A stretch of 64,000 bases of DNA from an uncultured Oscillospiraceae bacterium (lineage in GTDB: Bacteria > Bacillota > Clostridia > Oscillospirales > Ruminococcaceae). The notes under the pieces are model-generated. The model saw nothing but the letters and a program-made list of their open reading frames with translations, was not told the DNA's origin and ran no database searches. This document shows, one piece after another, positions 1-64,000 of this stretch. The position numbers and the translations under genes are program-made. The stretch lies in contig CAJFOJ010000034.1 in NCBI GenBank assembly GCA_904396495.1, positions 113 to 64,112 of the forward strand, in the 5' to 3' direction. Positions within the stretch are counted from its first letter, which is position 1; every line of letters begins with the position of its first letter.

Positions 1-39
1 GGGAAAAGGAGTTTTTAAGCAAAGGCGGAGTGAGAAAGC

Positions 40-1467
40 ATGAAGTTCAACAACCTGAGCCAGCGGTCGGCTGACAACAATTTAATCAGCCTATTTTCGG
101 ACATAGCTGCTTTACTTGTAGCGTTTTTGCTGTCCGTTTTGATTGTATTCCGGGGCCTACAGGTTATTGCAAACGACTGGCTTTTGGTGGGAGCAGGGAT
201 TTTTTACTGCGTCTGCGTTATTTTCCTCTTCCAGGTATTTGAGATGTATTCTTCCGTGGCCATCGGATTTAAGGCGGCAAAGGTCACCATCTGTTTGACC
301 ATGGTGTATACGACGCTTTTTTGCATCATCGTCAATTTTATTTTTTTGAGACGGCCGGAAATGTATTTACTATCGGTTTATGAAGGTGTCTCTTCGGTAA
401 TTTTGCTGCTTTTATGGCGGTATTTTCAGCATCTGTACTTCATCCACCGGAAAAACAAGTCAAAAATCCTCATGGTGGAGCAAATGAAAGAGGACAATTC
501 CCGTGTCCGTCGGCTAAAATACTCCTGTTTGGACGTTTACGACGCCTGGTATGAGCAGGTGGATGTAAACGATATGGATGCGGTAAAAGAATTCATGTAC
601 GAACAATTCCCAAAGTACGACGGCATCTGCTTGATGGAGAGCATACCCATCCACGTCAAGGATCTTTTTATTAAAGAGGCTTTACGGCTGGGGAAGGAGT
701 TTTTCATTATCCCCGCTATGTATGAGCTCAATTTTACCAAGGTGATGCTGGCGTTTTTCGACGACGTGATGGTGTTCCATATCATACCGCACCATTTAAG
801 CTCTACCCAGATGTTTTTAAAGCGTGCTTTTGATTTGCTGTTTTCCTCCGTCGGGCTCATTGTAGCAGCAATTCCCATGGCAGCTATCGCGCTGGCGATT
901 AAGCTGTTTGATCCAGGACCTGTTTTTTATAAGCAGATCCGGCTCACCAAGGACATGAAGGAGTTTGAGATCATTAAATTCCGGACCATGGTGGTTAACG
1001 CCGAACAAATGACCGGTCCCACCTTTGCCCGGAAAAACGACCCTCGCATCACTAAACTCGGTCGGTTTTTGCGGGCTAGCCGTTTGGATGAGCTTCCTCA
1101 GCTTATCAACGTCTTTTTAGGAGACATGAGCTTTGTGGGCCCCCGGCCGGAACGCCCCTACTTTGTGGAACAATTTATGAAAGACGTGGAATATTATGAT
1201 CAGCGGTTTACCGTAAAGGCGGGCCTCACATCATTATCTCACGTCTGCGGGCGGTATTCTACCGCCATCGAGGACCGCACCCTCTATGACCTTTTATACA
1301 TCATCAATTTCAGCCTGCTGATGGATCTAAAAATTATTTTGTTGACCACCCGCACCGTCTTTTTGAAAGAGGCGGCAGAAGGAGTGGATAACGGGGAGAA
1401 AAGGATGAATCAGCAGCCTGAGCAAGAGACAGTTTCTGAGTCAGAGGAGAACCATTATGGATTTTAA
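40..1467 (+). CDS. Polytopic phosphoglycosyl transferase (bacterial sugar transferase, WbaP/CpsE-like); initiating enzyme of polysaccharide locus 1
   Basis: 475-aa ORF. Hydrophobic N-terminal half. C-terminal core carries PGPVFYKQIRLT, KFRTM, DPRITKLGRFLRASRLDELPQL and GDMSFVGPRPERP motifs. Confidence 0.85.
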   Translation: MKFNNLSQRSADNNLISLFSDIAALLVAFLLSVLIVFRGLQVIANDWLLVGAGIFYCVCVIFLFQVFEMYSSVAIGFKAAKVTICLTMVYTTLFCIIVNFIFLRRPEMYLLSVYEGVSSVILLLLWRYFQHLYFIHRKNKSKILMVEQMKEDNSRVRRLKYSCLDVYDAWYEQVDVNDMDAVKEFMYEQFPKYDGICLMESIPIHVKDLFIKEALRLGKEFFIIPAMYELNFTKVMLAFFDDVMVFHIIPHHLSSTQMFLKRAFDLLFSSVGLIVAAIPMAAIALAIKLFDPGPVFYKQIRLTKDMKEFEIIKFRTMVVNAEQMTGPTFARKNDPRITKLGRFLRASRLDELPQLINVFLGDMSFVGPRPERPYFVEQFMKDVEYYDQRFTVKAGLTSLSHVCGRYSTAIEDRTLYDLLYIINFSLLMDLKIILLTTRTVFLKEAAEGVDNGEKRMNQQPEQETVSESEENHYGF

Positions 1468-2860
1468 GAAAGTGGTTGCCTTTATCAGGCGGCACCTGGT
1501 TTCCGCCCTGTGCGTCGGCGGCGTGTTAGCCGTTTTGGTGCTGGGGGTGGGAATCTACCAAAACGTCTACCGGGATGCGGTGCACCTGTCCTTTGTCTAT
1601 CCTAATATTGAAGACGGCCAGTACCCGGATGGAGAACGTTTTTTGATGTATGATTTTCTTGACAACGACGTAGTTGGAGAGGCTTTGAGCCAGATGCAGC
1701 AAAAGGGCTGGTACACCGATATTACCCTTGCCCAGCTTCAGCAGAATCTTAGCGTATCGGTCTATCTGTCCAATCCGGTGCAGGAAAAGGTAGAGAGTTC
1801 GATTGCCTCTGGAAAGGACTTTTCCTACTACAGCAATGAATACATCATCAGTTTCAGTCAGCCCAACCCTGTCCATCTGCGAGATTGGAGCGACTTTTTT
1901 GGTTTATTTAGAAAAGACAGAAGCGAGGAGTTTTTAGACGAGCTGGTACGAGCTTATATCAAAAAATTTACCGAGGAACACGCCGACAGCGGGCAGGCTT
2001 TCTACAATTTGACCGCCAGTATTTCCGACGAGGACTACGATTTTACTGACATCACCGACTATTACAAGCTGAAGGTCAACGCCTCTTTAGACTATCTTCA
2101 GGAAAAGGACGCCGAGGGCAAAGCCTATGTGGCCAAAAGCACTGGCCTCTCCTTTAAAGACCTGATCGCCTCTTACCAGGCCCTTTTGGACGTGGACATC
2201 CAAAATTTGGAAAGCTATGTCAAATCCTCCCGGCTGACAAAGAATCTAGAACAGTTTACCAACCGAAATCACGTCCTCATCGAAAGCGATACCCTTTCAA
2301 TGCTAAAGCAGCAAGATGAGGCGGCGTTGGCCCGGACAGCTATGGAGGAATACGACCACACCTTTACCGAGAATATCATCATCGTCAGTGAAAACGAGGA
2401 AAACGGCCTCTACCAGGCCCGCCCCAAAACCGGTTACGATACAGTGACCCAGCGGACCCTCACCGCATCCACCAATGCAGTGACCCTGGAGGAAGATATC
2501 AATGAGCTGAGCCTCAGGGTAAACCAGTACACCGAAGCGGCAGCAGCAGACCCGGCGGAATACGCCAGGATGTGCAGCGTCGCAAACCAGATGGTGGCAG
2601 ATTTCGACGAAAAGTACGAGGAATTGTTTGAAAAGGCCAATGCCACCATTAACGAATACCTCCAGTATGTCAACGGCAATTACATCGAGACCTCCGCACG
2701 GCACGCGAGCCTGTGGAGCACAGGTATGATTGTAAAGGCCCTGCTGTTCTTTGTAGCGGGATTTGCTTTTGCGCTTTTGTTCGCCTTTGCCGGAAAGGTT
2801 GCCAAAACTCACGGATGGCCCGGAAGTTCCAAAACGGCAAAAACCCGGTTGGAAGACTGA
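1457..2860 (+). CDS. Bitopic membrane protein with Wzz/polysaccharide co-polymerase-like topology; function unassigned
   Basis: 467-aa ORF overlapping the upstream gene by 11 nt. One TM near the N-terminus (ALCVGGVLAVLVLGVGIY), a long polar middle, and one C-terminal TM (ALLFFVAGFAFALLFAFAG). Confidence 0.5.
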   Translation: MDFKKVVAFIRRHLVSALCVGGVLAVLVLGVGIYQNVYRDAVHLSFVYPNIEDGQYPDGERFLMYDFLDNDVVGEALSQMQQKGWYTDITLAQLQQNLSVSVYLSNPVQEKVESSIASGKDFSYYSNEYIISFSQPNPVHLRDWSDFFGLFRKDRSEEFLDELVRAYIKKFTEEHADSGQAFYNLTASISDEDYDFTDITDYYKLKVNASLDYLQEKDAEGKAYVAKSTGLSFKDLIASYQALLDVDIQNLESYVKSSRLTKNLEQFTNRNHVLIESDTLSMLKQQDEAALARTAMEEYDHTFTENIIIVSENEENGLYQARPKTGYDTVTQRTLTASTNAVTLEEDINELSLRVNQYTEAAAADPAEYARMCSVANQMVADFDEKYEELFEKANATINEYLQYVNGNYIETSARHASLWSTGMIVKALLFFVAGFAFALLFAFAGKVAKTHGWPGSSKTAKTRLED

Positions 2861-2875
2861 TGGAGGTGATTTGGA

Positions 2876-5449
2876 TTGACTGAACTCAATATATTCGATC
2901 TGCTGCTGGCGCTTAAAAAGAAGCTGCGGGTGATTATTGTTTTTACCGTTCTGTTCACCTTTGCCGCCTTTTGTGTAGCCCAGATCACGCAGTCGTACAC
3001 CGCGACCCTCCATCTTCAGTACCAATTCGCAGAGGCCGAGGAGGGCAACGCCCCTGACGGAACCGAGTTGGACGTCTATCAAATCATGAGTCCGTCCATT
3101 ATTTCCAACGCCCTCAACAGCCTGAACATGAACCTGGACCTGACAGTAGAAGACGTCCGCAACCAAATGGCAGTCACCGAGGTGGTGGATTCCCAGGCCA
3201 CTGAAATCCAGCAGGCCTCCACCGAAAAAGGTGAGGAATACGTCATCAATCCCACCGAATACACCGTCACCTACACCTTTGACGGCTCTTACGGCGCCGA
3301 GTTTGGCAACCGGCTGCTCTCCGCCATTGTCAAGTCTTACGACGAGCAGTTCGCCGAAGAGTATTACAACATGACAAACGTCATTAACTTCATGGACAAC
3401 GTGGACACCAGCGACATGGATTACATGATGTTCTGTGAGTTTATCAGCAGCAATTTGGACAACATCATCACCTCTTTAGAGCAGCTTCAAGATGGCAATG
3501 AGTCCTTCCGTTCCGTTACCACAGGACTCAGCTTTGACGTTTTGGTGTCCTATTTTCAAAACCTCAAGGACACCGATTATCAGAAGTACTATGCAAACGT
3601 GCGGGAAGGGCTGCTGACCAAGGACAAGGAAAAGCTCTTAAAAACCTACCAGAACAAGATCGAGAGCAACCGTCAGCAGATGGAGACGCGCCAGCGGGAA
3701 TCCGATCTGCTCCATGACACCGTCAACAGCTTCTATGACCAGTACAAGGAAAGCCCACTCTATCAGCAGGCACTTAACACGCAGGGCACCACGGACGGTT
3801 CCAACAGCGAGAACAAGACTCTGGTTTACGACGAAAACCTTCTCAAAAACATCAATACCTACGACGATATGATGATCCGCTTTGTGGACGCGGGCACCGA
3901 TGCCGCCACTCTGCGGCGGGATTCTGACTATTATCAAAACCTCATCGACGAGTTTACAAACGATACAGTATCCGATGCTACCAAACAGGAACTTCTCGCT
4001 CAAAATGAAATCATTTTAGATGAAATGATGGCAAACTTAGACACCTACGTCCAGATGGCCAATCAAACCTTGGACGACTACTATGGGCGCCTTACCGCCA
4101 ACCACATCAACTACCTGATGGCGGTGGACGTGACTCCCAACGTCTCTGTGCCAGTGGTTTTGGTACTGGGATTTTTAATCGGGCTGTTCATGATCTGCGT
4201 CATCTGTATTTTCATCGAGATGTTTAAGCGCAATATTGAGCGGAAAAAGCTCCAGGAGCTGTCTGCCGAGAGCGCCTTCTCCCACATTACGCCGGAGACT
4301 ATCAACGGCATGACCATGATGGAACGGGCGTTTTACGAGCAGGCTCTCAAGGACTTCGATGAGTTTTATCTGCTCTACCAGCCCATGGTGGATCAGGAGG
4401 AAAACTGGGTCATGGCGGAGACGCTGGTGCGTTGGGACAGCTCCCGGTTAGGGAACGTCATGCCCGACGAGTTTTTGCCCATCGCGGAGAAATACGGCCT
4501 ATTGGATTCTTTGGGTGTCTGGATTTTCCGAAACGTCTGCCATAAGCAGAAGGAGTGGGCCGACCAGTGCTTAAGCCACACCATCAGCGTCAACTATTCG
4601 GTGGGCCAGATCGAGAGCGGCTCCTTTGTCGACAGCCTTTTCCAGGTCATCAGCGAAACAAAGGCCGACCCGCAGAAAATCTGCCTTGAAATTTCCGGCG
4701 GCGGAGAGATCGACAATATCGACTACGTGGCCCAGAAATTTGTCGCCCTCAAGGCGCTGGGCGTTATGGTGGCCGTCGACCGGTTTGGGGACACTTTGTC
4801 GTCGCTGCGGGTGCTCTATGAAATCCCGGCCGATATCGTGAAAATCAGCCGGAACTACATCGCCTCCCTTGAAGGGGGAGACCGCAACTTCCTCATCGAC
4901 ACCGTAGGCATTTGTAAAGAGCAAAACCTGAAAATCTGCATGTTGGGTGTGGAAAACGAAAATCAAGTCGCCCAGTTAAAGGAAATGGGTATCTCCTATA
5001 TGCAGGGCTATTATTTCTCAAGCCCCTTGTCTGCCAAGGAATATACGGCCAAAATCGCTGAGGATACAGACAGGGCCTACGAGGCGAAACAATCGGTTTC
5101 AGAGAGTGGGAATGAGGATAAAAACGCCGATGTCCTTGTCCTCAATGAATCCGACACACCAGAAAACACTCAGGATGCCGCCAAGGCTGATGAAGAACCC
5201 AAAGCAGAAACGACTGCGGAAATAGGACGAAACGAGGCTTCAGGCGGAGAGGCGTCTCAATCTGTCCAAGAACAAGAGGAGGAAACCCGGGGAACAGACG
5301 GCGAGGAGGCTGTGGAAGAAGAACCTTCTCAGGAAATAGTTTCTTTGGTGGAGCAACCCCTCACAGTGGAGGAAAAGACAGAAAAGCCGGCTAAAACTGT
5401 AGGGCGGGTCAAGGTCCGCAAAGTAAAGCGCCGGAACAATTTTAGTTGA
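2876..5449 (+). CDS. Wzz-like co-polymerase domain fused to a cytoplasmic EAL (c-di-GMP phosphodiesterase-type) domain and an acidic low-complexity tail
   Basis: 857-aa ORF (TTG start after GGAGGTGA). N-terminal Wzz-type start (IFDLLLALKKKLRVIIVF...TATLHLQY), second TM VPVVLVLGFLIGLFMICVICIFI. EAL-family motifs follow: YQP, ETLVRW, VNYS, LEIS, DRFGD, KIS, GVE, QGYYFSSP. Confidence 0.75.
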   Translation: MTELNIFDLLLALKKKLRVIIVFTVLFTFAAFCVAQITQSYTATLHLQYQFAEAEEGNAPDGTELDVYQIMSPSIISNALNSLNMNLDLTVEDVRNQMAVTEVVDSQATEIQQASTEKGEEYVINPTEYTVTYTFDGSYGAEFGNRLLSAIVKSYDEQFAEEYYNMTNVINFMDNVDTSDMDYMMFCEFISSNLDNIITSLEQLQDGNESFRSVTTGLSFDVLVSYFQNLKDTDYQKYYANVREGLLTKDKEKLLKTYQNKIESNRQQMETRQRESDLLHDTVNSFYDQYKESPLYQQALNTQGTTDGSNSENKTLVYDENLLKNINTYDDMMIRFVDAGTDAATLRRDSDYYQNLIDEFTNDTVSDATKQELLAQNEIILDEMMANLDTYVQMANQTLDDYYGRLTANHINYLMAVDVTPNVSVPVVLVLGFLIGLFMICVICIFIEMFKRNIERKKLQELSAESAFSHITPETINGMTMMERAFYEQALKDFDEFYLLYQPMVDQEENWVMAETLVRWDSSRLGNVMPDEFLPIAEKYGLLDSLGVWIFRNVCHKQKEWADQCLSHTISVNYSVGQIESGSFVDSLFQVISETKADPQKICLEISGGGEIDNIDYVAQKFVALKALGVMVAVDRFGDTLSSLRVLYEIPADIVKISRNYIASLEGGDRNFLIDTVGICKEQNLKICMLGVENENQVAQLKEMGISYMQGYYFSSPLSAKEYTAKIAEDTDRAYEAKQSVSESGNEDKNADVLVLNESDTPENTQDAAKADEEPKAETTAEIGRNEASGGEASQSVQEQEEETRGTDGEEAVEEEPSQEIVSLVEQPLTVEEKTEKPAKTVGRVKVRKVKRRNNFS

Positions 5450-5469
5450 GAGCGGGGAGGAATGACACA

Positions 5470-6306
5470 ATGATTACCAAAAAACGAGTCCTCGCAATGA
5501 TTCTGGCAATTTTGCTGTTGTTTGCCGCCTGTGTGGTGGTAGATGACGTCACCGTCGACCTCAACACCTATGAGTACTACGATTCCGATCTGCCCATGCT
5601 TTTTTATGGCTACCGGATCATGTGTATTTCCGATTTTCACAACTCTTTCTACCCCGGTCAGATTTCTAAAATTATCAACGAGGAGCAGCCCGACGTGGTT
5701 CTCTTTTTAGGGGATATGACCACCCTGCCCAAGAACAACACCGACAAGTTTAAGGAACTTTTAGACGGCATCACCATTGATGTGCCCATCTACGGCGTTT
5801 TGGGAAACCACGAAGAGTTTTCTGAACGCAAAGAGGAGCTGATCCAGGAGTTTGCCGGCACCAAGATGCAGCTTTTGCAAAATGAAAGCGTCATGCTGGA
5901 GCGGGACGGCGCCTCTATCAAGCTGGTAGGGGTTAGCGACGTGGATATGGAGGACGATCAGATCAAGGATTCTTACAGCCTCTCCCAGACGCGGGAGTAT
6001 CTCTCCGAAGAACTTGATCATTCGGCCTTTACCATTCTCGCCTGCCACCGGGCCAATCTCTACCCCTATCTCTCTGACTTGGACGCCGATTTGATGCTTT
6101 CCGGACACATGCACGGCGGCGTGGTCCGCGTTCCATTCTTTGGAGGGGTGTTTGGGATTGACGGCGGCCTGATGCCCGATTACGATGCCGGACTGTACCA
6201 GGAAACAGACATGGCCCTCTACGTTAGCCGGGGATGCGATTTTCTCCTCACCAAACCGCGGATTAACAACGGGCCGGAGATCGTGCAGATCGTCTTAAAG
6301 AAGTAA
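5470..6306 (+). CDS. Membrane-anchored calcineurin-like metallophosphoesterase
   Basis: Motifs DFHN, GDMT, GNHE and GHMHGG in canonical order. N-terminal TM/signal anchor. Start chosen at the ATG after GGGGAGGAA; the track ORF begins at 5446. Confidence 0.8.
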   Translation: MITKKRVLAMILAILLLFAACVVVDDVTVDLNTYEYYDSDLPMLFYGYRIMCISDFHNSFYPGQISKIINEEQPDVVLFLGDMTTLPKNNTDKFKELLDGITIDVPIYGVLGNHEEFSERKEELIQEFAGTKMQLLQNESVMLERDGASIKLVGVSDVDMEDDQIKDSYSLSQTREYLSEELDHSAFTILACHRANLYPYLSDLDADLMLSGHMHGGVVRVPFFGGVFGIDGGLMPDYDAGLYQETDMALYVSRGCDFLLTKPRINNGPEIVQIVLKK

Positions 6307-6312
6307 CGGGAT

Positions 6313-7509
6313 ATGAAAAAGATACTGATTGTCTATACTGAAATGATTATTGGAGGAGCTACATCTGCTTTGTTGTCGCTCCTCCATTCTCTGGATTACC
6401 AAAAATACAGCGTCGATTTGCAGCTTTACTCAAACGGGGGAATTCGGCAGGGGGAAATCCCAAAAGAAGTACACATCCTGCCGGAAGCGGACCCGTATAC
6501 CCACGGTTTTTGGCAAAAGGCGGCGGGAAAGCTCCTGTCGCCTTGCTATCTTGTGGCAAAGGGGCGGGCGATCTGGCAGCGGGTAGTAAAAAAGAAGCCC
6601 CTAAGCGCCGTCCAAATCATGACCTGCCAGGCGGCAAAATCAGGACAGAGAGCCAATGGACAGTATGACACTGCCATTTCCTTTTTGGAATTTTGGCCCC
6701 TTTACTACCTGGCATTCCAAGTGGAGGCAAGGCGAAAGGTCGCCTGGATTCACATCGACTACAAAAAAAGTACCTTAAGCGTCAACCTAGACGAGGAGGC
6801 TTTTGCTTTCTTAGACAACATTGTCTTAGTATCTCGGCAGTGTCTCGAGAATTTTAAGGAGCTCTGCCCCAAATTTGCCCACAAAGCCATCTGGACAGAG
6901 AATATCGTCTCACCGGAGCTTATCCGCCGAGGAGCGGATAAGGGAATCCCTCAGCTCCCTTCCAAAAAGAACCCGCAGGTGTTGCGGCTCATCACCGTCT
7001 CCCGGGTGGATTTCAGCCACAAGGGCCTGGATCGGGGACTCGACGCCTTTTGTCGTCTCAAGGAAGAAGGCTTGGCGGAGCGGCTCCAGTGGATTGTCGT
7101 GGGGGACGGGGGAGACATGGCGTCTTTTCAGGAACTGATCGCTCAAAACGGCCTAGAAAGCCTGATTTTCCCAATTGGCATGAAACCGGAGCCCTTGCCC
7201 TATCTAAAACAGGCAGACGCTTTTTTTCTGCCCTCCCGGTATGAGGGCAAGCCGATTTCGGTGACGGAGGCCCAGATACTAGGGGTGCCGCCTTTTACCT
7301 GCGCCTACGAATCGGCATATGAGCAGATCCGCGACGGCATCGATGGGCGGGTGTTCGAAAACAGCGGCGAAGGGGTCTACAAGGGCCTCAAAGAGCTTGC
7401 TTTGCACCCGGAGAGCCTCCAATCCCTGCGGGAAAACCTGAAAAGACGGGATTTTCGAGACCGGGAGGCCGTTAAGGCCATCGACAGGATCATCATGGGA
7501 GAGGCGTAA
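6313..7509 (+). CDS. Glycosyltransferase, GT4-like (GT-B fold)
   Basis: 398-aa ORF. C-terminal EX7E-type region: PSRYEGKPISVTEAQILGVP. Confidence 0.8.
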   Translation: MKKILIVYTEMIIGGATSALLSLLHSLDYQKYSVDLQLYSNGGIRQGEIPKEVHILPEADPYTHGFWQKAAGKLLSPCYLVAKGRAIWQRVVKKKPLSAVQIMTCQAAKSGQRANGQYDTAISFLEFWPLYYLAFQVEARRKVAWIHIDYKKSTLSVNLDEEAFAFLDNIVLVSRQCLENFKELCPKFAHKAIWTENIVSPELIRRGADKGIPQLPSKKNPQVLRLITVSRVDFSHKGLDRGLDAFCRLKEEGLAERLQWIVVGDGGDMASFQELIAQNGLESLIFPIGMKPEPLPYLKQADAFFLPSRYEGKPISVTEAQILGVPPFTCAYESAYEQIRDGIDGRVFENSGEGVYKGLKELALHPESLQSLRENLKRRDFRDREAVKAIDRIIMGEA

Positions 7510-7526
7510 AACAAAAAAAGAAAGGA

Positions 7527-8756
7527 ATGGCCGGTTGTATCGTGAACCTTTTGTTTGTCAGCGGATTGTTTCAAAAAGAGCGGGAAGAGGAGTTTTTTTC
7601 AAAGTTTAAGATGTTTCCCTATGCCGCCGCCAACGTCCACCAGTGGCATATATTGGAGGGGCTTGTGGAACGGGAGGGCCTGAATGTAGAGGTGGTAAAT
7701 GCCGCTTTCGTAGGAACCTACCCCAGAGAGTACAAAGACGCCTACATTCACGCGGGAAACTGGGAATATAAGGGTATTCATGTCCGCGAGACAGGGTTTG
7801 TAAACCTCTTCGGCATCCGGTCGATTGCCCGCGCGGCAGGGGTTTACCGGGGGATTGTCCGCTGGTGGAAGAGGGATCAGGAAGGTGAAAACACAGCGGT
7901 ACTCTATTCGATGCTCACCCCTTTTATGCTGGCGGGGGCACTGGCTAAAAGGCGCTGCAAAGGGCTAAAGCTCTGCCTATATGTGCCCGATCTGCCCGGG
8001 TCTTTCCTGCAAATCGGCGGCAAAGGGAGGATTTACCGGCTGCTCAAGCGACTGGACTGCGCTTTGATGAACCGGCTTCTGCGTCATATAGACAGCTTCG
8101 CCCTTTTGACTGAACAGATGAACGAGAAGCTGAATCCCCAAAAGCAAAAACCCTATGTGGTGTTGGAGGGTATCGTCTCACAGGAGGACGCTCCCGAGGT
8201 GGAGCACCCCATCGGCGGAAAAATGCCCTCCTTCGTCTACACTGGGCTGATTGACAGGGCCTTCGGGGTGCTGGACTTGGCCCAGGCTTTTACCCTTTTG
8301 GAGGGCGATTGCACGTTGGAGCTCTACGGGGAGGGGGAAGCCTTAGACACTATCCGGCAGATGGCGAGAAAAGACCCCCGTATCCGTTGCCACGGGGCGG
8401 TTCCACGAGAAGAGGCGCTATTGCGCCAGCGGGAGGCCACCGTCCTCATTAACCCCAGGATGCCCGACAAGGACTTTGTCCGGTATTCCTTTCCATCTAA
8501 AACGCTGGAGTACCTTTTGTCGGGACGTCCGGTGCTGATGTTTCAGTTGGAAGGAATCCCTGCGGAATACGATCCATACCTTTCTTTTTTCCCGTCGGCC
8601 GACCATGGGGAGATGGCAAAGGCGATGAAGCAGCTCCTTGAAACCCCAAAGGAGGAACTAACCGCCAGAGGAAAACGGGGAAGGGAGTTTGTCCTGGAGG
8701 AGAAAAACGAACGAAAACAAGGGGAAAAGCTGATTACGCTGTTGAAACGGAGCTGA
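7527..8756 (+). CDS. Glycosyltransferase, GT4-like
   Basis: 409-aa ORF. C-terminal region SFPSKTLEYLLSGRPVLM resembles the GT-B donor-binding segment. Lies inside the GT run of the locus. Confidence 0.7.
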   Translation: MAGCIVNLLFVSGLFQKEREEEFFSKFKMFPYAAANVHQWHILEGLVEREGLNVEVVNAAFVGTYPREYKDAYIHAGNWEYKGIHVRETGFVNLFGIRSIARAAGVYRGIVRWWKRDQEGENTAVLYSMLTPFMLAGALAKRRCKGLKLCLYVPDLPGSFLQIGGKGRIYRLLKRLDCALMNRLLRHIDSFALLTEQMNEKLNPQKQKPYVVLEGIVSQEDAPEVEHPIGGKMPSFVYTGLIDRAFGVLDLAQAFTLLEGDCTLELYGEGEALDTIRQMARKDPRIRCHGAVPREEALLRQREATVLINPRMPDKDFVRYSFPSKTLEYLLSGRPVLMFQLEGIPAEYDPYLSFFPSADHGEMAKAMKQLLETPKEELTARGKRGREFVLEEKNERKQGEKLITLLKRS

Positions 8757-8763
8757 AAACAAG

Positions 8764-9732
8764 ATGCCCAAGATGTTCACTCTCATGACCTGCACCTATA
8801 ACCACGCCGGGCTGTTGCGGTTGGCTTTGCAAAAGATGTTGGAGCTTGACGGGCTTGATCGGTACGTGGAAGAAATCCTGGTGGTGGACAATGCCTCCAC
8901 CGACGGGACAAGGGAAGTGGTGGCGGAATTTTCCGGACAAAATCCCCTCGTGCGGTATCTGTCGGAGCCCCGGCAGGGGGTAACTTTTGCCAGAAGGCAT
9001 GCCGCTGAACTGACAACACCCTGGCTCATCTTCGTCGACGACGACAACCTGCTTTCTAAAAATTATCTTTTGCGGGCGGCAGCGCTCATCGGCGAAAATC
9101 CGGACGTAGGGGTCATAAACGGGGCAGGAATCGCCGCCCCTCTGCCGGGGGAGAAGTTTACCTCCGACGAGCAGCTTTGCCTTTTTGCCGTAGCAGCGTA
9201 CCTCGCCTGCTCCCACCCCGGCGTGGATTCCTTTAAAGCGGGGATGAAGAGCGTGGCCACTGTGCCCTACGGGGCAGGGGTTATCCTACGGGTAGAGCCT
9301 TTAAAGCGTTTCTCCGAGCGGGGCTGGACCAAAAACGTCGGCCGCAGCGGTGGGGCACTCACCTCCGGCGAGGACGGGGAGATTATCTCCGCGGTCTTGG
9401 GGGAGGGCTATCGTTACCTCTACGACAGCGAAATGTATTTTTACCATCTGATGCCCAAGTCCCGGCTTCGGGAGGACTACCTATCAAGGCTTTACCGGGG
9501 CATCGGCCACGGCATGTACCATTACCACCGGCAGGGCCCTCACGGCAGGGTGCGAAATGCCAGCTACTTTGTAGGGTACTGTTTAAAATTGCTGGCCCTA
9601 CCGCTGGTGACAGCTGTAGTAAGCGATCCTATCAGGAAACTCTCCTATCATTACAGGGCCTATTCCTGGAAAGCCTATAACCAGTGCTGCTTAGGTAAGA
9701 AAAGGGAAGACGAGGTGGTGAGCCGCCTATGA
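8764..9732 (+). CDS. Glycosyltransferase family 2
   Basis: N-terminal GT-A signature: TCTYNHAGLL...VVDNASTDGT...FVDDDN. Confidence 0.75.
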   Translation: MPKMFTLMTCTYNHAGLLRLALQKMLELDGLDRYVEEILVVDNASTDGTREVVAEFSGQNPLVRYLSEPRQGVTFARRHAAELTTPWLIFVDDDNLLSKNYLLRAAALIGENPDVGVINGAGIAAPLPGEKFTSDEQLCLFAVAAYLACSHPGVDSFKAGMKSVATVPYGAGVILRVEPLKRFSERGWTKNVGRSGGALTSGEDGEIISAVLGEGYRYLYDSEMYFYHLMPKSRLREDYLSRLYRGIGHGMYHYHRQGPHGRVRNASYFVGYCLKLLALPLVTAVVSDPIRKLSYHYRAYSWKAYNQCCLGKKREDEVVSRL

Positions 9733-10586
9733 CAAAAGCAGATATTTCTGTCATCGTCCCGGTGTACCAGGCGGAACAGACCATCCGCAGGTGTATGGAC
9801 AGCATTTTGGCCCAGACTTACCCTAATTGGACGGTTCTGGCGGTGGACGACGGCTCTAAGGACAAAAGCGGGGCGATTTTAGACGAATACGCCCAAAAGG
9901 ACAGTAGGGTACAGGTGTTTCACCTGCAAAACGGCGGAGCGGCCCACGCCAGAAACTTTGCCATTCAAAAGCTTGGAACCCAATATGTGGCCTTTCTCGA
10001 TTCCGATGACTGGATGGAGCCGGACGCCCTAGAAGCTATGCTCCATATCGCCCAAAACACCGGCGCTCAGATTGTCCAGTGCATGTTTTACTACGACCAT
10101 CCAAACGGGGAGCGGTATCTCCCCCAGGACAGCTTTCCTGACGGCATGGTGGTAGGGAGAGAGGAGTTCCCCTCCACTGTTTTCCACAAAATGCTCACCG
10201 GGATGCAGCTCAACCACGTCTGGCACTCATTGTTCGAATCGCAGCTGCTAAAAGGCCTCTCCATGCCGGAGGACATGGCGACAGGGGAGGATTTGTACTT
10301 TTTAATCGACGTGTTTCCAAGGGCCCAGAGGTACGCTTACACCACAAGGCCCCTCTTTCACTACTTTAGACGGCCTGATGGGTTGACCGGCTCTTCGCTA
10401 GGACTGAGGACGAAAATCCACTGCAACTTTTTGCTTTCCAAAAAGCTGAGTGCGTCGTTAAAAAGCTGGGGGATGGACACCCCCTGGTACCATGTCAAGG
10501 CGTATCTGCGGCTGCCGCGGCTCTTTTTGTCCAAGGGCTACCGGATGGTGCGCAACGGCATGATGAAACTGAAAATCGGCGGGTAA
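9729..10586 (+). CDS. Glycosyltransferase family 2
   Basis: ISVIVPVYQAEQTIRRCMDSILAQTY...AVDDGSKDKS...FLDSDD. ATGA overlap with the upstream gene. Confidence 0.85.
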   Translation: MTKADISVIVPVYQAEQTIRRCMDSILAQTYPNWTVLAVDDGSKDKSGAILDEYAQKDSRVQVFHLQNGGAAHARNFAIQKLGTQYVAFLDSDDWMEPDALEAMLHIAQNTGAQIVQCMFYYDHPNGERYLPQDSFPDGMVVGREEFPSTVFHKMLTGMQLNHVWHSLFESQLLKGLSMPEDMATGEDLYFLIDVFPRAQRYAYTTRPLFHYFRRPDGLTGSSLGLRTKIHCNFLLSKKLSASLKSWGMDTPWYHVKAYLRLPRLFLSKGYRMVRNGMMKLKIGG

Positions 10587-10598
10587 GGAGATGGAGAT

Positions 10599-11957
10599 AT
10601 GACGGGTACAGCCATGGGAGCGGCACAGTCCACAATGGCGGAGAGGAAAAGAATCGACTGGAAGCGGTACCTCACCTATCCCAATGTGATTTTGGGCCTG
10701 GGCTGGATCATCTGCGTCGTCATCGGCATGGCACCGGCCATGGAGAGCCTGCTTTCCATCGCTATGCTGGGGCTTGCACTGCTGCTCATCCGCCGGGATG
10801 AGTTTTACATCTTTTTGATGTTTTTTATCTTTTTCGTCGACCAGTTTAACTACGGGTCAGACTCCCCAGCCTACCGGATTTACTCCTATTTGGTGCTCAT
10901 CAAATTCATCGTGGAAATCCCAAAGGCCAAGTTCCGGGTCCCTTATCTGCCCGCTTTTTTGGTGTTTTTCCTCTTTTGTATTTTTGGAGTAGGCTCGGTG
11001 GGGGGCATCCGTCTGGGACTCCACCTCTTTGCCGACGTCTTTATCATCTATGCTATTTTGATCCGCCTAAAGGCGGACCCGCCTCTGTTCCGGAAGATGG
11101 TGTTTCTCTTCGGCGCGGTGGCGGTGGCGGCAGGCATATACTCGATGGTGGCGGAAAACATCATCTCCTACGAAGTGGGACGGGAAGGTGTCCGATCGGA
11201 GGAAATCGTCCGGTACTGTGCCACCTTTGGGGACGCAAACTACGCCGGGTTTTACTACAACATCGCAATTTTCGGCCTTTTGAGCCTGAAAGCGCCTAAG
11301 TGGTACCTGCGGCTGCCCCTTATTTTGGCGCTTCACTACTTTTTGATGCTCACCAACAGCATTACGGCGTTTCTAGCTTATTTTCTCTGCCTCATGCTGT
11401 TTTTACTGCTCCGGTTTCCCAAAAAAGCGGTTATCATTTTCCCTGCGGCCGCCTTTGTGGCAATTGTCGTCATCGGTGTCATCATGGCGGTGCCGGCTCT
11501 GCAGGAGATCGATTTTATCCAGAATATCATCATCCGGGTCAGTGAACAGCTCCGGTACCTCCAGAGCGGACGTCTCGACATGTTCACCAGCGGCCGGACC
11601 GAGATTTGGGATTATTTTCTGACCTGTTTTCGCAATCAGGACATCTTGGGAAAACTCTTTGGCGGAAATGTAGTCACCTCCGCCATTACCGGCCCGGAGT
11701 TCACAGAATACCTGGCCTGCCACCAGGCTTATATCCAAGGATTGCTGGATTTTGGCATCCTCGGCGCCATCGTGGTATTTGCGACTGTGATCGGTAAGTT
11801 TTTTTACAAGTTCGTCACCTACTTCACCACCCATATCAAAGGGGAGAACGCCGACATTGTCCGAGTGGTGCTGATTTCCACCATGATGTGGCTGTTCTTT
11901 GGCTTTAGCATCGACTTCTTCCTGGATTGGCGGTTTATGTACTTTTTCTTCATTTAA
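10599..11957 (+). CDS. Wzy-type polymerase / O-antigen ligase-like polytopic membrane protein
   Basis: 452-aa ORF, hydrophobic throughout (about 10+ predicted TM segments) with one larger loop. Sits between GTs and Wzx in the locus. Confidence 0.6.
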   Translation: MTGTAMGAAQSTMAERKRIDWKRYLTYPNVILGLGWIICVVIGMAPAMESLLSIAMLGLALLLIRRDEFYIFLMFFIFFVDQFNYGSDSPAYRIYSYLVLIKFIVEIPKAKFRVPYLPAFLVFFLFCIFGVGSVGGIRLGLHLFADVFIIYAILIRLKADPPLFRKMVFLFGAVAVAAGIYSMVAENIISYEVGREGVRSEEIVRYCATFGDANYAGFYYNIAIFGLLSLKAPKWYLRLPLILALHYFLMLTNSITAFLAYFLCLMLFLLLRFPKKAVIIFPAAAFVAIVVIGVIMAVPALQEIDFIQNIIIRVSEQLRYLQSGRLDMFTSGRTEIWDYFLTCFRNQDILGKLFGGNVVTSAITGPEFTEYLACHQAYIQGLLDFGILGAIVVFATVIGKFFYKFVTYFTTHIKGENADIVRVVLISTMMWLFFGFSIDFFLDWRFMYFFFI

Positions 11958-11978
11958 TATCCAAAGGAGCGAAGGCTT

Positions 11979-13565
11979 GTGACAGGAAAAAGGATTTTTA
12001 AAGAGATGCTGGCAGTCGCGTTGGTCTTGGGAATGCTCGTTTCCTGCCTGCCCGGCGGGGAGGTGGAACGTTCTTCCTTTGCGGCGGTGCAGGATGGGGG
12101 CTTTGTGCTAAACGGTGAACCCTATGAGTTGAGGAGTATCGCCGTGGCGGTAAACGGCGGCGATGTCACGGAGGAGGACGATTATCAAACCATTTCGGAA
12201 TTAGGGTTTAACGCCGTCCGCCTCAACTGGGACTATTCTTTGCTGGAATCGGACAGCGACCCTTATATTTACCTGGATTCCGGCTGGGAGCTTTTGGATA
12301 CCCAGATTTCCTACGCTAAAAAATATGGCCTCAAGGTCATCATCAACATGCACTTCCCCCAGGGGGGCTACCAGCCGTCGGGGCAGGGGACTGCCCTCTG
12401 GACCGACGGGGAAAATCAAAACCGCCTTGCCCAAATGTGGGGCGCTATTGCAAAGCGTTATTGCCAAAACGAAACGGTTTTGGGCTACGGCTTGGTCAAC
12501 GAGCCGGTGCCCTGCGCCGGCAACCTGAAGGTCGGGTTAGAGCGGTGGAGCGATTTGGCCCAGAACATCACCGAACAGATCCGCAAGGTAGATCAAAACC
12601 ACATCATCTTTTTGGAGCAGGCGACCGGCATCGCCGATCAAAGCGGCGTCCGGAGCCCCCAGGTTTTCGGGGAGGAGTACCGCTACGGCTTCCCGGAAAC
12701 GGAGGACAAAAACACCGCCTACGAATTTCATTTCTACGACCCCTACGCTTTTACAAGCCAAATCACAGAACCCCAAGGGGACTCCTATAAACCCTACCTC
12801 AGCTATCCTAACGGCTTTGTAGTCGAGGCGCAAAATCCCCAATATGCGGACAACATCTACAAAGGGCCTGCTGCGGATCTCAGTGATTACGGGATTCAAA
12901 CCATCACGGGGGAACCTGTCCGCTACGACGGGGACGTACCCGCCTATTTCCAAGCAGGGATTTCTTGTGAATCCTCCCAGGCGGGGGGAGGCCTGCTGCT
13001 TTACGGACTCCGGGTGCGGGAATACGACGAAAATGGGGAGCTCTTAGGCGAAGTACTCAACCTGACCATGGAGGAGCCGGAGACTTTTTACATCTGGTCT
13101 TCGGAGACGAGCGGGAGCTCTCAGTACGACGAGGCGAAGCAGGCGGTCTACATCGAAAATACCGGAGGCAGTTTTTCCGCCGTCCTCAACGAGGCCAACA
13201 TCCCCATGGAAGAGGGCCACTCCTACCAGGTGGAAGCTGATTTGTCACTTTACGGGTTCCCGCCTGACGGCCGGGTAGTCCCTTTCATGAACCGCTATGA
13301 CTGCGAAAGCTACAGCGTTTTGGACAAAGAGTACCTGGAAGAGAAAATGAACACCTACGTCCAGTTTGGGAAAAAAGAGGGGCTCACCCTGTTTGTGGGG
13401 GAGTTTGGGCTCTCGGCTGCCGCCCAAAATCCCGTTCGCGGAGGGCTTCAATGGGTGTCGGACGTAAGGGGAATCCTGGAGGAAGCGGGCCTTGGCTACA
13501 GTTATTTTGCTTACAACGACCCCTATTACCCGCTGGATGCTCAAAACTGGAAAGGGGGAACCTGA
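11979..13565 (+). CDS. Glycoside hydrolase family 5-like lipoprotein with a large internal insertion
   Basis: GTG start after AAAGGAG. Lipobox-like LVSC. GH5 landmarks: NEP (12498-12506), HFYDPY (12729) and GEFG (13401). The two catalytic Glu codons are 300 codons apart. Confidence 0.7.
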   Translation: MTGKRIFKEMLAVALVLGMLVSCLPGGEVERSSFAAVQDGGFVLNGEPYELRSIAVAVNGGDVTEEDDYQTISELGFNAVRLNWDYSLLESDSDPYIYLDSGWELLDTQISYAKKYGLKVIINMHFPQGGYQPSGQGTALWTDGENQNRLAQMWGAIAKRYCQNETVLGYGLVNEPVPCAGNLKVGLERWSDLAQNITEQIRKVDQNHIIFLEQATGIADQSGVRSPQVFGEEYRYGFPETEDKNTAYEFHFYDPYAFTSQITEPQGDSYKPYLSYPNGFVVEAQNPQYADNIYKGPAADLSDYGIQTITGEPVRYDGDVPAYFQAGISCESSQAGGGLLLYGLRVREYDENGELLGEVLNLTMEEPETFYIWSSETSGSSQYDEAKQAVYIENTGGSFSAVLNEANIPMEEGHSYQVEADLSLYGFPPDGRVVPFMNRYDCESYSVLDKEYLEEKMNTYVQFGKKEGLTLFVGEFGLSAAAQNPVRGGLQWVSDVRGILEEAGLGYSYFAYNDPYYPLDAQNWKGGT

Positions 13566-13569
13566 TGCC

Positions 13570-14787
13570 GTGAAAAGACAAATCGCTTTTATTACCCCGT
13601 CACTGCTGCCCATGCCGCCGGTTCAGGGCGGGGCGATGGAAACGTTGCTGGATCACCTGTTGCGTTGCAATGAAAAAGCGGGTGATTTTGACATCACTGT
13701 CTTTTGCACCGGAGGGGAGGCAGCGAAAAATGCCGCGGCTGGCTATCGGCTTACCCGTTTTGTCTATCTCAACGGCAAACCCCTTTGGCCGGCAGGATAT
13801 GATCTGTTTATCCGCGGCTGCCGCAAGGTGTTTAAAATAGAGCTGAGCCCAGAACGGGCCTATTCAAAGCGAGTGGCACGGGCGCTGTCCCAGAGACAGT
13901 TTGACGCTGTGATCGTGGAAAATCAACCGGATTTTCTCCCCTTGGTGCGACGGGCGGCTTTTCATGCGCCCGTCTGGCTTCACCTCCACAACCACCCGTC
14001 TAACTTTGGAAGGAAGGCCCCTTTCAAAATAGCAGGCTGCGACGGCGTATTGGCTGTCAGCGATTTTGTCCGGCGGGAGGTCCTGCAGATGACTCCCCTG
14101 GATCCGGAACAGGTGGAGGTTTTTCCAAACTGCGTGGACGTTAGGCAGTTTGATGGGGTACGATACCAAAAGGAACGGGCGGAAATTCGTTCCCGGTTCG
14201 GCATCGGGGAAAGCGATGTAGTGCTGCTATACAGCGGCCGGCTGGTGGAGAAAAAAGGCGTCGACAAGCTGATAGAAGCGTTTTTAAAGGTGGATGACCC
14301 TAACCTCAAGCTCATGCTGGTGGGGAGCGGCTGGTACAGCTCCAACGGGGAAACCCCCTTTGTTTCCCGCCTGAAAAACCTGGCAGACAAGGCGCCCGGG
14401 CGTGTGTTTTTGACGGGATATATCCCCTTTCCCGAAATGCCCTGCTACTACGCCGCGGCGGACGTTTGCGCTGTCCCCTCCATTTGCGAGGAAGCTTCCG
14501 GTCTAACGGTGCTGGAGGCGATGGCCGCCGGAAAACCGCTGATTGCCACCGACGCGGGAGGAATCCCGGAAAACCTGTCCGATGACTGCGCCATCGTGGT
14601 CAAGCGGGACAAAAACCTGATTTCGTCCCTCACTGACGCCATCGGGACTCTCAAGGGCGACCCCCAGTTGCGCCGGTGGATGGGGGAGGCCGGGAAAAAA
14701 CAGGTGGAGGCACGGGACGTGGGACCTTATTATCAGCACTTTGTGAAAATGATCGATGAAATCTGTAGGAGAAGCTATGCGGACTGA
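13570..14787 (+). CDS. Glycosyltransferase, GT4-like
   Basis: GTG start chosen just after the GH5 stop (VKRQIAFITPSLLP...). C-terminal PSICEEASGLTVLEAMAAGKPLIATDAGGIPE motif. The track ORF (from 13492) overlaps the GH5 gene. Confidence 0.8.
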   Translation: MKRQIAFITPSLLPMPPVQGGAMETLLDHLLRCNEKAGDFDITVFCTGGEAAKNAAAGYRLTRFVYLNGKPLWPAGYDLFIRGCRKVFKIELSPERAYSKRVARALSQRQFDAVIVENQPDFLPLVRRAAFHAPVWLHLHNHPSNFGRKAPFKIAGCDGVLAVSDFVRREVLQMTPLDPEQVEVFPNCVDVRQFDGVRYQKERAEIRSRFGIGESDVVLLYSGRLVEKKGVDKLIEAFLKVDDPNLKLMLVGSGWYSSNGETPFVSRLKNLADKAPGRVFLTGYIPFPEMPCYYAAADVCAVPSICEEASGLTVLEAMAAGKPLIATDAGGIPENLSDDCAIVVKRDKNLISSLTDAIGTLKGDPQLRRWMGEAGKKQVEARDVGPYYQHFVKMIDEICRRSYAD

Positions 14788-16324
14788 AAATTCCATTCGA
14801 AACAGCGCCTTTGCCTTAGGTGGGCAATTTGTGAGCCTTTTGACCGGCTTTGTCATGCGGACAGTATTCGTCCGCACCTTAGGAGACGACTACTTAGGGC
14901 TCAACGGGTTGTTTACCAGCATCCTGTCCATGCTGTCCCTGACCGAGCTTGGGATCGGCACCGCTATCAGCTTCGCCCTTTACCGGCCGCTGGCCGAAGG
15001 AGATCAGCGGAAAATCGGCGCGCTGATGTACTTTTTTAAAAGGGCGTACCAGCTCATCGCGTTTCTGACAGCGGGGCTCGGACTTTTGCTGCTGCCCTTT
15101 CTCGACGCCATTACCAACGGTGTGTCCGAGACGGTACCCCATCTAACCCTCATTTACCTGCTGTTTTTGGGTAACACCGTTTTCAGTTACTTTTTTTCCT
15201 ACAAGCGGACCCTCATCACCGCCCACCAGAAACACTACTTGAACACCATCAACGAAAGCCTGTTCATGTTCATCCAGTACATCCTCCAGATGGCAGTGCT
15301 GGTCACCACCTACAACTACATCCTCTACCTGGTTGTCCAAATCGTTTGTGTGTTCTGCTCCAACCTGCTCATCTCCCGCAAGGTGGACAAAATGTATCCC
15401 TATCTGAAAAACTATAAGGGGGAGAAACTGGACGGAGAGACCCGGTCGATGATGAAAACCAACGTCATATCGATGATGTTCCATCGCATCGGCTCGGTGG
15501 CGGTGAGCGGCACCGACAATATCATCATCGCCCAGATCAGCATGACGGTGTTGGGGCTGTACTCCAACTACACCCTGATTATTGGCACCATCCGCACAGT
15601 GCTTTCCCAGGTGTTCAACGCCGTCACCGCCAGCGTGGGGAACCTCATCGCCGTTGAGAGCCGGGAACGCCAGTATGAGATTTATCAAAACATCAATTTT
15701 ATAAATTTTTGGATTTTCGGTTTTTTCACCGTGGCGCTGGGGCAGACGGTGGAGCCGTTTATTACCCTGTGTTTTGGGGGAGAGCGTCTGCTGTCTCGCG
15801 GGGTACTCTATATTTCTCTGATAAATTTTTATTTAAACGGTATGCGGCTGTCCAGTGTGCTGGTCATCAACGCGGCGGGGCTCTTTCGGCAGGTGAAATA
15901 CAAGTCCTTCATCGAGGCGATTGTCAATTTAGGGGTATCCCTCTACTTCCTCATCGCTTTGGACTGGGGTATCTACGGTGTGCTCTTGGGCACCACTGTG
16001 TCCTTCCTCACCACCAATTTGTGGTGGGAACCCTACACCATCTACCGTTTTGCCTTTCAAAAGCCGTTGCGAAAGTATTTTGGCTCTTATCTGATTTACG
16101 GAATTGTGACGATGGGGGCCTACCTTTTAGCGGATTTTCTCTGCGGGTTTATCGCCATCGGCGGATGGCTGGGCTGGATTTTAGTGGGAATCGTCAGTTC
16201 CCTTGTGCCAAATGCATTGTTTTTACTCCTGTTTTTCAAAACCCGTGAGTTTGGATATTTTAGGGATATCTGCCTGCGATATGGGCAGAAGCTTACAAAG
16301 AAATTAAACCGGAAGGGGGCGTAA
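14777..16324 (+). CDS. Wzx-type flippase (MOP/polysaccharide biosynthesis protein family)
   Basis: About 515 aa, polytopic, with a typical N-terminus (NSAFALGGQFVSLLTGFVMRTVFVRTLG). ATG preceded by AGGAG. Confidence 0.8.
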   Translation: MRTENSIRNSAFALGGQFVSLLTGFVMRTVFVRTLGDDYLGLNGLFTSILSMLSLTELGIGTAISFALYRPLAEGDQRKIGALMYFFKRAYQLIAFLTAGLGLLLLPFLDAITNGVSETVPHLTLIYLLFLGNTVFSYFFSYKRTLITAHQKHYLNTINESLFMFIQYILQMAVLVTTYNYILYLVVQIVCVFCSNLLISRKVDKMYPYLKNYKGEKLDGETRSMMKTNVISMMFHRIGSVAVSGTDNIIIAQISMTVLGLYSNYTLIIGTIRTVLSQVFNAVTASVGNLIAVESRERQYEIYQNINFINFWIFGFFTVALGQTVEPFITLCFGGERLLSRGVLYISLINFYLNGMRLSSVLVINAAGLFRQVKYKSFIEAIVNLGVSLYFLIALDWGIYGVLLGTTVSFLTTNLWWEPYTIYRFAFQKPLRKYFGSYLIYGIVTMGAYLLADFLCGFIAIGGWLGWILVGIVSSLVPNALFLLLFFKTREFGYFRDICLRYGQKLTKKLNRKGA

Positions 16325-16327
16325 AGC

Positions 16328-17038
16328 ATGAAAACGGCTCTCAAATCAGCCTTGAAGGAACAGTGGTTTCGACTACCCCACATGAAACGGAGGCGGGAAC
16401 GATACCTTTCCTGGATCCGCGCCCAATACGATTATAGCGCAAAACCGCCCTCCATCATCACCTCCTCCTGCATCGGCGGCCTTATCTCCCATAACCTGGG
16501 TCTTCCCTTTTGTTCCCCTACTGTGAACCTTTGGATGGACAACCGCGATTTTGTCAAGTTCGCCTGTGATTTAAAGCATTATCTCTCCTTGGAGCTCTCC
16601 TTTTTGCCGCCGGAGGAAAAGGAGCAGACATTTCCGGAAGGGGACTTTCCCATTGCAAAACTTGACGATTTGACGGTTTACTGCAACCACTATCATTCCG
16701 ACGACGAGGCCAAAGCTGCCTGGAACCGGCGGAAGGAGCGGGTGGACTACGAAAACCTCTACCTTATCTGCGACGACAATAGGCTCTCCGACGAGGAAAT
16801 TACCGCGTTACAGCAAATCCCTTGCAAGCGGATGGTCCTTTTTACAGCCAAGCCCCGGCCCCAGATACCAAACTCCTTTTGGATGAAGAAATACGAAAAG
16901 CTGGGGTATTTAGAAAACTACAATGTCCGGGGGCTTAATGGCTTCCGTGAATTCGAGCGGGTGTTCAATTACGCCAGGTGGCTAAACGGCGAGGGAGGCT
17001 TCTCTATCGAGGAGGGAAGGTGTTTCCACCAGATGTAA
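16328..17038 (+). CDS. DUF1919-type exopolysaccharide-locus protein
   Basis: The IITSSCIGGLISHNLGLPFCSPTVNLW segment matches my recollection of the DUF1919 signature. Last gene of the co-directional run. Confidence 0.6.
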   Translation: MKTALKSALKEQWFRLPHMKRRRERYLSWIRAQYDYSAKPPSIITSSCIGGLISHNLGLPFCSPTVNLWMDNRDFVKFACDLKHYLSLELSFLPPEEKEQTFPEGDFPIAKLDDLTVYCNHYHSDDEAKAAWNRRKERVDYENLYLICDDNRLSDEEITALQQIPCKRMVLFTAKPRPQIPNSFWMKKYEKLGYLENYNVRGLNGFREFERVFNYARWLNGEGGFSIEEGRCFHQM

Positions 17039-17054
17039 ACCCATAAAAATTAAG

Positions 17055-17090
17055 ATGCCGGGGGCAACGCACCGGCATTTTTGCGTTTTT
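17055..17090 (+). terminator. Rho-independent terminator closing the EPS operon
   Basis: 7-bp stem ATGCCGG/CCGGCAT (17055-17061 / 17072-17078) followed by a T-run. Confidence 0.6.
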
Positions 17091-17167
17091 TGTAGACATT
17101 TGTGCTGTTTTGTTGTATAGTTATATTAAGAAACAATAGAATTTTTCAGGGGAAAGGAAATGCTGCT

Positions 17168-18622
17168 ATGAAAAAAATTTCCATCTTCTCTTTTGGGCTG
17201 CTGCTCGTTGTCGCGATTTTTTGCCTTGGCTCTTGTTCGGGTACGTCCGGCAAAGAACTGAGCGGTGAGGGCAGTGAATACAATTGGGTGCTCGACACCA
17301 AAAGCCATACCTTGACCTTTGAGGGCAACCGGCAAGAAGGGCCCGGTGGTTATTCTTCCGTGCCGTGGGATCTGCCGGAAGTTCAGGAGGTCGAGCATGT
17401 ATTTGTGGATGGAAAAGTGGCCCTGTATTTCCCGCCGATTCAGCGGTTGGGCATGTTGGAAAACCTGAAGACCTATTCCGGCAGTTATAATGGGGCCACC
17501 TGGGTCATCGATTTGGAGGAGGGTACCCTCTCCATTGACGCCGACGGGGTAGTCAGCAATGAAATGTTTCCATTGGTAGAGGAAGCTTGGTCCTTTTTTG
17601 CCGATCGGGTGGGCCGTCTCGTCATCGGGGATGGCGTCACCTCCATCCAACAGGTAGTGGGTATAGGGAAACCTGCCGACCCCAGGCCGGTTTTGCGCGA
17701 GATGGGGTTTCAAACGGTGGAAATCGGGAAAAAACTCAAGTCTATTGAGGGACTGGACACAGTGGCCCAAGAGGCTTACGAGGTAGACAGCAAAAACCCA
17801 AACTTTTTTGCCTACGATGGGGTGGTTTACTACAAAGAGGACAATATTATTGCGGCACGCCCCACCGAAAAAGCGACTTTGACCTTTCACCCGGACATGC
17901 CGGAACAGATTGCGGGCATGCTGGGGGACTTTTCCTGGAGGCTCAATTTTATCGACCAGACCCTGACCTTTGAGGGGGATGGCGCCATGCCGGATCCCTG
18001 TAACCTGGTGGAGCAGTGTATCCCTTATCGGGATTCTATCCGCCGTATTGTCTTCGGCGACAGGATCACCACCATCACAAGGGAACAGGACGAGCGGACC
18101 ATTTTGAACTTGGAGGCGGATATCTGCGTATTGGGCAAAAGTATGCACCACAATATGCAGCTGACCCGCATGGCGGAGCAGGCCTACGAAGTAGATCCCG
18201 AAAATCCCTATTTATCAGTCTATGACGGCGTTTTGTACTCCAAGGATTATCGAAAACTAGTGGCGTTCCCCGCCGGGAAACTGGAGGTGGAGTACCACCC
18301 CAACATGACGGTCATCGGGCAGGATTCCTTTATCAACGCCCGCATCCCGCTGGTAGTGGTTCCCTGGGGCGTGACCATTGTGGAGGACAACGCCTTCTCC
18401 CATATGGGGAGTTACGGCGCGGCCGTAGTTTTGCCCGATACATTAGAGCTTGCCGGAACACACAAGGGAAATACCAAGGATTGGGCTACCGTTTACCTGT
18501 ATTCCGATGAAAACCAGGTAGCGAAGGAGGCTTACCCGGTCACGAATCAGGCCCTTGTAGCGAGGGTAAAGAAGGAAATCGGTTTTACCTCGGTCTACGA
18601 TTATTACCCCGACGTAAATTAA
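17168..18622 (+). CDS. BspA-type leucine-rich-repeat surface lipoprotein
   Basis: Signal peptide plus lipobox (LLLVVAIFCLGSCSG). Repeated AYEVD..NP....YDGV.Y.KD......P segments typical of BspA-like LRR proteins. Confidence 0.7.
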   Translation: MKKISIFSFGLLLVVAIFCLGSCSGTSGKELSGEGSEYNWVLDTKSHTLTFEGNRQEGPGGYSSVPWDLPEVQEVEHVFVDGKVALYFPPIQRLGMLENLKTYSGSYNGATWVIDLEEGTLSIDADGVVSNEMFPLVEEAWSFFADRVGRLVIGDGVTSIQQVVGIGKPADPRPVLREMGFQTVEIGKKLKSIEGLDTVAQEAYEVDSKNPNFFAYDGVVYYKEDNIIAARPTEKATLTFHPDMPEQIAGMLGDFSWRLNFIDQTLTFEGDGAMPDPCNLVEQCIPYRDSIRRIVFGDRITTITREQDERTILNLEADICVLGKSMHHNMQLTRMAEQAYEVDPENPYLSVYDGVLYSKDYRKLVAFPAGKLEVEYHPNMTVIGQDSFINARIPLVVVPWGVTIVEDNAFSHMGSYGAAVVLPDTLELAGTHKGNTKDWATVYLYSDENQVAKEAYPVTNQALVARVKKEIGFTSVYDYYPDVN

Positions 18623-18657
18623 AGTGTCCATTTAAACATGATATCTCAAATTAGAAA

Positions 18658-18687
18658 AAGCTGGAGGCTCTTGCTTCCGGCTTTTTC
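18658..18687 (+). terminator. Probable rho-independent terminator
   Basis: 8-bp stem with two G-U pairs (18660-18667 / 18674-18681) followed by TTTTT. Confidence 0.4.
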
Positions 18688-18785
18688 TAACGACATGATG
18701 ATTGGCTGGGTCAGGGTAACTTTTCAAAATATTAAGAGAATATGTTACTTAAAAAAGTTAGTTTTGAGATAAAAGAATAACAGCA

Positions 18786-18981
18786 ATGAAAAAACAAATT
18801 GGAGGAGCTTCGCAATCACCGTAGCAACCGGCGAGAGTGGCTAGCTGACGCCTTAGGAGTGTCCCGGCAGGCTGCCGATTTTCTGGAAAACCGACGGTAC
18901 AACTCGTCCGTCTTGCCGAAGCTTTTTTGTCCTGATGAGGGCAGATTTCATAGCCCTGGCAGCTTACATCATCCCCTATGA
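18786..18981 (+). pseudogene. Frameshifted small XRE-family helix-turn-helix regulator
   Basis: ATG then an A6 run (18789-18794). Removing one A gives MKNKLEELRNHR...LADALGVSRQAADFLENRRYN, a typical short HTH repressor N-terminus. The tail needs further shifts. Confidence 0.4.
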
Positions 18982-19097
18982 CGTTGATATATGAGCTAAC
19001 TCGTCTGCGAGATGCAGGCCCGTCCTTTTTTGAGAGGAAGGAATCACCAAGTGGAGCCTTTACATATACTGTTACCATAGAAAGGGAGGCTATGCTT

Positions 19098-19973
19098 ATG
19101 GTGATACATGTAGTAAAGCAAGGCGATAGCGTCTACTCGGTGGCACAGGAATACGGAGTCTCACCGGACCGCCTGCTCATTGACAACGGGCTGAACGACG
19201 CGTCGGAACTAGTCGTCGGTCAGACTCTGGTAATCCTTTACCCAGCCCAGATACATACCGTCAGGGCGGGGGAGACCCTCCGTTCCATCGCATTGCAATA
19301 CGGCTCTACTGTGACGCAGATTTACCGCAACAACCCCCAACTCCAGGCGCTGCCATCACTGATGGAGGGGGAGGAACTGGTGATTTCCTTCCAGCAGCAG
19401 AAAGAGGGTGTTATGTCGGTTAACGGTTACGCCTATGCTTTTATCGATCGAGACCTCTATCGGGAAACACTGCCGTACTTAAGCTATGTGACCCCTTTTA
19501 CCTACGGGTTTACCTCATTAGGGGAATTGGTGGATCTGGACGATGAATTTATGATTGCAGAGGCCCGGGATTACGGCGTGGCCCCGCTGATGCATCTTTC
19601 CACCCTGACGGAAGAAGGGGGATTCAGCAACGAGCTTGCCCATGTGGTTCTCAACGACATGCAGGTACAGGCAAGGCTTATCAACAACATCATCTCCGCC
19701 ATGCGGAGGAAAAACTATTACGGCTTAGACGTGGACTTCGAGTATGTCTTTCCGGAAGATCGGGACGCCTATACTGCCTTTGTGCGGAACCTGCGCAATC
19801 GCTTAAACCCCCTGGGCTATGAGGTGACGGTGGCCCTGGCTCCCAAGACCTCCGCCAACCAACAGGGGCTCCTCTATCAAGGACATGACTTTCGCGGCCT
19901 AGGGCAGGCGGCTAATTGGGTGCTTTTGATGACCTATGAATGGGGGTACACCTACGGCCCTCTTAATGTATAA
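19098..19973 (+). CDS. 5' segment of a split 2xLysM-GH18 (YaaH/SleL-type spore peptidoglycan hydrolase) gene; reading frame runs 13 nt into the inserted element
   Basis: Two LysM repeats (VKQGDSVYSVAQEYGV..., VRAGETLRSIALQYGS...). GH18 catalytic stretch GLDVDFEY. Host sequence ends at YEWGYTYGP (19960). Confidence 0.8.
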   Translation: MVIHVVKQGDSVYSVAQEYGVSPDRLLIDNGLNDASELVVGQTLVILYPAQIHTVRAGETLRSIALQYGSTVTQIYRNNPQLQALPSLMEGEELVISFQQQKEGVMSVNGYAYAFIDRDLYRETLPYLSYVTPFTYGFTSLGELVDLDDEFMIAEARDYGVAPLMHLSTLTEEGGFSNELAHVVLNDMQVQARLINNIISAMRRKNYYGLDVDFEYVFPEDRDAYTAFVRNLRNRLNPLGYEVTVALAPKTSANQQGLLYQGHDFRGLGQAANWVLLMTYEWGYTYGPLNV

Positions 19974-19976
19974 TAT
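19959..19976 (+). repeat. attL core (CC) plus element-side arm TCTTAATGTATAATAT
   Basis: 14 of 16 positions match the reverse complement of the right-end arm at 36318-36333. Confidence 0.65.
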
Positions 19977-20182
19977 ATCGACATACCGAAAGAACCCCTA
20001 TAAATGGCCTTATTATGGGATTTGTCGTAAATTAGCAAATGAATATTTTTAGAATTTATATAAAATAAAAGTATTTATTTTCTAATTTATTCATAAACAG
20101 GGGGCTTTTTAGTCCAATTTTTATTGATAAAATAATACAAAAAATTAATTGATAGAATATTTGATATAGTATATAAAATAAT

Positions 20183-20218
20183 AAATCCGAGAGATATTTC
20201 TTTCGGATTTTTTTATTT
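20183..20218 (+). terminator. Strong hairpin terminator just inside the left end (insulates cargo from host read-through)
   Basis: AAATCCGAGAGA/TCTTTCGGATTT stem (20183-20210) followed by TTTTATTTT. Confidence 0.55.
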
Positions 20219-20585
20219 TATATTAACAACCACTGACTATATCGGTGGAATGAAAAACTTTAGCGATAGAAAAGATAAGCTTGTCTTGGAACGGACGTTA
20301 CATGAATACAACTTTGAGTTTTTTGCGAATACAATGATTTTTATGAAGCCTAAAGAAAAAAATGACTGTTTAACTGATATTTATTTGGTATACGGCTATC
20401 GGTATTGACATACTCATGTGTATATAATTTTTGAAAAATTTTTTACAATGCATAACTTACAAAAAACAATGCATAAAAGATAAAAATGTAAAATAAAAAC
20501 TATTGAATATATATAAAAAATACATTAATATATAAGCATAATATATTAAGTTTATATCAATTGATGTTTTGAGAAAGGTAATTGT

Positions 20586-21632
20586 ATGAAAAACATATTA
20601 CCAGTTGAATATCCGATTGTCACTGGATATCCTGTAATTGCCAATGCGCTTTCTGTTTTACAGACTCGAAAAGAAACAATGAACTGGATTTTATTAAATC
20701 TAATAGTTCCAATTGTGCTGTATGATGCGGAAAATAACAAAGTGCTTTTAGATTTAGGCGGCGATCATACCCCATGGAATACGAGGTATCTGTATGATGA
20801 TTGCCCATTTTTAACTATTTATCGATATGATAGAACTTGGCTTTATGAACAAAATTTTGATATCATCGATTTTGTCAGGTGGAATATTGATCGGCAACAA
20901 TATTTATATACAGATGTTTGCCGGCGATATATATCTGAATATCAGTGTAATGAGTTAGATAAAATGCATGATTTATTTGTATATGGATATGACGACGAGG
21001 AGAAATCTTTTCATATTGCTGATTTTTTTTACGGGCAGAAATATCATCATGTTACAATTCCTTATAATAACTATAAAACCGCTTTTGATGCCGTAGAAAA
21101 GTATAATTTGCCCCATCGTATTGAGCAAACAACAGATATCGTTGTAATTGCGCACAGAGAACTATTCAATACGTGGTTATCGATTGATTATGAAAATCGA
21201 AATTTTGTTTTAGGAGCTCTAAAAGAGCGACTCTTAGAGTGCCTTGGAAAAACTAATACAAGTTATATGAGACTATGGGATAAAAAACTTGCTTATGGCA
21301 TTAATGGGTATACGTTATTAGAACGATATCTCGAAGATAAAAATTTTTATGACACACAGTTTTCTTACTATAATTGTATATGCGTTCAGTTTTTGCTTGA
21401 GCATAAACAGGTTCTTACCAAAATTTGCAACGACATATTAAAAAATGAGTCGCTTATCCAGGAAGGTGAGAATTTGGTCAAAAGCGCAACTATTTTTAAA
21501 AGGCTCATACTAAAGGCGATGGTAAAAAACAGTTGTACATATAATCAACGACAGAATATAGTGATACTTTTGCGTGAGATGAAAGCACGGGAAATATCCT
21601 TGCTCGAAAATATGCTTAGGGCTATTGGCTAA
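20586..21632 (+). CDS. Hypothetical protein, first gene of the AT-rich cargo cluster
   Basis: 348-aa ORF after GAGAAAGG. Only weak cue is HDLFVYGYDDEEKSFHIADFF, a His-containing strand pair reminiscent of papain-fold enzymes. No confident family. Confidence 0.5.
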   Translation: MKNILPVEYPIVTGYPVIANALSVLQTRKETMNWILLNLIVPIVLYDAENNKVLLDLGGDHTPWNTRYLYDDCPFLTIYRYDRTWLYEQNFDIIDFVRWNIDRQQYLYTDVCRRYISEYQCNELDKMHDLFVYGYDDEEKSFHIADFFYGQKYHHVTIPYNNYKTAFDAVEKYNLPHRIEQTTDIVVIAHRELFNTWLSIDYENRNFVLGALKERLLECLGKTNTSYMRLWDKKLAYGINGYTLLERYLEDKNFYDTQFSYYNCICVQFLLEHKQVLTKICNDILKNESLIQEGENLVKSATIFKRLILKAMVKNSCTYNQRQNIVILLREMKAREISLLENMLRAIG

Positions 21633-21912
21633 GAAGTCTGGATATTTTGCCTCAAAAAAAACCATGTTAAATGATCTTTTAGGTTATGCAACACAGTTGA
21701 GCCGCTTTAATTATTTATAATAAAACAGGAATCTGGTTTTAGAATTGCGGCATTTTTCCTTAGCTGTTTGTAGTAGATGGTGCTTTCTATTCATATAAGT
21801 TGTATATAAAATGATGGAGTGGAAAATTTTCTAGATATTTCATTATATATTTTATGAATACTAATTTTTCAATTATCCAAGTAAACTTTTATAATTGTTG
21901 AAGGAGAATCAT

Positions 21913-23580
21913 ATGAATCGATTTAGTGCTTTAAGATGGTGTCTGAGTCTGATGAGAAAAAATATTATAAAATTTATTTTATTAACTATTTTTTCTACTC
22001 TACTAGGAGTATGCGTGGTCTCTGTGTCAATCATTATGAAGTTATTTATGGATATTGCAACTGGTGCTAATACCATTCCTTTGTATATTGGAATTATTAT
22101 ATCCTGTGTTACGTTATTGATTTTAGGATTCTCACAAATTATGACATGCAAGTATCAAGGAAAACTTTTTAGCGACATAGAAATTGGAGTACGGAATACA
22201 ATTGTAAAAAAAATATATTCGGTTTATCTATTAACGTTCGACAGTAACCCATCCAATTTTTATTTTACTCGTCTGACAAAAGACACGGAAATTATCTCTA
22301 ACTTTTTTTCGAATACTTTAGTGAGTAACATTTTCTTTGAATGCTTTACTTTTCTGATTAGTCTAATACTGATGTTTGTATTGGAGTGGAGACTGACAAC
22401 GGTCTTAGCCATTATTGTTCCTATCCTAATTTTTATAATGATAAAAATATCTCCCAAACTTGAATTATATAATAAGTTGATTTTAACAGATGAGGAAGAA
22501 AACAGAAATGTTATTCAGGATTTTTTAAATCGATATCTTCTATTTAAATCTTATGGTATGCAGAAAAACACAAAGCAGAAAATAAATGATAGTTATGAGC
22601 ACAAGCGCAAAAATATTGACCATCTAAGTATTACAAAAGGCTTAATTGGATTTCTAAACAATTTTTTGGGCGTTGGAATGTTTATAATTGCATTATCCTT
22701 CGGAGCGTTTTTAGTGGCCAATGGAAAAACAACTGTAGGTACTTTGGTTGCAGTAGTAAATTTGGTCAGTTTTTATTATGGCCCATTTCTACACATTTCA
22801 GGATGGCTTTCCGATATAAACTCGGTAAAGGCTTCTGTCAACAGAATTGGAGAAATCTTGAGTATGCCTACTGAAAACGTTCCTGATGATAAAAAATATG
22901 AAAAATTGACTTCTACAAAAGAAGTTAATTTACAGGCAAATAATATTTACTTTTCTTACAATGAAAATAAATCGATTTTACACGGTCTCAACTTAATTGC
23001 ATCAAAAGGTGAAATTGTTGCGATTGTTGGAGAAAATGGAAGTGGGAAAAGTACCCTTCTAAAAATTTTAATGGGTTTTTATCAACCTAATCAGGGAAAC
23101 GTAAACATAGAAATTGACGGCAATAAATTTTCTGGGGTTAGTCTGCGAGATCACATCGTTTATGATCCAAGCGATATTTCCGTATTTGCAGGAACTGTTC
23201 AGGATAATATATGTATGAGTTCAGGTTATGACGCTGATCGATTTAATCAGGCAGTTAGCTGTGCAAATCTAGAAGAATTTATAAAAGAAAAAACGGTTCG
23301 GTACGCTATTGATTCTTCTGGTAACAATTTGTCTAGTGGACAAAAGAAAAGAATATCTTTAGCACGAGTGTTTTATAGCAATAGAGATGTCATTATTTTA
23401 GATGAACCAACGACAAATCTGGATGAGCAGTCAATTGAAGAGCTTTGGATTTCTTTAAAAAACATTAGTGCGAATAAAATCTGCCTGGTGGTGACGCATG
23501 ATCAGTCATTTGCATTGCGTTGCGACCGAGTATTAAAATTGTTAAATAAACAATTGGTTGAGGTGAAAAAAAATGCATGA
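21913..23580 (+). CDS. ABC exporter, fused permease + ATPase (no C39 peptidase domain)
   Basis: Six hydrophobic segments, then Walker A GENGSGKST, signature LSSGQKKR and Walker B ILDEPT. Start after GAAGGAGAA. Confidence 0.85.
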   Translation: MNRFSALRWCLSLMRKNIIKFILLTIFSTLLGVCVVSVSIIMKLFMDIATGANTIPLYIGIIISCVTLLILGFSQIMTCKYQGKLFSDIEIGVRNTIVKKIYSVYLLTFDSNPSNFYFTRLTKDTEIISNFFSNTLVSNIFFECFTFLISLILMFVLEWRLTTVLAIIVPILIFIMIKISPKLELYNKLILTDEEENRNVIQDFLNRYLLFKSYGMQKNTKQKINDSYEHKRKNIDHLSITKGLIGFLNNFLGVGMFIIALSFGAFLVANGKTTVGTLVAVVNLVSFYYGPFLHISGWLSDINSVKASVNRIGEILSMPTENVPDDKKYEKLTSTKEVNLQANNIYFSYNENKSILHGLNLIASKGEIVAIVGENGSGKSTLLKILMGFYQPNQGNVNIEIDGNKFSGVSLRDHIVYDPSDISVFAGTVQDNICMSSGYDADRFNQAVSCANLEEFIKEKTVRYAIDSSGNNLSSGQKKRISLARVFYSNRDVIILDEPTTNLDEQSIEELWISLKNISANKICLVVTHDQSFALRCDRVLKLLNKQLVEVKKNA

Positions 23581-24565
23581 TTTAGAATTTTATCATAATC
23601 ATCGCTATTATCCGTTTCCCAAAACAATGCAAATAGAGATTACTACTGCATGTCCTTTGCGATGTCCACAGTGCTTTATTGATAACTTTAATGCTATTTA
23701 TATTAGTTATAACGATTATGTCAATTTAATCGATGAAGCTTATCATTTAGGGGTAAAAGGAATCGTTCTGTTTGGAGGAGAACCATTACTACATAAAAAA
23801 ATCAACGAATTTATCAAGTATGCAGCCAATTTGGATATTACCGTATTTATCTATACAAGCGGATGGGATATAGAAAAAGTTATTCCTACGGTTAAACAAT
23901 ACCCTAGCAAAGTCGTTATTTTACTTTCTATGAATGGTTCAACTAAAGAAATACACGAGTTATCAAGGGACAATTTTACTCTTACCTTTAATGCAATGAA
24001 AATTTTAATGAATTATGGTGTAAAGTACGGAGTTAACTGGGTGTCCAGGCATGATAATATAGAAGACTTGGAATCGTTAATCCATTTAGCACAAGATTAC
24101 AAAGCCTCGTTTGTCAATATAGTCGGAAACAAAATATCGTCGTCGCATTCGGTGCAACAAGCATTGACAAAAGAAGATTATAGTAAGCTTTTACTAATTT
24201 TTAAAAAGTATAAAGGGTTTCTGACAATTGAAAACTGTAATTCCCAATTACAGAATCTGGCTGGAAAGGTCAGTATATTTTCAGGTTGCACAGCTGGTAT
24301 TCTCAATTGTTCGGTTACGGCAGATATGTACTTTGTTCCGTGCTTACGGTTAATTTATAAAGAAAAATATCCATCTATAAAAGACTATTGGGATAATTCA
24401 CCTATTTTAGCTAAACTGCGTGAACCGATTGTGGCTTCTAAGTATTGTAAAGGTTGTCAGTTTGAAAATAGCTGTAGATATTGCAGGGCACAGTCAAATG
24501 AGTCTTATGAAAATTTTCATGCTGGAATTAAAAATTGCGTAGTTAGGGGAATAGAATTATGTTAA
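23573..24565 (+). CDS. Radical SAM enzyme with C-terminal SPASM/twitch-like Cys-rich domain (maturase 1)
   Basis: CPLRCPQC (CX3CX2C) near the N-terminus. C-terminal Cys cluster: GCTAG...NCS...VPC...CKGCQFENSCRYC. 8-nt overlap with the ABC gene. Confidence 0.85.
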   Translation: MHDLEFYHNHRYYPFPKTMQIEITTACPLRCPQCFIDNFNAIYISYNDYVNLIDEAYHLGVKGIVLFGGEPLLHKKINEFIKYAANLDITVFIYTSGWDIEKVIPTVKQYPSKVVILLSMNGSTKEIHELSRDNFTLTFNAMKILMNYGVKYGVNWVSRHDNIEDLESLIHLAQDYKASFVNIVGNKISSSHSVQQALTKEDYSKLLLIFKKYKGFLTIENCNSQLQNLAGKVSIFSGCTAGILNCSVTADMYFVPCLRLIYKEKYPSIKDYWDNSPILAKLREPIVASKYCKGCQFENSCRYCRAQSNESYENFHAGIKNCVVRGIELC

Positions 24566-25866
24566 AGACATCAAAATGTAATATACTTGTAGATGATGGT
24601 ATAGATTTAACAGCTTATAATGTTTTAAGCGGGCAAGTATCCAGATTCACAGGACAAGCCCGTCTGGACGCGAAAGAAGCATTTGGTTTGCACTTTAATA
24701 ATTCTAAATGCAATGAGTTTTTGTCAGATAAAGGATATTTAATTCAGGAAGAGGTTGACGAAGACCAATATATTGAGACCATAAAGAAAAATTTATTTGA
24801 AAACCCGAATACATTATTTTTGACGATACTTCCTACCGAACAGTGTAATTTTAGGTGTAAGTATTGCCCTGAGGTTACAGAAGCCATCTACATGAATGAT
24901 CAGATGGAAGAACAAATAGTAGATTTTTTGGAGAAGGTTTTACCTCGCTATAAAAAATTAGTAATTGCTTGGTTTGGTGGTGAACCATTGCTAGCTGCGG
25001 GCTTTATTAAATCAATTTCGGCTAAAATAAAAAGAATTTGCAAGCGTAACAACGTGCTTTTCAGTGCCACTATTACCACCAATGGATATTTGCTTAATTC
25101 TAAAATGCTTCAAGAAATGTTGACGTGCAATATTGTTAATTTTTGTGTCACCCTTGATGGTGATTCCAATACTCACGATGCGCAAAGGCAGTTGAAAAAT
25201 GGGTTACCTACATGGAGACATATTGTTAATAATCTTATTGATATCCGTGATAATGTTTCATCGAGATTATTCAATATCATAATAAGGACGAATGTCACTA
25301 CGAAAGTATGTGATAATTATATCAATTATTTCAATTTTCTTAACAATAATTTTAATGCAGACCGCCGTTTTAGCTTCATGTGGAGAAAGGCAGAAGATTG
25401 GGGAAATATTGACCAAAATGATATGGCACTGATTGGTAGCCGTTCCGATTTTACAGAATTTCTTCAGAAAGTAAAAGATTTTGGATTACGTGATAGTCTG
25501 ACCGCTCGTTCTCTCAGACCTATAGATCGTATTTGTACTACTGCAACGAAAAATGCTTTGGTTATTTTTTCCGATGGGCGTATCAGTAAGTGTTCTAGAG
25601 ATGTCCACCCGGAAGTAACAACTCTAGGATATTTAGACGATTTATTATCCGATGCAGATTTCTTTCTTTCTAAATCTCTGGACTTAGTACATAAAACCAG
25701 TTGCCAAACGTGCCAAAGATATTATAATTGTTTAGGACTCGGCTGTCCTCTGGAAGCTGATGAGTGTAATTTGGATTCAAAATATATTATCAATATTCTT
25801 AAGAATATTCAGGATAATGATTTGGAAATAGGAAAAATAAAATCTTTTGGAGGTTGCTATGAATAA
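24559..25866 (+). CDS. Radical SAM/SPASM enzyme with about 90-aa N-terminal extension (possible peptide-recognition domain) (maturase 2)
   Basis: CNFRCKYC motif and GGEPLL. C-terminal CTTAT...KCS...CQTCQRYYNCLGLGCP...EC. 7-nt overlap upstream. Confidence 0.85.
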   Translation: MLKTSKCNILVDDGIDLTAYNVLSGQVSRFTGQARLDAKEAFGLHFNNSKCNEFLSDKGYLIQEEVDEDQYIETIKKNLFENPNTLFLTILPTEQCNFRCKYCPEVTEAIYMNDQMEEQIVDFLEKVLPRYKKLVIAWFGGEPLLAAGFIKSISAKIKRICKRNNVLFSATITTNGYLLNSKMLQEMLTCNIVNFCVTLDGDSNTHDAQRQLKNGLPTWRHIVNNLIDIRDNVSSRLFNIIIRTNVTTKVCDNYINYFNFLNNNFNADRRFSFMWRKAEDWGNIDQNDMALIGSRSDFTEFLQKVKDFGLRDSLTARSLRPIDRICTTATKNALVIFSDGRISKCSRDVHPEVTTLGYLDDLLSDADFFLSKSLDLVHKTSCQTCQRYYNCLGLGCPLEADECNLDSKYIINILKNIQDNDLEIGKIKSFGGCYE

Positions 25867-26125
25867 TATAAAAGAAGAGATTATACAAATATTGATCGAA
25901 TATAGTTTGATCGACCAAGAGTCTGACTTGTACACAGAAAAGTATTCCGATAGCATTGAAGAAATTGATTCTATTTCATACATATCAATATTGGCAAGCA
26001 TAGAAGACCATTTTGATATTAATTTACCTGATGAAGCACTAACAGGAAACGCTTTGAAAAATATTTCCCTCCTAGAACAATTAGTTAGAAACAATTTGCC
26101 AATCAAATTAAATTCCACTAACTAG
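25859..26125 (+). CDS. Acyl/peptidyl carrier protein-like small acidic protein
   Basis: 88 aa. EEIDSISYISILASIEDHF resembles the DSL/phosphopantetheine-Ser helix of carrier proteins. 8-nt overlap with rSAM 2. Confidence 0.6.
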   Translation: MNNIKEEIIQILIEYSLIDQESDLYTEKYSDSIEEIDSISYISILASIEDHFDINLPDEALTGNALKNISLLEQLVRNNLPIKLNSTN

Positions 26126-26211
26126 ACATTACATTTTCTAAAACTCCGTAATCCTGATTTTAAGCGCGTTTTAATGATCATGGATATTTGATAATGAAAG
26201 GAGGGACAATA

Positions 26212-26289
26212 ATGAAGTTGTTGAAAAAGAACAAAGTACAGCATAAAGCGGTACTGAATCAAGAGTTTGTTTGCTTTGGAGTTTGCTAA
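26212..26289 (+). CDS. Candidate RiPP precursor peptide, 25 aa: MKLLKKNKVQHKAVLNQEFVCFGVC
   Basis: Not in the ORF track (too short). SD AAAGGAGGG (26197-26205) lies 6 nt before the ATG. Basic leader, C-terminal CFGVC. Sits between the rSAM/ACP genes and the protease gene. Confidence 0.6.
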   Translation: MKLLKKNKVQHKAVLNQEFVCFGVC

Positions 26290-26322
26290 TATAATTTTTT
26301 TGATGAGGTAAATTGTTTTATC

Positions 26323-26349
26323 ATAAGGGCGGCACTAAGCTGCCCTTAT
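26323..26349 (+). terminator. Hairpin after the precursor sORF (attenuator-type partial terminator)
   Basis: 11-bp stem ATAAGGGCGGC/GCTGCCCTTAT with loop ACTAA and a weak U-tract. The next gene's RBS (AAGGAG) follows immediately. Confidence 0.45.
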
Positions 26350-26367
26350 AATTTTAAGGAGCATATC

Positions 26368-28134
26368 ATGAAAAAAGATGTTAAAATTGCTATTCTAGAT
26401 ACCTATGTAAACATTGATCAACCGTCTCTTAATTATAAAGTGAATATAATAGGGGATAACGGAGATAATATAAAGATCAATCATGCCACTTCGATTTGTG
26501 ACGAAATTATCCGCCAGTGTGCGAATGTTAAAATAGATGTCTATCCTATTTTTGAAAATGCATCTGAAATCGAACCTGGATTAATTATAGAAACTTTATC
26601 TTCGATTTTTTATAGTGATATCAGGTATGATATTATCTTGATGAGTCTAGGAATAGATTCTTTTGAGTATTATGACGAGACATTAAAAATTTGCAATGAA
26701 ATTCGAAAAAAAGGAACGATACTCGTTTCTGCGTTTAACCACGGTGGTGGACTTTCAATTCCAGCAGCTTTTGATTGTGTTTTGGGAGTAGATATTACTG
26801 ATCAACTTAATAAGCCTAATGAGTTTTTCTATCTGGAAAATAAAGCTGTTAATATCGTATGTTCTAATAGGCAGAGACGAGTTGCAGCGGAAACCACAGG
26901 AGATACTATATTAATGGCTGGCACAAGTATTAGTGCCGCTTTCATATGCGGACATATTGCAAAAGGGCTTTCATGTGGACAATGCACCCAAATAGAAAGT
27001 AGCGTAAATGAATATTTGAAAAACACCGCAAAAAAAGTTTATCATGAATCGTTTCGTTCACTTCCAAATAATTGTTTTACCGGAAAGAAATTCGTAGCAT
27101 TTCCTTATAGTAAGGAAATGCTTTCAATGATATATAATAAAGATTTCTTGGGCTACGAACTTGTATCTTTATTCGATTTTAACCATTCCATACATATTGG
27201 TACAGAATTCGAAAGTACAAATAATAAAAAAATTATAGTACAAAATATAAGCCATATTGATTGGGAAGCCTTTGATATTCTTGTTATTGGGCATATAAAC
27301 CAATACAAAAACTCAATAAGCAAATTCGAGAGCATTGTTAGTGGACTGATAGCCAAAGCCCAACAGCATAATAAACAAATATATTGCTTTGATACAGATC
27401 CTATAAAAATTAGTAAAAATGACAGACTTCTTTCACCGCATATAGATGAATGTAATATACCGCAGTTAAATCGTGGGCGATTATGGAATATACCATTGCC
27501 AACCTTAGCAATTGTTGGAACCGGCCCAAGGCAAGGCAAATTTTCTACAATGCTTAAATTACGCAATACTTTAATCGAAAGAAATTATAATGCTTCAATA
27601 ATAGCAACGGAACCTTCCGGCCCACTTTTCAACGCAGAATTTACATTTCCGTATGGGTATAATTCCAGTGTTGAAATAAAAGTACAAGATTATCCTGCAG
27701 TTATTAATCAAATGTTGTATGAGATTTTTCTTAAGAAGAAAGATATTGTTCTTATGGAACTTCAGTCTTCCATTTTGTGTAGAAATTATCATAATATAGA
27801 TCAAAATACTTGTATTCAAAATTCAGTGTTATATGGTTTGAATCCAGACACCCATTTAATTATTATTTATCCGGATGATGACATATCATATGTTAATCGG
27901 ATAAATCAATATCTTACATCACATTTTCAATCTACATTAGTAGGAATATTGGTTTTCCCTGTTACATACAGATATACAATTGCAGGACATATTGAGGAGT
28001 ATCATATGGAAAATACAGATTCCTATAAACAGTGTATTGCACGGTTACAGGAGATAGTCGACGCACCCGTTTTAGGCATGAATGAGTATTTTAATGATAT
28101 TATTTGTGATTCATTAATTAAAAGCCTGACCTAA
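26368..28134 (+). CDS. Subtilisin-like (S8) serine peptidase fused to a C-terminal P-loop-like (DUF1611-like) domain
   Basis: D-H-S triad in subtilase order: IAILDT, NHATSI, GTSISAAFICGH, with SAFNHGGG between. C-terminal half carries LAIVGTGPRQGKFST...IIATEPSG. Confidence 0.7.
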   Translation: MKKDVKIAILDTYVNIDQPSLNYKVNIIGDNGDNIKINHATSICDEIIRQCANVKIDVYPIFENASEIEPGLIIETLSSIFYSDIRYDIILMSLGIDSFEYYDETLKICNEIRKKGTILVSAFNHGGGLSIPAAFDCVLGVDITDQLNKPNEFFYLENKAVNIVCSNRQRRVAAETTGDTILMAGTSISAAFICGHIAKGLSCGQCTQIESSVNEYLKNTAKKVYHESFRSLPNNCFTGKKFVAFPYSKEMLSMIYNKDFLGYELVSLFDFNHSIHIGTEFESTNNKKIIVQNISHIDWEAFDILVIGHINQYKNSISKFESIVSGLIAKAQQHNKQIYCFDTDPIKISKNDRLLSPHIDECNIPQLNRGRLWNIPLPTLAIVGTGPRQGKFSTMLKLRNTLIERNYNASIIATEPSGPLFNAEFTFPYGYNSSVEIKVQDYPAVINQMLYEIFLKKKDIVLMELQSSILCRNYHNIDQNTCIQNSVLYGLNPDTHLIIIYPDDDISYVNRINQYLTSHFQSTLVGILVFPVTYRYTIAGHIEEYHMENTDSYKQCIARLQEIVDAPVLGMNEYFNDIICDSLIKSLT

Positions 28135-28479
28135 CATATGTTTATTATTGATAGAGAGCTTACCCGTTCTCTAACGCCTTTAGGCGGTTTAACAAAGTGA
28201 AAAGTCGGTGCCTCAAGACGCTGAGAGGTAATAATAAGTTTTTAGCCTTTGTGCAAATCACCCGCGAATAAAATATTCTTTAGCTCTAGGGAATTGGCAT
28301 CTTTCTCACAAAGCGAACTAAACGAACAGTTCTTCTGTTTTTTTCAGAACATTTTCCAAACTGGTTTTTATATAAGAAAAATTGTTCTGTAACAAGAGCA
28401 TAGCATAAATCCTACCTGACATTCCATGACATTTTTTTATTAGCTTCATAAGAATACAACTGCATATGGAAGCAAAGCT

Positions 28480-28513
28480 CAAAAAATGGAGATGGATATT
28501 AATCCACCTCCAT
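28480..28513 (-). terminator. Hairpin terminator downstream of the IS200-like relic
   Basis: 12-bp stem with one mismatch (28486-28497 / 28502-28513). On the minus strand it is followed by TTTTTT. Confidence 0.4.
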
Positions 28514-28535
28514 ATAAATTTTTATTCTTTCCTTA

Positions 28536-28727
28536 TCACATAATGGAATAGTTTAATGTAATAGACTCTCTAACAACGTGCCCAAAATGGTAGGCATCAT
28601 AGTATTGTTCCAAATGAAATAAACTCATTTGATCCGTTATCTGATCTTCTTCCAATTGCTTTTTTATGTATTCCTGCATTTGCTTTTTATTCCTTCCTAC
28701 TGTATCCACATAATAGCGGATGGTTCT
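28536..28727 (-). pseudogene. C-terminal relic of an IS200/IS605-family Y1 transposase (TnpA)
   Basis: Open frame reads RYYVDTVGRNKKQMQEYIKKQLEEDQITDQMSLF, matching the conserved TnpA C-terminus as I recall it. No N-terminal HUH/Tyr part and no start codon. Confidence 0.5.
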
Positions 28728-28739
28728 TTAAGCAAAAAG

Positions 28740-28774
28740 AAAGAGAGATATTGCCAAGCGCAATATCTCTCTTT
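28740..28774 (-). terminator. Rho-independent terminator of the PRTase/SLOG operon
   Basis: Perfect 15-bp stem AAAGAGAGATATTGC/GCAATATCTCTCTTT with loop CAAGC. A T-rich run follows on the minus strand. Lies 8 nt past the stop at 28782. Confidence 0.65.
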
Positions 28775-28781
28775 TACTATG

Positions 28782-29348
28782 TCAATTTCCGGATAGAAGT
28801 ACCGAGTTTTTTAATAAACTTGAATATAATAATCTTGTTTTGGGATTGCACAATGCCACTAATTTATTTACATCCTTAAAACTGCTGGCAACTATCATTT
28901 TATTTTGAGTGGTAAGATAAATTAAAACTTTTTTGTTCTGTGAAATCAGATTAATAATATTATTTAAGGTTCCTCGGCTTTCTCCGTCCCAAATCATAAA
29001 ACCATAATCAGCCTCATTAGCCATTGCTATGTCTTTCTGCTTATAGAAATCAAAGCCTCGCACATTGGAGGGCACCGAAACATTATGGATATTCCAACGT
29101 CCAACATTATTTCGTGCTTTTCCATTGCTTGCAAACACGATTACGTTATTATATCCCAGTTGATAATAAAAATTTTGCACGGAAGTGTCTACACCATAAC
29201 AGTCTCCTACAAGTACATCATAACCCTTTTGATAAATAGACATCATTTTTTTTTGAACAGAAGCATCTAAACTTTTTACAGACCTTGCTCCAGCTATAAA
29301 AATTTTCACGGTATAGGTACTCCTTTCAGCATTATTTTGTTTTTGCAA
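28782..29348 (-). CDS. SLOG/DprA-like Rossmann-fold protein (ShosA-like candidate antitoxin)
   Basis: IFIAGARS...YDVLVGDCYGVDTSVQ...VIVFASNG...EADYGFMIWDGESRGTLNNI pattern of DprA/SLOG folds. An alternative GTG start at 29309 follows GAAAGGAG. Confidence 0.55.
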   Translation of the reverse strand: MQKQNNAERSTYTVKIFIAGARSVKSLDASVQKKMMSIYQKGYDVLVGDCYGVDTSVQNFYYQLGYNNVIVFASNGKARNNVGRWNIHNVSVPSNVRGFDFYKQKDIAMANEADYGFMIWDGESRGTLNNIINLISQNKKVLIYLTTQNKMIVASSFKDVNKLVALCNPKTRLLYSSLLKNSVLLSGN

Positions 29349-29901
29349 TGGCTAAGTAATATACTTTTTCAATAAGGGGATCGCTCTTTAATACTGATAC
29401 ACACTCATTTGCTGTTTCGCCAGAAGAATAAAAATCATCAATTAGCAATATATTACAGTGCCTTTTTGCTTCTTTCAGTTTTACAATAGATCCTTTTAGC
29501 GATTTTGAATCTTTTGGCATATTTTTTGCTGGATTACTGTCTATCTTTTTTAAAACTTCCTCAGAATATGGAATACGTAATTTTGAAGCGATGGATTCAG
29601 CGATCATATATACAGGCTGACTAAGTCTTTCGGAAGTTGGTGGTGCAGGAAGAATGATATCTATTTTTATGTCAGATAACCATTGTTTTAAAACATCACA
29701 GCAAATCCCTGCGATTTCATTACTCGTATCAAAATGACCGTTATATTTCATAGCGTGTAGCAATGTGCCTATTGTAGTATAGGAAGTATTGAACTGTGGA
29801 TGCCCAAAAACATCATCGCCAATATATTCGCTTGACTCAACGTATTTATCAATAACAAGACCTTCATCCCAAAGTCCAGTAACAAAAAGGACAGAATTCA
29901 T
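29332..29901 (-). CDS. Type I phosphoribosyltransferase (ComF-like; ShosT-like candidate toxin)
   Basis: PRPP-binding signature ILLIDDFYSSGETANE. Start chosen at the ATG after AGGTGA; the track ORF extends to 29952. Confidence 0.65.
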   Translation of the reverse strand: MNSVLFVTGLWDEGLVIDKYVESSEYIGDDVFGHPQFNTSYTTIGTLLHAMKYNGHFDTSNEIAGICCDVLKQWLSDIKIDIILPAPPTSERLSQPVYMIAESIASKLRIPYSEEVLKKIDSNPAKNMPKDSKSLKGSIVKLKEAKRHCNILLIDDFYSSGETANECVSVLKSDPLIEKVYYLAIAKTK

Positions 29902-29994
29902 GATTATGTTCACCTGCATCTTTCCATAATTATAATATCGCAAAATTGTCAAAAAATCAATGTCCGGTTATCTTTTTCGAAATACAGTTAGATA

Positions 29995-31365
29995 TCACGG
30001 AACAATCGCGCCGCTGCCATCGGTCTGAAGCATCTGGCACTCCTTGATGTCTCCATAGGATTCCTCAAAGAAATAGTAATCCTTGCCTGCAATGGTGCGG
30101 AAGCCTCTGGCTGCGTTTCCTTTGCCTGGCTCAAAGTAGTACCACCTGCCGCCAATCTGCTGCCAGCCTTCCAGCATGGCTCCACTGTCGCTCAGATAAT
30201 ACCATTCGCCTTTCTCTTCCAGCCACCCGGTTTTCATGGCTCCACCCGCATTGAGATAGTACCAGACATTTCCAACCTTGCACCAGCCTATTGCCATCTC
30301 GCCGTTGGATTTGAGGTAATACCATTTGTTCTGGTCGAAAAGCCAGCCTGTCGCCATAGCTCCGCTGGATTTTAAGAAATACCACTTGCCGTCCACCTCG
30401 ACCCAGCCGGTCGCCATGTAGCCGTCGGAATTGAGATAGTACCAAATCCCCTGGACTTTCTTCCAGCCCACCACGTCTTTTCCGTTTTCCCGGTAACGCC
30501 ATTTTCCCGACTGCTTGTACCAGCCCTCAGCGGGTGCAGGCGGTGTGACAGGCTCTTTTCCCGTTTCCAGCAGTTTGCCGTCTATGTACACCCCGTCGAT
30601 TGCCCACGCCTCAAAGAGTGGCAGGGGAAAGTTGTTGCGCTGGCTCCAGGTGACGATGCTGTAGGGCATGGTGAAGAGCCCCTTTTTCCCGAAGCCCTCC
30701 CCCCAGGAATTCAAAACGGTGAATCCATCTTTGTCCCAGCCGACAATCAGCATCATGTGGCCGCCCGCCATGGGTTCCAGGCTTGTGCCGTCGATGCGGG
30801 GCTCCGGCATAATCGGGTTTGTATCCGAAATCTCATAGAAGCTTTTGAATACAATTGTGCCTACTAAAACCGGATACCCGTTGTATACCGCCTGTTTTAC
30901 CTCTTCCGCACCCATGCACTGGTAGTAGTTTTTGATGCGGATATTCTGGGCTTCGTCCTTGAACTGGCTGTATTTGCTGTTAAAGGTGTGCATGGCTTCC
31001 ACCATTTCTTCTTCAAAGGGATACCGGGCAAAGGCAAGGCCTCCGTCTTTCTGAGCGGCTTTCAAAAGGCCTCTCGCCTCTGTCCCTTCTCCCTGGTATT
31101 CGGTGTGTCTCCGGTTGCCGTAGTACCAGGGAAAACTGATGGGTTCGTATTTTCCCGCCTTGCTGAGCAGGATCTCCACACAGGCGCTGAGTGCGTGTGT
31201 GCCGCAGTTTTGGTATTCGCCCTGGTCGTGTACCTGGATGCCGGAAACGTCCAACTGAAAGCTCTCCGGCAGCGGCTCCGCGCCGTATGTAGCCCCAAAG
31301 ATAAAGTCTCTCGGGTCTGGCTCTGTTTGGATGAGGCCAAGGCCTCTGTTTTCATATTCGCTCAT
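29995..31365 (-). CDS. Lysin: papain-like (C1-type) cysteine peptidase domain + about 9 cell-wall-binding (CW_binding_1/choline-binding-type) repeats
   Basis: QGEYQNCGTHALS (Cys), GGHMMLIVGW (His) and LNSWGEGFGKKG. Repeats of the GW..(x)GKWYYL.. type span aa 283-440 (nt about 29998-30519). Confidence 0.75.
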   Translation of the reverse strand: MSEYENRGLGLIQTEPDPRDFIFGATYGAEPLPESFQLDVSGIQVHDQGEYQNCGTHALSACVEILLSKAGKYEPISFPWYYGNRRHTEYQGEGTEARGLLKAAQKDGGLAFARYPFEEEMVEAMHTFNSKYSQFKDEAQNIRIKNYYQCMGAEEVKQAVYNGYPVLVGTIVFKSFYEISDTNPIMPEPRIDGTSLEPMAGGHMMLIVGWDKDGFTVLNSWGEGFGKKGLFTMPYSIVTWSQRNNFPLPLFEAWAIDGVYIDGKLLETGKEPVTPPAPAEGWYKQSGKWRYRENGKDVVGWKKVQGIWYYLNSDGYMATGWVEVDGKWYFLKSSGAMATGWLFDQNKWYYLKSNGEMAIGWCKVGNVWYYLNAGGAMKTGWLEEKGEWYYLSDSGAMLEGWQQIGGRWYYFEPGKGNAARGFRTIAGKDYYFFEESYGDIKECQMLQTDGSGAIVP

Positions 31366-31375
31366 GTTTTCCTCC

Positions 31376-32005
31376 TTACTTTAAATGCCCATATTCATCT
31401 GTTTTAAGCATCTGTCCCTCTTTGATCTTCCCGTACCCCCTGGGCGCGAAACAGTACGTCTTTCCGTCAATGCGCTGGGGGCCGGATGCCGTGTACTTTC
31501 CGTCAAAGTAGTACCAGCAGCCGTCTACAAATGCCCAGTCGTTTTGAAAGGCTCCGTATGTCCAGCCTTTGGAGGTCTTTTTCCAGATATAGAAGATGTG
31601 GTTATCCGGCATCCCTTCATTGGGGAGTCCGAGGATGGTATGGGGCATGACGTTGCGGTCGTACCGGTCACGCACCTGATAATGACAGTGTGCGCCAAAG
31701 CTTAAACCGGTGTTTCCCATAACCCCTAATTTGGTTCCAATCTCTACCCGCTGTCCCACCGAGACCGCCCGGCTTGCCATGTGGCAGAAATAGTGCTTGT
31801 TGCCTTGGGCGTCATCCACCCGGACGTAATTGCCCCATTCCCATGTGACATCTCCGCTGGATTTTGGGATGATGGTAGATGATTTTACTACACCCTCCAC
31901 CGGGCTCACAATGTTTTTGCTGGAAAGCCCAACAATGTCCATCCCGATATGCCCCGAGTGGTATTTCTGGGTCACTTTGAAATTGCCGTTGAAAATCCGT
32001 CTCAC
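31376..32005 (-). CDS. M23 family metallopeptidase lysin with one C-terminal wall-binding repeat
   Basis: HIGMD (HxxxD) and GAHCHYQV (HxH). The C-terminal tail DGKTYCF...YGKIKEGQMLKTDEYG parallels the tail of the neighbouring lysin. Confidence 0.75.
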   Translation of the reverse strand: MRRIFNGNFKVTQKYHSGHIGMDIVGLSSKNIVSPVEGVVKSSTIIPKSSGDVTWEWGNYVRVDDAQGNKHYFCHMASRAVSVGQRVEIGTKLGVMGNTGLSFGAHCHYQVRDRYDRNVMPHTILGLPNEGMPDNHIFYIWKKTSKGWTYGAFQNDWAFVDGCWYYFDGKYTASGPQRIDGKTYCFAPRGYGKIKEGQMLKTDEYGHLK

Positions 32006-32009
32006 AGGA

Positions 32010-32255
32010 TCACCCTCTTTTCTTTTTCAGTTCCCTCATGTACTCGTCTGCCTGTACCGCTTCCTGTGTAAACGAGTTGTTCTTCCACCAAGACCACAAT
32101 GCCGCAGCTGTGGTAAGCAGCAAGGTAAATCCCTCATATGCCTGCTCGTCCGACCATGGAAGGGGATTGTGCCCCGAAATAGTCAAAATTTGATTGAGCA
32201 ATGCAAAAATAAGTACGCCTGTCCGTGCAATGGTGCTGATTGATAAGTTTTTCAT
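32010..32255 (-). CDS. Holin, phage phi-LC3 family-like
   Basis: 81 aa starting at the ATG after ACAGGAGGAA. Two TM segments and a hallmark WWKNNSFTQEA tail. The track ORF start at 32354 is rejected. Confidence 0.75.
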   Translation of the reverse strand: MKNLSISTIARTGVLIFALLNQILTISGHNPLPWSDEQAYEGFTLLLTTAAALWSWWKNNSFTQEAVQADEYMRELKKKRG

Positions 32256-32272
32256 TCTGATTCCTCCTGTCT

Positions 32273-32581
32273 TTACATTCCGATTTGGGTAAATACAAAT
32301 CCCAATACAATTCCGACTACAGCCGTGACGGCATATCCGACTACTTTCCTCCACATTGCGCCGTCCCTGCCTTCCAGCTCTTCCAGCCGCTTTCCCTGCT
32401 CCTGCTGCTCCCTCTGCATATTTTCCATATTGGTCGCCAGCCTCTCTACGGAAACCAGCAGTTTGTTGTTTTGTTCCAATCCTTTTTCCAAATCATTCAG
32501 GCGGTGATGAATTCTTTTGTGTTCTTCGTCCATCCGCTTGACAAATTCGATGTGTTCTGCTCTTGCAATTGGTGTATCCAC
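32273..32581 (-). CDS. XhlA-like lysis-module protein (coiled coil + C-terminal TM)
   Basis: 102 aa. Charged coiled-coil N-terminus, then C-terminal WRKVVGYAVTAVVGIVLGFVF. Sits immediately upstream of the holin, as in PBSX-type cassettes. Confidence 0.6.
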   Translation of the reverse strand: MDTPIARAEHIEFVKRMDEEHKRIHHRLNDLEKGLEQNNKLLVSVERLATNMENMQREQQEQGKRLEELEGRDGAMWRKVVGYAVTAVVGIVLGFVFTQIGM

Positions 32582-32585
32582 GTCC

Positions 32586-33662
32586 TCACTCCTTTAATTT
32601 GTATTCACCCCGGTTGCCACCGGAGCCACACGCGCGGGCCGCAAGGCCCCAGTTAGCAGCGCTGAGGCCAGAGTTCAGAAGAACACAGGCAAAACCACAG
32701 TAGCTCCAAACGTCCAGATGTCCAAAAGCCGGCCATACACGCCAGCTGGTAGTTACTGCGCCGTCACGGTAAACACCTGCACGGTAGCCGGCAGTGGAGG
32801 AGTCTGCAAAGGTCTGTGCAAGCATATATGCCTCCTGGTTGTTTGCATCCCAGTTAAGCTCTGCAATGTATTTCCACGCCGCATCCGTTTCCTTTGGGAT
32901 AGTACCAATCGTTACGGAGTTGGCGCCGTTTCCGTTTTCCGCAATATCGGAAGCCTTGCGGTTAAGGTACACGGTGTACTTTTCGGCATCCTCGTAAAGG
33001 GTGGTATCACCGGGCACCTCGTATGCACCTACCATCACCTCAATGCCCTGGATCTTGCAGGGCTCTTTGCCGGAGGTGTTATTGGTCGGGCTGCCGTCAT
33101 TGCCGGGCACTTCGTCTGTGCTGCCGGTCTGCCACGGGTGCGTCACAATGTAGGTGGCGGTTGTGGTGTTAAAGGGTGTTTCAGTGTCGAGGTTTACAGC
33201 TTTGTATGCTGTGCCGTCCACCGTTACATCCTCCATGCTCAAAATCTTTGTAATATCGCACACATCGTATGTGGTAGCCTTTGCACGGTCATTTGTGCTG
33301 CCGAGTGATACGCAGCTGCCCACCACAAAATATGAGCCTTGTGTGGGGGTAAGCAGCACGCGGGTAACGCCTGTTTCGGCGGCCGCCGCTGTGTATGTGG
33401 TTGAATAACTGCGGCAGCCCGTCATTACCTGCGCCGAGCCGAGCACTGCATATTTAATCTCAAGCATAAGCTGGATAAATGCAATATCGCAAAGGCTGGA
33501 GCCGCAGTATTGGTTGCCCCATTCACGCCATTTTGCGATCTGCCCGTTAAAGCTGATTGAAGTCGATCCCTCGGAGCCGGGGCGCATTGTTGCGGGCTGT
33601 ACGCCGGAAACGCTGGAAAGCAGTCCGGCAGAGTTGTATCCAGCCGCATACTTGGCGTGCAC
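32586..33662 (-). pseudogene. Phage tail-fibre/receptor-binding-like structural gene, apparently frameshifted near its 5' end
   Basis: Long ORF opens at a GTG without an RBS. A well-placed ATG (33721, after AGAAGGA) opens a different frame (MILLRLNDDKTLSIPFAAL...). A single-nt shift near 33660 would join them. Confidence 0.45.
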
Positions 33663-33725
33663 AACAAAGCTGCGAACGGTATGCTTAATGTTTTATCATC
33701 GTTTAGTCGTAATAAAATCATATAA

Positions 33726-33878
33726 TCAATCCTTCTTGTCAGTTTTGCGATCTCCTAAGATAATTTTAGAAACTACCTCTTGCAAGTTGCTCAACGAAGG
33801 AACATCTTCCACACTATATCGTCCTGCTCTGATCACACTGACCCATGTCCTGACTATTCCGCTATTTTCATCAAACAT
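33726..33878 (-). CDS. XkdX-like small phage protein (50 aa)
   Basis: sORF MFDENSGIVRTWVSVIRAGRYSVEDVPSLSNLQEVVSKIILGDRKTDKKD. Tightly packed between neighbouring late genes. Not in the track. Confidence 0.4.
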   Translation of the reverse strand: MFDENSGIVRTWVSVIRAGRYSVEDVPSLSNLQEVVSKIILGDRKTDKKD

Positions 33879-33889
33879 ATATCATGCTC

Positions 33890-34192
33890 CTATTCTTCTT
33901 TTTTCTGAAGATTTGCAATCAAAATAGAAAGTTCCGCAATTGCCATTTCCATTTGCGCCTGCAATTCCTTTTGTTCTTGCAGATGCTGATGTTCTGTAAT
34001 TTCTACCATGGTGACAGACTCAGTGCCCAATATGTTGTTCTTTCCATCAATGTGGTATACGGTTCCGTCTATTAAAACCCCATTGGCATCTGATTGCTCA
34101 CACAACCCAAAGCAGCCATTGTCATAAACGGTTATCCATTTGGGGTTATTTAACGTAGATAGCACTGTGCTGTCTTTTATAAATCTGTACAT
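33890..34192 (-). CDS. Phage late-region hypothetical protein
   Basis: 100-aa ORF with RBS TGGAGGAA. First gene of the retained minus-strand late block. Confidence 0.5.
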   Translation of the reverse strand: MYRFIKDSTVLSTLNNPKWITVYDNGCFGLCEQSDANGVLIDGTVYHIDGKNNILGTESVTMVEITEHQHLQEQKELQAQMEMAIAELSILIANLQKKEE

Positions 34193-34250
34193 ATAAATTC
34201 CTCCATTAAACGCTGATTAAACGCAGAATGCAAACCCTTTCAACGTTACC

Positions 34251-34445
34251 ATGATAAGCATCAATGGCAACTTTAATAATGTAGTTGCCTTGCACAATGA
34301 CAGCGATGAATCTCAAATCATAGAACCGGACGAGCGTATTGCCCAATTAATCGTCCAGCCGTATCTGAATGTTGAGCTTAAAGAGGTTGACAGTTTGTCA
34401 AATACAGAACGAGGCAGCGGTGGATTTGGTTCTACGGGTAAGTAA
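34251..34445 (+). pseudogene. C-terminal stub of a dUTPase
   Basis: Ends ...DERIAQLIVQPY...NTERGSGGFGSTGK (dUTPase motifs 4-5). Motifs 1-3 are missing or degenerate. Confidence 0.6.
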
Positions 34446-34472
34446 AATATCATATGCTGATATAAAAGCGAG

Positions 34473-34625
34473 GTGGTATTTATCGAAGAATCTTCTGCTT
34501 TTTATGAGATGATTCAAAAAATGATTGAACAAACTGTATTGTATCAATTAAAGGAAGAAAATTACATAAAGGACGCTCAATACAACGCAATTATTAGAAA
34601 AATGCAAAACGATTTAACACAATAA
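34473..34625 (+). CDS. Small ORF (50 aa from GTG; 38 aa from ATG 34509) directly upstream of the recombinase
   Basis: VVFIEESSAFYEMIQKMIEQTVLYQLKEENYIKDAQYNAIIRKMQNDLTQ. GAGG overlaps the GTG. Coding status uncertain. Confidence 0.25.
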   Translation: MVFIEESSAFYEMIQKMIEQTVLYQLKEENYIKDAQYNAIIRKMQNDLTQ

Positions 34626-34628
34626 TAC

Positions 34629-34670
34629 TTGATAGTCTAGCCTTACTTATGTATAGTATAAGTAAGGCTA
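34629..34670 (+). promoter_or_regulatory. Near-consensus sigma-A-type promoter overlapped by a perfect 13-bp palindrome (candidate operator) upstream of the recombinase
   Basis: TTGATA (34629-34634), 17-nt spacer, TATAGT (34652-34657). Palindrome TAGCCTTACTTAT (34638-34650) / ATAAGTAAGGCTA (34658-34670). Confidence 0.5.
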
Positions 34671-34717
34671 AAACTTTAGGGGTTTCTTTCGTTTTGCGGA
34701 AAGGAGAAAGAAACTAC

Positions 34718-36310
34718 ATGAATGTTGCAGCGTATTGTAGAGTATCAACCGATGAGGAGGATCAAAAAAACAGTTTTGAGAGTCAGAAGTTATATTTTGA
34801 GAATTATATAAACAATAATCCAGAATGGAGCCTGGTAAATATTTATGCTGATGAAGGAATTACAGGTACAAACACTAAAAAAAGAGTTCAATTCCAAAAA
34901 ATGATTAATGACGCTTCTAAAGGGATCATCGATCTTATTTTGACGAAAGAAGTTTCACGCTTTGCCAGAAACACTGTAGATACTCTATCTTACACAAGAC
35001 AACTAAAATCATGGAACGTAGGGGTGATATTTTTATCAGATAATATCAACACGCTTGATAACGATGGAGAGTTGCGTTTAACAATCATGGCATCTATGGC
35101 TCAAGAGGAGTCGAGAAAGACGTCTGAACGTGTCAAATGGGGAATAAAGCGTAAAATGGAAAACGGGTTTGTTTTTGCTCCGGATCTTTTAGGATACGAT
35201 GTGAGAAATGGCAAGATATCGATTAACGAGGAAGAAGCTGTTACAGTCAGGAAGATTTTCGATATGTTTACAAACCAGAAAAAATCTGCACATGCCATAG
35301 CCAAAGAATTCACAGAGCAAGGAATAGAACCGGTAAAAAGAATGAAATCTTGGTCGTCAACCACTATTTATAGGATACTAAAAAACGAGAAATACGTTGG
35401 GGATTTATTACAAAAAAAGAAAATTACAGAAGATTTCCTATCTCACAAATTAGTCGATAACGATGGGCAAGAGGAAAAAATATTTATTGCGAATCATCAT
35501 GACCCAATTATAGACAGAGAATTGTGGGAAGAAACTCAAAGGATCATTACTTTAAATAAACTTACTAACCAAAGAGATAAAGTGTCTAATGTCTACTGGT
35601 GCTCCGGTAAAATTATTTGTGGATTATGTGGCAAACACTTTTCAATAAGGGCGAAAAAGCTCAAGAGCGGCAGGATCGTCAGGTCGTGGAAGTGTATTGA
35701 AAGGATGCATTTTGGTGTCAAAAAGATCAATGGTCTGGGCAAAGAAATAGGGTGTGACAATCCTTATATAAATCAAATTGCCTTAGAGAATTGTATCAAA
35801 TTTGCATTATCAAAGATATTGACGATAAATCAAGAAGATATTCTAAAAGATCTTAAAAGCTACATTGATTCATTATCCCGTAATGACGACTCAGAGGATG
35901 CCGAAATTGATCTTTTAAACAAAAAGATCAAAGAATCTGAAAAGAAAAAATTAAAAATAATAAAAATGTATATCGATGAACAAATTGAAGAATCGGAAAT
36001 GATGAAACTAAAGGAACAATATGATGTCGAAATAGACAAAATGAAGAAAAGAATTTTATTATTAATGCAACAAAAAAAGTCATCAACCCAAACGTATAAC
36101 TCCATTGATAATATTTTTAATAAAGTGAAAGATATTGTCGAAAATGAAAAGTATTACAACGAAAACTTTTATAATAAAATAGTTGATAAAATGGTTGCGT
36201 TTCCAGGAATAATCGACATTTATTTTAGAAATTTTCCGATACCAATTAAAGTTAAGTACCAGACAAAAGGTAGAGGAAAAAGCTATCAAACACTGTGTGA
36301 GTTAGTTTGA
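34718..36310 (+). CDS. Large serine recombinase (integrase/excisionase of the element)
   Basis: AAYCRVSTDEEDQ catalytic Ser region, SRFARN, recombinase domain, zinc-ribbon Cys pairs (CSGKIICGLCG ... WKC) and a long coiled-coil tail. Start after GGAAAGGAGAAAG. Confidence 0.9.
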   Translation: MNVAAYCRVSTDEEDQKNSFESQKLYFENYINNNPEWSLVNIYADEGITGTNTKKRVQFQKMINDASKGIIDLILTKEVSRFARNTVDTLSYTRQLKSWNVGVIFLSDNINTLDNDGELRLTIMASMAQEESRKTSERVKWGIKRKMENGFVFAPDLLGYDVRNGKISINEEEAVTVRKIFDMFTNQKKSAHAIAKEFTEQGIEPVKRMKSWSSTTIYRILKNEKYVGDLLQKKKITEDFLSHKLVDNDGQEEKIFIANHHDPIIDRELWEETQRIITLNKLTNQRDKVSNVYWCSGKIICGLCGKHFSIRAKKLKSGRIVRSWKCIERMHFGVKKINGLGKEIGCDNPYINQIALENCIKFALSKILTINQEDILKDLKSYIDSLSRNDDSEDAEIDLLNKKIKESEKKKLKIIKMYIDEQIEESEMMKLKEQYDVEIDKMKKRILLLMQQKKSSTQTYNSIDNIFNKVKDIVENEKYYNENFYNKIVDKMVAFPGIIDIYFRNFPIPIKVKYQTKGRGKSYQTLCELV

Positions 36311-36317
36311 AATCGCC

Positions 36318-36335
36318 ATATTATACCTTAACACC
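36318..36335 (+). repeat. attR element-side arm ATATTATACCTTAACA plus core CC
   Basis: Inverted partner of 19961-19976. Host coding sequence resumes at 36336. Confidence 0.65.
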
Positions 36336-36756
36336 GCCAATGGCGGTAAGCCCCATCGATAAAGTCCGGGAAGTGCTGGATTACGCTGTCACCGAAATCG
36401 ATTCAAAAAAAATTTTTTTAGGAGTACCCAATTATGGCTACGATTGGATGCTTCCCTTTGTACAGGGTGAATCCAGGGCTACTCTGATTTCCAATGTCCA
36501 CGCTGTGGAGCTCGCCCGACAGTACGGTGCGGAGATTCAGTTTGATGAGACTGCGCAAGCTCCCTTTTTCCGTTATTATGACAGGCAGGGTAGGCAGCAC
36601 GAGGTCTGGTTTGAGGATGCCCGCAGCATCCGCAGAAAGCTTCAACTGGTTCCCGAATACGGTTTTCAGGGGGTGGGTTATTGGAACCTGATGCGCCCGT
36701 TTCCGCAAAACTGGACAGTTTTAAATGCTCTTTACCATATTCGCAAAATTTTGTAA
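36336..36756 (+). CDS. 3' segment of the split LysM-GH18 (YaaH/SleL-type) gene
   Basis: (P)PMAVSPIDKVREVLDYA...LGVPNYGYDW...GVGYWNL is the C-terminal half of a GH18 barrel. It is in frame with 19098-19960. The track ORF from 36307 uses an element-derived TTG. Confidence 0.8.
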
Positions 36757-36765
36757 AATTTAGGT

Positions 36766-36794
36766 AAAAAGAAGGCTGCATCAGCCTTCTTTTT
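36766..36794 (+). terminator. Rho-independent terminator of the GH18 gene
   Basis: 13-bp perfect stem AAAAAGAAGGCTG/CAGCCTTCTTTTT with loop CAT. Confidence 0.75.
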
Positions 36795-36930
36795 ACATTT
36801 ATTGTCACCATATTATGAGAATCAAATTTTGCCTAGTTGTTATAATAAATAAAAAAGAAAAAAGGCCCAATAGCTGCGTTGTCATTTTGAGATAATATTG
36901 TTTTAATTTGAGAATTTTACCCATTTTTTG

Positions 36931-36959
36931 TTGACGACTCCGTTTAAAAACGGTATAAT
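36931..36959 (+). promoter_or_regulatory. Consensus-like sigma-A promoter for polysaccharide locus 2
   Basis: TTGACG (36931-36936), 17-nt spacer containing the palindrome CCGTTTAAAAACGG, then TATAAT (36954-36959). About 130-nt leader before 37091. Confidence 0.55.
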
Positions 36960-37090
36960 AGCAAAGAAAGGTTTTTTGTATAATATAGATAAACATTTTA
37001 TTATTTATTGACGCTTTTGTTCGATTTCTGTTGAAATGGAACGATGATCGTTGTGACTGAGAATCAAAATTATTAAAAAGAGGAAGAAAA

Positions 37091-37813
37091 ATGGAAGAAA
37101 AAATGATTGAAATTGATTTAAAGGCGTTACTGAACATTTTTCGGAAGCGCTGGGCGTGGATTGCCGCCACCACAGTGGCGGGATTTTTAGTTTTGTTGAT
37201 GGTATCTTTGTTTATGCTCCCCCGGAAATACACTTCCTCGGTTTCACTTTATGTAAACAACCTGACTTCCGTCTCTACAACAGGTGGCGTGAACATCAAT
37301 GATATTAATGCTTCTCAGAAATTAGTCGACACCTATGTGGTCATCCTGCAGGATGACGATGTGCTTCAACAGGTGGCGGATCAATTGAGTACGCCCATGA
37401 CTGTGAGTGAACTTTCCTCGGTGATTTCGATGGAGTCGGTGAATCAGACAGAGGTGCTGCAAATATCCGCTGAAACGGTCGATCCGGAGCTTTCCGCGGA
37501 AATCTGCAACACTTTGGCGGAGGTAGCCCCTTCTGTTTTGCAGCGGGTGGTAAAAGCCGGTTCAGTAGAGGTGATTGGCTCTGCCAAGCCGTCGCAGACT
37601 GCCACTTCCCCCAACGTAAAACTTTATGCTTTGATGGGTGCTTTGCTTGGTTTGGTTCTCTCTATAGGTGCCAGCATTATGATCTTCCTGCTGGATAACA
37701 CGGTCAAGGGCGAGGAAGACTTAAAGAACCGTTTGGATATTCCGGTGTTGGGAGAAATTCCCAGTTTTGACAATACTGCTTCCAGGAGGAAAAAACATGC
37801 TAAATCAAAATAA
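37091..37813 (+). CDS. Wzz/CpsC-type chain-length regulator (tyrosine-kinase modulator)
   Basis: IEIDLKALLNIFRKRWAWI + TM ... C-terminal TM LGLVLSIGASIMIFLL. PCP-2b architecture. Confidence 0.85.
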   Translation: MEEKMIEIDLKALLNIFRKRWAWIAATTVAGFLVLLMVSLFMLPRKYTSSVSLYVNNLTSVSTTGGVNINDINASQKLVDTYVVILQDDDVLQQVADQLSTPMTVSELSSVISMESVNQTEVLQISAETVDPELSAEICNTLAEVAPSVLQRVVKAGSVEVIGSAKPSQTATSPNVKLYALMGALLGLVLSIGASIMIFLLDNTVKGEEDLKNRLDIPVLGEIPSFDNTASRRKKHAKSK

Positions 37814-38525
37814 GAAAGTGCCCAGTGTTTCGTCGCGGGTTCAGAATAGATTAAATCAGGCCATTCCGTTTCAAATTGTCGAAGCATATAAAAACATTCG
37901 AACGAGTCTACTATTCTCGCTGGCTCCCGCCTCTCAAAAGAGCATTGTCGTCTCCAGCGCCGAACCGGATTCCGGAAAATCTACAACTTGTTCCAACCTG
38001 GCCATCACCATGTCCCAGACCGGGGCAAGGGTTTTACTGGTGGATGCCGATATGAGGAAACCAGTGCAGCACAAAATATTTCAGGTGAACAACACCACCG
38101 GCTTGTCGGAGTTGCTGGGAGGCTTTGCCAAATTAAACGATGCCATCCATTCCGATGTGGCGTCTAAGCTCGACTTGATTACAGCGGGTCCCATTCCGCC
38201 CAATCCTTCTGAATTGTTAGGGTTTGAAAGCTTGGAGAAACTGCTGGAAGTGCTCTCAGAGCACTATGACTATATCTTTATTGACACGCCGCCCGTCAAC
38301 GTGGTAGCGGACTCCCTTTTGTTCTGCGGCAAAACCGCAGGTACCCTTTTGGTGGCACGTCAAAAGCAGACCACCTACGACGAATTGGACAAGGCTATCG
38401 ACAGCATCAAAGCCATTGACGGGAATATTCTGGGCGTTGTCATCACCGACGTCAAAGAAAAAGAGAAACCTTATACCTATTATAAGAGCTATAAATCTTA
38501 TGATTACCAGTATGGAAGGTCGTAG
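37797..38525 (+). CDS. BY-kinase (CpsD/EpsB/YveL-type tyrosine autokinase)
   Basis: Walker A EPDSGKST, LLVDADMRKP, and a C-terminal Tyr cluster YTYYKSYKSYDYQYG. Start after CAGGAGGAA. Confidence 0.9.
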   Translation: MLNQNKKVPSVSSRVQNRLNQAIPFQIVEAYKNIRTSLLFSLAPASQKSIVVSSAEPDSGKSTTCSNLAITMSQTGARVLLVDADMRKPVQHKIFQVNNTTGLSELLGGFAKLNDAIHSDVASKLDLITAGPIPPNPSELLGFESLEKLLEVLSEHYDYIFIDTPPVNVVADSLLFCGKTAGTLLVARQKQTTYDELDKAIDSIKAIDGNILGVVITDVKEKEKPYTYYKSYKSYDYQYGRS

Positions 38526-38530
38526 GAAAG

Positions 38531-39187
38531 ATGATTACGGACTATCATTGTCATTGTTTACCACAGATGGACGACGGCTCCCGTTCCGTGGAGATGTCGG
38601 TTCAAATGCTTAAAAAGCTGCAGCTGCAAAATGTAAACAAGGTCATGGCGACACCCCATTACTATCCTCATAAAGAAGACGTCGCCTCTTTCCTAAACAG
38701 GAGAGAGGTTTCCTATAATGCGCTGCTTCAGGCCATTGCTGACGACGCGAACTTACCAGAGGTTGAGCTGGGAGCGGAGGTATATCTTTGTAAGGGGTTA
38801 TCAAGGGAAAACCTTTCCGGCCTTTGCACGGAAAGCGGGACGATTTTATTGGAATTGCCCTTCAGTTCCTTTAAATCCTGGATGCTTGATGAAATAGAAA
38901 ATATAACCTATCAGTTTTCGGTGGTTCCTGTAATCGCCCATATAGAGCGCTATCTGCCATTTTATCACAAAGAGGATTTTGAGCGGCTATTCTCTTTTGA
39001 AGAGGCGGTCTGGCAAATCAACAATTCGGCATTTTCCCATTTAAAGACAAAACTGTTTGTCCAAAAACTCCTCCATCAGGGCTACCAGGTTGTCCTGGGC
39101 AGCGATGCCCACAACCTTTCCAATCGGGCTCCGAATTTTGACCAGGTTCAGAAGTATCTGAAAAAATACCCGCAGATAAACGGATAA
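38531..39187 (+). CDS. PHP-family protein-tyrosine phosphatase (CpsB/YwqE-type)
   Basis: N-terminal DYHCHCLPQMDDGS, internal ATPHY, C-terminal GSDAHN. Confidence 0.85.
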   Translation: MITDYHCHCLPQMDDGSRSVEMSVQMLKKLQLQNVNKVMATPHYYPHKEDVASFLNRREVSYNALLQAIADDANLPEVELGAEVYLCKGLSRENLSGLCTESGTILLELPFSSFKSWMLDEIENITYQFSVVPVIAHIERYLPFYHKEDFERLFSFEEAVWQINNSAFSHLKTKLFVQKLLHQGYQVVLGSDAHNLSNRAPNFDQVQKYLKKYPQING

Positions 39188-39250
39188 AAAGCAGGATTTA
39201 TCTAAACAGAAAAAAGATACAATTGTTATCCTTGTGGTAGTGGGAGAGAA

Positions 39251-41374
39251 ATGATGTACAAGCAAAAGAAGAATCCAGATACCAGTACATTACTGACTGC
39301 AGCAAATGATGGGAAGAAAAGGCATAAATTACTTGAGCACTGGAAAATCATCGCATTCTATCTATTTATGTACGATATTTTCGCCATAAATTTTTCTTAT
39401 TTTTTAGGGCTATGGATGCGTTTTGACTTTTACTTTTCCAATATTCCCAGGGAATATCTCGATGCCTTTTTAAAATTTGCACCCTTTTATACCATTTTTT
39501 CCCTGTCTGTTTTTTATATTTTAAAGCTTTATAACAGCATATGGCGCTTTGCCAGCTTTAATGAATTAAATCGGATTGTTGCTGCGACGCTGATCACGAC
39601 AGTATTTCACACTGTGACGATCACGATATTTGTTAAACGGATGCCGATATCCTATTATGTTGTGGGGGCAATGGCCCAGCTTTTGCTGACCGTTGCCATA
39701 CGGTTTGGCTACCGTTATTTTTTGCTGGAACGGAAAAGACGGCAAAAGATTGCACAAGCGGAAAAACATGTGATGATTGTTGGAGCTGGTGCGGCCGGAC
39801 AGGTGCTTTTGCGGGAACTTCTGCACTCTAAACAGGCGGAAGCAAAGCCCTGCTGTCTCATCGACGACAATTCCAATAAATGGGGACGGTTTATCGAAGG
39901 GGTACCCATCGTCGGTGGTCGGGACGACATTTTAGTCAATGCGAAAAAGTACAAGATTGACCAAATTTTATTTGCCATTCCTACAGCGACTGCGGAGCAG
40001 AGACGTGATATCCTAAATATCTGCAAAGAAACCGGATGTGAACTGAAACGATTACCGGGTATGTACCAATTGGTCAACGGCGAAGTTTCGTTGAGCAAAA
40101 TGAAATCGGTTGCGGTAGAAGACCTGCTTGGCAGGGCTCCTATCAAGGTCAATATGGACGAAATCTTCCAATATATACGGGGAAAAACAATCCTTGTAAC
40201 GGGAGGCGGCGGTTCCATAGGCAGCGAGCTCTGCCGGCAGATTGCAGGGCATGAACCCAAAATGCTCATCATTTTTGATATCTATGAGAATAACGCCTAT
40301 GCCATTGAGCAGGAACTGAAGACCAGCCATCCTGATTTGAACTTAAAAGTGCTCATTGGCTCCGTCCGAGACAGTAAAAGGATTAACAGCGTGTTTTCAC
40401 AGTATAAACCGGACATCGTCTATCACGCTGCCGCTCATAAGCATGTCCCCTTGATGGAAGAAAGTCCCTGTGAGGCCATCAAAAACAATGTGGTCGGCAC
40501 TTATAAGACGGCGTACGCCGCACTGCAATACGGTTGCCGAAAGTTTGTGCTCATCAGTACCGACAAGGCAGTTAACCCCACCAACATCATGGGGGCCAGC
40601 AAGCGGTTATGTGAAATGATTATCCAAAGTATGGAAAAAGTGAGCCGGGAGGGACGAAAAGATTGGTTGCCTCTCATCGGGGTATCTAACAGTGATGGGA
40701 CAGTACTGCACGACGCGGAAGGACAGCCTCACGTGAATGAAATTAAAAACGAGGCAAATAGGCAGACGAGAACGGAATTTGTTGCCGTTCGTTTTGGCAA
40801 TGTGTTGGGCAGCAACGGTTCGGTGATCCCGCTTTTTCGCAAGCAAATCGAACGAGGCGGCCCAGTTACGGTGACACATCCGGACATTATCCGTTATTTT
40901 ATGACCATTCCGGAGGCGGTCAGCCTGGTGATGCAGGCGGGCGTCTACGCCAAAGGCGGGGAGATTTTTGTCTTGGACATGGGAGCTCCAGTCAAAATCG
41001 ATACCTTGGCGCGGAATTTAATCAAGCTTTCCGGTTATAAACCGGATGTGGATATCAAAATCGTTTACACTGGCCTCCGTCCAGGAGAGAAGTTGTACGA
41101 GGAAAAACTGATGGCAGAAGAGGGCTTGGAGAAAACACCGAATGAGCTTATTCACATCGGCAAGCCGATTCCTTTTGATGTGGAACAGTTTTTTAGTCAA
41201 TTGGAGGCACTGACCAAGCTAAGCTATGAGGAAAGCCCTTTAATACCTCAGATGGTGGAAGCGATGGTGCCGACCTACCATTCCCCAGAATCAGATTTGG
41301 AATCCTGCCAAGAGGTCTATAAAGATTTGATAAAACAAGCCTCGGCTTCTCGTGGAGAGAAGTATTTTGCGTAA
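39251..41374 (+). CDS. Membrane-bound UDP-sugar 4,6-dehydratase (CapD/PglF/EpsC family)
   Basis: Four N-terminal TMs, two Rossmann motifs (VGAGAAG, VTGGGGSIGSEL), YHAAAHKHVP and RFGNVLGS. Confidence 0.85.
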   Translation: MMYKQKKNPDTSTLLTAANDGKKRHKLLEHWKIIAFYLFMYDIFAINFSYFLGLWMRFDFYFSNIPREYLDAFLKFAPFYTIFSLSVFYILKLYNSIWRFASFNELNRIVAATLITTVFHTVTITIFVKRMPISYYVVGAMAQLLLTVAIRFGYRYFLLERKRRQKIAQAEKHVMIVGAGAAGQVLLRELLHSKQAEAKPCCLIDDNSNKWGRFIEGVPIVGGRDDILVNAKKYKIDQILFAIPTATAEQRRDILNICKETGCELKRLPGMYQLVNGEVSLSKMKSVAVEDLLGRAPIKVNMDEIFQYIRGKTILVTGGGGSIGSELCRQIAGHEPKMLIIFDIYENNAYAIEQELKTSHPDLNLKVLIGSVRDSKRINSVFSQYKPDIVYHAAAHKHVPLMEESPCEAIKNNVVGTYKTAYAALQYGCRKFVLISTDKAVNPTNIMGASKRLCEMIIQSMEKVSREGRKDWLPLIGVSNSDGTVLHDAEGQPHVNEIKNEANRQTRTEFVAVRFGNVLGSNGSVIPLFRKQIERGGPVTVTHPDIIRYFMTIPEAVSLVMQAGVYAKGGEIFVLDMGAPVKIDTLARNLIKLSGYKPDVDIKIVYTGLRPGEKLYEEKLMAEEGLEKTPNELIHIGKPIPFDVEQFFSQLEALTKLSYEESPLIPQMVEAMVPTYHSPESDLESCQEVYKDLIKQASASRGEKYFA

Positions 41375-41506
41375 GAATAGAGGGAGTTTTTTAGACTGTT
41401 TAAATATCAATATGAAAAGGATCACTTTGAAGCAAGGGGCTAGGATCAGAATCCAACATTGAAGACTGGCCTGTATTTTTAGGGATTAAGACGAAAGAGG
41501 AGTACG

Positions 41507-42766
41507 ATGGCTAAGAAAATTGAAAAATTTCCCTCTAAGATTTGGCTCAGTTCGCCTACGATGCACGGGCCTGAGATTAAATATATGACAGAAGCCTATC
41601 AGACAAACTGGATGTCTACTGTTGGGGAAAATCTCAATGAGATTGAACGTCTCGCTTGCGAAAAAGTGGGGTGCCAATATGCAGTGGGCCTTTCTAGCGG
41701 AACAGCTGCTTTGCATATGGCGGTAAAATTGGCAGGTGTACAGCCTGGAGACAGAGTGTTCTGTTCAGATATGACTTTTGGTGCTACGGTAAATCCGGTG
41801 AGATATGAAGGCGGAGAACCGGTTTTTATTGATACAGAATATGATACTTGGAATATGGATCCTATCGCGCTTTCAAAGGCGTTTGAGCTTTATCCTGAAG
41901 TAAATGTAGTTGTGGTTGCACATCTTTATGGAACCCCATGTAAGATGAATGAAATCAGGGAAATTTGTAATCAACATGGCGCTGTCCTCATTGAAGATGC
42001 CGCTGAGTCATTGGGTGCGACCTACAAAGGTATTCAAACTGGAAAGCTTGGTAAATACAACGCCATATCTTTTAATGGGAATAAGATTATAACCGGATCC
42101 TCTGGCGGCATGCTGTTGACAGACGATGAAGAAGCAGCGCAAAAGGTGAGAAAATGGTCTACCCAGGCGAGGGAAAACGCTCCTTGGTATCAACACGAAG
42201 AACTTGGCTACAACTACCGAATGAGCAATGTAATTGCTGGTGTAGTGAGGGGGCAGTTCCCCTATTTAGAGGAGCATATCGCGCAGAAGAAAGCAATTTA
42301 TGAACGATATCGGGATGGCTTTTTAGATTTGCCGATAGAGATGAATCCATATGATGTGAAAAACAGTGAACCGAACTTTTGGTTATCCTGTATGCTGATC
42401 CATCCGCAAGCGATGTGTAAGCAGGTCCGCGGAGAGCGGGAGGCGCTCTATATTAGCGAGCCGGGGAAGAGTTGTCCGACAGAGATACTGGAAACCCTAG
42501 CAAAATATAATGCCGAAGGTCGCCCAATTTGGAAGCCAATGCATATGCAGCCGATATATCGAATGAATGGATTTGTCACCCGGGAAGGAAACGGCAGGGG
42601 AAAGACAAATGCTTATATTAACGGCGGGGCGGTCGGCAAAGACAACAAGCCTTTGGATGTTGGGATGGATATATTTCGGAGAGGGCTCTGCCTGCCAAGC
42701 GATAACAAGATGACGCCAGAAATACAAGACTGCATTATTGAAATTATCAAACGATGTTTCTTATAA
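41507..42766 (+). CDS. DegT/DnrJ/EryC1/StrS-family PLP aminotransferase (PglE-like)
   Basis: GTAALHMA, DAAESLGA and SFNGNKIITGSSGGML (PLP-Lys region). Confidence 0.85.
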   Translation: MAKKIEKFPSKIWLSSPTMHGPEIKYMTEAYQTNWMSTVGENLNEIERLACEKVGCQYAVGLSSGTAALHMAVKLAGVQPGDRVFCSDMTFGATVNPVRYEGGEPVFIDTEYDTWNMDPIALSKAFELYPEVNVVVVAHLYGTPCKMNEIREICNQHGAVLIEDAAESLGATYKGIQTGKLGKYNAISFNGNKIITGSSGGMLLTDDEEAAQKVRKWSTQARENAPWYQHEELGYNYRMSNVIAGVVRGQFPYLEEHIAQKKAIYERYRDGFLDLPIEMNPYDVKNSEPNFWLSCMLIHPQAMCKQVRGEREALYISEPGKSCPTEILETLAKYNAEGRPIWKPMHMQPIYRMNGFVTREGNGRGKTNAYINGGAVGKDNKPLDVGMDIFRRGLCLPSDNKMTPEIQDCIIEIIKRCFL

Positions 42767-42768
42767 GC

Positions 42769-42960
42769 GAGAGTAATGGATACGATAATCATATAGGCGA
42801 TTTTGTCCATGTGTCAGTCGGTGCAAAGTTAAATGATTCAGAAAAGGGAGACAAGGTACAGGGATTGGAATTGTAGTAAGTATTTTTGTCCAAAAACACA
42901 TAAGAAAAATTCAGTGGAAAATTGTTCATTAACCACCACTATGAATGATATGTTTGTGAT
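42769..42960 (+). pseudogene. Decayed hexapeptide acetyltransferase (PglD/NeuD-like) relic
   Basis: Reads ...DNHIGDFVHVSVGAKL..., paralogous to DNYIEDFVHISVGAKL in the intact gene at 45269-45895. Downstream GIGIVVS appears only after frameshifts. Confidence 0.5.
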
Positions 42961-43002
42961 AAGTGTTTTGAATAAAATTACGAAGTAAGGAAGTATATTA
43001 GT

Positions 43003-43665
43003 ATGAGGGTATTGGTGATAGCACCACATCCAGACGATGAGATCATTGGAGTGGGAGGGACAATTGTAAAAAGAGTAAAAGCAAGTGATGAAGTTTATGT
43101 ATGTGTTGTCACTAAAGGTCAAGAACCTATGTTTAAAAGAGATTTTATAGAGCAGGGAAGGAATGAATGTAGAGAAGCCGATGCGAAACTTGGCGTTATT
43201 GAAACTTTCTTTTTAGATTTTCCGGCTGTAATGCTTGAAACAGTTCCACGGTATAAACTTAATGGTAAAATATCTGAAATAGTACAGAAACTAAGACCGG
43301 ATGAGGTTTATATACCGCATCGTGGAGATATGCAGCTTGATCATCAGATAGTTGTTGACGCTACAATGGTAGCGGTAAGACCACGTGGTGATTATTATCC
43401 TAAAAGAGTTTATGCGTATGAAACGCTTTCAGAAACAGGATGGAATATTCCAAACACTGTGAATGAGTTCATTCCAACTGTATATGAGGATATTAGTGAT
43501 TTTCTTGAGGCAAAACTAGAAGCGATGAGCGTTTTTGAATCACAGCTTGCCCCATTTCCGGCAGCAAGATCTATCAGGGCAATAGAGGCCTTGGCAAAGT
43601 TCCGAGGTTCCACTGTAAATGTTATGGCTGCAGAAGCATTCAGCCTTATTAGGGAGATAAAGTAG
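43003..43665 (+). CDS. PIG-L/LmbE-family N-deacetylase
   Basis: VLVIAPHPDDEIIGVGGTI signature plus a downstream HRGD..DH. Confidence 0.8.
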   Translation: MRVLVIAPHPDDEIIGVGGTIVKRVKASDEVYVCVVTKGQEPMFKRDFIEQGRNECREADAKLGVIETFFLDFPAVMLETVPRYKLNGKISEIVQKLRPDEVYIPHRGDMQLDHQIVVDATMVAVRPRGDYYPKRVYAYETLSETGWNIPNTVNEFIPTVYEDISDFLEAKLEAMSVFESQLAPFPAARSIRAIEALAKFRGSTVNVMAAEAFSLIREIK

Positions 43666-44259
43666 ATGATGAGGCGAATAAATCTGGTAATGAAAAGATT
43701 TGGCGATCTTCTCGGTAGCGGAATTGGATTGATTATTGTATCTCCAATTTTGTTGATAACTGTTGTGCTTTTAGAAATATGTATGCCTGGCCCTGTATTT
43801 TTCCGGCAAGAACGAGTAGGAAAGAATGGGAAAATTTTTAACATCCTAAAGTTTCGAAGCATGAAAGTAGATAAGATAGCAGAAATGAATCATGATTTTA
43901 CAAAAGATGCAGAACGAATGACTCCCTTTGGAAATATTATCAGAAGATTAAAAATTGACGAATTGCCTCAGATGATTAATGTATTCCGAGGAGACATGTC
44001 ATTGGTTGGGCCTAGACCAACCCTAAAGGAGCAAACAGATTTGTATAATGATTATCAGCGGCAACGTTTGAATATGCGTCCTGGGATGACTGGATTAGCA
44101 CAGGTAAATGGAAATATTTCATTAACATGGGATGAGCGCATAGAATATGATGTTGAGTATATAACAAATTTTTCTATTTTACTGGATCTGAAAATCTTGT
44201 TCAAAACGGTTGCGGTTGTTATTTGTGGGGAAGATAAGTTCAAACATCCAAAAAGGTAA
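43666..44259 (+). CDS. Small monotopic phosphoglycosyl transferase (PglC-like); initiating enzyme of locus 2
   Basis: 197 aa, one N-terminal hydrophobic helix, then PGPVFFRQERVG, KFRSM, DELPQMINVFRGDMSLVGPRP. Confidence 0.85.
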   Translation: MMRRINLVMKRFGDLLGSGIGLIIVSPILLITVVLLEICMPGPVFFRQERVGKNGKIFNILKFRSMKVDKIAEMNHDFTKDAERMTPFGNIIRRLKIDELPQMINVFRGDMSLVGPRPTLKEQTDLYNDYQRQRLNMRPGMTGLAQVNGNISLTWDERIEYDVEYITNFSILLDLKILFKTVAVVICGEDKFKHPKR

Positions 44260-44269
44260 AGGTATGTAA

Positions 44270-45169
44270 ATGAAATCTATATTAATTGGTTCTGTAATAT
44301 CTAGTCAAATTATGCTTGAAGAAATGCTGGAGTCTGGTTTTCCTATTGATTTTGTTTTTTCGCTTGATGAGAAGTATTCTGAAAATGTCTCAGGGTATTA
44401 TCCAATTCATGAAACTGCTGAACAAAGAGGAATTCCTTATAAGAAATTCAGAAAGATAAGTACGGAAGAAAACATAAAGATAATTCAAGAAATTAAACCT
44501 GATTATATCTTTGTGATCGGTTTATCACAGTTAATTGATAAAAGAATCCTTGAGATTCCTAGAAAGGGATGTGTCGGTTTTCATCCTACTCCGCTTCCTA
44601 AATTTAGAGGAAGGGCAGCAATGGTATGGCAAGTATTATTAGGAGTTCATGAAACGAAGTGTACGCTATTTATGCTTGATGAAGGAATGGATTCTGGCGA
44701 TATTCTTGGTCAACAAGAATATACAATTGAAGATACTGACTATGCAGAGGATGTTGAGTTAAAACTCTGTAAAGCATTGAGTACCCTTAGTAAAAAGGTT
44801 TTAAAGGGATTGATTAATGACACTCTTGTGCCAAAAAAACAAAATGAAGATGAAGCTACATATCTATTAATTCGCCGTCCGGAAGATGGGCTAATAGATT
44901 GGAAAGAACCAATTGAAAAAATACACAGACTAATTAGAGCTGTATCACATCCATATCCAGGCGCTTTTGGTATGTATGATGGAAAGCATAAAATCATTAT
45001 ATGGAAAGCTGAAATGCTAGAAAATAAAAATATTATTGGAATTCCAGGACAAATATGCAATGTTTCGGAGAATTATTTTGATATATTAGGAACTGATGGA
45101 ATTATCCGGGTTACAGATTATGAAAATATGGACAACATAAAGCTCTTAGTGGGTCATAAATTAAAGTGA
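44270..45169 (+). CDS. Formyltransferase (Fmt/ArnA-N-like; probable sugar N-formyltransferase)
   Basis: HPTPLPKFRGRAAM (HxSLLPxxRG-type) and MLDEGMDSGDIL motifs, plus a C-terminal Fmt-like domain. Confidence 0.75.
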   Translation: MKSILIGSVISSQIMLEEMLESGFPIDFVFSLDEKYSENVSGYYPIHETAEQRGIPYKKFRKISTEENIKIIQEIKPDYIFVIGLSQLIDKRILEIPRKGCVGFHPTPLPKFRGRAAMVWQVLLGVHETKCTLFMLDEGMDSGDILGQQEYTIEDTDYAEDVELKLCKALSTLSKKVLKGLINDTLVPKKQNEDEATYLLIRRPEDGLIDWKEPIEKIHRLIRAVSHPYPGAFGMYDGKHKIIIWKAEMLENKNIIGIPGQICNVSENYFDILGTDGIIRVTDYENMDNIKLLVGHKLK

Positions 45170-45268
45170 TTTCTCTATAGATCTTTAGATACATGTAGGC
45201 TTTTGATGAAATTTATCTCATAGAAAAAGGCTTTCTGCCATAAGGGAAGGTCAGGTAGAAGAAGTGAA

Positions 45269-45895
45269 ATGAGTGAACAGGTAGTTATAATTGGTGCAAG
45301 TGGACATGGGAAAGTAGTAGCTGATATTATCCAGAATTCCGGTGACCATGTAGTTGGCTTTTTAGATGATGCCCCTGATTCAGCAAGGGATTTTATGGGG
45401 TTTCCTATTTTGGGAAATGTGGACGAGTTTCAAGATTATAAAAATTACAGCTTTGTGGTCGCCATAGGAAATGCGTCAATACGTGAAAAAATAGCAACTA
45501 AACTTTGTGGTGTTAACTGGTATACTGCAATCCATCCATCGGCTATTATTTCCGATATGGAAGTATCCGTAGGCGAGGGAACGGTCATTATGGCTAATGC
45601 GGTAGTTAATGCAGGAACATCTATTGGAAAGCATTGTATTATTAATTCCAGTGCTGTCGTAGAACATGATAATTATATTGAAGATTTTGTACATATATCT
45701 GTCGGTGCAAAGCTTGCTGGAACGGTACGTATTGGGAAAAAAACATGGGTTGGTATTGGAGCAAGTGTGAGCAACAATATATGTGTTTGTGAAAACTGTA
45801 TGATTGGAGCCGGAGCCGTGATTGTGAAGAATATCGAAATAGCCGGTACTTATATAGGCGTGCCAGCGAAAATACTGCAAAAAAGTAACGAATGA
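45269..45895 (+). CDS. PglD/NeuD-family sugar N-acetyltransferase (left-handed beta-helix)
   Basis: N-terminal Rossmann-like IIGASGHGKVVADI followed by hexapeptide repeats. Confidence 0.8.
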   Translation: MSEQVVIIGASGHGKVVADIIQNSGDHVVGFLDDAPDSARDFMGFPILGNVDEFQDYKNYSFVVAIGNASIREKIATKLCGVNWYTAIHPSAIISDMEVSVGEGTVIMANAVVNAGTSIGKHCIINSSAVVEHDNYIEDFVHISVGAKLAGTVRIGKKTWVGIGASVSNNICVCENCMIGAGAVIVKNIEIAGTYIGVPAKILQKSNE

Positions 45896-45903
45896 GGTGC
45901 AAA

Positions 45904-47160
45904 ATGAAAATTTGGCTTATTAATCATTATGCATGTGATATGTACCGCGATAAGGCGGGAAGACATTACTGGTTTGCAAAGCAACTGCTCAAACGGGGAT
46001 ATGATGTCACGATTATTTGTTCCTCGGCCTATTTAAATAGCAATGAACAAACCCTTACAGGAAGGCAAATCCTTGGAATGAAAGAAACTGATGGCATACA
46101 GTTTGTGTTTGTCAAGACTATTTCTGCCACGGGAAACGGTGTGAAAAGAGTGTGGAATATGTACCTCTTTTACCAAAACCTGATGAATTCTTGGAAAAAA
46201 ATTATCAATGTAACCGGGGTTCCAGACGTAATTTTAGCTTCGAGTGTGCACCCTTTGACAATGATTGCCGGCATTCGAATTGCCAAAAAGCTCAAAGTTC
46301 CCTGTATTTGCGAAATCCGAGATTTATGGCCGGAAGGAATTTTCACTGCTAGTGGTTTGAAGCCTACCAGTGTGATCGGCAGATGTCTGATTGCAGGCGA
46401 ACACTGGATTTATAGAAAGGCGGATGCCCTGATATTTACCAAAGAAGGCGATACGGATTATCTTTTGGAAAAAGGATGGACAACTGAACAGGGGGGCGAC
46501 ATTGATTTATCAAAATGCCACTATATCAATAATGGTGTTGATCTGGCACAATTCGATCGTTCCCTCCAAACTTATGTTTTAAATGATGATTTGCTAAAAC
46601 GAAATGTTTTTAAGGTTGTATATACAGGTACGATTAGACCGACAAACAACGTGAACTTAATTGTGGAAGCTGCAAACATACTGAAAAGACGTTCTGATAT
46701 TGTATTTTTAATATACGGTGAAGGAAATCAGCAGCAGCAATTGAAAGAAAAAGCCCAAAAGCTGGGGCTATCAAATGTGTATTTTCAAGGAAGGGTCGAA
46801 AGAAAATACATCCCCTATATTTTGAGCATGGCGGATGTTAATCTACTCAATTATTCTGCTGAGTACACCTGGAAAAGGGGAAACAGCTCCAATAAGCTCT
46901 TTGAGTATATGGCCAGCGGAAAACCCGTTATTTCGACTGTTCAGATGGGCTATTCTATTATCAATCAATATCAATGTGGTATTGAGCTTGAAGAATGTAC
47001 CCCGGAAGAGCTTGCAAAGGCTGTTGTAAAGTTTTATGACATGTCACGGGACGAGCTCCAAAAGTATGGAGATAACGCCAGAAAAGGAGCATCAGATTTT
47101 GACTTTGACGTCCTGACAGATAAATTGGAGCAGGTGATAGAGGAAGTGAAAAAGGGTTGA
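45904..47160 (+). CDS. Glycosyltransferase, GT4 (WbuB-like)
   Basis: MKIWLINHYA start typical of WbuB-type GTs. NKLFEYMASGKPVI near the C-terminus. Confidence 0.75.
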   Translation: MKIWLINHYACDMYRDKAGRHYWFAKQLLKRGYDVTIICSSAYLNSNEQTLTGRQILGMKETDGIQFVFVKTISATGNGVKRVWNMYLFYQNLMNSWKKIINVTGVPDVILASSVHPLTMIAGIRIAKKLKVPCICEIRDLWPEGIFTASGLKPTSVIGRCLIAGEHWIYRKADALIFTKEGDTDYLLEKGWTTEQGGDIDLSKCHYINNGVDLAQFDRSLQTYVLNDDLLKRNVFKVVYTGTIRPTNNVNLIVEAANILKRRSDIVFLIYGEGNQQQQLKEKAQKLGLSNVYFQGRVERKYIPYILSMADVNLLNYSAEYTWKRGNSSNKLFEYMASGKPVISTVQMGYSIINQYQCGIELEECTPEELAKAVVKFYDMSRDELQKYGDNARKGASDFDFDVLTDKLEQVIEEVKKG

Positions 47161-47286
47161 ATAGTAAGGCGTTTGTAAAGTCCATTAAATGATGGTTGAA
47201 CACAATTGGGTTCCGACGACAAACTCGCAATAAGCTAGGAGAGAACCAATTAATGGTTAAAATATGCAAGAAAGAGGGAAAGACAA

Positions 47287-48510
47287 ATGGTTAATGTAAT
47301 CGGATTAGGGTATATTGGACTGCCAACAGCACTCATGATGGCCTCTCACGGTGTGGAGGTAATCGGCACTGATTATAACGAAGAATTGGTTAAGACACTC
47401 AATGCTGGAAAAACTACATTTAAAGAAGAAGGATTAGATGAGCTATTCCATGACGCCTTAAAATCAGGCGTCAAATTTAGCACCAAGTACCAGGTGACGG
47501 ATACTTACATTGTCTCCGTGCCCACTCCTTATGATAAGTTCAGTAAAAAAGTAGATGCCTGCTATGTGGTATCAGCAGTGCAAAGTGTTTTGGACGTTTG
47601 CCCAAAAGGGGCGACAATTGTAATTGAATCAACAGTTTCTCCCGGTACAATTAACAAATTTGTAAGACCTGTAATTAAGAAAAACGGGTTTAAGATTGGT
47701 GAGGACATCAACCTGGTTCACGCACCGGAACGCATTATACCGGGTAACATGGTGTATGAACTTTTGCATAATAACCGTACCATTGGCGCTGACGACAAGG
47801 CGATTGGCGAAAAGATAAAGAAGCTATACGCTTCTTTCTGTCAGGGAGAAATCGTCGTTACTGATATTCGGACCGCCGAGATGACCAAGGTAGTTGAGAA
47901 TACCTTCCGTGCGGTAAACATCGCTTTTGCAAACGAGCTTGCTAAAATCTGCCGTCATGACAACATGGACGTTTATGAAATTATCAAGATATGTAACATG
48001 CATCCTCGCGTTAATATTCTCCAGCCTGGACCGGGAGTGGGTGGTCACTGTATCTCTGTCGACCCATGGTTTTTGGTAGGAGATTACCCGAGCCTCGCCA
48101 AAGTGATCGACGAATCGATGAAAACCAATGACGAGATGCCGGATTTTGTGCTAAACCGTATCTATGAGATTATGGCAGAAAAGGGGATGACTGATATCAG
48201 TAAGGTAGGACTATATGGCCTTACATATAAAGAAAATGTAGACGATATGCGTGAATCCCCAACCCTTCAGATGCTGGAGTCGATGGAACGGCATCTTTGC
48301 GGAAACTTAGTGAAAATCTACGATCCTTTTATTACAAAGGATGTTGTCCCCAATCAGGTGCATGATTTGGATCTGTTTTTAAACGAGGTAGATTTGGTGG
48401 TTCTGTTGGTAGGACACGACGAAATCAAACAGAATATGGACAAGTTAAAGGAAAAAGTGGTATTGGATACCAGAAATATCTGTCATTTAGAAGGAACTTA
48501 CAAACTTTGA
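47287..48510 (+). CDS. wecC: UDP-N-acetyl-D-mannosamine dehydrogenase-type nucleotide-sugar dehydrogenase
   Basis: VIGLGYIGLPTA Rossmann start and a catalytic GPGVGGHCISVDP block. Confidence 0.8.
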   Translation: MVNVIGLGYIGLPTALMMASHGVEVIGTDYNEELVKTLNAGKTTFKEEGLDELFHDALKSGVKFSTKYQVTDTYIVSVPTPYDKFSKKVDACYVVSAVQSVLDVCPKGATIVIESTVSPGTINKFVRPVIKKNGFKIGEDINLVHAPERIIPGNMVYELLHNNRTIGADDKAIGEKIKKLYASFCQGEIVVTDIRTAEMTKVVENTFRAVNIAFANELAKICRHDNMDVYEIIKICNMHPRVNILQPGPGVGGHCISVDPWFLVGDYPSLAKVIDESMKTNDEMPDFVLNRIYEIMAEKGMTDISKVGLYGLTYKENVDDMRESPTLQMLESMERHLCGNLVKIYDPFITKDVVPNQVHDLDLFLNEVDLVVLLVGHDEIKQNMDKLKEKVVLDTRNICHLEGTYKL

Positions 48511-48639
48511 GATTTTGTCGATATTTTTCAACGCCATGTGCCTTGGAAATTCGAACTATTAGAGTGCAAAGACGACGTAGAAGTCTAGGGATTAATAAGG
48601 CCTGGAGTTGAAATTTACAACAACTATTGGAGGAAATAG

Positions 48640-49797
48640 ATGAAGAGTCACCATAAAAATCTTTCATGTAACACTTGTTTTTTATTGACCCATGTGCCTA
48701 ATCCGAGAATGAATAAACGTATAGGCGCTTTTCTAGAATTTGGGAAGGTTAGCGTTATTTGTACGCGGCGAAAAAGTAAAAATATATGGGAACCGGAGTA
48801 TACAGAGGTAGATCATTATATTTTTGATATCGATTTGCCCAGCTCAAAACATTTATTAAAAAGAGCCCTTGTGTCACAGAGTTACCAGAAAAAGGCGCTA
48901 AAACTATTAAGGAAAATAAAGCCGTCAGTTATTTATACAGAAGGGCTGGATTCTTTGATGATAGCCAATAAGTATAAGAAGAAGGACAAAGCAGTTAAAA
49001 TTATTTTTGAGGTGCCGGATTTAAGAGAGGCATATATTGCAGATAATCCAAATGCTTTGCAAAGAATCGTCGCTAGTCTAGAAAGAAAATATCTGAAAGA
49101 TATCTCCATTCTTGTTGTCACTTCTATGAAATTCTACGATGTACGTTATAGTCAATTTATCGATAAATCAAAAGTTGTGTTTTTACCCAATATGCCGGAG
49201 CGGAGTGCCTTTGACGGTTATAAGAAAATACAAAGGGACGAGTTCACAATAGGTTTTATCGGCGGGATACGCTATATGAAGCAAATGAAAAATTTGGTGA
49301 ATGCAGCAAAAAAAGCTAACTGTAAAACTCTTTTTGCAGGAGCTGCGGTGAATCAAAAGGATTATCAGGAGCTCGTGGACTGTTGTCATGACGATCCCAA
49401 TTTTGTATTTACAGGTAAGTATGTATATAAGAGGGATATCGCCAATTTATACGCTATGGTAGATTGCGTATTTTCCGTTTATGACGCGGATAATCCAAAC
49501 GTGCGCATTGCTTTGCCAAATAAGCTCTATGAAGCGATTTTGTGCGAACTGCCCATCATTGTGGCAAAGGGGACGTATTTAGCGGAGCTTGTAGACGAGT
49601 GGGGTGTTGGCGTTGCGGTCAGCCACAAAGACGAAGATGAACTAGTTGACGCCATCCGAAGACTGAAAGAGGATAAGGCGTTCTATCAGTCAATTGTGGA
49701 AAACTGTAAGAAACAACGTGATATCCTATTTCAGAGAGATATATATGAGGAGATGCGCGATCAGTTTTCTAAACACTTACTGGAAAGTGGTGTATAA
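48640..49797 (+). CDS. Glycosyltransferase, GT4-like
   Basis: 385-aa ORF with a C-terminal ALPNKLYEAILCELPIIV donor-binding-type segment. Confidence 0.65.
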   Translation: MKSHHKNLSCNTCFLLTHVPNPRMNKRIGAFLEFGKVSVICTRRKSKNIWEPEYTEVDHYIFDIDLPSSKHLLKRALVSQSYQKKALKLLRKIKPSVIYTEGLDSLMIANKYKKKDKAVKIIFEVPDLREAYIADNPNALQRIVASLERKYLKDISILVVTSMKFYDVRYSQFIDKSKVVFLPNMPERSAFDGYKKIQRDEFTIGFIGGIRYMKQMKNLVNAAKKANCKTLFAGAAVNQKDYQELVDCCHDDPNFVFTGKYVYKRDIANLYAMVDCVFSVYDADNPNVRIALPNKLYEAILCELPIIVAKGTYLAELVDEWGVGVAVSHKDEDELVDAIRRLKEDKAFYQSIVENCKKQRDILFQRDIYEEMRDQFSKHLLESGV

Positions 49798-49802
49798 ATT
49801 CT

Positions 49803-51023
49803 ATGCGGAAACATATTCTATTATTTAGCCACAATACCCATGCGTTTATTTTGAGCGACTTAAAGTGGGCGGTAAAAAGTTTTGAAAAAGTGGTATTGCT
49901 CTGCCCATATTCAGAAGAAATTCAAAAGAGATGCGATGAATTTCAGAATGTAAAATTTATTCCCTTAAAAAAGAAAAGCCTTGGCAATATGATAAGTGGT
50001 TTTTTTGACCAGGAAAACCAGATGGTTCGGAAAGATTTGTTTTCGGTTGTGAAAGAGGGAAAGTTGTCTATTTTGTACCTGAAAATCATGGGGACTTACA
50101 TGGATTGTGCAAGACAGCTCTTGGACACTCTGGACAGTTTAGATATATCCTCAGGAGAAGAGTGGGTCGTATTGTCTTTGTGGTTTAGCGCTACTTCATA
50201 TGCGGCTTGCAAAGCAAAAGAAAAATATAAAAAGTTAGCCATCGTCTCTTTGGCCCATTCCTTTGAAGTAGACTCCCTCAAAAACAGATATATCAATCAT
50301 TTTTACAAAGAGTACTGTCATCGAATGCTTGACAAGATCAGTTTTATCAGTGAAAATGTGATGGAAGATTATCTTCAAAATTATGCCAAACCGCTGGGGT
50401 GGAATTTTGATCATGTTCAAGTGGATTATTTAGGTGTGGAAAAGCGAAATGAAGGCGTTTCAGGCTATCATCATGCGGAGCCTTACCATATTGTTTCCTG
50501 TAGCCATTGCGTTCCGGTGAAAAGGATTGAACTTATTATAGAAGGGTTGAAACAGATTGCCGATATTAGGATCAAGTGGTCTCATATTGGCGGTGGGCCT
50601 GAATGGAAACGGCTTCAGATGCTTTCAAAGGGAGTAACCCAAAATATCGATGTGTGCTGGGTTGGGAGCATGTCCAACGAGAAAGTGCATCAATTTTTGG
50701 CCGGTAACTCTATCGACGCTTTTTTAAACGTCAGTTCATCAGAGGGCTTGCCTGTGTCTATGATGGAAGCAATCGCGTACGGTATACCCGTTATAGCGAC
50801 GGACGTGGGAGGCAATCGGGAGGTCGTCTCGGACTCGAATGGAATATTGTTGCCCTCATCGCCGAGCTCAGATGAACTTGTTTCCGCTATTAAAACTCTA
50901 CTACTTATGCAAGAGGAACAGAAAATATCTCTGCGGAAAAATGCGGTGCAGACATATGAGCAAAAATTTATGGCGGAACATATCAGAATAAAATTTTACA
51001 ATGAATTAAAGATGATTGGGTAA
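49803..51023 (+). CDS. Glycosyltransferase, GT4-like
   Basis: SSSEGLPVSMMEAIAYGIPVIATDVGG motif. Confidence 0.75.
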   Translation: MRKHILLFSHNTHAFILSDLKWAVKSFEKVVLLCPYSEEIQKRCDEFQNVKFIPLKKKSLGNMISGFFDQENQMVRKDLFSVVKEGKLSILYLKIMGTYMDCARQLLDTLDSLDISSGEEWVVLSLWFSATSYAACKAKEKYKKLAIVSLAHSFEVDSLKNRYINHFYKEYCHRMLDKISFISENVMEDYLQNYAKPLGWNFDHVQVDYLGVEKRNEGVSGYHHAEPYHIVSCSHCVPVKRIELIIEGLKQIADIRIKWSHIGGGPEWKRLQMLSKGVTQNIDVCWVGSMSNEKVHQFLAGNSIDAFLNVSSSEGLPVSMMEAIAYGIPVIATDVGGNREVVSDSNGILLPSSPSSDELVSAIKTLLLMQEEQKISLRKNAVQTYEQKFMAEHIRIKFYNELKMIG

Positions 51024-51037
51024 TTAAGGAAACTGTT

Positions 51038-52366
51038 ATGAGCTATTTATTTGATCTACCGACTCTATTTATCACGACCTATTGGGGAATCAAAAACTTA
51101 AAGAATATTTCATCTAGTAGCAGATATTTGCTTTATTACATTTTTTTCTTTGTGTTTGCTGTTCCCCTATATTTAGATTATATTGTTGGATTCCCGGCTT
51201 ATTCTACACTTTCTTTTCCTAGCAGATACTGGGGGTTCATAGAGTCGTATGATAATTTGCTCACCAGAGTTTTTTATGATGTATTTTTGCTCTTTTTTCA
51301 ATTTGTTATTTTAAATTGGCAGAAACGAAAGACACTTGCCATCTTACAAATGCAACAGGAAACAGTGCTATACGAGGAAGGGTTTTCTAATCAGGTTAAA
51401 TATATATCCATCGTAATTGCGTTGTTTACTCCTTTCCTCACTGTTTTGCTGGGACAGCAGCAAATACTCTTTGCCTTTGGGTGGAGGGATGCGGGGAATT
51501 ATAGTACTATTTTTGATACTGGATACTATTCCATCCTTGAAAAGTTATCTTATTTAGGTGTGACAGCGTCATTGTTTTTAATCATGATGAAGGTGACGAA
51601 AAAGGGGATATCTGCTTATCTGCTAAAATTACTGGCAATTCTCTGTTTGATTATGAATATTTGCATTGAATCAAAGCGTTCCATCATTTTTTTCTGCTTT
51701 ATCGTTGTCATCATCATCCGGGCGTTTGGCTTTGATAAACCGATAAAACCTTTTCGGCTTTTGCTTGCAATAGGATGCTTATTGGGAATCGTAATATTAC
51801 TCAGTGTTATTGTTAAAACATCCTATCGAGGCTATACTGATTTTGATTCGTTGTATACAACTTTGAGAATAGACATGTTCCGGGACGATACGGTCAAGAT
51901 GGCCCTTTATTCTACTTTCCACAGAGATAGAATATCAATTTTATCCTATCCTTTTGAAAGTTATCTTATGCAGATCCGTTCTATCTTCCCCTTAGATATC
52001 ATTTCTGGTTTGGGAATACTCGACATTCCCGGAGTGGGGTATAATACCTATTTCACATGTGCGCTGGCTCATGTTGACCTGAGCTATGGATATAATTGGA
52101 TGACTACTTCGATGTTTGACGAGTTGATTGCCAATTTTGGCATAATTGGAATATTAATAGCACCATTTATCTGTGTAAAGATTTCCCAGAAGATCGATTC
52201 TTTGAAAAAATTTGAGAAAATATTATGGTTGAGCGCGGTGGTGCTCCTGTTTATGTATTCCTTAAATTACATTATGTATTTTCTGGAGGGTACCTTCATT
52301 ATTACCCTACTGCTCAAGCGTCAATCGCGGAAAAAATCCGATAGCTGCATCGCCGGGCTTTCGTAA
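51038..52366 (+). CDS. Wzy-type polymerase (polytopic membrane protein)
   Basis: 442 aa, very AT-rich codons, about 10+ hydrophobic segments. Lies inside the GT cassette. Confidence 0.6.
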   Translation: MSYLFDLPTLFITTYWGIKNLKNISSSSRYLLYYIFFFVFAVPLYLDYIVGFPAYSTLSFPSRYWGFIESYDNLLTRVFYDVFLLFFQFVILNWQKRKTLAILQMQQETVLYEEGFSNQVKYISIVIALFTPFLTVLLGQQQILFAFGWRDAGNYSTIFDTGYYSILEKLSYLGVTASLFLIMMKVTKKGISAYLLKLLAILCLIMNICIESKRSIIFFCFIVVIIIRAFGFDKPIKPFRLLLAIGCLLGIVILLSVIVKTSYRGYTDFDSLYTTLRIDMFRDDTVKMALYSTFHRDRISILSYPFESYLMQIRSIFPLDIISGLGILDIPGVGYNTYFTCALAHVDLSYGYNWMTTSMFDELIANFGIIGILIAPFICVKISQKIDSLKKFEKILWLSAVVLLFMYSLNYIMYFLEGTFIITLLLKRQSRKKSDSCIAGLS

Positions 52367-52396
52367 CCAATGCTAACGCTAATATTGAGGTGAATT

Positions 52397-53560
52397 ATGA
52401 AAACTGCGATTTTTTTGTATTCAGACAAAATGCCAAATCGGGGAGGGCCTTCCGGTTATTTGTATAATTTGTATGAGGGCTTTTCAGAAATGCAAGCCGT
52501 GCCAGATTTTATCTGTATTCAAAAAATGTCTAATACCTCTCAACAAGGAGAAGTCAAAAAGAAAAATTTATCTGCTGCTTTGTTAGAGTTAAGGGCTTTG
52601 GCTTATTTTGTCAAAATATCTTTTAAAATGAAAAAAGAATTGCGGGGCAGATTGTCTGGTTATGATTTGATTCATACCCATAGTTTGACAGACGCTTTCA
52701 ATCTTAGAAGAGTATGTGGTTATCGAGGAAAGTTAATTTTAACCCCCCATCACCCCGAGCCTATAGCTAACGAAAAGGTAAAAGAATTAGAGGTAAAAGC
52801 AAAAGGAAATTATTATTTTGTTAGAAAATTGTTTGAGTATGTCCAGAAAAAAGCATTTGCTTATGTGGACGGTTTCATTTTTCCCAGTAAAGGCGCCATG
52901 CAGATTTATCATTCCTTTCAAGGGTTTACAGAACAGGCAAAAGGAAAACCTATCGAATATGTTTATACGGGCGTCGCGAAACCGAATATTACGCTCGATC
53001 GTGAAGCTTACCGCAAAGAACATGGTATTCCACAGGACGCTTTTGTAATCGCTTATGTGGGACGTCACAACTGGATTAAAGGGTATGACCGTCTTGTCCA
53101 TTTATTTCCCAAAATGAAAGAATCAAACATGCAAGTTGTTGTAGCTGGTGGAATTAATGGTTGGGATTACCCAAAGGACGCCGCGTGGATGGAACTGGGA
53201 TATATCACTGATGCGGCGAACTTGATGAATGCGGCGGATGTAATTGCAATCCCAAATCGAAATACCTATTTTGATTTGGTGATCATTGAGGCGCTATCTC
53301 TTGGAAAAATCGTGATTTCATCCAACACGGGCGGCAATGTGGACATTGCTCAGAAAACGGATGGATTAATCCTTTTTGACAACGAGAGGGAAGAATCTTT
53401 ATTTGACGCAATACTACGTGTAAAAGAAATGGATGAGATGGAAAGAAAGCGATTAGAAAATGCCTCCCAGGAGTTTTACTACAATTACAGTACCATCGAC
53501 AAATTTGCAAGCGGATATTTGAATGCATTACACAAAATTTGTAAAAAACTATTTCATTAG
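52397..53560 (+). CDS. Glycosyltransferase, GT4-like
   Basis: PNRNTYFDLVIIEALSLGKIVISSNTGG motif. Confidence 0.7.
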   Translation: MKTAIFLYSDKMPNRGGPSGYLYNLYEGFSEMQAVPDFICIQKMSNTSQQGEVKKKNLSAALLELRALAYFVKISFKMKKELRGRLSGYDLIHTHSLTDAFNLRRVCGYRGKLILTPHHPEPIANEKVKELEVKAKGNYYFVRKLFEYVQKKAFAYVDGFIFPSKGAMQIYHSFQGFTEQAKGKPIEYVYTGVAKPNITLDREAYRKEHGIPQDAFVIAYVGRHNWIKGYDRLVHLFPKMKESNMQVVVAGGINGWDYPKDAAWMELGYITDAANLMNAADVIAIPNRNTYFDLVIIEALSLGKIVISSNTGGNVDIAQKTDGLILFDNEREESLFDAILRVKEMDEMERKRLENASQEFYYNYSTIDKFASGYLNALHKICKKLFH

Positions 53561-53569
53561 AGGGTACCG

Positions 53570-55024
53570 ATGAAAACAAATTCTCTAGCACTTAACTCAA
53601 TTTTTAACGTAATGTATCGTGGTATCAACATATTATTTCCGTTGATAACGTCTATGTATGTGTCGCGGATGCTGCTTCCAGAGGGAGTTGGGGCAGTAGC
53701 TGCTGCACAAAACATTGTAAAATATTTTACATATATAGCGGCTTTGGGAATACCGACCTATGGGATTAAAAAAATTGCCGAAGTTAAAAACGATGCCAAA
53801 TCCACTGATAAAATTTTTTCAGAGTTGTTTATCATCAATGGGATATCGTCATTATTGTGCACGGTTGTTTATTATGGGGCTTTCTTGACACAACCATATT
53901 TTGCTGAAGAGAGGGTTCTATATGCCATTACCGGGCTATCCATATTACTTAATACGATTAATGTGGATTGGTATTACCAGGGTAGAGAGCAGTTTCACTA
54001 TATTTTGATTCGCAGCTTTGTGGTAAAAGTCATTGCTCTAATTTTAACTTTTGTTTTAGTCAGAGATGCGAATGACATTAACCAATATGCGGCTATTGTG
54101 GTATTTTCATTGGGGGCTAATTATTTTTTCAATATTTACCACATTCGGAAAACGACAAAGCTTGTTTTCAAGGACCTTCATTTTGTCAAGCATTTAAAAC
54201 CGATTTTCATATTGCTGGCTTCTTCAGTTGCCATTGAGCTTTATACTATGGTCGATACTACCATGCTAAACCTTTCCCAAGGCAAAGATATCGTTGGGTA
54301 TTACTCCAATGCGATGCGTGGCGTCAGTATCATCCGTTCGGTGCTTGTCGCCATTTGCGCCGTTTTTCTGCCGAGGATGAGTTATTATTTTACCAATCAA
54401 CGGTATGATGACTTTAAGAAATTGGTTAACAGAGGACTGCTCATCTTAGTATATTTATCTATTCCCACCGCGGTTGGCTCTATTATGTTGGCTGAGCCGC
54501 TCATTCCTTTGCTTTTTGGAGAGAGTTTTTCACCGGCCATTGTCACAATGCAGATTTTATCCATTTCTATTATTTCTGTGGCTATCAGTAATTTTTTGGG
54601 GACGCAGGTTTTTGTTACGCTGGGAAAAGAAAAACAATTGCTGATTTCAACGGTGATCGGTGCAATTGCCAATATTATTTTGAACTCCTTTTTAATTAGG
54701 TTATATCAGCAAAATGGTGCGGCTGTGGCTTCTGTTATCACGGAAATATTAGTCACAGTATATCAAGTAGTAGTGATTTATAAAAGTGATTTGCTGAGTA
54801 TTAAATGGACTGATATTCTGAAAATGATAGCGGCCAATATTCCCATGGCCTTGATGATTGTGCTGATAAAAAATATGCCAATTCCTTCTCTGCTACAAGT
54901 AGCTTTATCGGTAGCGATTGGCGCAACGATTTATTTTGCCATGACGTATGTATTGAAACTAGAAGCAAGCAGGGAAATGGTAGATTATCTGAAAAAATTT
55001 TTAGGCAGAAAAAGGAAATCTTGA
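53570..55024 (+). CDS. Wzx-type flippase (MOP family)
   Basis: 484 aa, polytopic. N-terminus NSIFNVMYRGINILFPLITSMYVSRML is typical of polysaccharide flippases. Confidence 0.8.
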   Translation: MKTNSLALNSIFNVMYRGINILFPLITSMYVSRMLLPEGVGAVAAAQNIVKYFTYIAALGIPTYGIKKIAEVKNDAKSTDKIFSELFIINGISSLLCTVVYYGAFLTQPYFAEERVLYAITGLSILLNTINVDWYYQGREQFHYILIRSFVVKVIALILTFVLVRDANDINQYAAIVVFSLGANYFFNIYHIRKTTKLVFKDLHFVKHLKPIFILLASSVAIELYTMVDTTMLNLSQGKDIVGYYSNAMRGVSIIRSVLVAICAVFLPRMSYYFTNQRYDDFKKLVNRGLLILVYLSIPTAVGSIMLAEPLIPLLFGESFSPAIVTMQILSISIISVAISNFLGTQVFVTLGKEKQLLISTVIGAIANIILNSFLIRLYQQNGAAVASVITEILVTVYQVVVIYKSDLLSIKWTDILKMIAANIPMALMIVLIKNMPIPSLLQVALSVAIGATIYFAMTYVLKLEASREMVDYLKKFLGRKRKS

Positions 55025-55046
55025 AAGATAAAGGTAAGGGATACTT

Positions 55047-56165
55047 ATGTATGATTTTTTAATAGTCGGTGCAGGCCTCTATGGCGCAGTATTTGCCCAT
55101 GAAGCTAAGAGAGTGGGAAAATCTGTCCTGGTGATTGATCGCCGTCCCAATATTGGAGGGAATGTCTATACTGAGCTGGTGGAAGGAATCCATGTGCATA
55201 AATATGGCGCTCACATTTTTCACACCAACAGTAAGCGGATATGGAATTATGTCAATCAATTTGCAGAATTTAACCGGTTTACTAATTCCCCGGTTGCGAA
55301 TTATAAAGGGGAGTTATATAGCTTGCCTTTTAATATGTATACCTTTAATAAGCTGTGGGGAGTGGTGACGCCGCAAGAAGCCGCAGCGAAGATCGAGGAA
55401 CAGAAAAAGGCGGCGGGAGTTACCAATCCGAAAAATTTAGAAGAACAGGCCATTTCCCTGGTCGGCAGTGATATTTATGAAAAACTGATAAAGGGATACA
55501 CAGAAAAGCAATGGGGGCGTCCTTGCAGTCAGCTTCCGTCATTTATTATCCGCCGTCTTCCGGTGCGTTTGACCTTTGACAACAACTATTTTAATGCGCT
55601 TTATCAGGGCATTCCCATGGGAGGCTATACCCAAATGGTTAAAAATATGCTCGATGGCGTTGAAGTCCACTTGGGCGAAGACTATTTGCAGAAAAAAGCG
55701 GAGTATGACGCAATGGCAGAAAGAGTTGTGTACACCGGGGCGATCGACGCTTACTTTCATTTTAAGATGGGTCCGTTGGAGTACCGTTCGGTACGGTTTG
55801 AAACTGAAATCCTGGATCAACCGAATTTTCAGGGTAATGCGGCGGTGAATTACACCGACGCCGAGACACCCTGGACGCGTATCATCGAGCACAAGTGGTT
55901 TGAGTTTGGGAAGGGGCCGGATGGACAAGATTTGCCTAAAACGGTTATTAGCCGGGAGTACAGCTCTGAGTGGAAGCCTGGAGACGAACCCTATTATCCC
56001 GTAAACGATGAGAAAAACAGCGCCTTGTACAGCGCATATAAAGAGTTGGCCAACCAGGAAACAAAGGTCATTTTTGGAGGCAGGCTAGGAGAATACAGGT
56101 ACTACGATATGGATCAGGTGATCGCCTCTGCATTGGCTATGGCTAACCGGTTATTCGGCGAATAG
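55047..56165 (+). CDS. glf: UDP-galactopyranose mutase
   Basis: YDFLIVGAGLYGAVFA FAD motif, GAHIFHT, IEHKWFEF, YYPVND and GRLGEYRYYDMD across the full length. Confidence 0.9.
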   Translation: MYDFLIVGAGLYGAVFAHEAKRVGKSVLVIDRRPNIGGNVYTELVEGIHVHKYGAHIFHTNSKRIWNYVNQFAEFNRFTNSPVANYKGELYSLPFNMYTFNKLWGVVTPQEAAAKIEEQKKAAGVTNPKNLEEQAISLVGSDIYEKLIKGYTEKQWGRPCSQLPSFIIRRLPVRLTFDNNYFNALYQGIPMGGYTQMVKNMLDGVEVHLGEDYLQKKAEYDAMAERVVYTGAIDAYFHFKMGPLEYRSVRFETEILDQPNFQGNAAVNYTDAETPWTRIIEHKWFEFGKGPDGQDLPKTVISREYSSEWKPGDEPYYPVNDEKNSALYSAYKELANQETKVIFGGRLGEYRYYDMDQVIASALAMANRLFGE

Positions 56166-56178
56166 GGTAGGTGCTGGT

Positions 56179-56715
56179 ATGAAAGGTTGTAAAAAAATAA
56201 AAATAGGACTTGGAAGATTTTTATACGGTACTTTAGGTAATTTGTTCTTTTTCTGCTCGCCCTTTCCGGGATGGAGAATTGGAAGAAAAATAAGAAGGTG
56301 GTGTGTAAAGCGTATCCTTGATAAATGTGGCGAAAAAGTGAATATCGAGGATCACGCTATGTTTTCTTCAAAAATGTCGCTCGGGGATCGCTCCAGTATC
56401 GGAAAACGCTGCCATATTCAGGGGCGTGTTGTCATTGGCGACGATGTAATGATGGGGCCGGATGTAAAAATATTTACGACGAATCATCAGTATGACGATA
56501 TTGCGATACCGATGAATCAACAAGGCAATCAGATGGAAAAAATCGTCACAATTGACGACGATGTGTGGATTGGTGCCAATGTTATCATTCTACCTGGCGT
56601 TCATGTCAAAAAAGGTGCGATACTCGGAGCGGGTAGCGTCATTAGGAGAAATGTTGAGGAATACGCTATTGTTATGGGGAATCCAGCGGAAGTTGTTAAA
56701 TATAGAAATCAGTAA
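56179..56715 (+). CDS. Hexapeptide-repeat O-acetyltransferase (WbbJ/MAT-like)
   Basis: Hexapeptide run IGDDVMMGPDVKI...IDDDVWIGANVIILPGVHVKKGAILGAGSVI. Confidence 0.75.
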   Translation: MKGCKKIKIGLGRFLYGTLGNLFFFCSPFPGWRIGRKIRRWCVKRILDKCGEKVNIEDHAMFSSKMSLGDRSSIGKRCHIQGRVVIGDDVMMGPDVKIFTTNHQYDDIAIPMNQQGNQMEKIVTIDDDVWIGANVIILPGVHVKKGAILGAGSVIRRNVEEYAIVMGNPAEVVKYRNQ

Positions 56716-56826
56716 GGCGTTCAAGCATTTTGGGGTGGTAGGCATGATGAGAAAAATATCCACTAATCGGTGTAGGTTCTGTCCAGACCATCTACCAGTA
56801 TTTTAATGAGACAGAGGGAATGAAAG

Positions 56827-57933
56827 ATGAAAAAAGTTATGCTTGTTTTCGGGACAAGGCCAGAGGCCATTAAAATGTGCCCTTTAGTCAATGAATTAAA
56901 GTCCCGCAAAAATCTGGAAACGGTGGTTTGCGTGACTGGACAGCACCGCCAGATGCTGGATCAGGTACTGGGGGCTTTTGGTGTTGTACCGGATTACGAT
57001 CTATCGATTATGAGGGAAAGACAGACATTGTTTGATGTGACAACCAATATCTTGGAGCGAATCAAGGGGGTACTGGAACAGGCAAAGCCGGAAGTTGTTC
57101 TTGTTCATGGGGATACCTCTACCACTTTTGTGACCGCACTCGCCTGTTTTTATTTGCAAATCCCTGTCGGCCATGTGGAGGCAGGGCTCAGGACTTACAA
57201 TATTTATTCTCCCTATCCGGAAGAGTTTAACCGCCAAGCTGTGGGAATTATTTCTCAGTATAACTTTGCGCCTACAGAGATGTCAAGGGATAACCTTTTG
57301 CGAGAGGGGAAGAGGCCAGACAGTATCTATGTGACAGGTAATACTGCTATTGATGCTTTGAAAACCACGGTGCGGGAGGACTATTCTCATCCGGAACTGG
57401 TTTGGGCGGAGAACAGCAGGCTCATCATGATTACCGCCCATCGACGCGAGAATTTAGGGGAACCGATGCACCAAATGTTTCGGGCAATTCGCCGGATTCT
57501 GGAAGAACACGAGGATGTGAAAGCGATTTACCCTATTCATATGAATCCAGTGGTTCGGCAGACCGCCGGGGAGGAATTGGGAAATTGCGACCGAATTCAT
57601 ATCATTGAACCGCTTGATGTCCTTGATTTTCACAATTTTTTGTCGAGGAGTTATTTAATTTTAACTGACAGCGGTGGCATTCAAGAAGAGGCGCCTTCGT
57701 TAGGTAAACCGGTACTAGTTATGCGAGATACGACCGAAAGACCAGAGGGAATTGAGGCTGGTACGCTCAAATTGGTCGGGACAAAGGAAGAAGTCATCTA
57801 CCGAAACTTTAAAGAACTCTTGGAAAAAGAGGATGCTTATCACGCAATGGCGCACGCCGCCAATCCATATGGAGATGGATTGGCTTGTAAGCGGATTGCG
57901 GATATTTTGGAGGTAGGACATGTCACTTTTTAA
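56827..57933 (+). CDS. wecB: UDP-N-acetylglucosamine 2-epimerase (non-hydrolysing)
   Basis: VFGTRPEAIKM, HGDTSTT, HVEAGLRT and LTDSGGIQEEAPSLGKPVLVMR. Confidence 0.9.
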   Translation: MKKVMLVFGTRPEAIKMCPLVNELKSRKNLETVVCVTGQHRQMLDQVLGAFGVVPDYDLSIMRERQTLFDVTTNILERIKGVLEQAKPEVVLVHGDTSTTFVTALACFYLQIPVGHVEAGLRTYNIYSPYPEEFNRQAVGIISQYNFAPTEMSRDNLLREGKRPDSIYVTGNTAIDALKTTVREDYSHPELVWAENSRLIMITAHRRENLGEPMHQMFRAIRRILEEHEDVKAIYPIHMNPVVRQTAGEELGNCDRIHIIEPLDVLDFHNFLSRSYLILTDSGGIQEEAPSLGKPVLVMRDTTERPEGIEAGTLKLVGTKEEVIYRNFKELLEKEDAYHAMAHAANPYGDGLACKRIADILEVGHVTF

Positions 57934-58966
57934 AAGCCGAACCCTTATGATAACAGGCGGGACAGGCTCCTTTGGAAATGCCGTGTTAAACCGTTTTTTG
58001 GCGACGGATATTCGGGAAATACGGGTTTTTTCCAGAGATGAGAAAAAGCAGGATGACATGCGCCACGAATTTCAGGCAAGGATGCCGGAAGTGGCGGATA
58101 AAATTGCCTTTTACATTGGCGATGTGCGGGATTTGGCGTCGGTGAAAAACGCCATGCACGGCGTCGATTACATCTTCCATGCAGCTGCTTTAAAGCAGGT
58201 CCCCTCCTGTGAGTTCTTTCCCATTGAGGCGGTGAAGACCAATGTCCTGGGCACCGAAAATGTGCTGACCGCTGCCATTGAGGAGGGGGTAAAGTCGGTC
58301 ATTTGCCTTTCCACCGATAAGGCTGCTTACCCGGTTAACGCCATGGGCACGTCTAAGGCGATGATGGAAAAAGTCATTGTCGCCAAATCCCGCACCGTGA
58401 AACCGGAGCGGACGAAAATCTGCTGTACCCGGTACGGGAACGTTATGTGTTCCAGAGGGTCGGTGATCCCCCTGTGGATTGACCAAATCAAGGCGGGAAA
58501 TCCTATCACCATCACAGAGCCTTCGATGACCAGGTTCATCATGTCATTAGAGGAGGCGGTGGATTTGGTGCTCTTTGCCTTTGAAAAAGGGGTCAGCGGA
58601 GATATTCTCGTACAGAAGGCTCCCGCCTGTACCATTGAAACCTTGGCCAAAGCGGTAACGGGCCTCTTCCAGCCGGAGCATCCCATTAAGGTCATCGGCA
58701 TCCGCCACGGCGAGAAGATGTTTGAAACGCTGCTCACCAATGAAGAGTGCGCCAACGCCATAGATTTGGGGAGCTTTTACCGGGTTCCCTGCGACAAGAG
58801 GGATCTCAATTACGATAAATACTTTAAGGAGGGGGATACCAAACGAAACCCCTTGACGGAGTTTAACAGCAACAACACCGAGCTGTTAAATGTAGAGCAG
58901 GTGAAAGAAAAGCTGATGGCTTTGCAGTATATCCGCGACGAACTGGCCGCGTGGGAGAACCGATAG
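57920..58966 (+). CDS. fnlA: UDP-GlcNAc 4,6-dehydratase/5-epimerase (CapE/WbjB/FnlA type)
   Basis: ITGGTGSFGNAVLNRFL, IFSRDEKKQDDMR, HAAALKQVPSCEFFP, STDKAAYPVNAMGTSKAMMEK; collinear with staphylococcal CapE as I recall it. Confidence 0.9.
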   Translation: MSLFKSRTLMITGGTGSFGNAVLNRFLATDIREIRVFSRDEKKQDDMRHEFQARMPEVADKIAFYIGDVRDLASVKNAMHGVDYIFHAAALKQVPSCEFFPIEAVKTNVLGTENVLTAAIEEGVKSVICLSTDKAAYPVNAMGTSKAMMEKVIVAKSRTVKPERTKICCTRYGNVMCSRGSVIPLWIDQIKAGNPITITEPSMTRFIMSLEEAVDLVLFAFEKGVSGDILVQKAPACTIETLAKAVTGLFQPEHPIKVIGIRHGEKMFETLLTNEECANAIDLGSFYRVPCDKRDLNYDKYFKEGDTKRNPLTEFNSNNTELLNVEQVKEKLMALQYIRDELAAWENR

Positions 58967-58979
58967 GGCAGGGAAAAAG

Positions 58980-60209
58980 ATGAAAATATTAGTAACTGGC
59001 GCCAACGGCTTTGTGGGGAGAAACTTGGTTTCCTCCCTTCAAAATATCATGGACGGAAAGGACAGGACACGTCCGGAACTACACATAGGAGAAATTTTAT
59101 GCTATGATGTGGACACCGGGGTGGAGAAACTGGACAATTTTTGCAAAAACGCGGATTTTGTCTTCCACTTGGCGGGAGTGAACCGTCCAAAAGAGCAATC
59201 GGAATTTATGGCGGGCAACTTTGGCTTTAGTTCCCTGCTGTTGGATACCTTAAAGAAGCAGCAAAACCGTTGCCCGGTTATGCTGGCCTCCTCCATCCAG
59301 GCCACTTTGCTAGGGCGTTATGCCGAGAGCGGGTATGGCAAGAGCAAGCTTGCAGGGGAAGAACTGTTTTGGGATTATCAGAAGCAAACTGGGGCAAAGG
59401 TGCTTGTTTACCGATTCCCGAATCTCTTTGGGAAATGGTGCAGACCCAACTATAATTCGGTTGTCGCCACATTCTGCCACAATATCGCCAATGATTTGCC
59501 GATTACAGTGAACGATCCTGCAGTAGAGTTGGAGTTGTTGTACATCGATGACCTGGTTGACGAGATGCTGGATGCACTGGAAGGGAAAGAACACCGCTGC
59601 GAGTTTGACGGGGTACAGGCTGTGGGACAGACGGATGGGAGGTATTGTTACGCGCCGGTGACCCACCATGTGGCATTGGGAGAAATCGCAGAGATGTTGG
59701 GGCGATTTCACGACCAGCCGAATACCCTTTTGATGCCGGAAATCCCCAGTGGCTCTTTTCAAAAAAAGTTGTATTCCACCTATCTTTCCTATCTCCCCAA
59801 AGAGAAGGTGAAGGTTCCCCTTAAAATGAACCGGGATGACCGGGGAAGCTTTACTGAACTCTTAAAAACGAAAAATTGCGGGCAGTTTTCGGTGAATATC
59901 AGCGAGCCTGGCATCACAAAGGGGCAGCATTGGCACCACAGCAAATGGGAATTTTTCATTGTGGTTTCGGGCCGGGCGCTGATCCAGCAGCGGAAGATTG
60001 GCACAGATGAGGTGTTAAATTTTGAAGTGTCGGGCGATTCAATAGAAGCGGTCCACATGTTGCCAGGATATACCCACAACATTATAAACCTGTCCCAGAC
60101 GGAAAAATTGGTAACAGTGATGTGGGCAAATGAACAGTTTGACCCCAATCACCCGGATACCTATTATGAACCGGTGGAGGAAAGAAAAAGAAATGGAAAT
60201 GAAGATTGA
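58980..60209 (+). CDS. fnlB: CapF/WbjC/FnlB-type bifunctional epimerase/reductase (SDR + cupin)
   Basis: VTGANGFVGRNL, FGKWCRPNYNSVVATFCHNIA; C-terminal cupin DDRGSFTEL...GITKGQHWHH. Confidence 0.9.
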   Translation: MKILVTGANGFVGRNLVSSLQNIMDGKDRTRPELHIGEILCYDVDTGVEKLDNFCKNADFVFHLAGVNRPKEQSEFMAGNFGFSSLLLDTLKKQQNRCPVMLASSIQATLLGRYAESGYGKSKLAGEELFWDYQKQTGAKVLVYRFPNLFGKWCRPNYNSVVATFCHNIANDLPITVNDPAVELELLYIDDLVDEMLDALEGKEHRCEFDGVQAVGQTDGRYCYAPVTHHVALGEIAEMLGRFHDQPNTLLMPEIPSGSFQKKLYSTYLSYLPKEKVKVPLKMNRDDRGSFTELLKTKNCGQFSVNISEPGITKGQHWHHSKWEFFIVVSGRALIQQRKIGTDEVLNFEVSGDSIEAVHMLPGYTHNIINLSQTEKLVTVMWANEQFDPNHPDTYYEPVEERKRNGNED

Positions 60210-61377
60210 TTATTCCGATGTGAGGTTTCAGCAAAATGGCAAGCTGAAGCTGCTGATTATTGTTGGGACCCGGCCGGAGATCATCCGGCTGAGCGCGGTG
60301 ATCAAAAAATGCCGGGAATACTTTGACTGTATTTTAGCGCATACCGGCCAAAATTACGACTACAATCTCAACGGGATCTTTTTTCGGGACCTAAAGCTAA
60401 GGGAGCCGGAGGTGTATATGGACGCTGTGGGGGACGATTTGGGCGCCACTATCGGCAACATCGTCAATTGCTCCTATAAGCTGATGAATGCGGTTAAGCC
60501 GGACGCCCTTTTGATTTTGGGGGACACCAATTCCTGTTTGTCGGCCATTGCGGCGAAGCGGCTGCATATCCCGATTTTCCACATGGAGGCGGGAAATCGC
60601 TGCAAGGATGAGTGCCTGCCCGAAGAGACCAACAGGCGGATTGTGGACATTATTTCCGATGTGAACCTGGCCTATTCTGAGCATGCGCGGAAATACCTGC
60701 ATGAGTGCGGCCTTCCAAAAGAACGGGTTTATGTAACTGGTTCCCCCATGGCGGAGGTGCTCCATCAGAACCTTGAAGAGATCGAGAAATCCGATATTTT
60801 AAACCGGCTGGGGTTAAAATCCAGAAAGTATATCCTCTTGTCTGCCCATCGAGAGGAAAATATTGACAGTGAGAAAAACTTCCTTTCTTTGTTTAACGCC
60901 ATTAATAAAATGGCTGAGAAGTACGATATGCCGGTCCTTTACTCCTGCCATCCCAGAAGTAAAAAGAGGCTGGAAACGTCGGGATTCTCACTGGATAAGC
61001 GGGTGATTCAGCATGAGCCTTTGGGCTTTCACGACTATAACCACTTGCAGATGAACGCCTTTGCGGTGGTGTCTGATTCTGGGACGCTGCCGGAGGAGAG
61101 CAGTTTCTTTACCTCTCAGAGGCACCCGTTCCCGGCAGTGTGTATCAGGACCTCCACAGAGCGTCCGGAGGCGCTGGACAAGGGGTGTTTTGTGCTGGCA
61201 GGCATCGACGAAAAGTCGCTTTTGCAGGCGGTGGACACCGCTGTGGGAATGAACCTCAACGGGGATTACGGCATCCCGGTGCCGGATTACTTAGATGAAA
61301 ACGTCAGTGTAAAAGTGGTCAAGATCATTCAGAGCTACACCGGGATTGTGGATAAAATGGTGTGGAGGAAGGGTTAA
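60193..61377 (+). CDS. fnlC: CapG/WbjD/FnlC-type UDP-2-acetamido-2,6-dideoxy-hexose 2-epimerase
   Basis: IVGTRPEIIRL, LGDTNS, HMEAGNRC and VSDSGTLPEES. Internal ATG chosen so the overlap with fnlB is only 17 nt. Confidence 0.85.
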   Translation: MEMKIDYSDVRFQQNGKLKLLIIVGTRPEIIRLSAVIKKCREYFDCILAHTGQNYDYNLNGIFFRDLKLREPEVYMDAVGDDLGATIGNIVNCSYKLMNAVKPDALLILGDTNSCLSAIAAKRLHIPIFHMEAGNRCKDECLPEETNRRIVDIISDVNLAYSEHARKYLHECGLPKERVYVTGSPMAEVLHQNLEEIEKSDILNRLGLKSRKYILLSAHREENIDSEKNFLSLFNAINKMAEKYDMPVLYSCHPRSKKRLETSGFSLDKRVIQHEPLGFHDYNHLQMNAFAVVSDSGTLPEESSFFTSQRHPFPAVCIRTSTERPEALDKGCFVLAGIDEKSLLQAVDTAVGMNLNGDYGIPVPDYLDENVSVKVVKIIQSYTGIVDKMVWRKG

Positions 61378-61384
61378 GATTATA

Positions 61385-61861
61385 GTGCGGGATGGAAAAT
61401 TAAAAAAATACAGCACCATTTTTCTTGTCCTTCTTCTTGGTTTGACGTTGGCCTTTATCTTTTCAAATTCGATGGAAAGTGCGGTGGAATCTCAAAAGAA
61501 AAGCGAGACTGTTCTGGAACGGGTTTGGATTTTGTTGGAATTTGTGGTTGGAAAAGGCAATGTTACCGACCATTTGGTTCGAAAATTAGCGCACTTTACT
61601 GAATTTTTTGTGCTGGGCCTGGAGTTATCTGCCCTGTCTTTCCTTCACTATTCATTAAAGCGGTCCATATATTTTTCCCTCAGTTTGCCGCTTTTTTGTG
61701 GTTTGCTCGCCGCCTTGACGGATGAAACCATTCAAATCTGGTATGCACGGGGCTCACAGGTTCTGGATGTGTGGCTGGACTTTGCAGGCATTTGTGTGGG
61801 AGTAGGCATTGTCTTTGTGGTGTGGCAGGTTTTAAAGCGAAGATGGAAACACAAATGTTAA
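61385..61861 (+). CDS. VanZ-like membrane protein
   Basis: Four TM segments. LVRKLAHFTEFFVLGL and DETIQ motifs typical of the VanZ family. GTG start is tentative. Confidence 0.6.
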   Translation: MRDGKLKKYSTIFLVLLLGLTLAFIFSNSMESAVESQKKSETVLERVWILLEFVVGKGNVTDHLVRKLAHFTEFFVLGLELSALSFLHYSLKRSIYFSLSLPLFCGLLAALTDETIQIWYARGSQVLDVWLDFAGICVGVGIVFVVWQVLKRRWKHKC

Positions 61862-62001
61862 CGAAAATTTGCTGCACGGCTGCTTTTTCTTTGCGGATTG
61901 ATGGGAATGTATGGTGGTATGCAGCCCCTTTATGGATTTTCTTCAGGCGACATATATGTAAAAATTGGGAGAAATATAGTAATATTTTTTACAATTAAAT
62001 A

Positions 62002-62030
62002 GTGACAGATGTTTTATTTTATGGTATAAT
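62002..62030 (+). promoter_or_regulatory. Promoter P1: GTGACA, 17-nt spacer, TATAAT with extended -10 TG
   Basis: GTGACA (62002-62007) and TGGTATAAT (62022-62030). Confidence 0.5.
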
Positions 62031-62167
62031 ATCCACAACTGATATACAAAGTGTGTCAGCGCTTTTAGCTCAAGTTTTTTGTGGGTGATTATTTTCCACA
62101 ATCAAAGCGGTTAAAGTCATTTTATATCGCTCATTGCGGTGTACAAGCCCAAAGGGGTTTGCATATA

Positions 62168-62176
62168 TGGTATAAT
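62168..62176 (+). promoter_or_regulatory. Promoter P2: second extended -10 element TGGTATAAT upstream of galU
   Basis: The 12-mer TATGGTATAATA is identical to that of P1. No clear -35. Confidence 0.4.
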
Positions 62177-62269
62177 AAAAGGTTCCGCTGTGTGTATCTG
62201 CTCTTATTCGACTTTTTTCTCGTTATTTACATTGTATGATAAGTTAAGGATATAAAAGGAGAGTATTTG

Positions 62270-63142
62270 ATGAAAATAAAAAAAGCGGTTATCCCGGCCG
62301 CTGGACTTGGCACAAGGGTACTTCCCGCAACTAAAGCCATGCCCAAGGAAATGCTTACCATTGTGGACAAGCCGGCAATCCAGTACATCGTCGAGGAGGC
62401 GGTTAACAGCGGCATTGAGGATATCTGTATCATCCTAAGCCGTGGAAAACATGTGATAGAGGATCATTTCGACCGCACTCCTGAACTGGAAGAAAAGCTT
62501 TTGAGCAGCGGCAAACAGGAGCTTTATGAAGAAGTGCTGAGAATTGCCAACTTGGCGAATATCACTTATGTAAGGCAGCAGGAGCCTAAAGGGCTGGGGC
62601 ACGCTGTCCTCTGTGCAAAGCCTTTTGTGGGGGATGAACCTTTTGCAGTGCTTTATGGTGACGATGTCATTATGGGTGAGATTCCCACCTGCAAGCAACT
62701 TGTCGACCAGTACGAGAAATACACCCTTGGCTGTGTGGCGATGAAGGAGGTACCATTTGAACAGGTGACAAAGTATTCCTCTCTGAAAGTGGAAAATCTT
62801 TGTGACAATGTTTATAGAGTCACCGATATGGTGGAAAAACCCTCTACACCGGATCAGGCTTTTTCTAATTTCTCTATTTTAGGGCGCTGTGTGCTGCCGC
62901 CGGAGATTTTTGGTTTATTAGAGACCCTTCCCACTGGAGCGGGTGGTGAATATCAGCTCACCGATGCCATGAAAATCCTAGCTCAGACCCAGGGGATGAT
63001 CGGGGTGGACTTTGTTGGAACCCGTTATGACATGGGGAATAAGCTGGGTATCATGCAGGCAGCGGTTGAAACAGCATTAAATCATCCGGAAATTGGTGGA
63101 AATTTTAAAAAATACTTGAAAGATATCGCAAATCGTATATAA
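62270..63142 (+). CDS. galU: UTP--glucose-1-phosphate uridylyltransferase
   Basis: KAVIPAAGLGTRVLPATKAMPKEMLTIVDKPAIQYIVEEA, GLGHAV and YGDD. ATG lies 6-7 nt after AAGGAGAG. Confidence 0.9.
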   Translation: MKIKKAVIPAAGLGTRVLPATKAMPKEMLTIVDKPAIQYIVEEAVNSGIEDICIILSRGKHVIEDHFDRTPELEEKLLSSGKQELYEEVLRIANLANITYVRQQEPKGLGHAVLCAKPFVGDEPFAVLYGDDVIMGEIPTCKQLVDQYEKYTLGCVAMKEVPFEQVTKYSSLKVENLCDNVYRVTDMVEKPSTPDQAFSNFSILGRCVLPPEIFGLLETLPTGAGGEYQLTDAMKILAQTQGMIGVDFVGTRYDMGNKLGIMQAAVETALNHPEIGGNFKKYLKDIANRI

Positions 63143-63401
63143 TAGATATATAGTAGGTGTACTGAGGTTATTTTCTGCTCCCCATGCGGAAGCAGCAACC
63201 CCACATAAGTCCAAAATAAAATGCGAGTAAAGCGGTTATCACATATCCCATGGCAAGGCCGTTCCTTTCAGGTTTATTTTGGTTTATGGCTGATAGTTTT
63301 AGTATGCCCCGTTAATAGATGCTTTTTGCATTGGAAAAATTATTGTTTGTTTTGCTTGCAAAAGTTTAAACAATAGAGAAAGACCTACAGGGAGGTAAAT
63401 T

Positions 63402-64000
63402 ATGAAAAAGATGAAAAAAATTGTTTCTGCAGTTTGCGCAGTGGCGCTGATGGCTTCTTTAGCGGCTCCTATGCAAGCGGCAGCGGCGACCAAGGACGAC
63501 ATTATCAATGAGATGTGGGCTGGATTTGATGTGGGCGATACCCATGTCAATATCCCCAGTAAATACGTTACATTGGTGGTCCGTTATCTGGCCAACAATA
63601 ATTTGTCCGAAAGTCAGCTGGACAGGGCTTTGGAGGAGGCCAGAGAGGTTAAGTCTATTTGGGCCGAAACCGGAGAAGTGCGTTTTATCGATCTTCCTCA
63701 GGACGTAAAGGTTCAGTTCTTCGGTAAGGCTGCCAGCTTTGCCAATGAGTTGGGTGCTACCTTGACCATCAGCGGCGACACCATCAGTGTAGTTGACCCC
63801 AACGGCAAAACTTATACTGTCAGGGCAAAACATAATCTGGGTTCGGCATTTTCTGGCGGTTCTTCCGGCGGTTCTTCTTCCGGTGGTAACACTGGTTCCG
63901 ATGAGCCTTGGTATAACGGTGAGACCAGCGGCGATTTGCCTGACGGCGGACATTGGGAGTTGGAAGGAAACACTGTTACCATTACCGACGGAGAGGGCAA
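63402..64000 (+). CDS. Secreted protein of unknown function (partial; runs off the window)
   Basis: ATG after GGGAGG. Signal peptide MKKMKKIVSAVCAVALMASLAAPMQAAAA. Open through 64000, including a Gly/Ser linker. Absent from the track because it has no stop. Confidence 0.6.
   Translation, partial: MKKMKKIVSAVCAVALMASLAAPMQAAAATKDDIINEMWAGFDVGDTHVNIPSKYVTLVVRYLANNNLSESQLDRALEEAREVKSIWAETGEVRFIDLPQDVKVQFFGKAASFANELGATLTISGDTISVVDPNGKTYTVRAKHNLGSAFSGGSSGGSSSGGNTGSDEPWYNGETSGDLPDGGHWELEGNTVTITDGEG

Follow-up and report, generated by a model that had tools for sequence, protein, structure and literature searches.

Intervening elements that interrupt sporulation genes have been described as skin, SPbeta, vfbin, gin and yin (PMC4191935, PMC5595907, PMC5025042, PMC10747680), and SleL is encoded by a widely conserved sporulation gene (bioRxiv 10.1101/2022.02.25.481979). 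According to Kohm et al. (bioRxiv 10.1101/2021.11.22.469490), who cite Abe et al. 2013, yaaH and cotJC are among the targets of phage or transposon integration, with examples in species outside the Subtilis clade; these are the same genes as those occupied by the two sister clades of large serine recombinases (LSRs) considered here. A first-pass annotation of the present DNA had taken the sleL target to be undescribed, but yaaH/sleL is not new as an integration target; our literature search turned up no yaaH/sleL element that had been characterised experimentally. The element adds one more case to the intervening elements already known in sporulation genes and is not a new kind of system. The best explanation overall, to which we assign a probability of about 0.6, is that a phage integrated in sleL and decayed, and that its remnant would be excised in the mother cell, rebuilding sleL.

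The window (the whole 64,000-nucleotide stretch that was analysed) comes from a gut-type Clostridia bacterium and contains a spore cortex-hydrolase-type gene, sleL/yaaH, in two pieces on the plus strand. The 5' piece (19098..19960, 863 nt) encodes two LysM domains and the N-terminal two thirds of a GH18 domain, including the catalytic DVDFE, and its translation ends ...YEWGYTYGP; the reading frame carries on into element sequence and terminates at 19973, giving a 291-aa truncated product that the protein search found already on record (P0005). The 3' piece (36336..36756, 421 nt) runs from (P)PMAVSPIDKV... to the stop codon and completes the GH18 barrel with its C-terminal third. Joined in silico, the pieces form a single open frame of 1284 nt that encodes 427 aa and ends in a stop, and Pfam recognises two LysM domains and a Glyco_hydro_18 domain (residues 174-406) that spans the junction at 288; the ORF of this sporulation gene is interrupted at codon 288. 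Retranslation confirmed the coordinates, the sequences and the in-frame join as first annotated, and with them, in silico, the claim that precise excision restores the ORF. We found no sporulation gene besides sleL in the window, which counts against the best explanation given above.

Structure-based matches support the assignment to the SleL/YaaH type made in the first-pass annotation. The best solved-structure match of the joined protein is B. cereus SleL (4s3j, E 5e-99, residues 4-422), B. megaterium YaaH (4s3k, E 1e-96) also matches over its full length, and YdhD (3cz8) scores lower and aligns in the catalytic domain only. The two full-length matches share with the joined protein the arrangement of two LysM domains plus GH18 within about 427-436 aa, and also the motif GPPMA(V/I)SPI at the insertion point; the similarity at E 5e-99 is moderate, and both the enzymatic specificity and a role in germination in Clostridia are putative. 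The GH18 D-x-D-x-E motif is present as GLDVDFE in the 5' piece, aligned to IHFDFE of 4s3j. The split gene is thus of the SleL/YaaH type, a predicted cortex-fragment hydrolase. Hundreds of uninterrupted 427-aa orthologues match the joined protein, and intact 427-aa homologues cover 100% of it at 83-89% identity; no 100% identical intact allele was found among the protein matches (best 89%).

The intervening element occupies 19961..36335 (16,375 bp), as delimited by the gap relative to a collinear intact allele, L081, by gene content and by a break in GC, which falls abruptly at 19961 and is 0.37 in the element against 0.52 in the left flank. Collinearity with this uninterrupted allele of a related genome holds over the exact junction: L081 1641-2527 corresponds to window 19071-19957 and L081 2532-7527 to window 36337-41347. 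The left attachment site, attL (19936..19984), joins a host B arm (to 19960, ...CCTACGGCCC) to an element P' arm (TCTTAATGTATAATATATCGACAT), and attR (36312..36360) joins an element P arm (ATCGCCATATTATACCTTAACACC, to 36335) to a host B' arm (GCCAATGGCGG...); a CC core is common to both. Reconstructing attP from them, as the junction predicted for the circle, gives an imperfect inverted repeat centred on CC, with 17/22 symmetric matches (20,000 centres drawn at random from the element: mean 6, maximum 15). The junctions predicted after excision are CCTACGGCCCGCCAATGGCGG for the rejoined sleL and TTAACACCTCTTAATG for the excised circle; IMG/VR contained no exact copy of attP, and no excised junction appeared in the protein matches or IMG/VR. 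The insertion point, EWGYTYGP|PMAVSP, falls within sleL's most conserved stretch.

A chance match, or pieces of two paralogues, was rejected given the 100% coverage by intact 427-aa homologues and the collinearity with L081. That the locus is an assembly artefact, or fragments of different paralogues adjacent by chance, is hardly credible: the two pieces meet at the same codon of one orthologue and are collinear with L081, the attP dyad at the junctions is non-random, and the same junction recurs in independent assemblies of six lineages. We found no point in support of an artefact; the source is a metagenome-type contig, in which chimerism is possible in principle.

The element contains prophage remains, all on the minus strand except the last. 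A phage lysis cassette of about 0.5 GC (29995..32581), recognised by Pfam and PHROG matches and composition, comprises a C1-peptidase/choline-binding endolysin (29995-31365), an M23 peptidase (31376-32005), an SPP1-type holin (32010-32354) and an XhlA-like protein (32273-32581). Beside it lies an N-terminally truncated, tail-fibre-like structural gene (32586..33662; phrog_17147, E 6e-71), whose match is restricted to positions 255-613 of the 616-position profile. On the plus strand, a dUTPase gene (34251..34445) retains its last 52 residues only (Pfam dUTPase positions 78-129 of 129), and the homology of the window to prophage L255, whose 144-aa dUTPase is intact, begins at 34275, inside this gene. 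The truncated dUTPase marks an internal deletion breakpoint, and one internal deletion took out everything between the tail-fibre gene and the dUTPase gene. The element is a degraded prophage with added cargo. What site-specific excision would need, namely attL, attR, the LSR gene and a small ORF next to it, is intact, as are both sleL halves, while the adjacent phage genes are truncated or deleted. Both the prophage origin and the repeated use of the site by this LSR clade had been missed in the first-pass annotation.

The same sleL codon is occupied, with related LSRs and the common junction RACC|NCCNATGGC, in six lineages: the window, L255/256, L253/254, L248, L251 (Anaerovorax odorimutans) and L252. 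L255/L256 contain a much fuller prophage at this site, including DNA pol III alpha, Thy1, NrdD, ClpP, PhoH and the intact dUTPase; their LSR is 94.5% identical to that of the window, and the host neighbours Wzz-CpsD-CpsB are the same. In the NSJ-31 lineage, represented by 11 contigs, L253 provides a second complete split sleL, whose intact halves rejoin to 426 aa. The 8,578-bp element between them is minimal and its cargo is not of phage type: besides the small ORF and the LSR it carries only regulators and a GH97 enzyme. Free phage contigs show the gene order dUTPase, small ORF, LSR, attP, lysis genes, and a sister LSR clade, with 66 loci, targets the spore-coat gene cotJC. LSR dS is 0.65, far under the host dS (>2), and therefore related hosts acquired related phages independently. 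Long vertical residence finds no support in this contrast of dS values. The first step in the history of the locus is that a temperate Clostridia phage entered sleL when its LSR joined attP with the attB in EWGYTYGP|PMAVSP.

The LSR itself (34718..36310, plus strand, 530 aa) has Resolvase, Recombinase and Zn ribbon domains (PF00239, PF07508, PF13408), all over cut-off, and its nucleophile, Ser10 in YCRVST, is invariant in 18 homologues; these domains and the 17/22 dyad bear out the intact recombinase and serine-integrase borders proposed at first pass. Its start lies at 34718 (MNVAAYCRVST, per the homologues) rather than at 34649 of the longer ORF, and its best curated-family matches (CcrC, CcrB, XisF) are all far under cut-off. 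The gene had been placed 8 bp from the right arm, which agrees with the distance from its stop (36310) to the attP-type repeat arm (from 36318; 7 nt) but not with that to the host 3' piece (25 nt). Directly 5' of the LSR, a conserved 50-aa ORF (34473..34625, plus strand) is a candidate accessory or directionality factor (RDF), and as a guess it is the best candidate for the latter. An HMM built from six seeds matches 24 loci of the LSR clade, nine of them seed-source loci (window included) and 15 new, and the ORF of L255/L256 is 90% identical. Between this ORF and the LSR lies a hairpin (34638..34670, plus strand) with a 14-bp stem and a TATAAT-like loop region (fold of 34626-34700: -23.2 kcal/mol, z -3.7), with analogous hairpins in L246, L085, L249 and L083.

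These upstream sequences bear on whether excision would instead be stochastic or phage-like induced (e.g., by DNA damage) in any growth phase, with sleL restored in a subpopulation only. The sigma-A-like TATAAT in the hairpin 5' of the LSR would suit such excision, as would the absence of a clade-wide sporulation-type promoter 5' of the LSR module: CATAN[AG]NT is not enriched there across the clade (19/70 on the plus strand vs 18/70 on the minus strand), and it is absent 5' of the small ORF in L248 and L251. Close relatives are real phages with free genomes, and the excised form of C. botulinum yin was detected at all time points (PMC10747680). However, CATATGCT lies just upstream of the small ORF in the window (22 nt 5' of it) and in L083, and in known sporulation elements the promoter of the RDF or of the recombinase sets the timing (PMC5025042, PMC5595907). 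Moreover, replication and structural genes are gone from the element, and therefore phage-type induction serves nothing. Taken together, we regard excision outside development as decidedly unlikely, and excision in the mother cell, restoring sleL, is, by analogy with known elements, the most likely mechanism.

The sleL gene has a putative promoter of the mother-cell type. A -10-like box of the sigE/sigK type, CATATACT (19063..19070, plus strand), lies 28-35 nt 5' of the sleL start, with AC located 15 nt further upstream, and CATAN[AG]NT occurs at -65..-16 in 48/80 intact orthologues (shuffle mean 2.7, maximum 9; reverse strand 3). Both the box and the orthologue motif agree with the published sigE/sigK -10 box, that of sigK being CATATAAT with AC at -35 (PMC3789822). 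The split allele also appears to have retained constraint, as it is without excess amino-acid changes relative to intact alleles: Tajima tests against the closest of these (P0001/P0002) gave 10-13 vs 10-15 unique changes, an excess in the window lineage appeared in 0/12 comparisons, and the pieces have dN 0.08-0.10 with dS saturated.

Intact halves would also be found, however, in a static prophage remnant that used a conserved sleL site harmless in vegetative growth and inactivated the gene, with no useful excision and spores without SleL. The insertion could be recent, which equally predicts intact halves, and these are then explicable without any selection. Bacillus sleL mutants still germinate, though more slowly, and SleL is dispensable for germination there; a permanently broken sleL may therefore be tolerable. 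The heavy degradation of the prophage, the lack of an excision product in the databases searched and the near-equal strand counts of the sporulation-type motif 5' of the LSR module likewise fit a remnant of this kind. A static remnant is nevertheless rather unlikely, as decay has truncated or deleted the neighbouring phage genes while sparing the LSR, both att sites and the small ORF, LSR dN/dS is 0.04, the split allele shows no acceleration, the NSJ-31 lineage repeats the arrangement, and this LSR clade and its sister clade both target spore genes of probable mother-cell type, like proven excising elements.

Between attL and the lysis cassette lies a low-GC cargo block that includes a RiPP cluster of the radical-SAM type and a defence-like gene pair with a PRTase. 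It begins, on the plus strand, with a 348-aa protein (20586..21632) with no match in Pfam, NCBIfam or PADLOC, followed by an ABC exporter of the bacteriocin/RiPP-export type (21895..23580; Pfam ABC_membrane, ABC_tran), for which every match to NCBIfam bacteriocin-type ABC families is under the curated cut-offs. Two radical-SAM enzymes (23573..25866, i.e., 23573-24565 and 24559-25866; Pfam Radical_SAM) come next, the second being of the radical SAM/SPASM RiPP-maturase type; their NCBIfam matches (TIGR04463, Clo7bot, PapB, CefB-type) are under the equivalog cut-offs. Downstream are a 92-aa protein (25847..26125) that weakly resembles carrier proteins (PP-binding E 5e-4; 20.7 bits vs a cut-off of 20.8), a speculative candidate RiPP precursor (26194..26289, ...MKLLKKNKVQHKAVLNQEFVCFGVC), picked from a small-ORF scan by its position and Cys-containing C-terminus only, and a subtilase (S8) domain fused with a TIGR04066-like peptide-maturation domain (26368..28134; Pfam, NCBIfam). 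The RiPP cargo of the first-pass annotation is thereby corroborated, with SPASM maturase, exporter and protease side by side as in radical-SAM RiPP clusters; no specific RiPP class is assigned because all NCBIfam equivalog scores are far under cut-off. The defence cargo claimed alongside it held in part. In a minus-strand pair that is a ShosTA/PsyrTA-like candidate defence module (28782..29952; PADLOC, Pfam), the PRTase-domain protein (29332-29952) matches PADLOC PsyrT (1.5e-14, over only the C-terminal 147 positions of the 689-position profile) and ShosT (1e-4), whereas its 188-aa neighbour (28782-29348) has no PADLOC match and resembles SLOG proteins only very weakly (Pfam YpsA, E 0.099).

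Under the favoured reading, the LSR together with a directionality factor would recombine attL with attR in the sporulating mother cell, setting free a 16.4-kb circle and rebuilding the 427-codon sleL under its own sigE/sigK-type promoter, so that SleL could be made for the spore. The forespore chromosome would retain the element, which with its cargo would be inherited through spores. A broader proposal, tentative and still open to doubt, is that a large, uncharacterised LSR clade of anaerobic/gut Clostridia consists of two sister lineages, one at a single sleL codon and one in cotJC, both excised in the mother cell via a new family of small directionality factors (about 45-60 aa, SHOCT-like, just 5' of the integrase), and that after phage decay the recombination unit may be kept as a vehicle by which cargo such as RiPP, defence or glycosidase genes is passed on in the spore germ line.

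Among known systems, skin in sigK (B. subtilis SpoIVCA; C. difficile skinCd with CD1231 and the RDF CD1234) is likewise a prophage that has decayed within a sporulation gene, one of the mother cell as sleL probably is, with an LSR gene adjoining one att site, precise excision that restores the ORF, and variable cargo around a conserved recombination unit. It differs in that its target is a sigma factor rather than a structural/enzymatic spore protein, SleL, and excision here, by a distant LSR, is predicted; with SleL as the target, excision would not gate the developmental programme. SPbeta in spsM (SprA/SprB), and vfbin (spoVFB) and vrin (spoVR) of Abe et al. 2013, resemble the element in being phage-derived, in using an LSR, in splitting genes of the spore envelope or cortex, which are late mother-cell genes as sleL probably is, and in the occurrence of related active phages beside defective derivatives (here L255/L246 vs the window). 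They are found in Bacilli rather than Clostridia, attB and LSR lineage differ, and no SprB-like RDF was found in the element, where a different small ORF is conserved. The gin element in gerE of B. cereus ATCC 10987 (GirC/GirX) indicates that intervening elements need not be phage-like, as does the NSJ-31 sleL element (L253); gin encodes three recombinases and its core is 9 bp long, whereas the window element is phage-derived with one LSR. Finally, the prophage-like yin of C. botulinum V73 is clostridial too, interrupts a sporulation gene (yabG) and encodes a recombinase of the LSR type, together with a putative RDF and a sigK promoter that is likewise putative, but yin is unique to one strain, whereas the sleL site is used in at least six lineages.

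The sleL (yaaH) gene lies between two large polysaccharide-synthesis loci (40-18622 and 37091-58966, the latter lower in GC at 0.43 overall), which encode glycosyltransferases, a Wzy-like protein, Wzz, a CpsD-like kinase, CpsB, Polysacc_synt_2 and DegT; an EAL-domain protein (2876-5449) and a GH5 cellulase-family protein (11979-13565) are also encoded nearby. A search of the window flanks for other sporulation genes returned only these same genes and is uninformative on a spore-forming host. The 5' piece of sleL (19098-19960, MVIHVVKQGD...YEWGYTYGP) reads on into the element to a stop at 19973, and the 3' piece (36336-36756) runs from (P)PMAVSPIDKV... up to the stop. Translation confirms the split gene described in the first-pass annotation, since both pieces join in frame (863 + 421 = 1284 nt) into a single 427-codon ORF plus stop. 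The 5'-piece ORF extends mechanically to an in-frame ATG at 18978 (331 aa, with 18978-19097 as the extra part); homologues and a ribosome-binding site, GGGAGG, support 19098 as the true start. The joined protein carries two N-terminal LysM domains and a single Glyco_hydro_18 domain (Pfam, residues 174-406) that crosses the junction at residue 288. Its residues 4-422 align equally well to Bacillus cereus SleL (4s3j, E 5e-99) and B. megaterium YaaH (4s3k), YdhD aligning over the catalytic domain only and with a lower score, and the junction motif GPPMA(V/I)SPI is kept in the SleL structures.

Among the ~5.8 billion proteins searched, intact 427-aa homologues cover 100% of the joined SleL at 83-89% identity, alongside very many homologues at ~65% identity, several of them labelled Oscillospiraceae or other Clostridia. 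An uninterrupted allele, of the kind that the first-pass annotation had proposed to look for, is found at locus L081 (protein P0003), in the same neighbourhood and followed by Wzz, the CpsD-like kinase, CpsB and Polysacc_synt_2. Because L081 is collinear with the window on both sides of the junction (1641-2527 with 19071-19957, and 2532-7527 with 36337-41347), the 16,375 bp in between (19961-36335) are an insertion, in agreement with the GC content, which is 0.52 on the left and drops to 0.27-0.34 at 19961.

The ends of the insertion define the attachment sites. With the break marked by a slash, attL reads ...CCTACGGCCC/TCTTAATGTATAATAT and attR ...ATATTATACCTTAACACC/GCCAATGGCGG, with a CC dinucleotide at the break common to both; the rejoined sleL site would read CCTACGGCCCGCCAATGGCGG and the circle junction CCTTAACACCTCTTAATGTATAAT. 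The reconstructed attP is an imperfect dyad around this CC with 17/22 symmetric matches (mean 6 and maximum 15 at 20,000 random centres within the element); an inverted-repeat search of each junction region alone found none, the dyad being present only in the reconstructed attP. In the host gene, attB falls in the most conserved stretch of sleL, with the peptide EWGYTYGPPMAVAP and the DNA consensus GAaTGGGG.TAtACcTacGG.CCgCC.ATGGC.GT.GC.CC across 81 intact orthologues. The exact attP (a 34-mer with one N) was not found in IMG/VR, and a looser P-arm pattern matched two loci (L257 and L258) that we rejected as chance matches, since they share no homology with either sleL or the window.

Inside these sites, the element is a prophage that has lost its middle and kept both ends. 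On the left, a low-GC block on the + strand encodes a 348-aa protein without assigned function, an ABC exporter, a pair of radical-SAM enzymes, of which the second is of the radical SAM/SPASM RiPP-maturase type, a small protein that weakly matches carrier proteins, and a subtilase whose fusion partner is a TIGR04066-like peptide-maturation domain; a possible RiPP precursor peptide lies at 26194-26289. Then come, on the - strand, a two-gene pair whose PRTase protein matches the PADLOC models PsyrT (1.5e-14) and ShosT (1e-4) and whose partner matches no PADLOC model, a phage lysis cassette of GC 0.5 (C1-peptidase/choline-binding endolysin, M23 peptidase, SPP1-type holin and XhlA-like protein) and an N-terminally truncated tail-fibre-like gene matching phrog_17147 from profile position 255. 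The right end, on the + strand, holds the final 52 codons of a dUTPase gene, a 50-aa small ORF (34473-34625), a strong hairpin and the large serine recombinase (LSR, 34718-36310), a 530-aa protein that has the conserved serine as well as the three domains diagnostic of such enzymes; the LSR ORF read from 34649 is 23 codons too long. Across 19961-36335 the GC content is a mosaic, 0.27-0.36 in the RiPP/PRTase block and the LSR end and a host-like 0.49-0.53 in the lysis/tail-fibre block (29995-34000), so the parts are probably of different origins.

A far more complete version of this prophage occupies the same sleL site on two contigs, L255 (1-12821) and L256 (1-3406), from samples ERZ28573850 and ERZ27236837, where the small ORF has a 90% identical relative. 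Their gene order is DNA polymerase III alpha, Thy1, dNMP kinase, ClpP, PhoH, NrdD, an intact dUTPase of 144 aa, the small ORF and finally an LSR that shares 94.5% identity with that of the window, with RelB also present. Downstream of the LSR lie the GH18 3' piece and then the Wzz-CpsD-CpsB-Polysacc_synt_2-DegT host genes known from the window. These contigs cover the right part of the prophage, the left end and the sleL 5' piece lying beyond them, and their host flanks (~80% nucleotide identity to the window) indicate a related host. Homology to the window starts at 34275, within the dUTPase, and this point is the deletion breakpoint. More distant LSR relatives (51-52% identical) lie on phage contigs in the order dUTPase, small ORF, LSR and attP-like dyad (...GCACC core), as expected of an unintegrated phage, after which come amidase and tail genes in the opposite orientation; in these phages, a lone 61-aa ORF takes up the space between attP and the lysis genes that the cargo block fills in the window. 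The attP-like site of one free phage contig (L247, ~8660-8700, ..CAGCACCGCCTATTGATG..) and a sleL junction at L248 (~2385-2420, ..AAGACCGCCTATGGCGG..) have the 9-nt core ACCGCCTAT in common, which fits with L247-type phages being able to integrate into sleL as well. The GenBank/INPHARED set held no close phage, its best LSR identity being 43-45%, to unannotated faecal phage fragments.

Use of sleL as a target is recurrent. LSR relatives at 47-51% identity from a Clostridiaceae lineage, NSJ-31 (11 contigs), Anaerovorax odorimutans and two further genomes are each directly followed by a GH18 3' piece (115-151 aa), and in all of these sleL cases the same codon is broken, with the junction RACC/NCCNATGGC. 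The NSJ-31 lineage provides a second complete split sleL with both halves visible (L253 3055-11632, GCA_015550005.1, JADMZY010000010.1; also L254). Its 8,578-bp element is non-phage: beside the small ORF and the LSR, it encodes two small regulators and a GH97/F5_F8-type-C glycosidase of 1729 aa; its attL and attR have the 9-bp core ACCCGCTCA in common, and its removal leaves an in-frame 426-aa SleL. Most LSR relatives at 43-49% identity instead flank pieces of cotJC, a Mn-catalase-family spore coat gene beside cotJB and cotJA, in either orientation and in many cases from human-gut metagenomes (L086-L165 and L250; e.g., L094 downstream of 11629, L108 2338-3245 on the minus strand, and L250 12863-13258). 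A screen for sleL pieces in the first 164 loci with LSR relatives, drawn from metagenome and viral collections, matched only the three NSJ-31 loci, the others flanking cotJC; the further sleL cases came from individual look-ups. A neighbour-joining LSR tree, built without bootstrap support, separates a sleL clade (the window, five other integrated lineages and the free phages) from a sister cotJC clade of 66 loci. Acetivibrio alkalicellulosi carries a cotJC element (L250) in which Endonuclea_NS_2 toxin-like and YezG-like immunity genes (11692-12799) separate the LSR from the cotJC 3' piece, so that this cargo is on the other side of the integrase from that of the window element.

In both clades, a small ORF of the same family (core GIxxQLxxxxLlTxxQyxxLl) can be recognized ahead of the LSR gene, and an HMM from six seeds matches 24 loci, 15 of them not seed-derived. 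Between it and the window LSR lies a hairpin (34638-34670) with a 14-bp stem (75-nt fold -23.2 kcal/mol, z -3.7), a TATAAT-like sequence in or near the loop and then a T-rich run. Hairpins of differing sequence occur at the equivalent position in distant relatives (L246, L085, L249 and L083), which suggests a conserved device for regulating integrase expression. Upstream of sleL itself, a CATAN[AG]NT box is found 16-65 nt before the start in 48/80 orthologues (shuffle mean 2.7, reverse strand 3), and the window keeps CATATACT at this position. Such GCATATACT/CATATAAT-type boxes, 20-60 nt upstream of the orthologues, span many Clostridia families (L001-L081; 48/80 loci) and could mark mother-cell promoters in uncultured spore formers; in Clostridium difficile, sigE and sigK promoters have a common CATATAAT-type -10 box, with ATA or AC at -35 (Saujet et al., PMC3789822). 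Upstream of the LSR module, a sigE/sigK-type -10 box is not enriched clade-wide (19/70 on the + strand, 18/70 on the reverse, shuffles averaging 15), the sole signal being a positional cluster of matches (12/21 at -300..-250).

Our analysis establishes that a serine integrase inserted the prophage at a conserved attB and that the prophage later decayed while its recombination unit and both gene halves were retained. We infer, with a probability of about 0.6, that the element undergoes developmental, mother-cell-specific excision, because the intact parts are exactly those that excision needs, the adjacent phage genes being truncated. Purifying selection acts strongly on the LSR (dN/dS 0.04), dN is low and dS saturated in the sleL pieces, and the split allele carries no extra amino-acid changes relative to intact alleles, all of which favours excision over a static inactivation of sleL, a rather unlikely reading. 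Bacillus sleL mutants still germinate, so a broken sleL might be tolerated, and no excision product was seen in any collection searched. Co-divergence of element and host, which would argue for long residence and a preserved gene, is rejected by an LSR dS of 0.65 versus a host gene dS >2; this difference indicates independent infections of related hosts, and the insertion may have been a recent one. These three points count against mother-cell excision. Developmental timing is favoured because the sleL family carries the conserved CATAN[AG]NT box, kept in the window, and because the two genes targeted by the LSR clade both code for spore proteins: SleL appears among conserved inner-coat proteins (bioRxiv 10.1101/2022.02.25.481979), and the C. 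difficile cotJB2-cotD operon is reported with sigK consensus elements (PMC3789822). The precedents of skin, SPbeta, vfbin, gin and yin (PMC4191935, PMC5595907, PMC5025042, PMC10747680), and also vrin, likewise count for excision. Against mother-cell control stands the sporulation-type box upstream of the small ORF, which is patchy (found in the window, L083 and L250 but not in L248 or L251) and lacks clade-wide enrichment. Excision of a non-developmental kind seems quite improbable to us.

If mother-cell excision is confirmed, sleL joins sigK, spsM, spoVFB, spoVR, gerE and yabG as genes that DNA rearrangement rebuilds during sporulation; the hosts would here be relatives of gut spore formers among Clostridia that are uncultured or little studied. 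The defined attB/attP/LSR set and its natural variants (six lineages and the cotJC sister clade) offer material for serine-integrase retargeting studies, and the small ORF is a concrete candidate for a new family of directionality factors. For annotation, split sleL or cotJC genes in metagenome-assembled genomes will pass as pseudogenes or as separate 'GH18' or 'Mn catalase' fragments.

The target had at first been thought undescribed, a view that does not hold: Kohm et al. (bioRxiv 10.1101/2021.11.22.469490), citing Abe et al. 2013 (doi 10.1111/mmi.12375), name yaaH and cotJC among frequent phage or transposon integration sites and place these examples in species outside the Subtilis clade, a secondary citation of the earlier description. 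Literature searches on sleL/yaaH with prophage, attB or integrase returned nothing else relevant and no experimental study of a sleL/yaaH element. As a target, sleL is therefore not new in principle; the novelty lies in the details, namely a clostridial LSR clade whose sister branches target sleL and cotJC, precisely defined att sites, a small ORF that is conserved, and a cargo of RiPP and defence-like genes. The element introduces no new principle and would work like skin or a defective SPbeta; among the features of this class that are accessible in silico, it shows an interrupted sporulation gene, its own recombinase beside an att site and an ORF that precise attL x attR recombination would restore.

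Follow-up and report, generated by a model that had tools for sequence, protein, structure and literature searches.

The block at positions 20586-28134 of the window, the 64,000-nucleotide stretch of DNA from an uncultured Oscillospiraceae bacterium that we analysed (GCA_904396495.1 CAJFOJ010000034.1:113-64112), carries a cassette that we regard, with a probability of roughly 0.6, as an intact example of a RiPP family that is large and uncurated and is sister to the CcpM/freyrasin-type ranthipeptide cassettes. The pathway that we propose for it, with the same degree of confidence and by homology of its parts, would yield a RiPP with Cys thioethers and would couple the removal of the leader to a transfer that depends on the carrier protein. 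The direct observations are the content and integrity of the genes, their conserved catalytic residues, the synteny across the family, a conserved precursor, and purifying selection. An earlier note on this DNA had described a RiPP-like radical-SAM (rSAM) cluster in which a leader protease and an exporter accompany a tiny precursor that contains Cys, and this central reading is supported.

The cassette is composed of seven intact plus-strand genes, which encode orf348, an ABC exporter, rSAM1, rSAM2, an ACP-like protein, a 25-aa precursor, and a subtilase-DUF1611 fusion. All features listed in the earlier note are present, each at most 1 nt from where it had been placed, including the succession of a 25-aa sORF, a hairpin, and the fusion gene. 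The GC content is ~31% in the cassette block versus ~52% in the flanks (0.27-0.35 over 20-30 kb versus ~0.49-0.56 in the host flanks along the window), which bears out the description of an AT-rich block unlike its surroundings. The ABC/rSAM1, rSAM1/rSAM2, and rSAM2/ACP overlaps of 8, 7, and 8 nt are exact, with the ACP start at ATG 25859. The dN/dS ratio is 0.06-0.15 across all cassette genes. The features of the cassette are:

20586..21632, plus strand: orf348, 348 aa, a core cassette member of a family related to BtrH_N
21866..21895, plus strand: promoter-like site TTTTCA-18-TATAAT, upstream of the operon from ABC to ACP, a consensus match only
21913 (ATG) or 21895 (TTG) to 23580, plus strand: ABC exporter with ABC_membrane and ABC_tran matches
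23573..24565, plus strand: rSAM1, a 330-aa radical-SAM/SPASM enzyme with CPLRCPQC at residue 27
24559..25866, plus strand: rSAM2, a 435-aa radical-SAM/SPASM enzyme with CNFRCKYC at residue 96
25859..26125, plus strand: ACP-like carrier protein, 88 aa, with a D-S-I phosphopantetheine-attachment motif
26212..26289, plus strand: precursor peptide gene (sORF), 25 aa
26323..26349, plus strand: GC-rich stem-loop, downstream of the precursor gene and upstream of the fusion gene
26368..28134, plus strand: subtilase-DUF1611 fusion, 588 aa, with PF00082 N-terminal and PF07755 C-terminal

Promoter-like sites in the AT-rich block are not more numerous than the shuffled expectation.

The precursor, MKLLKKNKVQHKAVLNQEFVCFGVC, has a Lys-rich leader that an L-N-x-E junction connects to a putative core, FVCFGVC. 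A strong Shine-Dalgarno sequence, GAAAGGAGGG, is positioned 7 nt upstream of the sORF start. Five independent relatives have kept the sORF and share the core motif LN-x-(D/E)-F-x-C-F-(G/NA)-x-C-stop. Compared with the closest relative, the dN/dS ratio of the sORF is 0.145, and the codons of Cys21 and Phe22 contain synonymous changes. This conservation and this ratio speak against a chance ORF. Across the family, 45 of 87 loci have candidate precursors beside the cassette, in which a Lys-rich leader is followed by a (Y/N)-x-E junction and then by a short Cys core. The family precursors amount to 49 unique peptides, 37 of which have a [Y/F]x0-4E junction. The core is 6-8 residues long in 13 peptides and 20-60 residues long in many members, and the tiny cores end at the free C-terminus. 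The conserved Glu lies at widely differing distances from the Cys residues, which favours a role of the Glu in recognition or cleavage over one as crosslink acceptor. The core of about seven residues that had been proposed for the window precursor is plausible, since it is what follows the Glu that is conserved throughout the family, with a putative cleavage site. When the window precursor and nine family precursors were compared with NCBIfam at E <= 10, in HMM scans that have low power for short peptides, no precursor model was matched; the sole match among the ten was a spurious one to HspR (E 0.028).

The hairpin downstream of the precursor gene has a local fold of -21.7 kcal/mol, as compared with -7.8 +/- 2.0 kcal/mol for shuffles. 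Hairpins of equal strength and unrelated sequence are found at the same position in eight of the ten loci examined. The hairpin was not called in a terminator scan, and its T-run is weak. The stem-loop probably acts as an attenuator or on the stability of the RNA, and would thereby set the ratio of precursor to enzyme.

Both rSAM1 and rSAM2 belong to the radical-SAM/SPASM superfamily, as each exceeds the PF04055 cut-off and carries a CX3CX2C motif and a seven-Cys C-terminal region; the Pfam SPASM model matches neither at E <= 0.01. In rSAM1, C27/31/34 is combined with the auxiliary-cluster set C239/257/292/295/301/304/322, and these seven residues and C222 are conserved 100% in homologues (n=9). 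In rSAM2, C96/100/103 is combined with C326/345/382/385/391/396/403, the latter conserved 87-100% (n=45). Thus, the motifs and the C-terminal Cys clusters reported for both enzymes are present and conserved. The reported N-terminal extension of about 90 aa is present on the second enzyme, where about 95 residues precede CNFRCKYC.

The top NCBIfam models of rSAM2 are all Cys-peptide maturases (TIGR04463, 142.5 bits; Clo7bot, 129.7 bits; FlmE/OhkG, 120.6 bits; CefB, 117.9 bits; PapB, 109 bits; CcpM, 90.6 bits), with every score below its cut-off. The closest solved structure is CteB (5WGG, E 6.4e-13). These relatives make rSAM2 a probable thioether-forming enzyme, and the thioether crosslinking that the earlier note had ascribed to rSAM/SPASM enzymes stands as a prediction by homology only (to PapB and CteB, and to the SCIFF maturase at 68 bits). 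rSAM1 has no N-terminal recognition domain and matches Radical_SAM with 65.6 bits. Its best NCBIfam matches, all generic SPASM enzymes (NirJ2, ScmE, AhbD, StsB, MftC, and PqqE), score ~60-77 bits, far below the cut-offs, and its nearest PDB entries are BlsE, SkfB, and PqqE, at about 1e-5. rSAM2 is present in 43 of the 53 Firmicutes/spirochaete-type loci and rSAM1 in 8 of 53, indicating that rSAM1 is a subfamily-specific add-on and not a family hallmark.

The ABC exporter is a fused permease and ATPase (ABC_membrane, 97.5 bits; ABC_tran, 102.5 bits). It has no C39 peptidase domain, as its alignments to peptidase-containing bacteriocin exporters begin at about profile position 150. This fits leader removal by the subtilase. 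The fusion protein matches PF07755 with 38.7 bits (cut-off 25) and PF00082 with 25.4 bits (cut-off 21.8). The subtilase part is QhpE-like (NF049966, 69.2 bits, cut-off 165; relatives 95-134 bits) and has neither a signal peptide nor a pro-domain. Nine members of the fusion family all have the catalytic triad D11, H39, and S187, as expected of a subtilase (peptidase S8). Residues 240-524 match TIGR04066 with 60.1 bits (cut-off 200; relatives 71-94 bits), and the P-loop GTxxxQGKF(S/T) is invariant. The AF2 model of the fusion is confident (pLDDT 85.8), and its Foldseek matches comprise 2OBN (1.5e-12), 2G0T (2.5e-11), DgcN (7XRJ, 1.7e-9), and subtilisins (~1e-9). The C-terminal half is a complete DUF1611 domain and, in the model, has the fold of the N-acetyltransferase DgcN, a new assignment.

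The ACP-like protein scores 20.7 bits against PF00550, marginally under the cut-off of 20.8. In NCBIfam, it weakly matches many generic ACP models (16-28 bits) and does not match TIGR04069 at E <= 0.01. Its homologue in the Latescibacterota locus L086 reaches 42.7 bits against PF00550. The serine of the D-S motif does not vary among the family members (65 of 65), a new observation.

The window orf348 has no match in Pfam, NCBIfam, PADLOC, or PHROG. An iterated profile retrieves full-length relatives (E 1e-50 to 1e-120; 61 ORFs) in most fusion-bearing loci. BtrH_N (Pfam PF14399) is matched by 8 of 30 family members at E <= 0.01 (best, 5.9e-7); the window protein does not match it at this threshold and falls short of the PF14399 cut-off of 29.7 bits, as does the L086 copy at 26.8 bits. 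The profile matches thus relate orf348 to BtrH_N, an ACP-to-amine acyltransferase family, at the family level only. Residues W34, Y106, H128, G134, D136, G238, and E272-H273-K274 are conserved in the orf348 family, and the alignment shows no conserved Cys nucleophile. The AF2 model of orf348 is poor (pLDDT 54.9). The place of orf348 as a core cassette member, from a previously unannotated family, is new here.

In the proposed pathway, the N-terminal domain of rSAM2 would bind the 25-aa precursor through the Lys-rich leader. By SAM-radical chemistry and with its SPASM clusters, rSAM2 may link Cys21 and/or Cys25 through a thioether to a carbon beside a carboxylate or carboxamide, as its homology to PapB, CteB, and QhpD suggests. 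The candidate acceptors are Glu18, Asn16, and the C-terminal residue, and a link from Cys21 to the C-terminal residue would have the native i to i+4 spacing of PapB. rSAM1, which is restricted to the subfamily whose tiny cores are of the ...CF(G/NA)xC type or similar, may add a second modification. The cytoplasmic subtilase half would cut the leader off near the (Y/N)-x-E junction, leaving the ~7-residue core. In the weakest step, the DUF1611 half, the phosphopantetheinylated carrier, and orf348 may carry out a carrier-dependent transfer coupled to leader removal, most likely the acylation of the newly freed amine. The product would then be secreted by the ABC exporter. Counting against this reading, orf348 itself does not match BtrH_N and its family has no conserved Cys nucleophile, the cassette contains neither an acyl-activating enzyme nor a phosphopantetheinyl transferase, and the ACP-like protein is just below its cut-off (20.7 versus 20.8 bits).

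The same proteins can be read in another way, possible if unlikely, in which the RiPP is crosslinked but the carrier, DUF1611, and orf348 proteins do not acylate it. They would activate and tether the C-terminal carboxylate for cyclisation (head-to-tail or thiolactone), or serve as non-catalytic chaperone, scaffold, or immunity proteins. The invariant DUF1611 P-loop would suit nucleotide-dependent activation, the tiny cores (6-8 residues in 13 peptides) have a free C-terminus, and both the missing acyl-activating enzyme and the missing Cys nucleophile of orf348 are in line with such a role. However, DgcN, the sole DUF1611 protein with an assigned activity that we found, is annotated as an N-acetyltransferase and not as a ligase, and the 20-60-residue cores of many members make head-to-tail closure less obvious. 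In addition, the invariant carrier serine argues against a purely structural role.

The cassette is not unique and is one member of a large, uncurated family. An exhaustive profile search yields at least 150 full-length representatives of the fusion, and the fusion family has 955 representatives at E <= 1e-30. The cassette is common to 79 loci from named genomes; therefore, the label 'orphan' given to it in the earlier note holds for the product side only. Within 8 kb of the fusion gene, the ABC exporter is found in 50 of 53 loci and the ACP-like protein and rSAM2 in 43 of 53 each. In the Latescibacterota loci, the ACP-like protein (16 of 22) and orf348-like genes persist, and an rSAM2-like gene is found in 1 of 22. 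Of the 53 loci, 10, among them that of the closest relative, have AgrB, LytTR-regulator, and histidine-kinase modules next to the cassette. The presence of an agr-type module beside about one locus in five is likewise a new observation.

These neighbours raise the question of whether the product is a quorum-sensing-type signal, a small hydrophobic cyclic peptide of a size like the staphylococcal autoinducing peptides, and not an antimicrobial. The ring of an autoinducing peptide has a length of Cys plus four residues, as does the core C-F-G-V-C-COOH. However, the agr modules beside the relatives carry their own AgrD-like peptides, and regulation of the cassette by agr is the simpler reading. 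Moreover, a search of the window for agr genes or their remnants found none, a LytTR-box scan found nothing, and the cassette encodes no receptor. A signalling product is therefore improbable.

The cassette was acquired horizontally, as cargo of a serine-integrase element inserted in a sporulation-type GH18 gene, in agreement with the earlier view of it as cargo of an intervening element. The features that define the element are:

19947..19953, no strand: left junction, core TACACCT, inside the LysM-LysM-GH18 gene, with a putative exact crossover
34649..36310, plus strand: large serine recombinase, phrog_95 integrase, E 4.8e-120
36322..36328, no strand: right junction, core TATACCT, with the frame restored on joining to the left core

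The 5' part of the GH18 gene (18978-19973) stops inside the GH18 domain, and the 3' part (36307-36756) lies directly downstream of the recombinase. Joining TACACCT to TATACCT restores the GH18 frame (...YEWGYT|LTPPMAVSPIDKV...). The gene is thus split into two in-frame halves with a large serine recombinase at the junction, as is characteristic of an intervening element. The element is ~16.4 kb long and carries prophage remnants and a PRTase pair besides the RiPP cassette. It resembles skin-type elements, which large serine recombinases excise, in that a sporulation-type LysM-LysM-GH18 gene (YaaH/SleL-like) is split, with a large serine recombinase beside one junction; any developmental excision of the present element is putative. 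To our knowledge, a RiPP cassette with a PRTase pair is an atypical cargo among the described intervening elements of sporulation genes.

A cluster that came with an element may have left its regulators behind and be silent or decaying in the present host. The closest relative has an agr module whereas the window cassette has no adjoining regulator, the composition of the block is strongly foreign, and one relative (L003) is clearly decayed, with a truncated precursor and no protease. On the other hand, the seven ORFs are intact, with catalytic residues and translational coupling preserved, and dN/dS is 0.06-0.15, a ratio shaped by selection over the long term and not by recent history. We give this explanation a low probability. 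The maturation of a protein subunit or cofactor in place of a RiPP, as by QhpD/QhpE for quinohemoprotein amine dehydrogenase (gamma subunit) or by anSME for sulfatases, is suggested by the QhpE-like subtilase half (69 bits; relatives 95-134) and by weak rSAM2 matches to QhpD (54.6 bits) and anSME (53.7 bits), but is very improbable, as these rSAM2 scores are far under those of the peptide maturases, no qhpA/B/C or sulfatase genes lie beside the window cassette, a small leader-peptide gene conserved in the family (peptides in 45 of 87 loci) does, and dedicated ABC exporters are found in 50 of 53 loci.

No protein of the cassette reaches the curated cut-offs of the CcpM cassette, PapB, or QhpE, indicating that the cassette belongs to an uncurated sister family and that its chemistry is extrapolated from distant relatives. 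In agreement with the earlier statement, no characterised RiPP class is matched. The suggested kinship with the clostridial CcpM cassette holds as a distant one. In the HMM searches that had been proposed against Pfam, NCBIfam, and the clostridial models, homology is clear for rSAM2 (TIGR04068, 90.6 bits; relatives in named genomes 79-99 bits) and for the C-terminal half of the fusion (TIGR04066, 60.1 bits), but the scores are far below 500 and 200 bits, respectively.

The CcpM cassette (TIGR04065-TIGR04069) has the same part list as the window cassette, including a Cys-containing precursor. The SacP23 CcpM cluster of Paenibacillus polymyxa comprises an ABC exporter, an rSAM enzyme, TIGR04066, a TIGR04069 ACP-related protein, and a subtilase (PMC10731318). 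The window cassette differs from the CcpM cassette in matching neither TIGR04069 nor a precursor model, and in having a protease fused to the TIGR04066-like domain, a second rSAM, and an orf348-family protein. The core of SacP23 has 42 residues, as compared with about 7 in the window cassette. In the literature searched, no role is assigned to the accessory proteins of the CcpM cassette.

SCIFF/CteB (thermocellin) shares with rSAM2 the order of N-terminal extension, rSAM core, and SPASM region; however, the SCIFF maturase model gives 68 bits against a cut-off of 425, and the precursor is unrelated to SCIFF peptides. QhpE is a cytoplasmic leader protease that works with the thioether-forming rSAM enzyme QhpD. 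In the QhpC/QhpD/QhpE system, it is the protein most similar to the subtilase half of the fusion, with the differences that the score is 69 bits versus 165, that the predicted substrate is an exported 25-aa peptide, and that the protease is fused to DUF1611.

Acylated RiPPs (goadvionins, lipolanthines, and selidamides) and BtrI/BtrH provide conceptual precedents for N-acylated RiPPs and for carrier-protein acyl transfer to an amine. As in butirosin BtrI/BtrH, the cassette family pairs a carrier protein with a BtrH_N-related protein. The known acylated RiPPs use GNAT-type transferases with PKS/FAS or acyl-activating genes, whereas the window cassette has no such genes. The modelled C-terminal half of the fusion shares the two-lobed DUF1611 fold of DgcN (Foldseek 1.7e-9, TM 0.64 on target), with 12% identity; DgcN acts on its own, as an unfused enzyme, in amino-acid catabolism.

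The freyrasin system PapA/PapB is related through rSAM2, which is homologous to PapB over 314 residues (109 bits), and through the PapA leader (…VKEPIRAY-G-core), which resembles the leaders of the window cassette's family. It differs in that rSAM2 is below the PapB cut-off of 340 and that the window cassette has two rSAMs. PapB forms thioethers from Cys to the Asp/Glu carbon next to the carboxylate and requires only a thiol and a carboxylate, which may be the C-terminal one (PMC9413430, PMC12373016). A point against the proposed thioether is that the native acceptors of PapB are C-terminal to the Cys, and in the core of the window precursor, which has no Asp/Glu after the Cys, the sole such carboxylate is the C-terminus. 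The thiol-plus-carboxylate rule, with the C-terminal carboxylate included, is compatible with this core, C-F-G-V-C-COOH.

The seven cassette genes lie in an AT-rich block with sharp edges (about 19,975-29,990; GC 0.27-0.35 vs about 0.5 on either side). The features of the block and of the sequence to its right are:

20586-21632, plus strand: orf348, intact ORF
21913-23580, plus strand: ABC exporter, intact ORF
23573-24565, plus strand: rSAM1, motif CPLRCPQC
24559-25866, plus strand: rSAM2, motif CNFRCKYC at residue 96
25859-26125, plus strand: ACP-like protein of 88 aa, intact ORF
26212-26289, plus strand: precursor ORF of 25 codons, MKLLKKNKVQHKAVLNQEFVCFGVC, with a strong Shine-Dalgarno sequence ahead
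26323-26349: GC-rich hairpin between the precursor ORF and the fusion gene
26368-28134, plus strand: subtilase fusion of 588 aa, intact ORF
28782-29348 and 29332-29952, minus strand: overlapping gene pair on the right edge of the AT-rich block
29995-33662, minus strand: lysis remnant of host-like GC (endolysin with choline-binding repeats, M23 peptidase, two holins, tail-like fragment)
34649-36310: serine integrase of 553 aa (phrog_95, E 4.8e-120), just upstream of the 3' half of the GH18 gene

The features of the cluster described in the earlier note are all present in the window. The seven genes are intact, and the gene overlaps of 8, 7, and 8 nt are exact. The small ORF exists as well; its start is moved to 26212, the sole adjustment to the described features. 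The operon is intact, translationally coupled, and under selection, and its catalytic residues and precursor are conserved. With the closest relative as reference, the small ORF has a dN/dS of 0.145 and the six proteins lie at 0.06-0.14; synonymous sites are close to saturation.

The closest relatives of rSAM2 (70%, 55%, 46%, and about 39% identity) have the same gene order as the window, and the same intergenic gap in these relatives holds conserved peptide genes: MKLMKKKKVQQKAVLNQEFTCFGLC; MRKLRKPHKMESIAILNVDFTCFGLC; MKKLRKLRKTNYKAILNAEFTCFNALC; MKRLKKIRKSSSKAVLNVELVCFNGLC. Judged from such sequence comparisons, the small ORF is a real gene. At the homologous locus L003, the peptide gene is truncated and the protease is absent, which looks like decay. 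A peptide of common design is encoded at least once in 45 of the 87 loci, giving 49 unique sequences. Its N-terminal part is rich in Lys/Arg (MKKxLKKP...) and leads into a hydrophobic patch ending in (L/A)-Y. Its C-terminal part has a near-universal Glu 1-4 residues past (L/A)-Y, followed by a Cys-containing tail. The window peptide (...AVLNQE/FVCFGVC) matches this design, except that Asn replaces Tyr. With the conserved Glu as the last leader residue, 13 family peptides would have cores of 6-8 residues, and the core of about seven residues put forward earlier is therefore plausible. Across the family, the spacing from Glu to Cys varies from +1 to >+10, indicating that Glu probably marks the leader/core junction rather than the crosslink site; Glu as a general crosslink acceptor is rejected on the same grounds. 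Searched against NCBIfam at E <= 10, the precursor peptides match no precursor model and give a single spurious match to HspR (E 0.028).

Three loci of Treponema MAGs (L041, L042, and L048) carry arrays of 3-6 longer precursor genes (40-75 aa) with a common leader, MKKTLYKPE..D..VN.Y.NE, and differing multi-Cys cores. The arrays suggest that a single set of enzymes acts on a library of precursors.

A strong stem-loop lies 3' of the precursor gene in eight of ten loci examined. The stem-loop sequences are unrelated, and their energies range from -19 to -27 kcal/mol, vs -4 to -14 for shuffles. Stem-loops commonly follow RiPP precursor genes, and by analogy this one would set the precursor-to-enzyme ratio.

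HMM searches against Pfam and NCBIfam place rSAM2 near the maturases of Cys-containing peptides, with all scores below the cut-offs of the named families. Its top NCBIfam matches, all maturases of this type, are TIGR04463 (142 bits), Clo7bot (130), and FlmE/OhkG (121), followed by CefB (118), geopeptide (112), PapB (109), and CcpM (91). The nearest solved structure is that of CteB, the SCIFF thioether synthase (5WGG, E 6e-13). About 95 residues precede the SAM-cluster motif of rSAM2; this extension probably occupies the position of the leader-recognition domain in CteB-type enzymes. The seven SPASM cysteines of rSAM2 are conserved across 45 homologues. rSAM1 is a compact SPASM enzyme that lacks an N-terminal extension and resembles generic family members only (NirJ2, ScmE, AhbD, MftC, PqqE, SkfB, and BlsE).

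The N-terminal half of the fusion is a subtilase with an invariant triad, Asp11-His39-Ser187. It has neither signal peptide nor pro-domain, and the nearest model is QhpE (69 bits). A complete DUF1611 domain makes up the C-terminal half; the P-loop, G-T-x3-Q-G-K-F-S/T, is invariant, and the nearest model for this half is TIGR04066 (60 bits). The AF2 model of the fusion is confident (pLDDT 85.8) and matches the DUF1611 structures 2OBN and 2G0T, as well as 7XRJ, deposited as 'N-acetyltransferase DgcN' (E 1.7e-9). The ACP-like protein scores 20.7 bits against a Pfam cut-off of 20.8, and a Latescibacterota homologue scores 42.7 bits; the serine of the carrier D-S motif is invariant in 65 of 65 family members. 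The ABC exporter lacks the C39 peptidase domain typical of bacteriocin exporters, in agreement with leader removal by the subtilase. A PADLOC run on orf348 and the fusion gives no matches, ruling out the cassette as a known defence system.

The earlier note called the cluster an orphan, which does not hold. A word-indexed search finds only eight relatives of the fusion. An exhaustive profile search finds 955 representatives at E <= 1e-30 (one per 50%-identity cluster), at least 150 of them full-length at E < 1e-156, and a scan with one genome per species yields 79 loci. The hosts are Lachnospiraceae, Oscillospiraceae, Acetatifactor, Faecalimonas, Paenibacillus polysaccharolyticus, Tumebacillus flagellatus, Fumia xinanensis, Lutispora thermophila, Longibaculum muris, Treponema, and many Latescibacterota. 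The family is large and spread widely across gut and rumen Clostridia, Bacilli, spirochaetes, and Latescibacterota.

We annotate the loci with profiles built from the window cassette, counting genes within 8 kb of a full-length fusion; the counts are lower bounds, as contigs are often incomplete. The 53 loci of Firmicutes/spirochaete type include ABC exporters in 50, ACP-like proteins in 43, rSAM2-like proteins in 43, AgrB in 10, and rSAM1-like proteins in 8. The 22 Latescibacterota loci include ACP-like proteins in 16 and an rSAM2-like protein in one. In the Latescibacterota MAGs (L063-L087, e.g. L086 3280-15808), the fusion is accompanied by a bona fide PP-binding protein and an orf348-like protein, in up to three copies per genome and with no rSAM. 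Companion genes encode HlyD, ABC, an Rce1-like CAAX protease, and an AraC-type response regulator, and no convincing precursor is found at these loci.

In one close relative (L006/L009, 10863-15574), the cassette is longer and includes a third radical SAM, a member of the orf348 family, an adenylating (AMP-binding) enzyme, and another PP-binding protein, the second. These extra genes could be the acyl-activation machinery missing from the window cassette.

The orf348 protein of the window has no match in Pfam, NCBIfam, PADLOC, or PHROGs, and its close relatives number only four, of which Fumia xinanensis has two. With an iterated profile, full-length relatives (61 ORFs, E 1e-50 to 1e-120) emerge at the majority of loci that have the fusion, including the Latescibacterota loci, where the orf348-like gene lies directly 3' of the carrier-protein gene. 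This distribution makes orf348 a component of the cassette. Of 30 family members, eight match BtrH_N of Pfam (best E 5.9e-7), and the copy in L086 scores 26.8 bits vs a cut-off of 29.7. In butirosin biosynthesis, BtrH transfers an acyl group from the carrier protein BtrI to an amine. Conserved in the orf348 family are W34, Y106, H128, G134, D136, G238, and E272-H273-K274. The family has no conserved cysteine, indicating that orf348 is not a canonical papain-type catalyst: a papain-like Cys-His mechanism was considered because His-x5-G-Y-D is conserved, but no Cys/Ser nucleophile is conserved beside Trp34. An AF2 model of orf348 from five sequences is of low confidence (pLDDT 54.9) and not usable, and its Foldseek matches to AziU2/U3 are judged unreliable (E about 1e-3, TM 0.31, RMSD >10 Å). 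The family profile gives nothing meaningful against PDB sequences.

The interpretation of the locus as a RiPP-like radical-SAM cluster is essentially right, subject to three corrections, and we put its probability at about 0.75. The corrections are that the cluster is one of a large family, that orf348 is counted as a cassette member, and that rSAM1, present as described together with rSAM2, is a subfamily add-on (8 of 53 loci). By homology, rSAM2 would form thioethers under guidance of the leader, the subtilase domain would remove the leader in the cytoplasm, and the ABC transporter would export the product. The DUF1611 domain, the carrier protein, and orf348 may form one functional module acting together with leader cleavage, because the trio persists even without rSAM, the carrier keeps its serine without exception, one polypeptide combines protease and DUF1611, N-acetyltransferase is the activity of DgcN, and BtrH transfers from an ACP to an amine. 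This module idea, drawn from co-occurrence, fusion, and distant similarity, is tentative, at rather less than even odds; the combined statement of RiPP reading plus module is somewhat probable.

The most economical reaction of the module would be acyl transfer onto the amine exposed by cleavage, the core being acylated as the fused protease frees its amine. A more radical option is that the peptide itself is tethered: its C-terminus would be loaded on the carrier arm and then cyclised. That DUF1611, a phosphopantetheinylated carrier, and the BtrH_N-related orf348 constitute an unrecognised carrier-dependent RiPP tailoring module for N-acylation or cyclisation is on the unlikely side. The protease-DUF1611 fusion, the invariant carrier serine, and the constant BtrH_N-related partner do make carrier-dependent transfer coupled to leader removal a testable hypothesis. 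If true, acylated or cyclic RiPPs would be reached by a new enzymatic path, common to hundreds of uncharacterised clusters and to the long-unexplained accessory genes of CcpM cassettes.

The cluster is cargo of an intervening element, as proposed. The element (about 16.4 kb, 19947-36328) splits a LysM-LysM-GH18 (YaaH/SleL-like) gene, whose 5' half ends at 19973, within the GH18 domain, and whose 3' half (...TPPMAVSPIDKVREVLDYA...) lies within 36307-36756. The reading frame is restored if the gene is joined at two near-identical cores, TACACCT (19947-19953) and TATACCT (36322-36328), and the serine integrase adjoins the right junction. The composition of the element is mosaic, with AT-rich cargo (20-30 kb), a phage lysis remnant of about 52% GC, and an AT-rich integrase. 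As the element interrupts a sporulation-type gene, an unusual setting, inheritance and expression of the cluster may be tied to differentiation.

The 206-aa product of the minus-strand pair is PRTase-like (PADLOC models of the toxins PsyrT, 1.5e-14, and ShosT, 1e-4), and its 188-aa partner has no match. The pair may be a two-gene toxin-antitoxin or defence pair, a second cargo, and strong terminators lie past it (28774-28740 and 28513-28486). Between the left end of the element and orf348, a strong terminator-like hairpin (20183-20210, plus strand) and a 52-codon ORF, MKNFSDRKDKLVLERTLHEYNFEFFANTMIFMKPKEKNDCLTDIYLVYGYRY (20250-20408, plus strand), may be what is left of a gene. The host sequence past the restored GH18 gene (37091-61900) looks, from reading of translations only, like a capsule/exopolysaccharide locus, with a Wzz-like chain-length protein, a tyrosine-kinase-like ATPase, a PHP phosphatase-like protein, a CapD-like dehydratase, an aminotransferase, and many plus-strand ORFs of lower GC.

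In the closest relative and nine other loci, agr-type modules adjoin the cassette. Loci with such modules, about one in five, include L001/L002, L006, L007, L010, L019, L035, L044, L049, L052, L054, and L058. Every module brings AgrB, a LytTR regulator, a histidine kinase, and a small AgrD-like ORF of its own, whose peptide differs from the rSAM precursor. A tblastn search of the window finds no agr genes or remnants (all E > 0.2). A regular expression for LytTR/AgrA-type direct repeats, possibly too strict, has no matches in upstream sequence, either in the window or in 11 relatives. Given the wide distribution, the frequent agr neighbours, and the cores of 6-8 residues, the products could be signals or narrow-spectrum antimicrobials that are abundant in microbiomes yet overlooked. 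The main value lies in the family, with its conserved, unexplained protease-DUF1611/carrier/BtrH_N-like module, more than in the single locus.

Computational catalogues of radical SAM/SPASM cassettes for Cys-rich peptides have existed for years. Within the CcpM type (TIGR04065-TIGR04069, with TIGR04068 the CcpM rSAM), biochemical analogues exist, to our knowledge, for the rSAM step only, e.g. PapB. In the literature, we find the CcpM cassette in genome-mining mentions only, without product structure, no published function for the CcpM-type ACP-related and TIGR04066/DUF1611 proteins, and no link between BtrH or DUF1611 and RiPPs. PapB joins Cys to the carbon beside an Asp/Glu carboxylate at spacings of 0-6 residues and also accepts a C-terminal residue via its free carboxylate (PMC9413430, PMC12373016). 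PapB is the closest biochemical parallel to the rSAM step. Within FVCFGVC-COOH, Cys21 stands to the C-terminal residue as i to i+4, the native spacing of PapB. Glu18 and the subfamily-invariant Asn16 are other candidate acceptors.

None of the window proteins reaches the curated cut-off of the CcpM cassette, PapB, QhpE, or any other named family. Relatives in named genomes score 79-99 bits vs 500 for CcpM, 71-94 vs 200 for TIGR04066, and 95-134 vs 165 for QhpE, and they match neither TIGR04069 nor the precursor models. The CcpM-type cluster of Paenibacillus polymyxa comprises an ABC exporter, a TIGR04068 rSAM, a TIGR04066 protein, a TIGR04069 ACP-related protein, and a subtilase (PMC10731318), a part list equal to that of the window family. 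The kinship with the CcpM cassette suspected in the earlier note is thus upheld: the sub-threshold scores together with the identical part list make this a sister family. The cluster does not represent a new category but a variant of the rSAM/SPASM cassette for Cys peptides, CcpM/freyrasin type. Compared with the CcpM cassette, the window family has the protease-DUF1611 fusion and the orf348 partner, and the branch of the window adds a second rSAM and very small cores.

Follow-up and report, generated by a model that had tools for sequence, protein, structure and literature searches.

Between the genes for two radical-SAM (rSAM) enzymes and a protease gene in an uncultured Oscillospiraceae bacterium lies a 25-codon open reading frame (sORF) that ends in a Cys-containing stretch, which raises the question of whether this sORF encodes the precursor peptide on which the neighboring enzymes act. 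We addressed this question by examining the sORF, its relatives and the products of the surrounding genes; positions refer throughout to the window, by which we mean the whole 64,000-nucleotide stretch of DNA that was analyzed (Table 1).

Table 1. Positions in the window of the sORF, its associated signals and the neighboring cluster genes
Feature	Position	Strand	Basis or detail
348-aa BtrH-like (papain-fold) protein	20586..21632	+	homologues, Pfam BtrH_N, AF2, Foldseek
Predicted ABC exporter, permease and ATPase fused	21895..23580	+	Pfam ABC_membrane 27-297, ABC_tran 362-507
330-aa second radical-SAM/SPASM-like enzyme	23573..24565	+	NCBIfam, PDB matches, motifs
435-aa predicted radical-SAM/SPASM peptide maturase	24559..25866	+	NCBIfam, PDB match, motifs
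ACP-like carrier protein	25847..26125	+	likely start ATG 25859; weak ACP/PP-binding matches
Shine-Dalgarno (SD) AAAGGAGGG	26197..26205	+	read directly; 6-nt spacer (ACAATA), then ATG 26212
Putative precursor gene, 25 codons	26212..26289	+	encodes MKLLKKNKVQHKAVLNQEFVCFGVC, stop at 26289; direct translation
11-bp stem-loop between the putative precursor gene and the protease gene	26323..26349	+	ATAAGGGCGGC-ACTAA-GCTGCCCTTAT
588-aa S8-DUF1611 fusion	26368..28134	+	NCBIfam, Pfam, AF2 model, Foldseek

An intergenic sORF with a strong ribosome-binding site

Direct translation and inspection of the sequence verified the start codon, stop codon, 25-aa peptide and SD site that a first-pass annotation had assigned to the sORF, as well as the two rSAM genes upstream and the protease gene downstream. 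In the peptide, a Lys-rich leader (approximately residues 1-14) precedes a conserved C-terminal segment with the pattern L15-N16-x-E18-F-x-C21-F22-G-x-C25. AT-rich DNA commonly contains short ORFs, and gene callers did not report this one, as might be expected if it were a chance ORF in an AT-rich spacer. However, a scan of both strands of the 64-kb window identified 25 ATGs with GGAGG 5-16 nt upstream, four of which begin ORFs with a length of 15-45 codons. Three of these four are internal to long ORFs, so that, within the window, only our sORF combines a GGAGG site with a location between genes. The rarity of this signal in the window, together with conservation of the peptide at the equivalent place in relatives, marks the sORF as more than a chance occurrence, and the existence of six conserved syntenic versions under purifying selection effectively refutes an accidental origin.

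The sORF is conserved at the same position in related clusters

We identified five further distinct versions of the sORF, each located between an ACP-like gene and a gene encoding a subtilisin-DUF1611 fusion, and each preceded by an equivalent GGAGG site. (The six distinct versions are those of the window, L001-3, L004-5, L094, L006/L015 and L016.) The flanking S8-DUF1611 proteins of these relatives are 33-65% identical where the gene is on the contig. A search with the back-translated sORF pattern provided one true new member, L094; a second match (L095/L096) was set aside as chance, as it has neither a start codon nor a cluster.

Residues L15, N16, E18, C21, F22 and the C-terminal Cys are kept across the aligned versions. 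Of the codons that differ, 6 of 11 to 9 of 16 are synonymous, and L15, E18, C21 and F22 are among the residues with such silent changes. This pattern of substitution points to purifying selection that acts on the sORF at the protein level. In alignments of the spacer DNA, only the SD, the sORF and a downstream hairpin are conserved. The proposal of the first-pass annotation that the sORF specifies a precursor for the adjacent rSAM enzymes was thus borne out to the extent that homologous sORFs, with synonymous substitutions at conserved residues, are found beside orthologous clusters. Its suggestion of a seven-residue core (FVCFGVC) fared less well, because it omits the invariant L15, N16 and E18. 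The conserved residues argue instead for a functional C-terminal part of at least ten residues (NQEFVCFGVC), or for a leader-core junction that falls inside those ten residues. A core longer than FVCFGVC is also indicated by the motif (V/A)xLY..E of the wider family described below, in which the Glu precedes the first Cys by one to four residues.

The sORF is the smallest type in a widespread family of candidate precursors

A pattern scan of GTDB representative genomes located S8-DUF1611 fusions at 170 genome loci, and the hosts of the class include Clostridia, Bacilli, Treponema and Latescibacterota. An earlier impression of extreme rarity, which came from a word-indexed search with the fusion protein that returned 8 clusters, was discarded in light of these 170 loci. 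The subfamily of the window itself is nevertheless rare, since identity does not exceed 34% at any locus from the GTDB scan; in metagenomes, scanning with the fusion protein alone gave no match.

Among 96 fetched loci (duplicates included), at least 37 have K-rich sORFs with a strong SD and a Cys-containing C-terminus adjoining the cluster genes, often directly upstream of the S8-DUF1611 fusion gene. These sORFs share the leader motif MKK.LKKP...V.LY..E..C, the leader being conserved and the Cys core hypervariable, and the Cys-rich C-terminus is sometimes present in multiple copies (three in L067). A conserved leader followed by a hypervariable core is a hallmark of a RiPP family. When a leader HMM was trained without the subfamily of the window, the window sORF ranked first of the 2552 sORF start variants present in the window. 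Since its score is weak by itself (8.7 bits, E 0.43), we base membership in the wider family on synteny and the shared motif, which together indicate that the window sORF represents the smallest type within a much larger family of peptides with Lys-rich leaders and Cys cores.

Annotation pipelines have missed this precursor family, which is covered by no curated protein-family model. Exact look-up of ten short precursors among approximately 15 billion proteins, including those of RefSeq genomes, found none as a called protein; longer relatives (41-50 aa) are present in the protein collection and are named "hypothetical protein" only. NCBIfam (E up to 10) and Pfam scans of the window peptide and six relatives likewise gave no family match.

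A hairpin of conserved position follows the sORF

The sORF is followed by the 11-bp hairpin with a poor U-tract that had been described in the first-pass annotation, and both the sequence and folding support its existence. The stem consists of 11 pairs, one of them G-U, with AAUUUUAAGG on its 3' side; the 78-nt spacer folds with a free energy of -21.6 kcal/mol (z = -3.5 compared to shuffles). A hairpin is found 3' of the stop codon in five of the seven distinct relatives examined. L001, L004, L016 and L094 have hairpins of differing sequence at the equivalent place, and in L006 and L007 the hairpin is weak or absent. Because the stem sequences differ, it is the position of the hairpin that is conserved. 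An Rfam search of the spacer returned two sub-threshold matches attributable to chance (23-25 bits against thresholds of 50-56 bits). The hairpin is probably a partial terminator or an mRNA-stabilizing element. The idea that it serves to express the precursor in excess of the enzymes therefore stands in part: the positional hairpin in five of seven relatives fits, but none of these hairpins is a canonical terminator. Lanthipeptide-style operons have a comparable layout, in which a hairpin separates the structural gene from the modification genes that come after it. The window shares the small precursor gene, its strong SD and the stem-loop behind it, but here the putative precursor gene comes after the maturase genes and ahead of the protease gene, and its hairpin is not accompanied by a U-tract.

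A short ORF and a stable hairpin directly upstream of the next gene, with the hairpin position conserved in most relatives, could also constitute a regulatory uORF (leader peptide) that controls the protease gene and whose product has no function of its own. We consider this distinctly unlikely, because amino acids that include both Cys, Phe, Glu and Asn are kept through synonymous changes, and because L006 and L007 retain the peptide without a strong hairpin. Moreover, with 33 nt between the stop codon and the hairpin, a ribosome that terminates at the sORF would be too distant to influence the stem, and no alternative anti-terminator pairing is evident. The wider family, with its conserved N-terminus and a Cys-rich, hypervariable C-terminus that is multi-copy in some instances, likewise has the organization of RiPP precursors and not of attenuators.

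The cluster encodes two rSAM enzymes

The 435-aa enzyme contains the CxxxCxxC motif at residue 96, an N-terminal extension of approximately 95 aa and a complete set of SPASM Cys motifs. Its best NCBIfam matches are TIGR04463 ("rSAM_vs_C_rich"), Clo7bot, CefB, PapB and CcpM, all of them far below cut-off. The best of these, TIGR04463, scored 142.5 bits against a cut-off of 525 bits; scores for other models were 109 of 340 bits for PapB, 90.6 bits against a cut-off of 500 for CcpM (TIGR04068; over residues 49-266 only), 68 of 425 for the SCIFF maturase and 55 of 453 for QhpD. Among solved structures, CteB (5wgg, E 6e-13) is the nearest, with clear homology that nonetheless falls short of family membership. 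As the named maturase families all score far below their curated cut-offs, the type of reaction cannot be confidently transferred from any of them.

The 330-aa enzyme has its CxxxCxxC motif already at residue 27 and thus lacks an N-terminal peptide-binding extension. It matches NirJ2, AhbD, ScmE, StsB and MftC in NCBIfam, all below cut-off, and BlsE, SkfB and PqqE in the PDB, and it is limited to a subset of related clusters (9 of 93 loci).

If the rSAM enzymes act elsewhere, the sORF product might be exported unmodified, either as a disulfide-bonded or as a linear hydrophobic peptide. Cys21 and Cys25 could indeed pair as a disulfide, and heterologous, unmodified SacP23, from the related CLI_3235 system, has been reported to be active (PMC10731318). 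Against this, the proteins of the cluster are located in the cytoplasm, a compartment in which no disulfides form; the sORF is accompanied by a CteB-like rSAM enzyme in every relative with a sufficiently long contig; and a search of the island, a 10-kb AT-rich block, for a second precursor copy revealed no other candidate. Export of an unmodified peptide is in our view improbable.

A protease fusion, a carrier protein and a BtrH-like protein complete the enzyme set

The N-terminal half of the 588-aa fusion is a subtilisin-like (S8, QhpE-like) protease, the best curated match of which is QhpE. It has neither a pro-domain nor a signal peptide, and its S8 triad (D11, H39, S187) is invariant. The remaining, C-terminal half consists of a DUF1611/TIGR04066-like P-loop domain, which has the fold of the N-acetyltransferase DgcN: residues 240-524 match TIGR04066 with an E-value of 1.8e-16 (60.1 bits, against a 200-bit cut-off), and Foldseek assigned the DUF1611 fold. 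Foldseek hits of the AF2 model (pLDDT 85.8) were 2obn, 2g0t and 7xrj together with subtilisins, PagA and LicP.

The ACP-like protein retains an Asp-Ser phosphopantetheine motif that is invariant in comparison with nine cluster homologues and E. coli AcpP. TIGR04069 was not among its matches at E-values up to 0.01, or among those of a relative at E-values up to 10, and the window cluster contains no gene for an acyl-activating enzyme or PPTase. The BtrH-like protein has 739 homologues, and its Cys73, His128 and Asp146 are near-invariant; 24 of 50 family members match Pfam BtrH_N, and the top Foldseek hits of its AF2 model (pLDDT 90.8) were AziU2/U3. Its gene is a recurrent accessory, which 20 of 93 loci have at a distance of no more than 10 kb. 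The ABC exporter, which is without a C39 peptidase domain, is found in 83 of the 93 related loci.

A 16.4-kb element, which interrupts a sporulation gene, carries the cluster.

Some related clusters adjoin quorum-sensing genes

Several relatives of the cluster lie beside cassettes of agrB, agrD, histidine-kinase and LytTR genes, which suggests that they are regulated by quorum sensing without thereby making their product a signal. The possibilities raised in the first-pass annotation, two thioethers and a signaling role for the product, are accordingly speculative. The window peptide is tiny, hydrophobic and Cys-containing, features that would also suit an AgrD-like precursor of an autoinducing peptide with a thiolactone. 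Nevertheless, we rejected an AgrD-like identity as highly improbable, since the agr-adjoining relatives have separate AgrD-like ORFs of their own and the window contains no homologue of AgrB, of a LytTR regulator or of the kinase. In addition, an AgrD requires a charged C-terminal tail after the ring, and the window peptide ends at its second Cys (Cys25).

A proposed pathway for maturation of the peptide

Taken together, the signals around the sORF, its six syntenic versions, protein-level selection, the wider family and a fitting set of enzymes lead us to estimate at roughly 80% the probability that the sORF is a genuine, translated RiPP precursor gene, the product of which would be cross-linked at Cys, trimmed by the S8 protease and exported. 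The fit of the enzymes lies in an rSAM protein near CteB, PapB, CefB and Clo7bot, in an S8 domain with an invariant triad and no pro-domain, and in the invariant phosphopantetheine Ser of the carrier. We infer all of the chemistry that follows; what the analysis itself establishes are the sORF with its signals, its conservation and synteny, the folds and families of the enzymes, and their conserved catalytic and attachment residues.

We envisage that the operon mRNA would be translated efficiently from the strong ribosome-binding site, with the hairpin raising the amount of precursor relative to the downstream protease, either through partial termination or through protection of the mRNA. The Lys-rich leader, of approximately 14-16 residues, would be recognized by the 435-aa CteB/PapB-like maturase by way of its N-terminal extension, and this enzyme would then cross-link Cys21 and/or Cys25. 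To judge by the enzyme family, the likeliest product would be a thioether to the carbon beside a carboxylate, either that of Glu18 or the C-terminal one. The second rSAM enzyme, with no such extension, may add a further modification specific to the subfamily. The cytoplasmic S8 domain of the fusion is predicted to remove the leader near the conserved L-N/L-Y junction, after which the ABC transporter would export a product of approximately 9-11 residues that would rank among the smallest rSAM-modified peptides. The least certain step concerns the carrier protein, the DgcN-like domain and the BtrH-like protein, which probably carry out a carrier-protein-dependent acyl transfer onto the peptide.

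A broader and decidedly tentative proposal is that the sORF is the smallest representative of a widespread, as yet unnamed class of RiPPs that couples rSAM cross-linking to carrier-protein chemistry. Its holo-ACP-like protein, protease-fused DgcN-type acyltransferase domain and BtrH-like transferase might acylate the new N-terminal (Gln/Gly)-Glu, or act on it in some other carrier-mediated way, with agr-type control in relatives and, in this instance, carriage on the element that interrupts a sporulation gene. We know of no rSAM RiPP for which rSAM cross-linking has been described in combination with such carrier chemistry.

Comparison with known systems

The closest parallel in composition is the CcpM/CLI_3235 system (NCBIfam TIGR04065-TIGR04069), which was defined in silico; Haft and Basu reportedly defined these families in 2011. 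Examples are found in Roseburia intestinalis (PMC4573289) and, with SacP23, in Paenibacillus polymyxa (PMC10731318), and earlier work put forward the five-part set of rSAM enzyme, TIGR04066 protein, ACP-related protein, subtilase and ABC transporter as a candidate system for bacteriocin maturation (PMC4573289; PMC10731318). The window cluster shares with this system an rSAM/SPASM maturase, a protein with a TIGR04066/DUF1611-like domain, an ACP-related protein, a subtilase, an ABC exporter and a small precursor that contains Cys. However, its proteins fall far below the cut-offs for CcpM (90.6 of 500 bits) and TIGR04066 (60.1 of 200 bits), the peptide does not match TIGR04065 and the ACP-like protein does not match TIGR04069. 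Moreover, the window cluster has its TIGR04066-like domain in one protein with the protease instead of encoding it separately, and it contains a second rSAM enzyme and a BtrH-like protein in addition. SacP23 is approximately 61 aa long with a 42-aa Cys-rich core, whereas the window peptide has 25 aa and two Cys.

We also compared the cluster with the ranthipeptides CteB/thermocellin (SCIFF), PapB/freyrasin and QhpD with its QhpE protease, which contain non-alpha thioether cross-links. The 435-aa enzyme is nearest to CteB and matches the PapB, SCIFF and QhpD models, and the protease is QhpE-like. PapB-type enzymes join Cys to the carbon beside Asp/Glu or beside the C-terminal carboxylate (PMC12373016), and the window core, with its Cys, conserved Glu and C-terminal carboxylate, offers acceptors of these types (PMC12373016). 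In contrast to the ranthipeptides, all scores of the window proteins are below the family cut-offs and a thioether in the window product is only predicted. The acceptor Asp/Glu of PapA is C-terminal to the Cys, whereas the conserved Glu of the window is N-terminal to it, and the SCIFF precursor has approximately 45 aa and six Cys, a form that the window peptide, with 25 aa and two Cys, does not have. Ranthipeptide pathways also have no counterpart of the carrier protein, the DgcN-like domain or the BtrH-like protein.

With regard to acyl-transfer enzymes, the likeness of the window proteins to BtrH, AziU2/U3 and DgcN (DUF1611) is at the level of the fold (identity 12-15%). BtrH of the butirosin pathway uses an acyl-ACP donor, the ACP being BtrI. 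Resemblance to such systems lies in the C-terminal half of the fusion, which matches DUF1611 structures and DgcN, and in the holo-type carrier encoded alongside; the window cluster differs in having no acyl-activating enzyme, and its activity is predicted from fold. Literature searches on combinations of DUF1611, TIGR04463-type, ranthipeptide, AgrB and BtrH components with rSAM enzymes revealed no characterized system of such composition.

An earlier survey of Roseburia reported the same architecture with no obvious structural gene (PMC4573289). Our findings argue that clusters of this architecture do have a structural gene, and that the likely cause of the oversight is size, as precursors of 25-33 codons are below gene-calling limits. 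The common leader motif makes it practical to mine genomes for the entire family. Many members occur in gut Lachnospiraceae and Oscillospiraceae beside quorum-sensing cassettes, and given these hosts and adjoining cassettes, the products may matter for microbe-microbe interactions.

A short reading frame with strong translation signals lies upstream of the protease gene

Translation of window positions 26212-26289 on the forward strand gave a 25-residue peptide, MKLLKKNKVQHKAVLNQEFVCFGVC, followed by a stop codon. The ATG of this sORF lies 6 nt downstream of the Shine-Dalgarno (SD) sequence AAAGGAGGG, and its stop codon is followed by an 11-pair stem-loop with one G-U pair (ATAAGGGCGGC/ACTAA/GCTGCCCTTAT), whose 3' flank, AAUUUUAAGGAG, is a poor U-tract that includes the next gene's ribosome-binding site. 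Translation and direct reading of the sequence confirmed the coordinates, SD and hairpin proposed by the first-pass annotation, which had described a precursor-like sORF here. In the entire window, both strands included, just 25 ATGs are preceded by GGAGG at a distance of 5-16 nt; only four of them start ORFs 15-45 codons long, and the three besides the sORF sit within long ORFs. The folding energy of the 78-nt spacer downstream of the sORF is -21.6 kcal/mol (z = -3.5 relative to dinucleotide-shuffled sequences), and an Rfam search matched this spacer to no family. The hairpin, which lacks a proper U-tract and is not universal in relatives, probably increases precursor levels over those of the protease, via partial termination or 3'-end protection.

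Window coordinates of the sORF, the cluster genes and the carrying element
Feature	Position	Strand	Length
BtrH-like protein, no direct family match	20586-21632	+	348 aa
ABC exporter without C39 peptidase domain	21895-23580	+	561 aa
Radical-SAM (rSAM) enzyme	23573-24565	+	330 aa
Radical-SAM/SPASM enzyme	24559-25866	+	435 aa
ACP-like protein	25847-26125	+	92 aa
SD of the sORF	26197-26205		
sORF	26212-26289	+	25 aa
Stem-loop	26323-26349		
Subtilisin-DUF1611 fusion	26368-28134	+	588 aa
Split LysM/GH18 gene, residues 1-288	19098-19961		
Large serine recombinase gene (Resolvase + Recombinase + Zn-ribbon)	34649-36310		
Split LysM/GH18 gene, residues 284-427	36322-36753		

The sORF is conserved beside related clusters

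A word-indexed search with the subtilisin (S8)-DUF1611 fusion protein as query yielded eight protein clusters, whose contigs share the gene order ABC, rSAM, rSAM, ACP-like gene, ~250-nt spacer and S8-DUF1611 gene. An sORF with a GGAGG site was present in every such spacer. The first-pass annotation had staked its precursor reading on conservation of the sORF beside related clusters, and this is what we found. The seven-residue core, the chemistry and the signalling role that it put forward are tentative readings. A further version, in the related locus L094, came from a metagenome scan with a 36-nt back-translated sORF pattern; upstream of it lie an rSAM gene (48% identical) and an ACP-like gene (45% identical), and downstream a hairpin. 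The 36-nt pattern also matched two JGI contigs (L095 2508-2543 and L096 7429-7464; ...WYLNQEFYCFGLC, then stop) that lack a start codon, an SD and cluster genes, and we therefore attribute these matches to chance, a reminder that the C-terminal motif by itself is not diagnostic.

Precursor peptides of the window's subfamily and of the wider family
Source	Peptide	Remark
Window	MKLLKKNKVQHKAVLNQEFVCFGVC	
L001, L002, L003	MKLMKKKKVQQKAVLNQEFTCFGLC	
L004, L005	MKLLKKKKVQFEVILNTEFVCFGLC	
L006	MKKLRKLRKTNYKAILNAEFTCFNALC	L015 peptide identical
L016	MKRLKKIRKSSSKAVLNVELVCFNGLC	Faecalimonas MAG
L094	(M)KLKKRNKQQSMVTLNTEFVCFGLC	GTG start
Wider family	MKKLVKPKKVNNNVVLYGESNYKCS	
Wider family	MKKKLLKPKKSSSKITLYKEKGVHCC	three variants in a single locus
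Wider family	MKKALKKPQAVVVANVQAYDNEGCNNCWC	
Wider family	MKKKLSKPRKAKTNRAVLYWGENCVFC	

The peptide alignment shows that all six versions share L15, N16, E18, C21, F22 and a terminal (L/V)C. Among the three versions of 25 codons (window, L001 and L004), 6/11, 6/13 and 9/16 of the differing codons are synonymous, including changes in the codons for L15, E18, C21 and F22. When the spacer DNA was aligned, the SD, sORF and hairpin were the only parts to align. Hairpins that differ in sequence follow the stop codon in the window, L001, L004, L016 and L094; that of L006 is weak only, and none was found in L007. We put the probability of the sORF being a genuine precursor gene at roughly four in five.

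The window peptide is the shortest form of a wider precursor family

A pattern scan with the fusion alignment, covering one genome per GTDB species, returned 170 loci, all with fusion proteins at most 34% identical to that of the window. Most belong to Clostridia MAGs (Lachnospiraceae, Oscillospiraceae, Acetatifactor), with further hosts including Paenibacillus polysaccharolyticus, Tumebacillus flagellatus, Fumia xinanensis, Lutispora thermophila and Longibaculum muris, as well as Treponema and Latescibacterota MAGs. In most Firmicute loci there are one to three strong-SD sORFs near the cluster genes, often directly upstream of the fusion gene. Twenty-three aligned sORFs share the leader MKK-L-KP-(6-9 residues)-V-x-L/A-Y-x-x-E, with a variable stretch between leader and first Cys; the window peptide has Asn where the wider family has Tyr.

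A leader HMM built from the wider family, with the window's subfamily left out, found precursors in at least 37 fetched loci. Of 2552 start variants of sORFs across the window, it ranked the window sORF first, with a weak score (8.7 bits, E 0.43), and gave 8-11 bits to other members of the subfamily; from these results we take the window peptide to be the family's shortest form. Among ~15 billion sequences, RefSeq genomes included, none of ten precursors of 25-33 aa is a called protein, and longer relatives are called and named 'hypothetical protein' only.

Several loci hold precursor genes in tandem, two or three of them, whose leaders are identical and whose cores vary slightly (L067 5165-5525, L036 2558-2744, L008 2199-2645), as in Lutispora thermophila (...KEKGVHCC, ...KEKGIWCC, ...KEKGVVCC). 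Outside Firmicutes, S8-DUF1611 fusions occur in Latescibacterota (L071-L093) and Treponema (L047, L048, L054), where candidate precursors, sometimes several per genome, are longer (~55-75 aa) and acidic or aromatic but retain the leader motif M K.. L. K P Q R E.. N. V L A Y.

Cluster enzymes and a proposed pathway

The 435-aa enzyme has a ~95-aa N-terminal extension, CxxxCxxC at residue 96 and complete SPASM Cys motifs. Its best curated matches are peptide maturases, every one far under its cut-off: TIGR04463 (142.5 bits, cut-off 525), Clo7bot (129.7, 600), CefB (117.9, 600), PapB (109, 340) and CcpM (90.6, 500). Among solved structures, the closest is CteB (5wgg, E 6e-13), a SCIFF maturase that forms thioethers. 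The 330-aa enzyme lacks such an extension, since its CxxxCxxC is already at residue 27, followed by a CX2CX5CX2C motif; it weakly resembles NirJ2, AhbD, ScmE, StsB and MftC among curated families and BlsE, SkfB and PqqE among solved structures.

The N-terminal half of the fusion is an S8 protease (best curated match QhpE, E 3e-19), and TIGR04066 (E 1.8e-16) and Pfam DUF1611 both match residues 240-524. Alignment to eight homologues showed the subtilisin triad (D11, H39, S187) and the P-loop GTGxRQGKF to be invariant. The catalytic Asp comes as early as residue 11, so that the protein has no pro-domain or signal peptide, and a cytoplasmic site of action is expected for the protease. Its AlphaFold model (pLDDT 85.8) matches DUF1611 structures 2obn and 2g0t and the N-acetyltransferase DgcN (7xrj), and also subtilisins, the RiPP proteases PagA and LicP among them; one paper describes dgcN as the key gene in a pathway for D-glutamate (PMC12363236). 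The ACP-like protein keeps an Asp-Ser phosphopantetheine motif that is invariant in an alignment of nine cluster homologues with E. coli AcpP. The 348-aa protein has 739 homologues in a representative library; Pfam BtrH_N matched 24 of 50 aligned members, C73, H128 and D146 are near-invariant, and AziU2/U3 was the only significant structure match to its model (pLDDT 90.8).

A conserved, well-signalled sORF is thus co-inherited with a CteB-like rSAM/SPASM enzyme, a PPant-Ser carrier, a pro-domain-less S8-DgcN-fold fusion and an ABC exporter. The Lys-rich N-terminus of the peptide would act as leader, and the 435-aa enzyme, which may cross-link one or both Cys, would bind this leader through its N-terminal extension. 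Cys21 and Cys25 are four residues apart, the same spacing as in the PapA motif. Enzymes of the PapB type bond the sulfur of Cys to the carbon beside a carboxylate, either that of an Asp/Glu side chain or a C-terminal one (PMC12373016), and by this analogy the likeliest acceptors would be the free carboxylate of Cys25 and Glu18, which is invariant. The extension-less rSAM enzyme, limited to this and a few related subfamilies, might add a further step; we did not count its weak likeness to the decarboxylating enzymes AhbD, MftC and BlsE as evidence. The S8 domain would remove the leader near the conserved L-N junction (L-Y elsewhere), and the ABC transporter would export the product. The carrier protein, DgcN-like domain and BtrH-like protein suggest, as a hypothesis only, carrier-dependent acyl transfer, possibly to the N-terminus freed by the fused protease.

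Partner genes and known systems

Among 93 loci with the fusion gene, duplicates included, an ABC exporter accompanied it in 83, a CteB-like rSAM in 55, an ACP-like gene in 24 and 34 (two query types), a BtrH-like gene in 20 and the 330-aa type of rSAM in nine. Agr-type quorum-sensing genes (AgrB, an AgrD-like ORF, histidine kinase and LytTR regulator) adjoin several clusters, with complete cassettes directly beside those of L001 (179-3026), L006 (2278-5162), L010 (4046-6888) and L016 (13728-16458); the window has none. A third rSAM gene (~305 aa) directly follows the fusion gene in L006, L016 (11791-12717) and L007 (2574-3434). In L006 (11863-16574) it is accompanied by an AMP-binding enzyme and a second PP-binding protein, possibly a loading module for the carrier protein, of a kind that the window lacks.

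The window cluster has the same architecture as a 'Cys-rich peptide' maturation system, CcpM/CLI_3235 (TIGR04065-04069), which was defined in silico and has been noted in both Paenibacillus polymyxa (PMC10731318) and Roseburia intestinalis (PMC4573289). However, membership failed on three of the models: the window rSAM falls far under the CcpM cut-off, and NCBIfam scans gave no TIGR04069 match to the ACP-like protein and no TIGR04065 match to any precursor scanned. The TIGR04066-like domain does match its model, at a score far under the cut-off. Moreover, protease and TIGR04066-like protein are fused in the window whereas they are separate genes in CcpM/CLI_3235, and the window adds a second rSAM and a BtrH-like protein. 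The system belongs to none of the named maturase families at family level, and we found no characterised system of this composition in the literature. We therefore regard it as a variant of a kind already known, defined bioinformatically; from the homology of its enzymes, a ranthipeptide-like pathway is probable.

The cluster is cargo of an element that splits a spore gene

The sORF lies within a block of 27-35% G+C (20.0-30.0 kb) in a genome of ~50% G+C; the host is probably from the Oscillospiraceae. The cluster is cargo of a ~16.4-kb element that splits a spore LysM/GH18 gene, uninterrupted at 427 aa in relatives (90% identical). The recombinase gene ends 12 nt from the right junction, and we found no long repeat shared by the two junctions. 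The element looks like a skin-type sporulation 'intervening element', and such elements have the same arrangement.

Element composition is mosaic, with 27-35% G+C over the RiPP and phosphoribosyltransferase block, ~50% at 30-34 kb, where a choline-binding-repeat papain-family protease is encoded (29995-31365, minus strand), and ~35% again over the recombinase. Two overlapping minus-strand genes (28782-29348 and 29332-29952) occupy the right-hand end of the AT-rich block; the 206-aa product is a phosphoribosyltransferase with PADLOC matches to PsyrT (E 1.5e-14) and ShosT, and its 188-aa partner had no family match. The pair is possibly a Shosta/PsyrTA-like defence or toxin-antitoxin pair. Beyond the element, a polysaccharide-biosynthesis fusion (PseB/FnlA-like dehydratase and sugar transferase, 39251-41374) and further low-G+C stretches (35-42%, ~43 to 55 kb) with a run of ~400-aa genes probably form a capsule or EPS locus.
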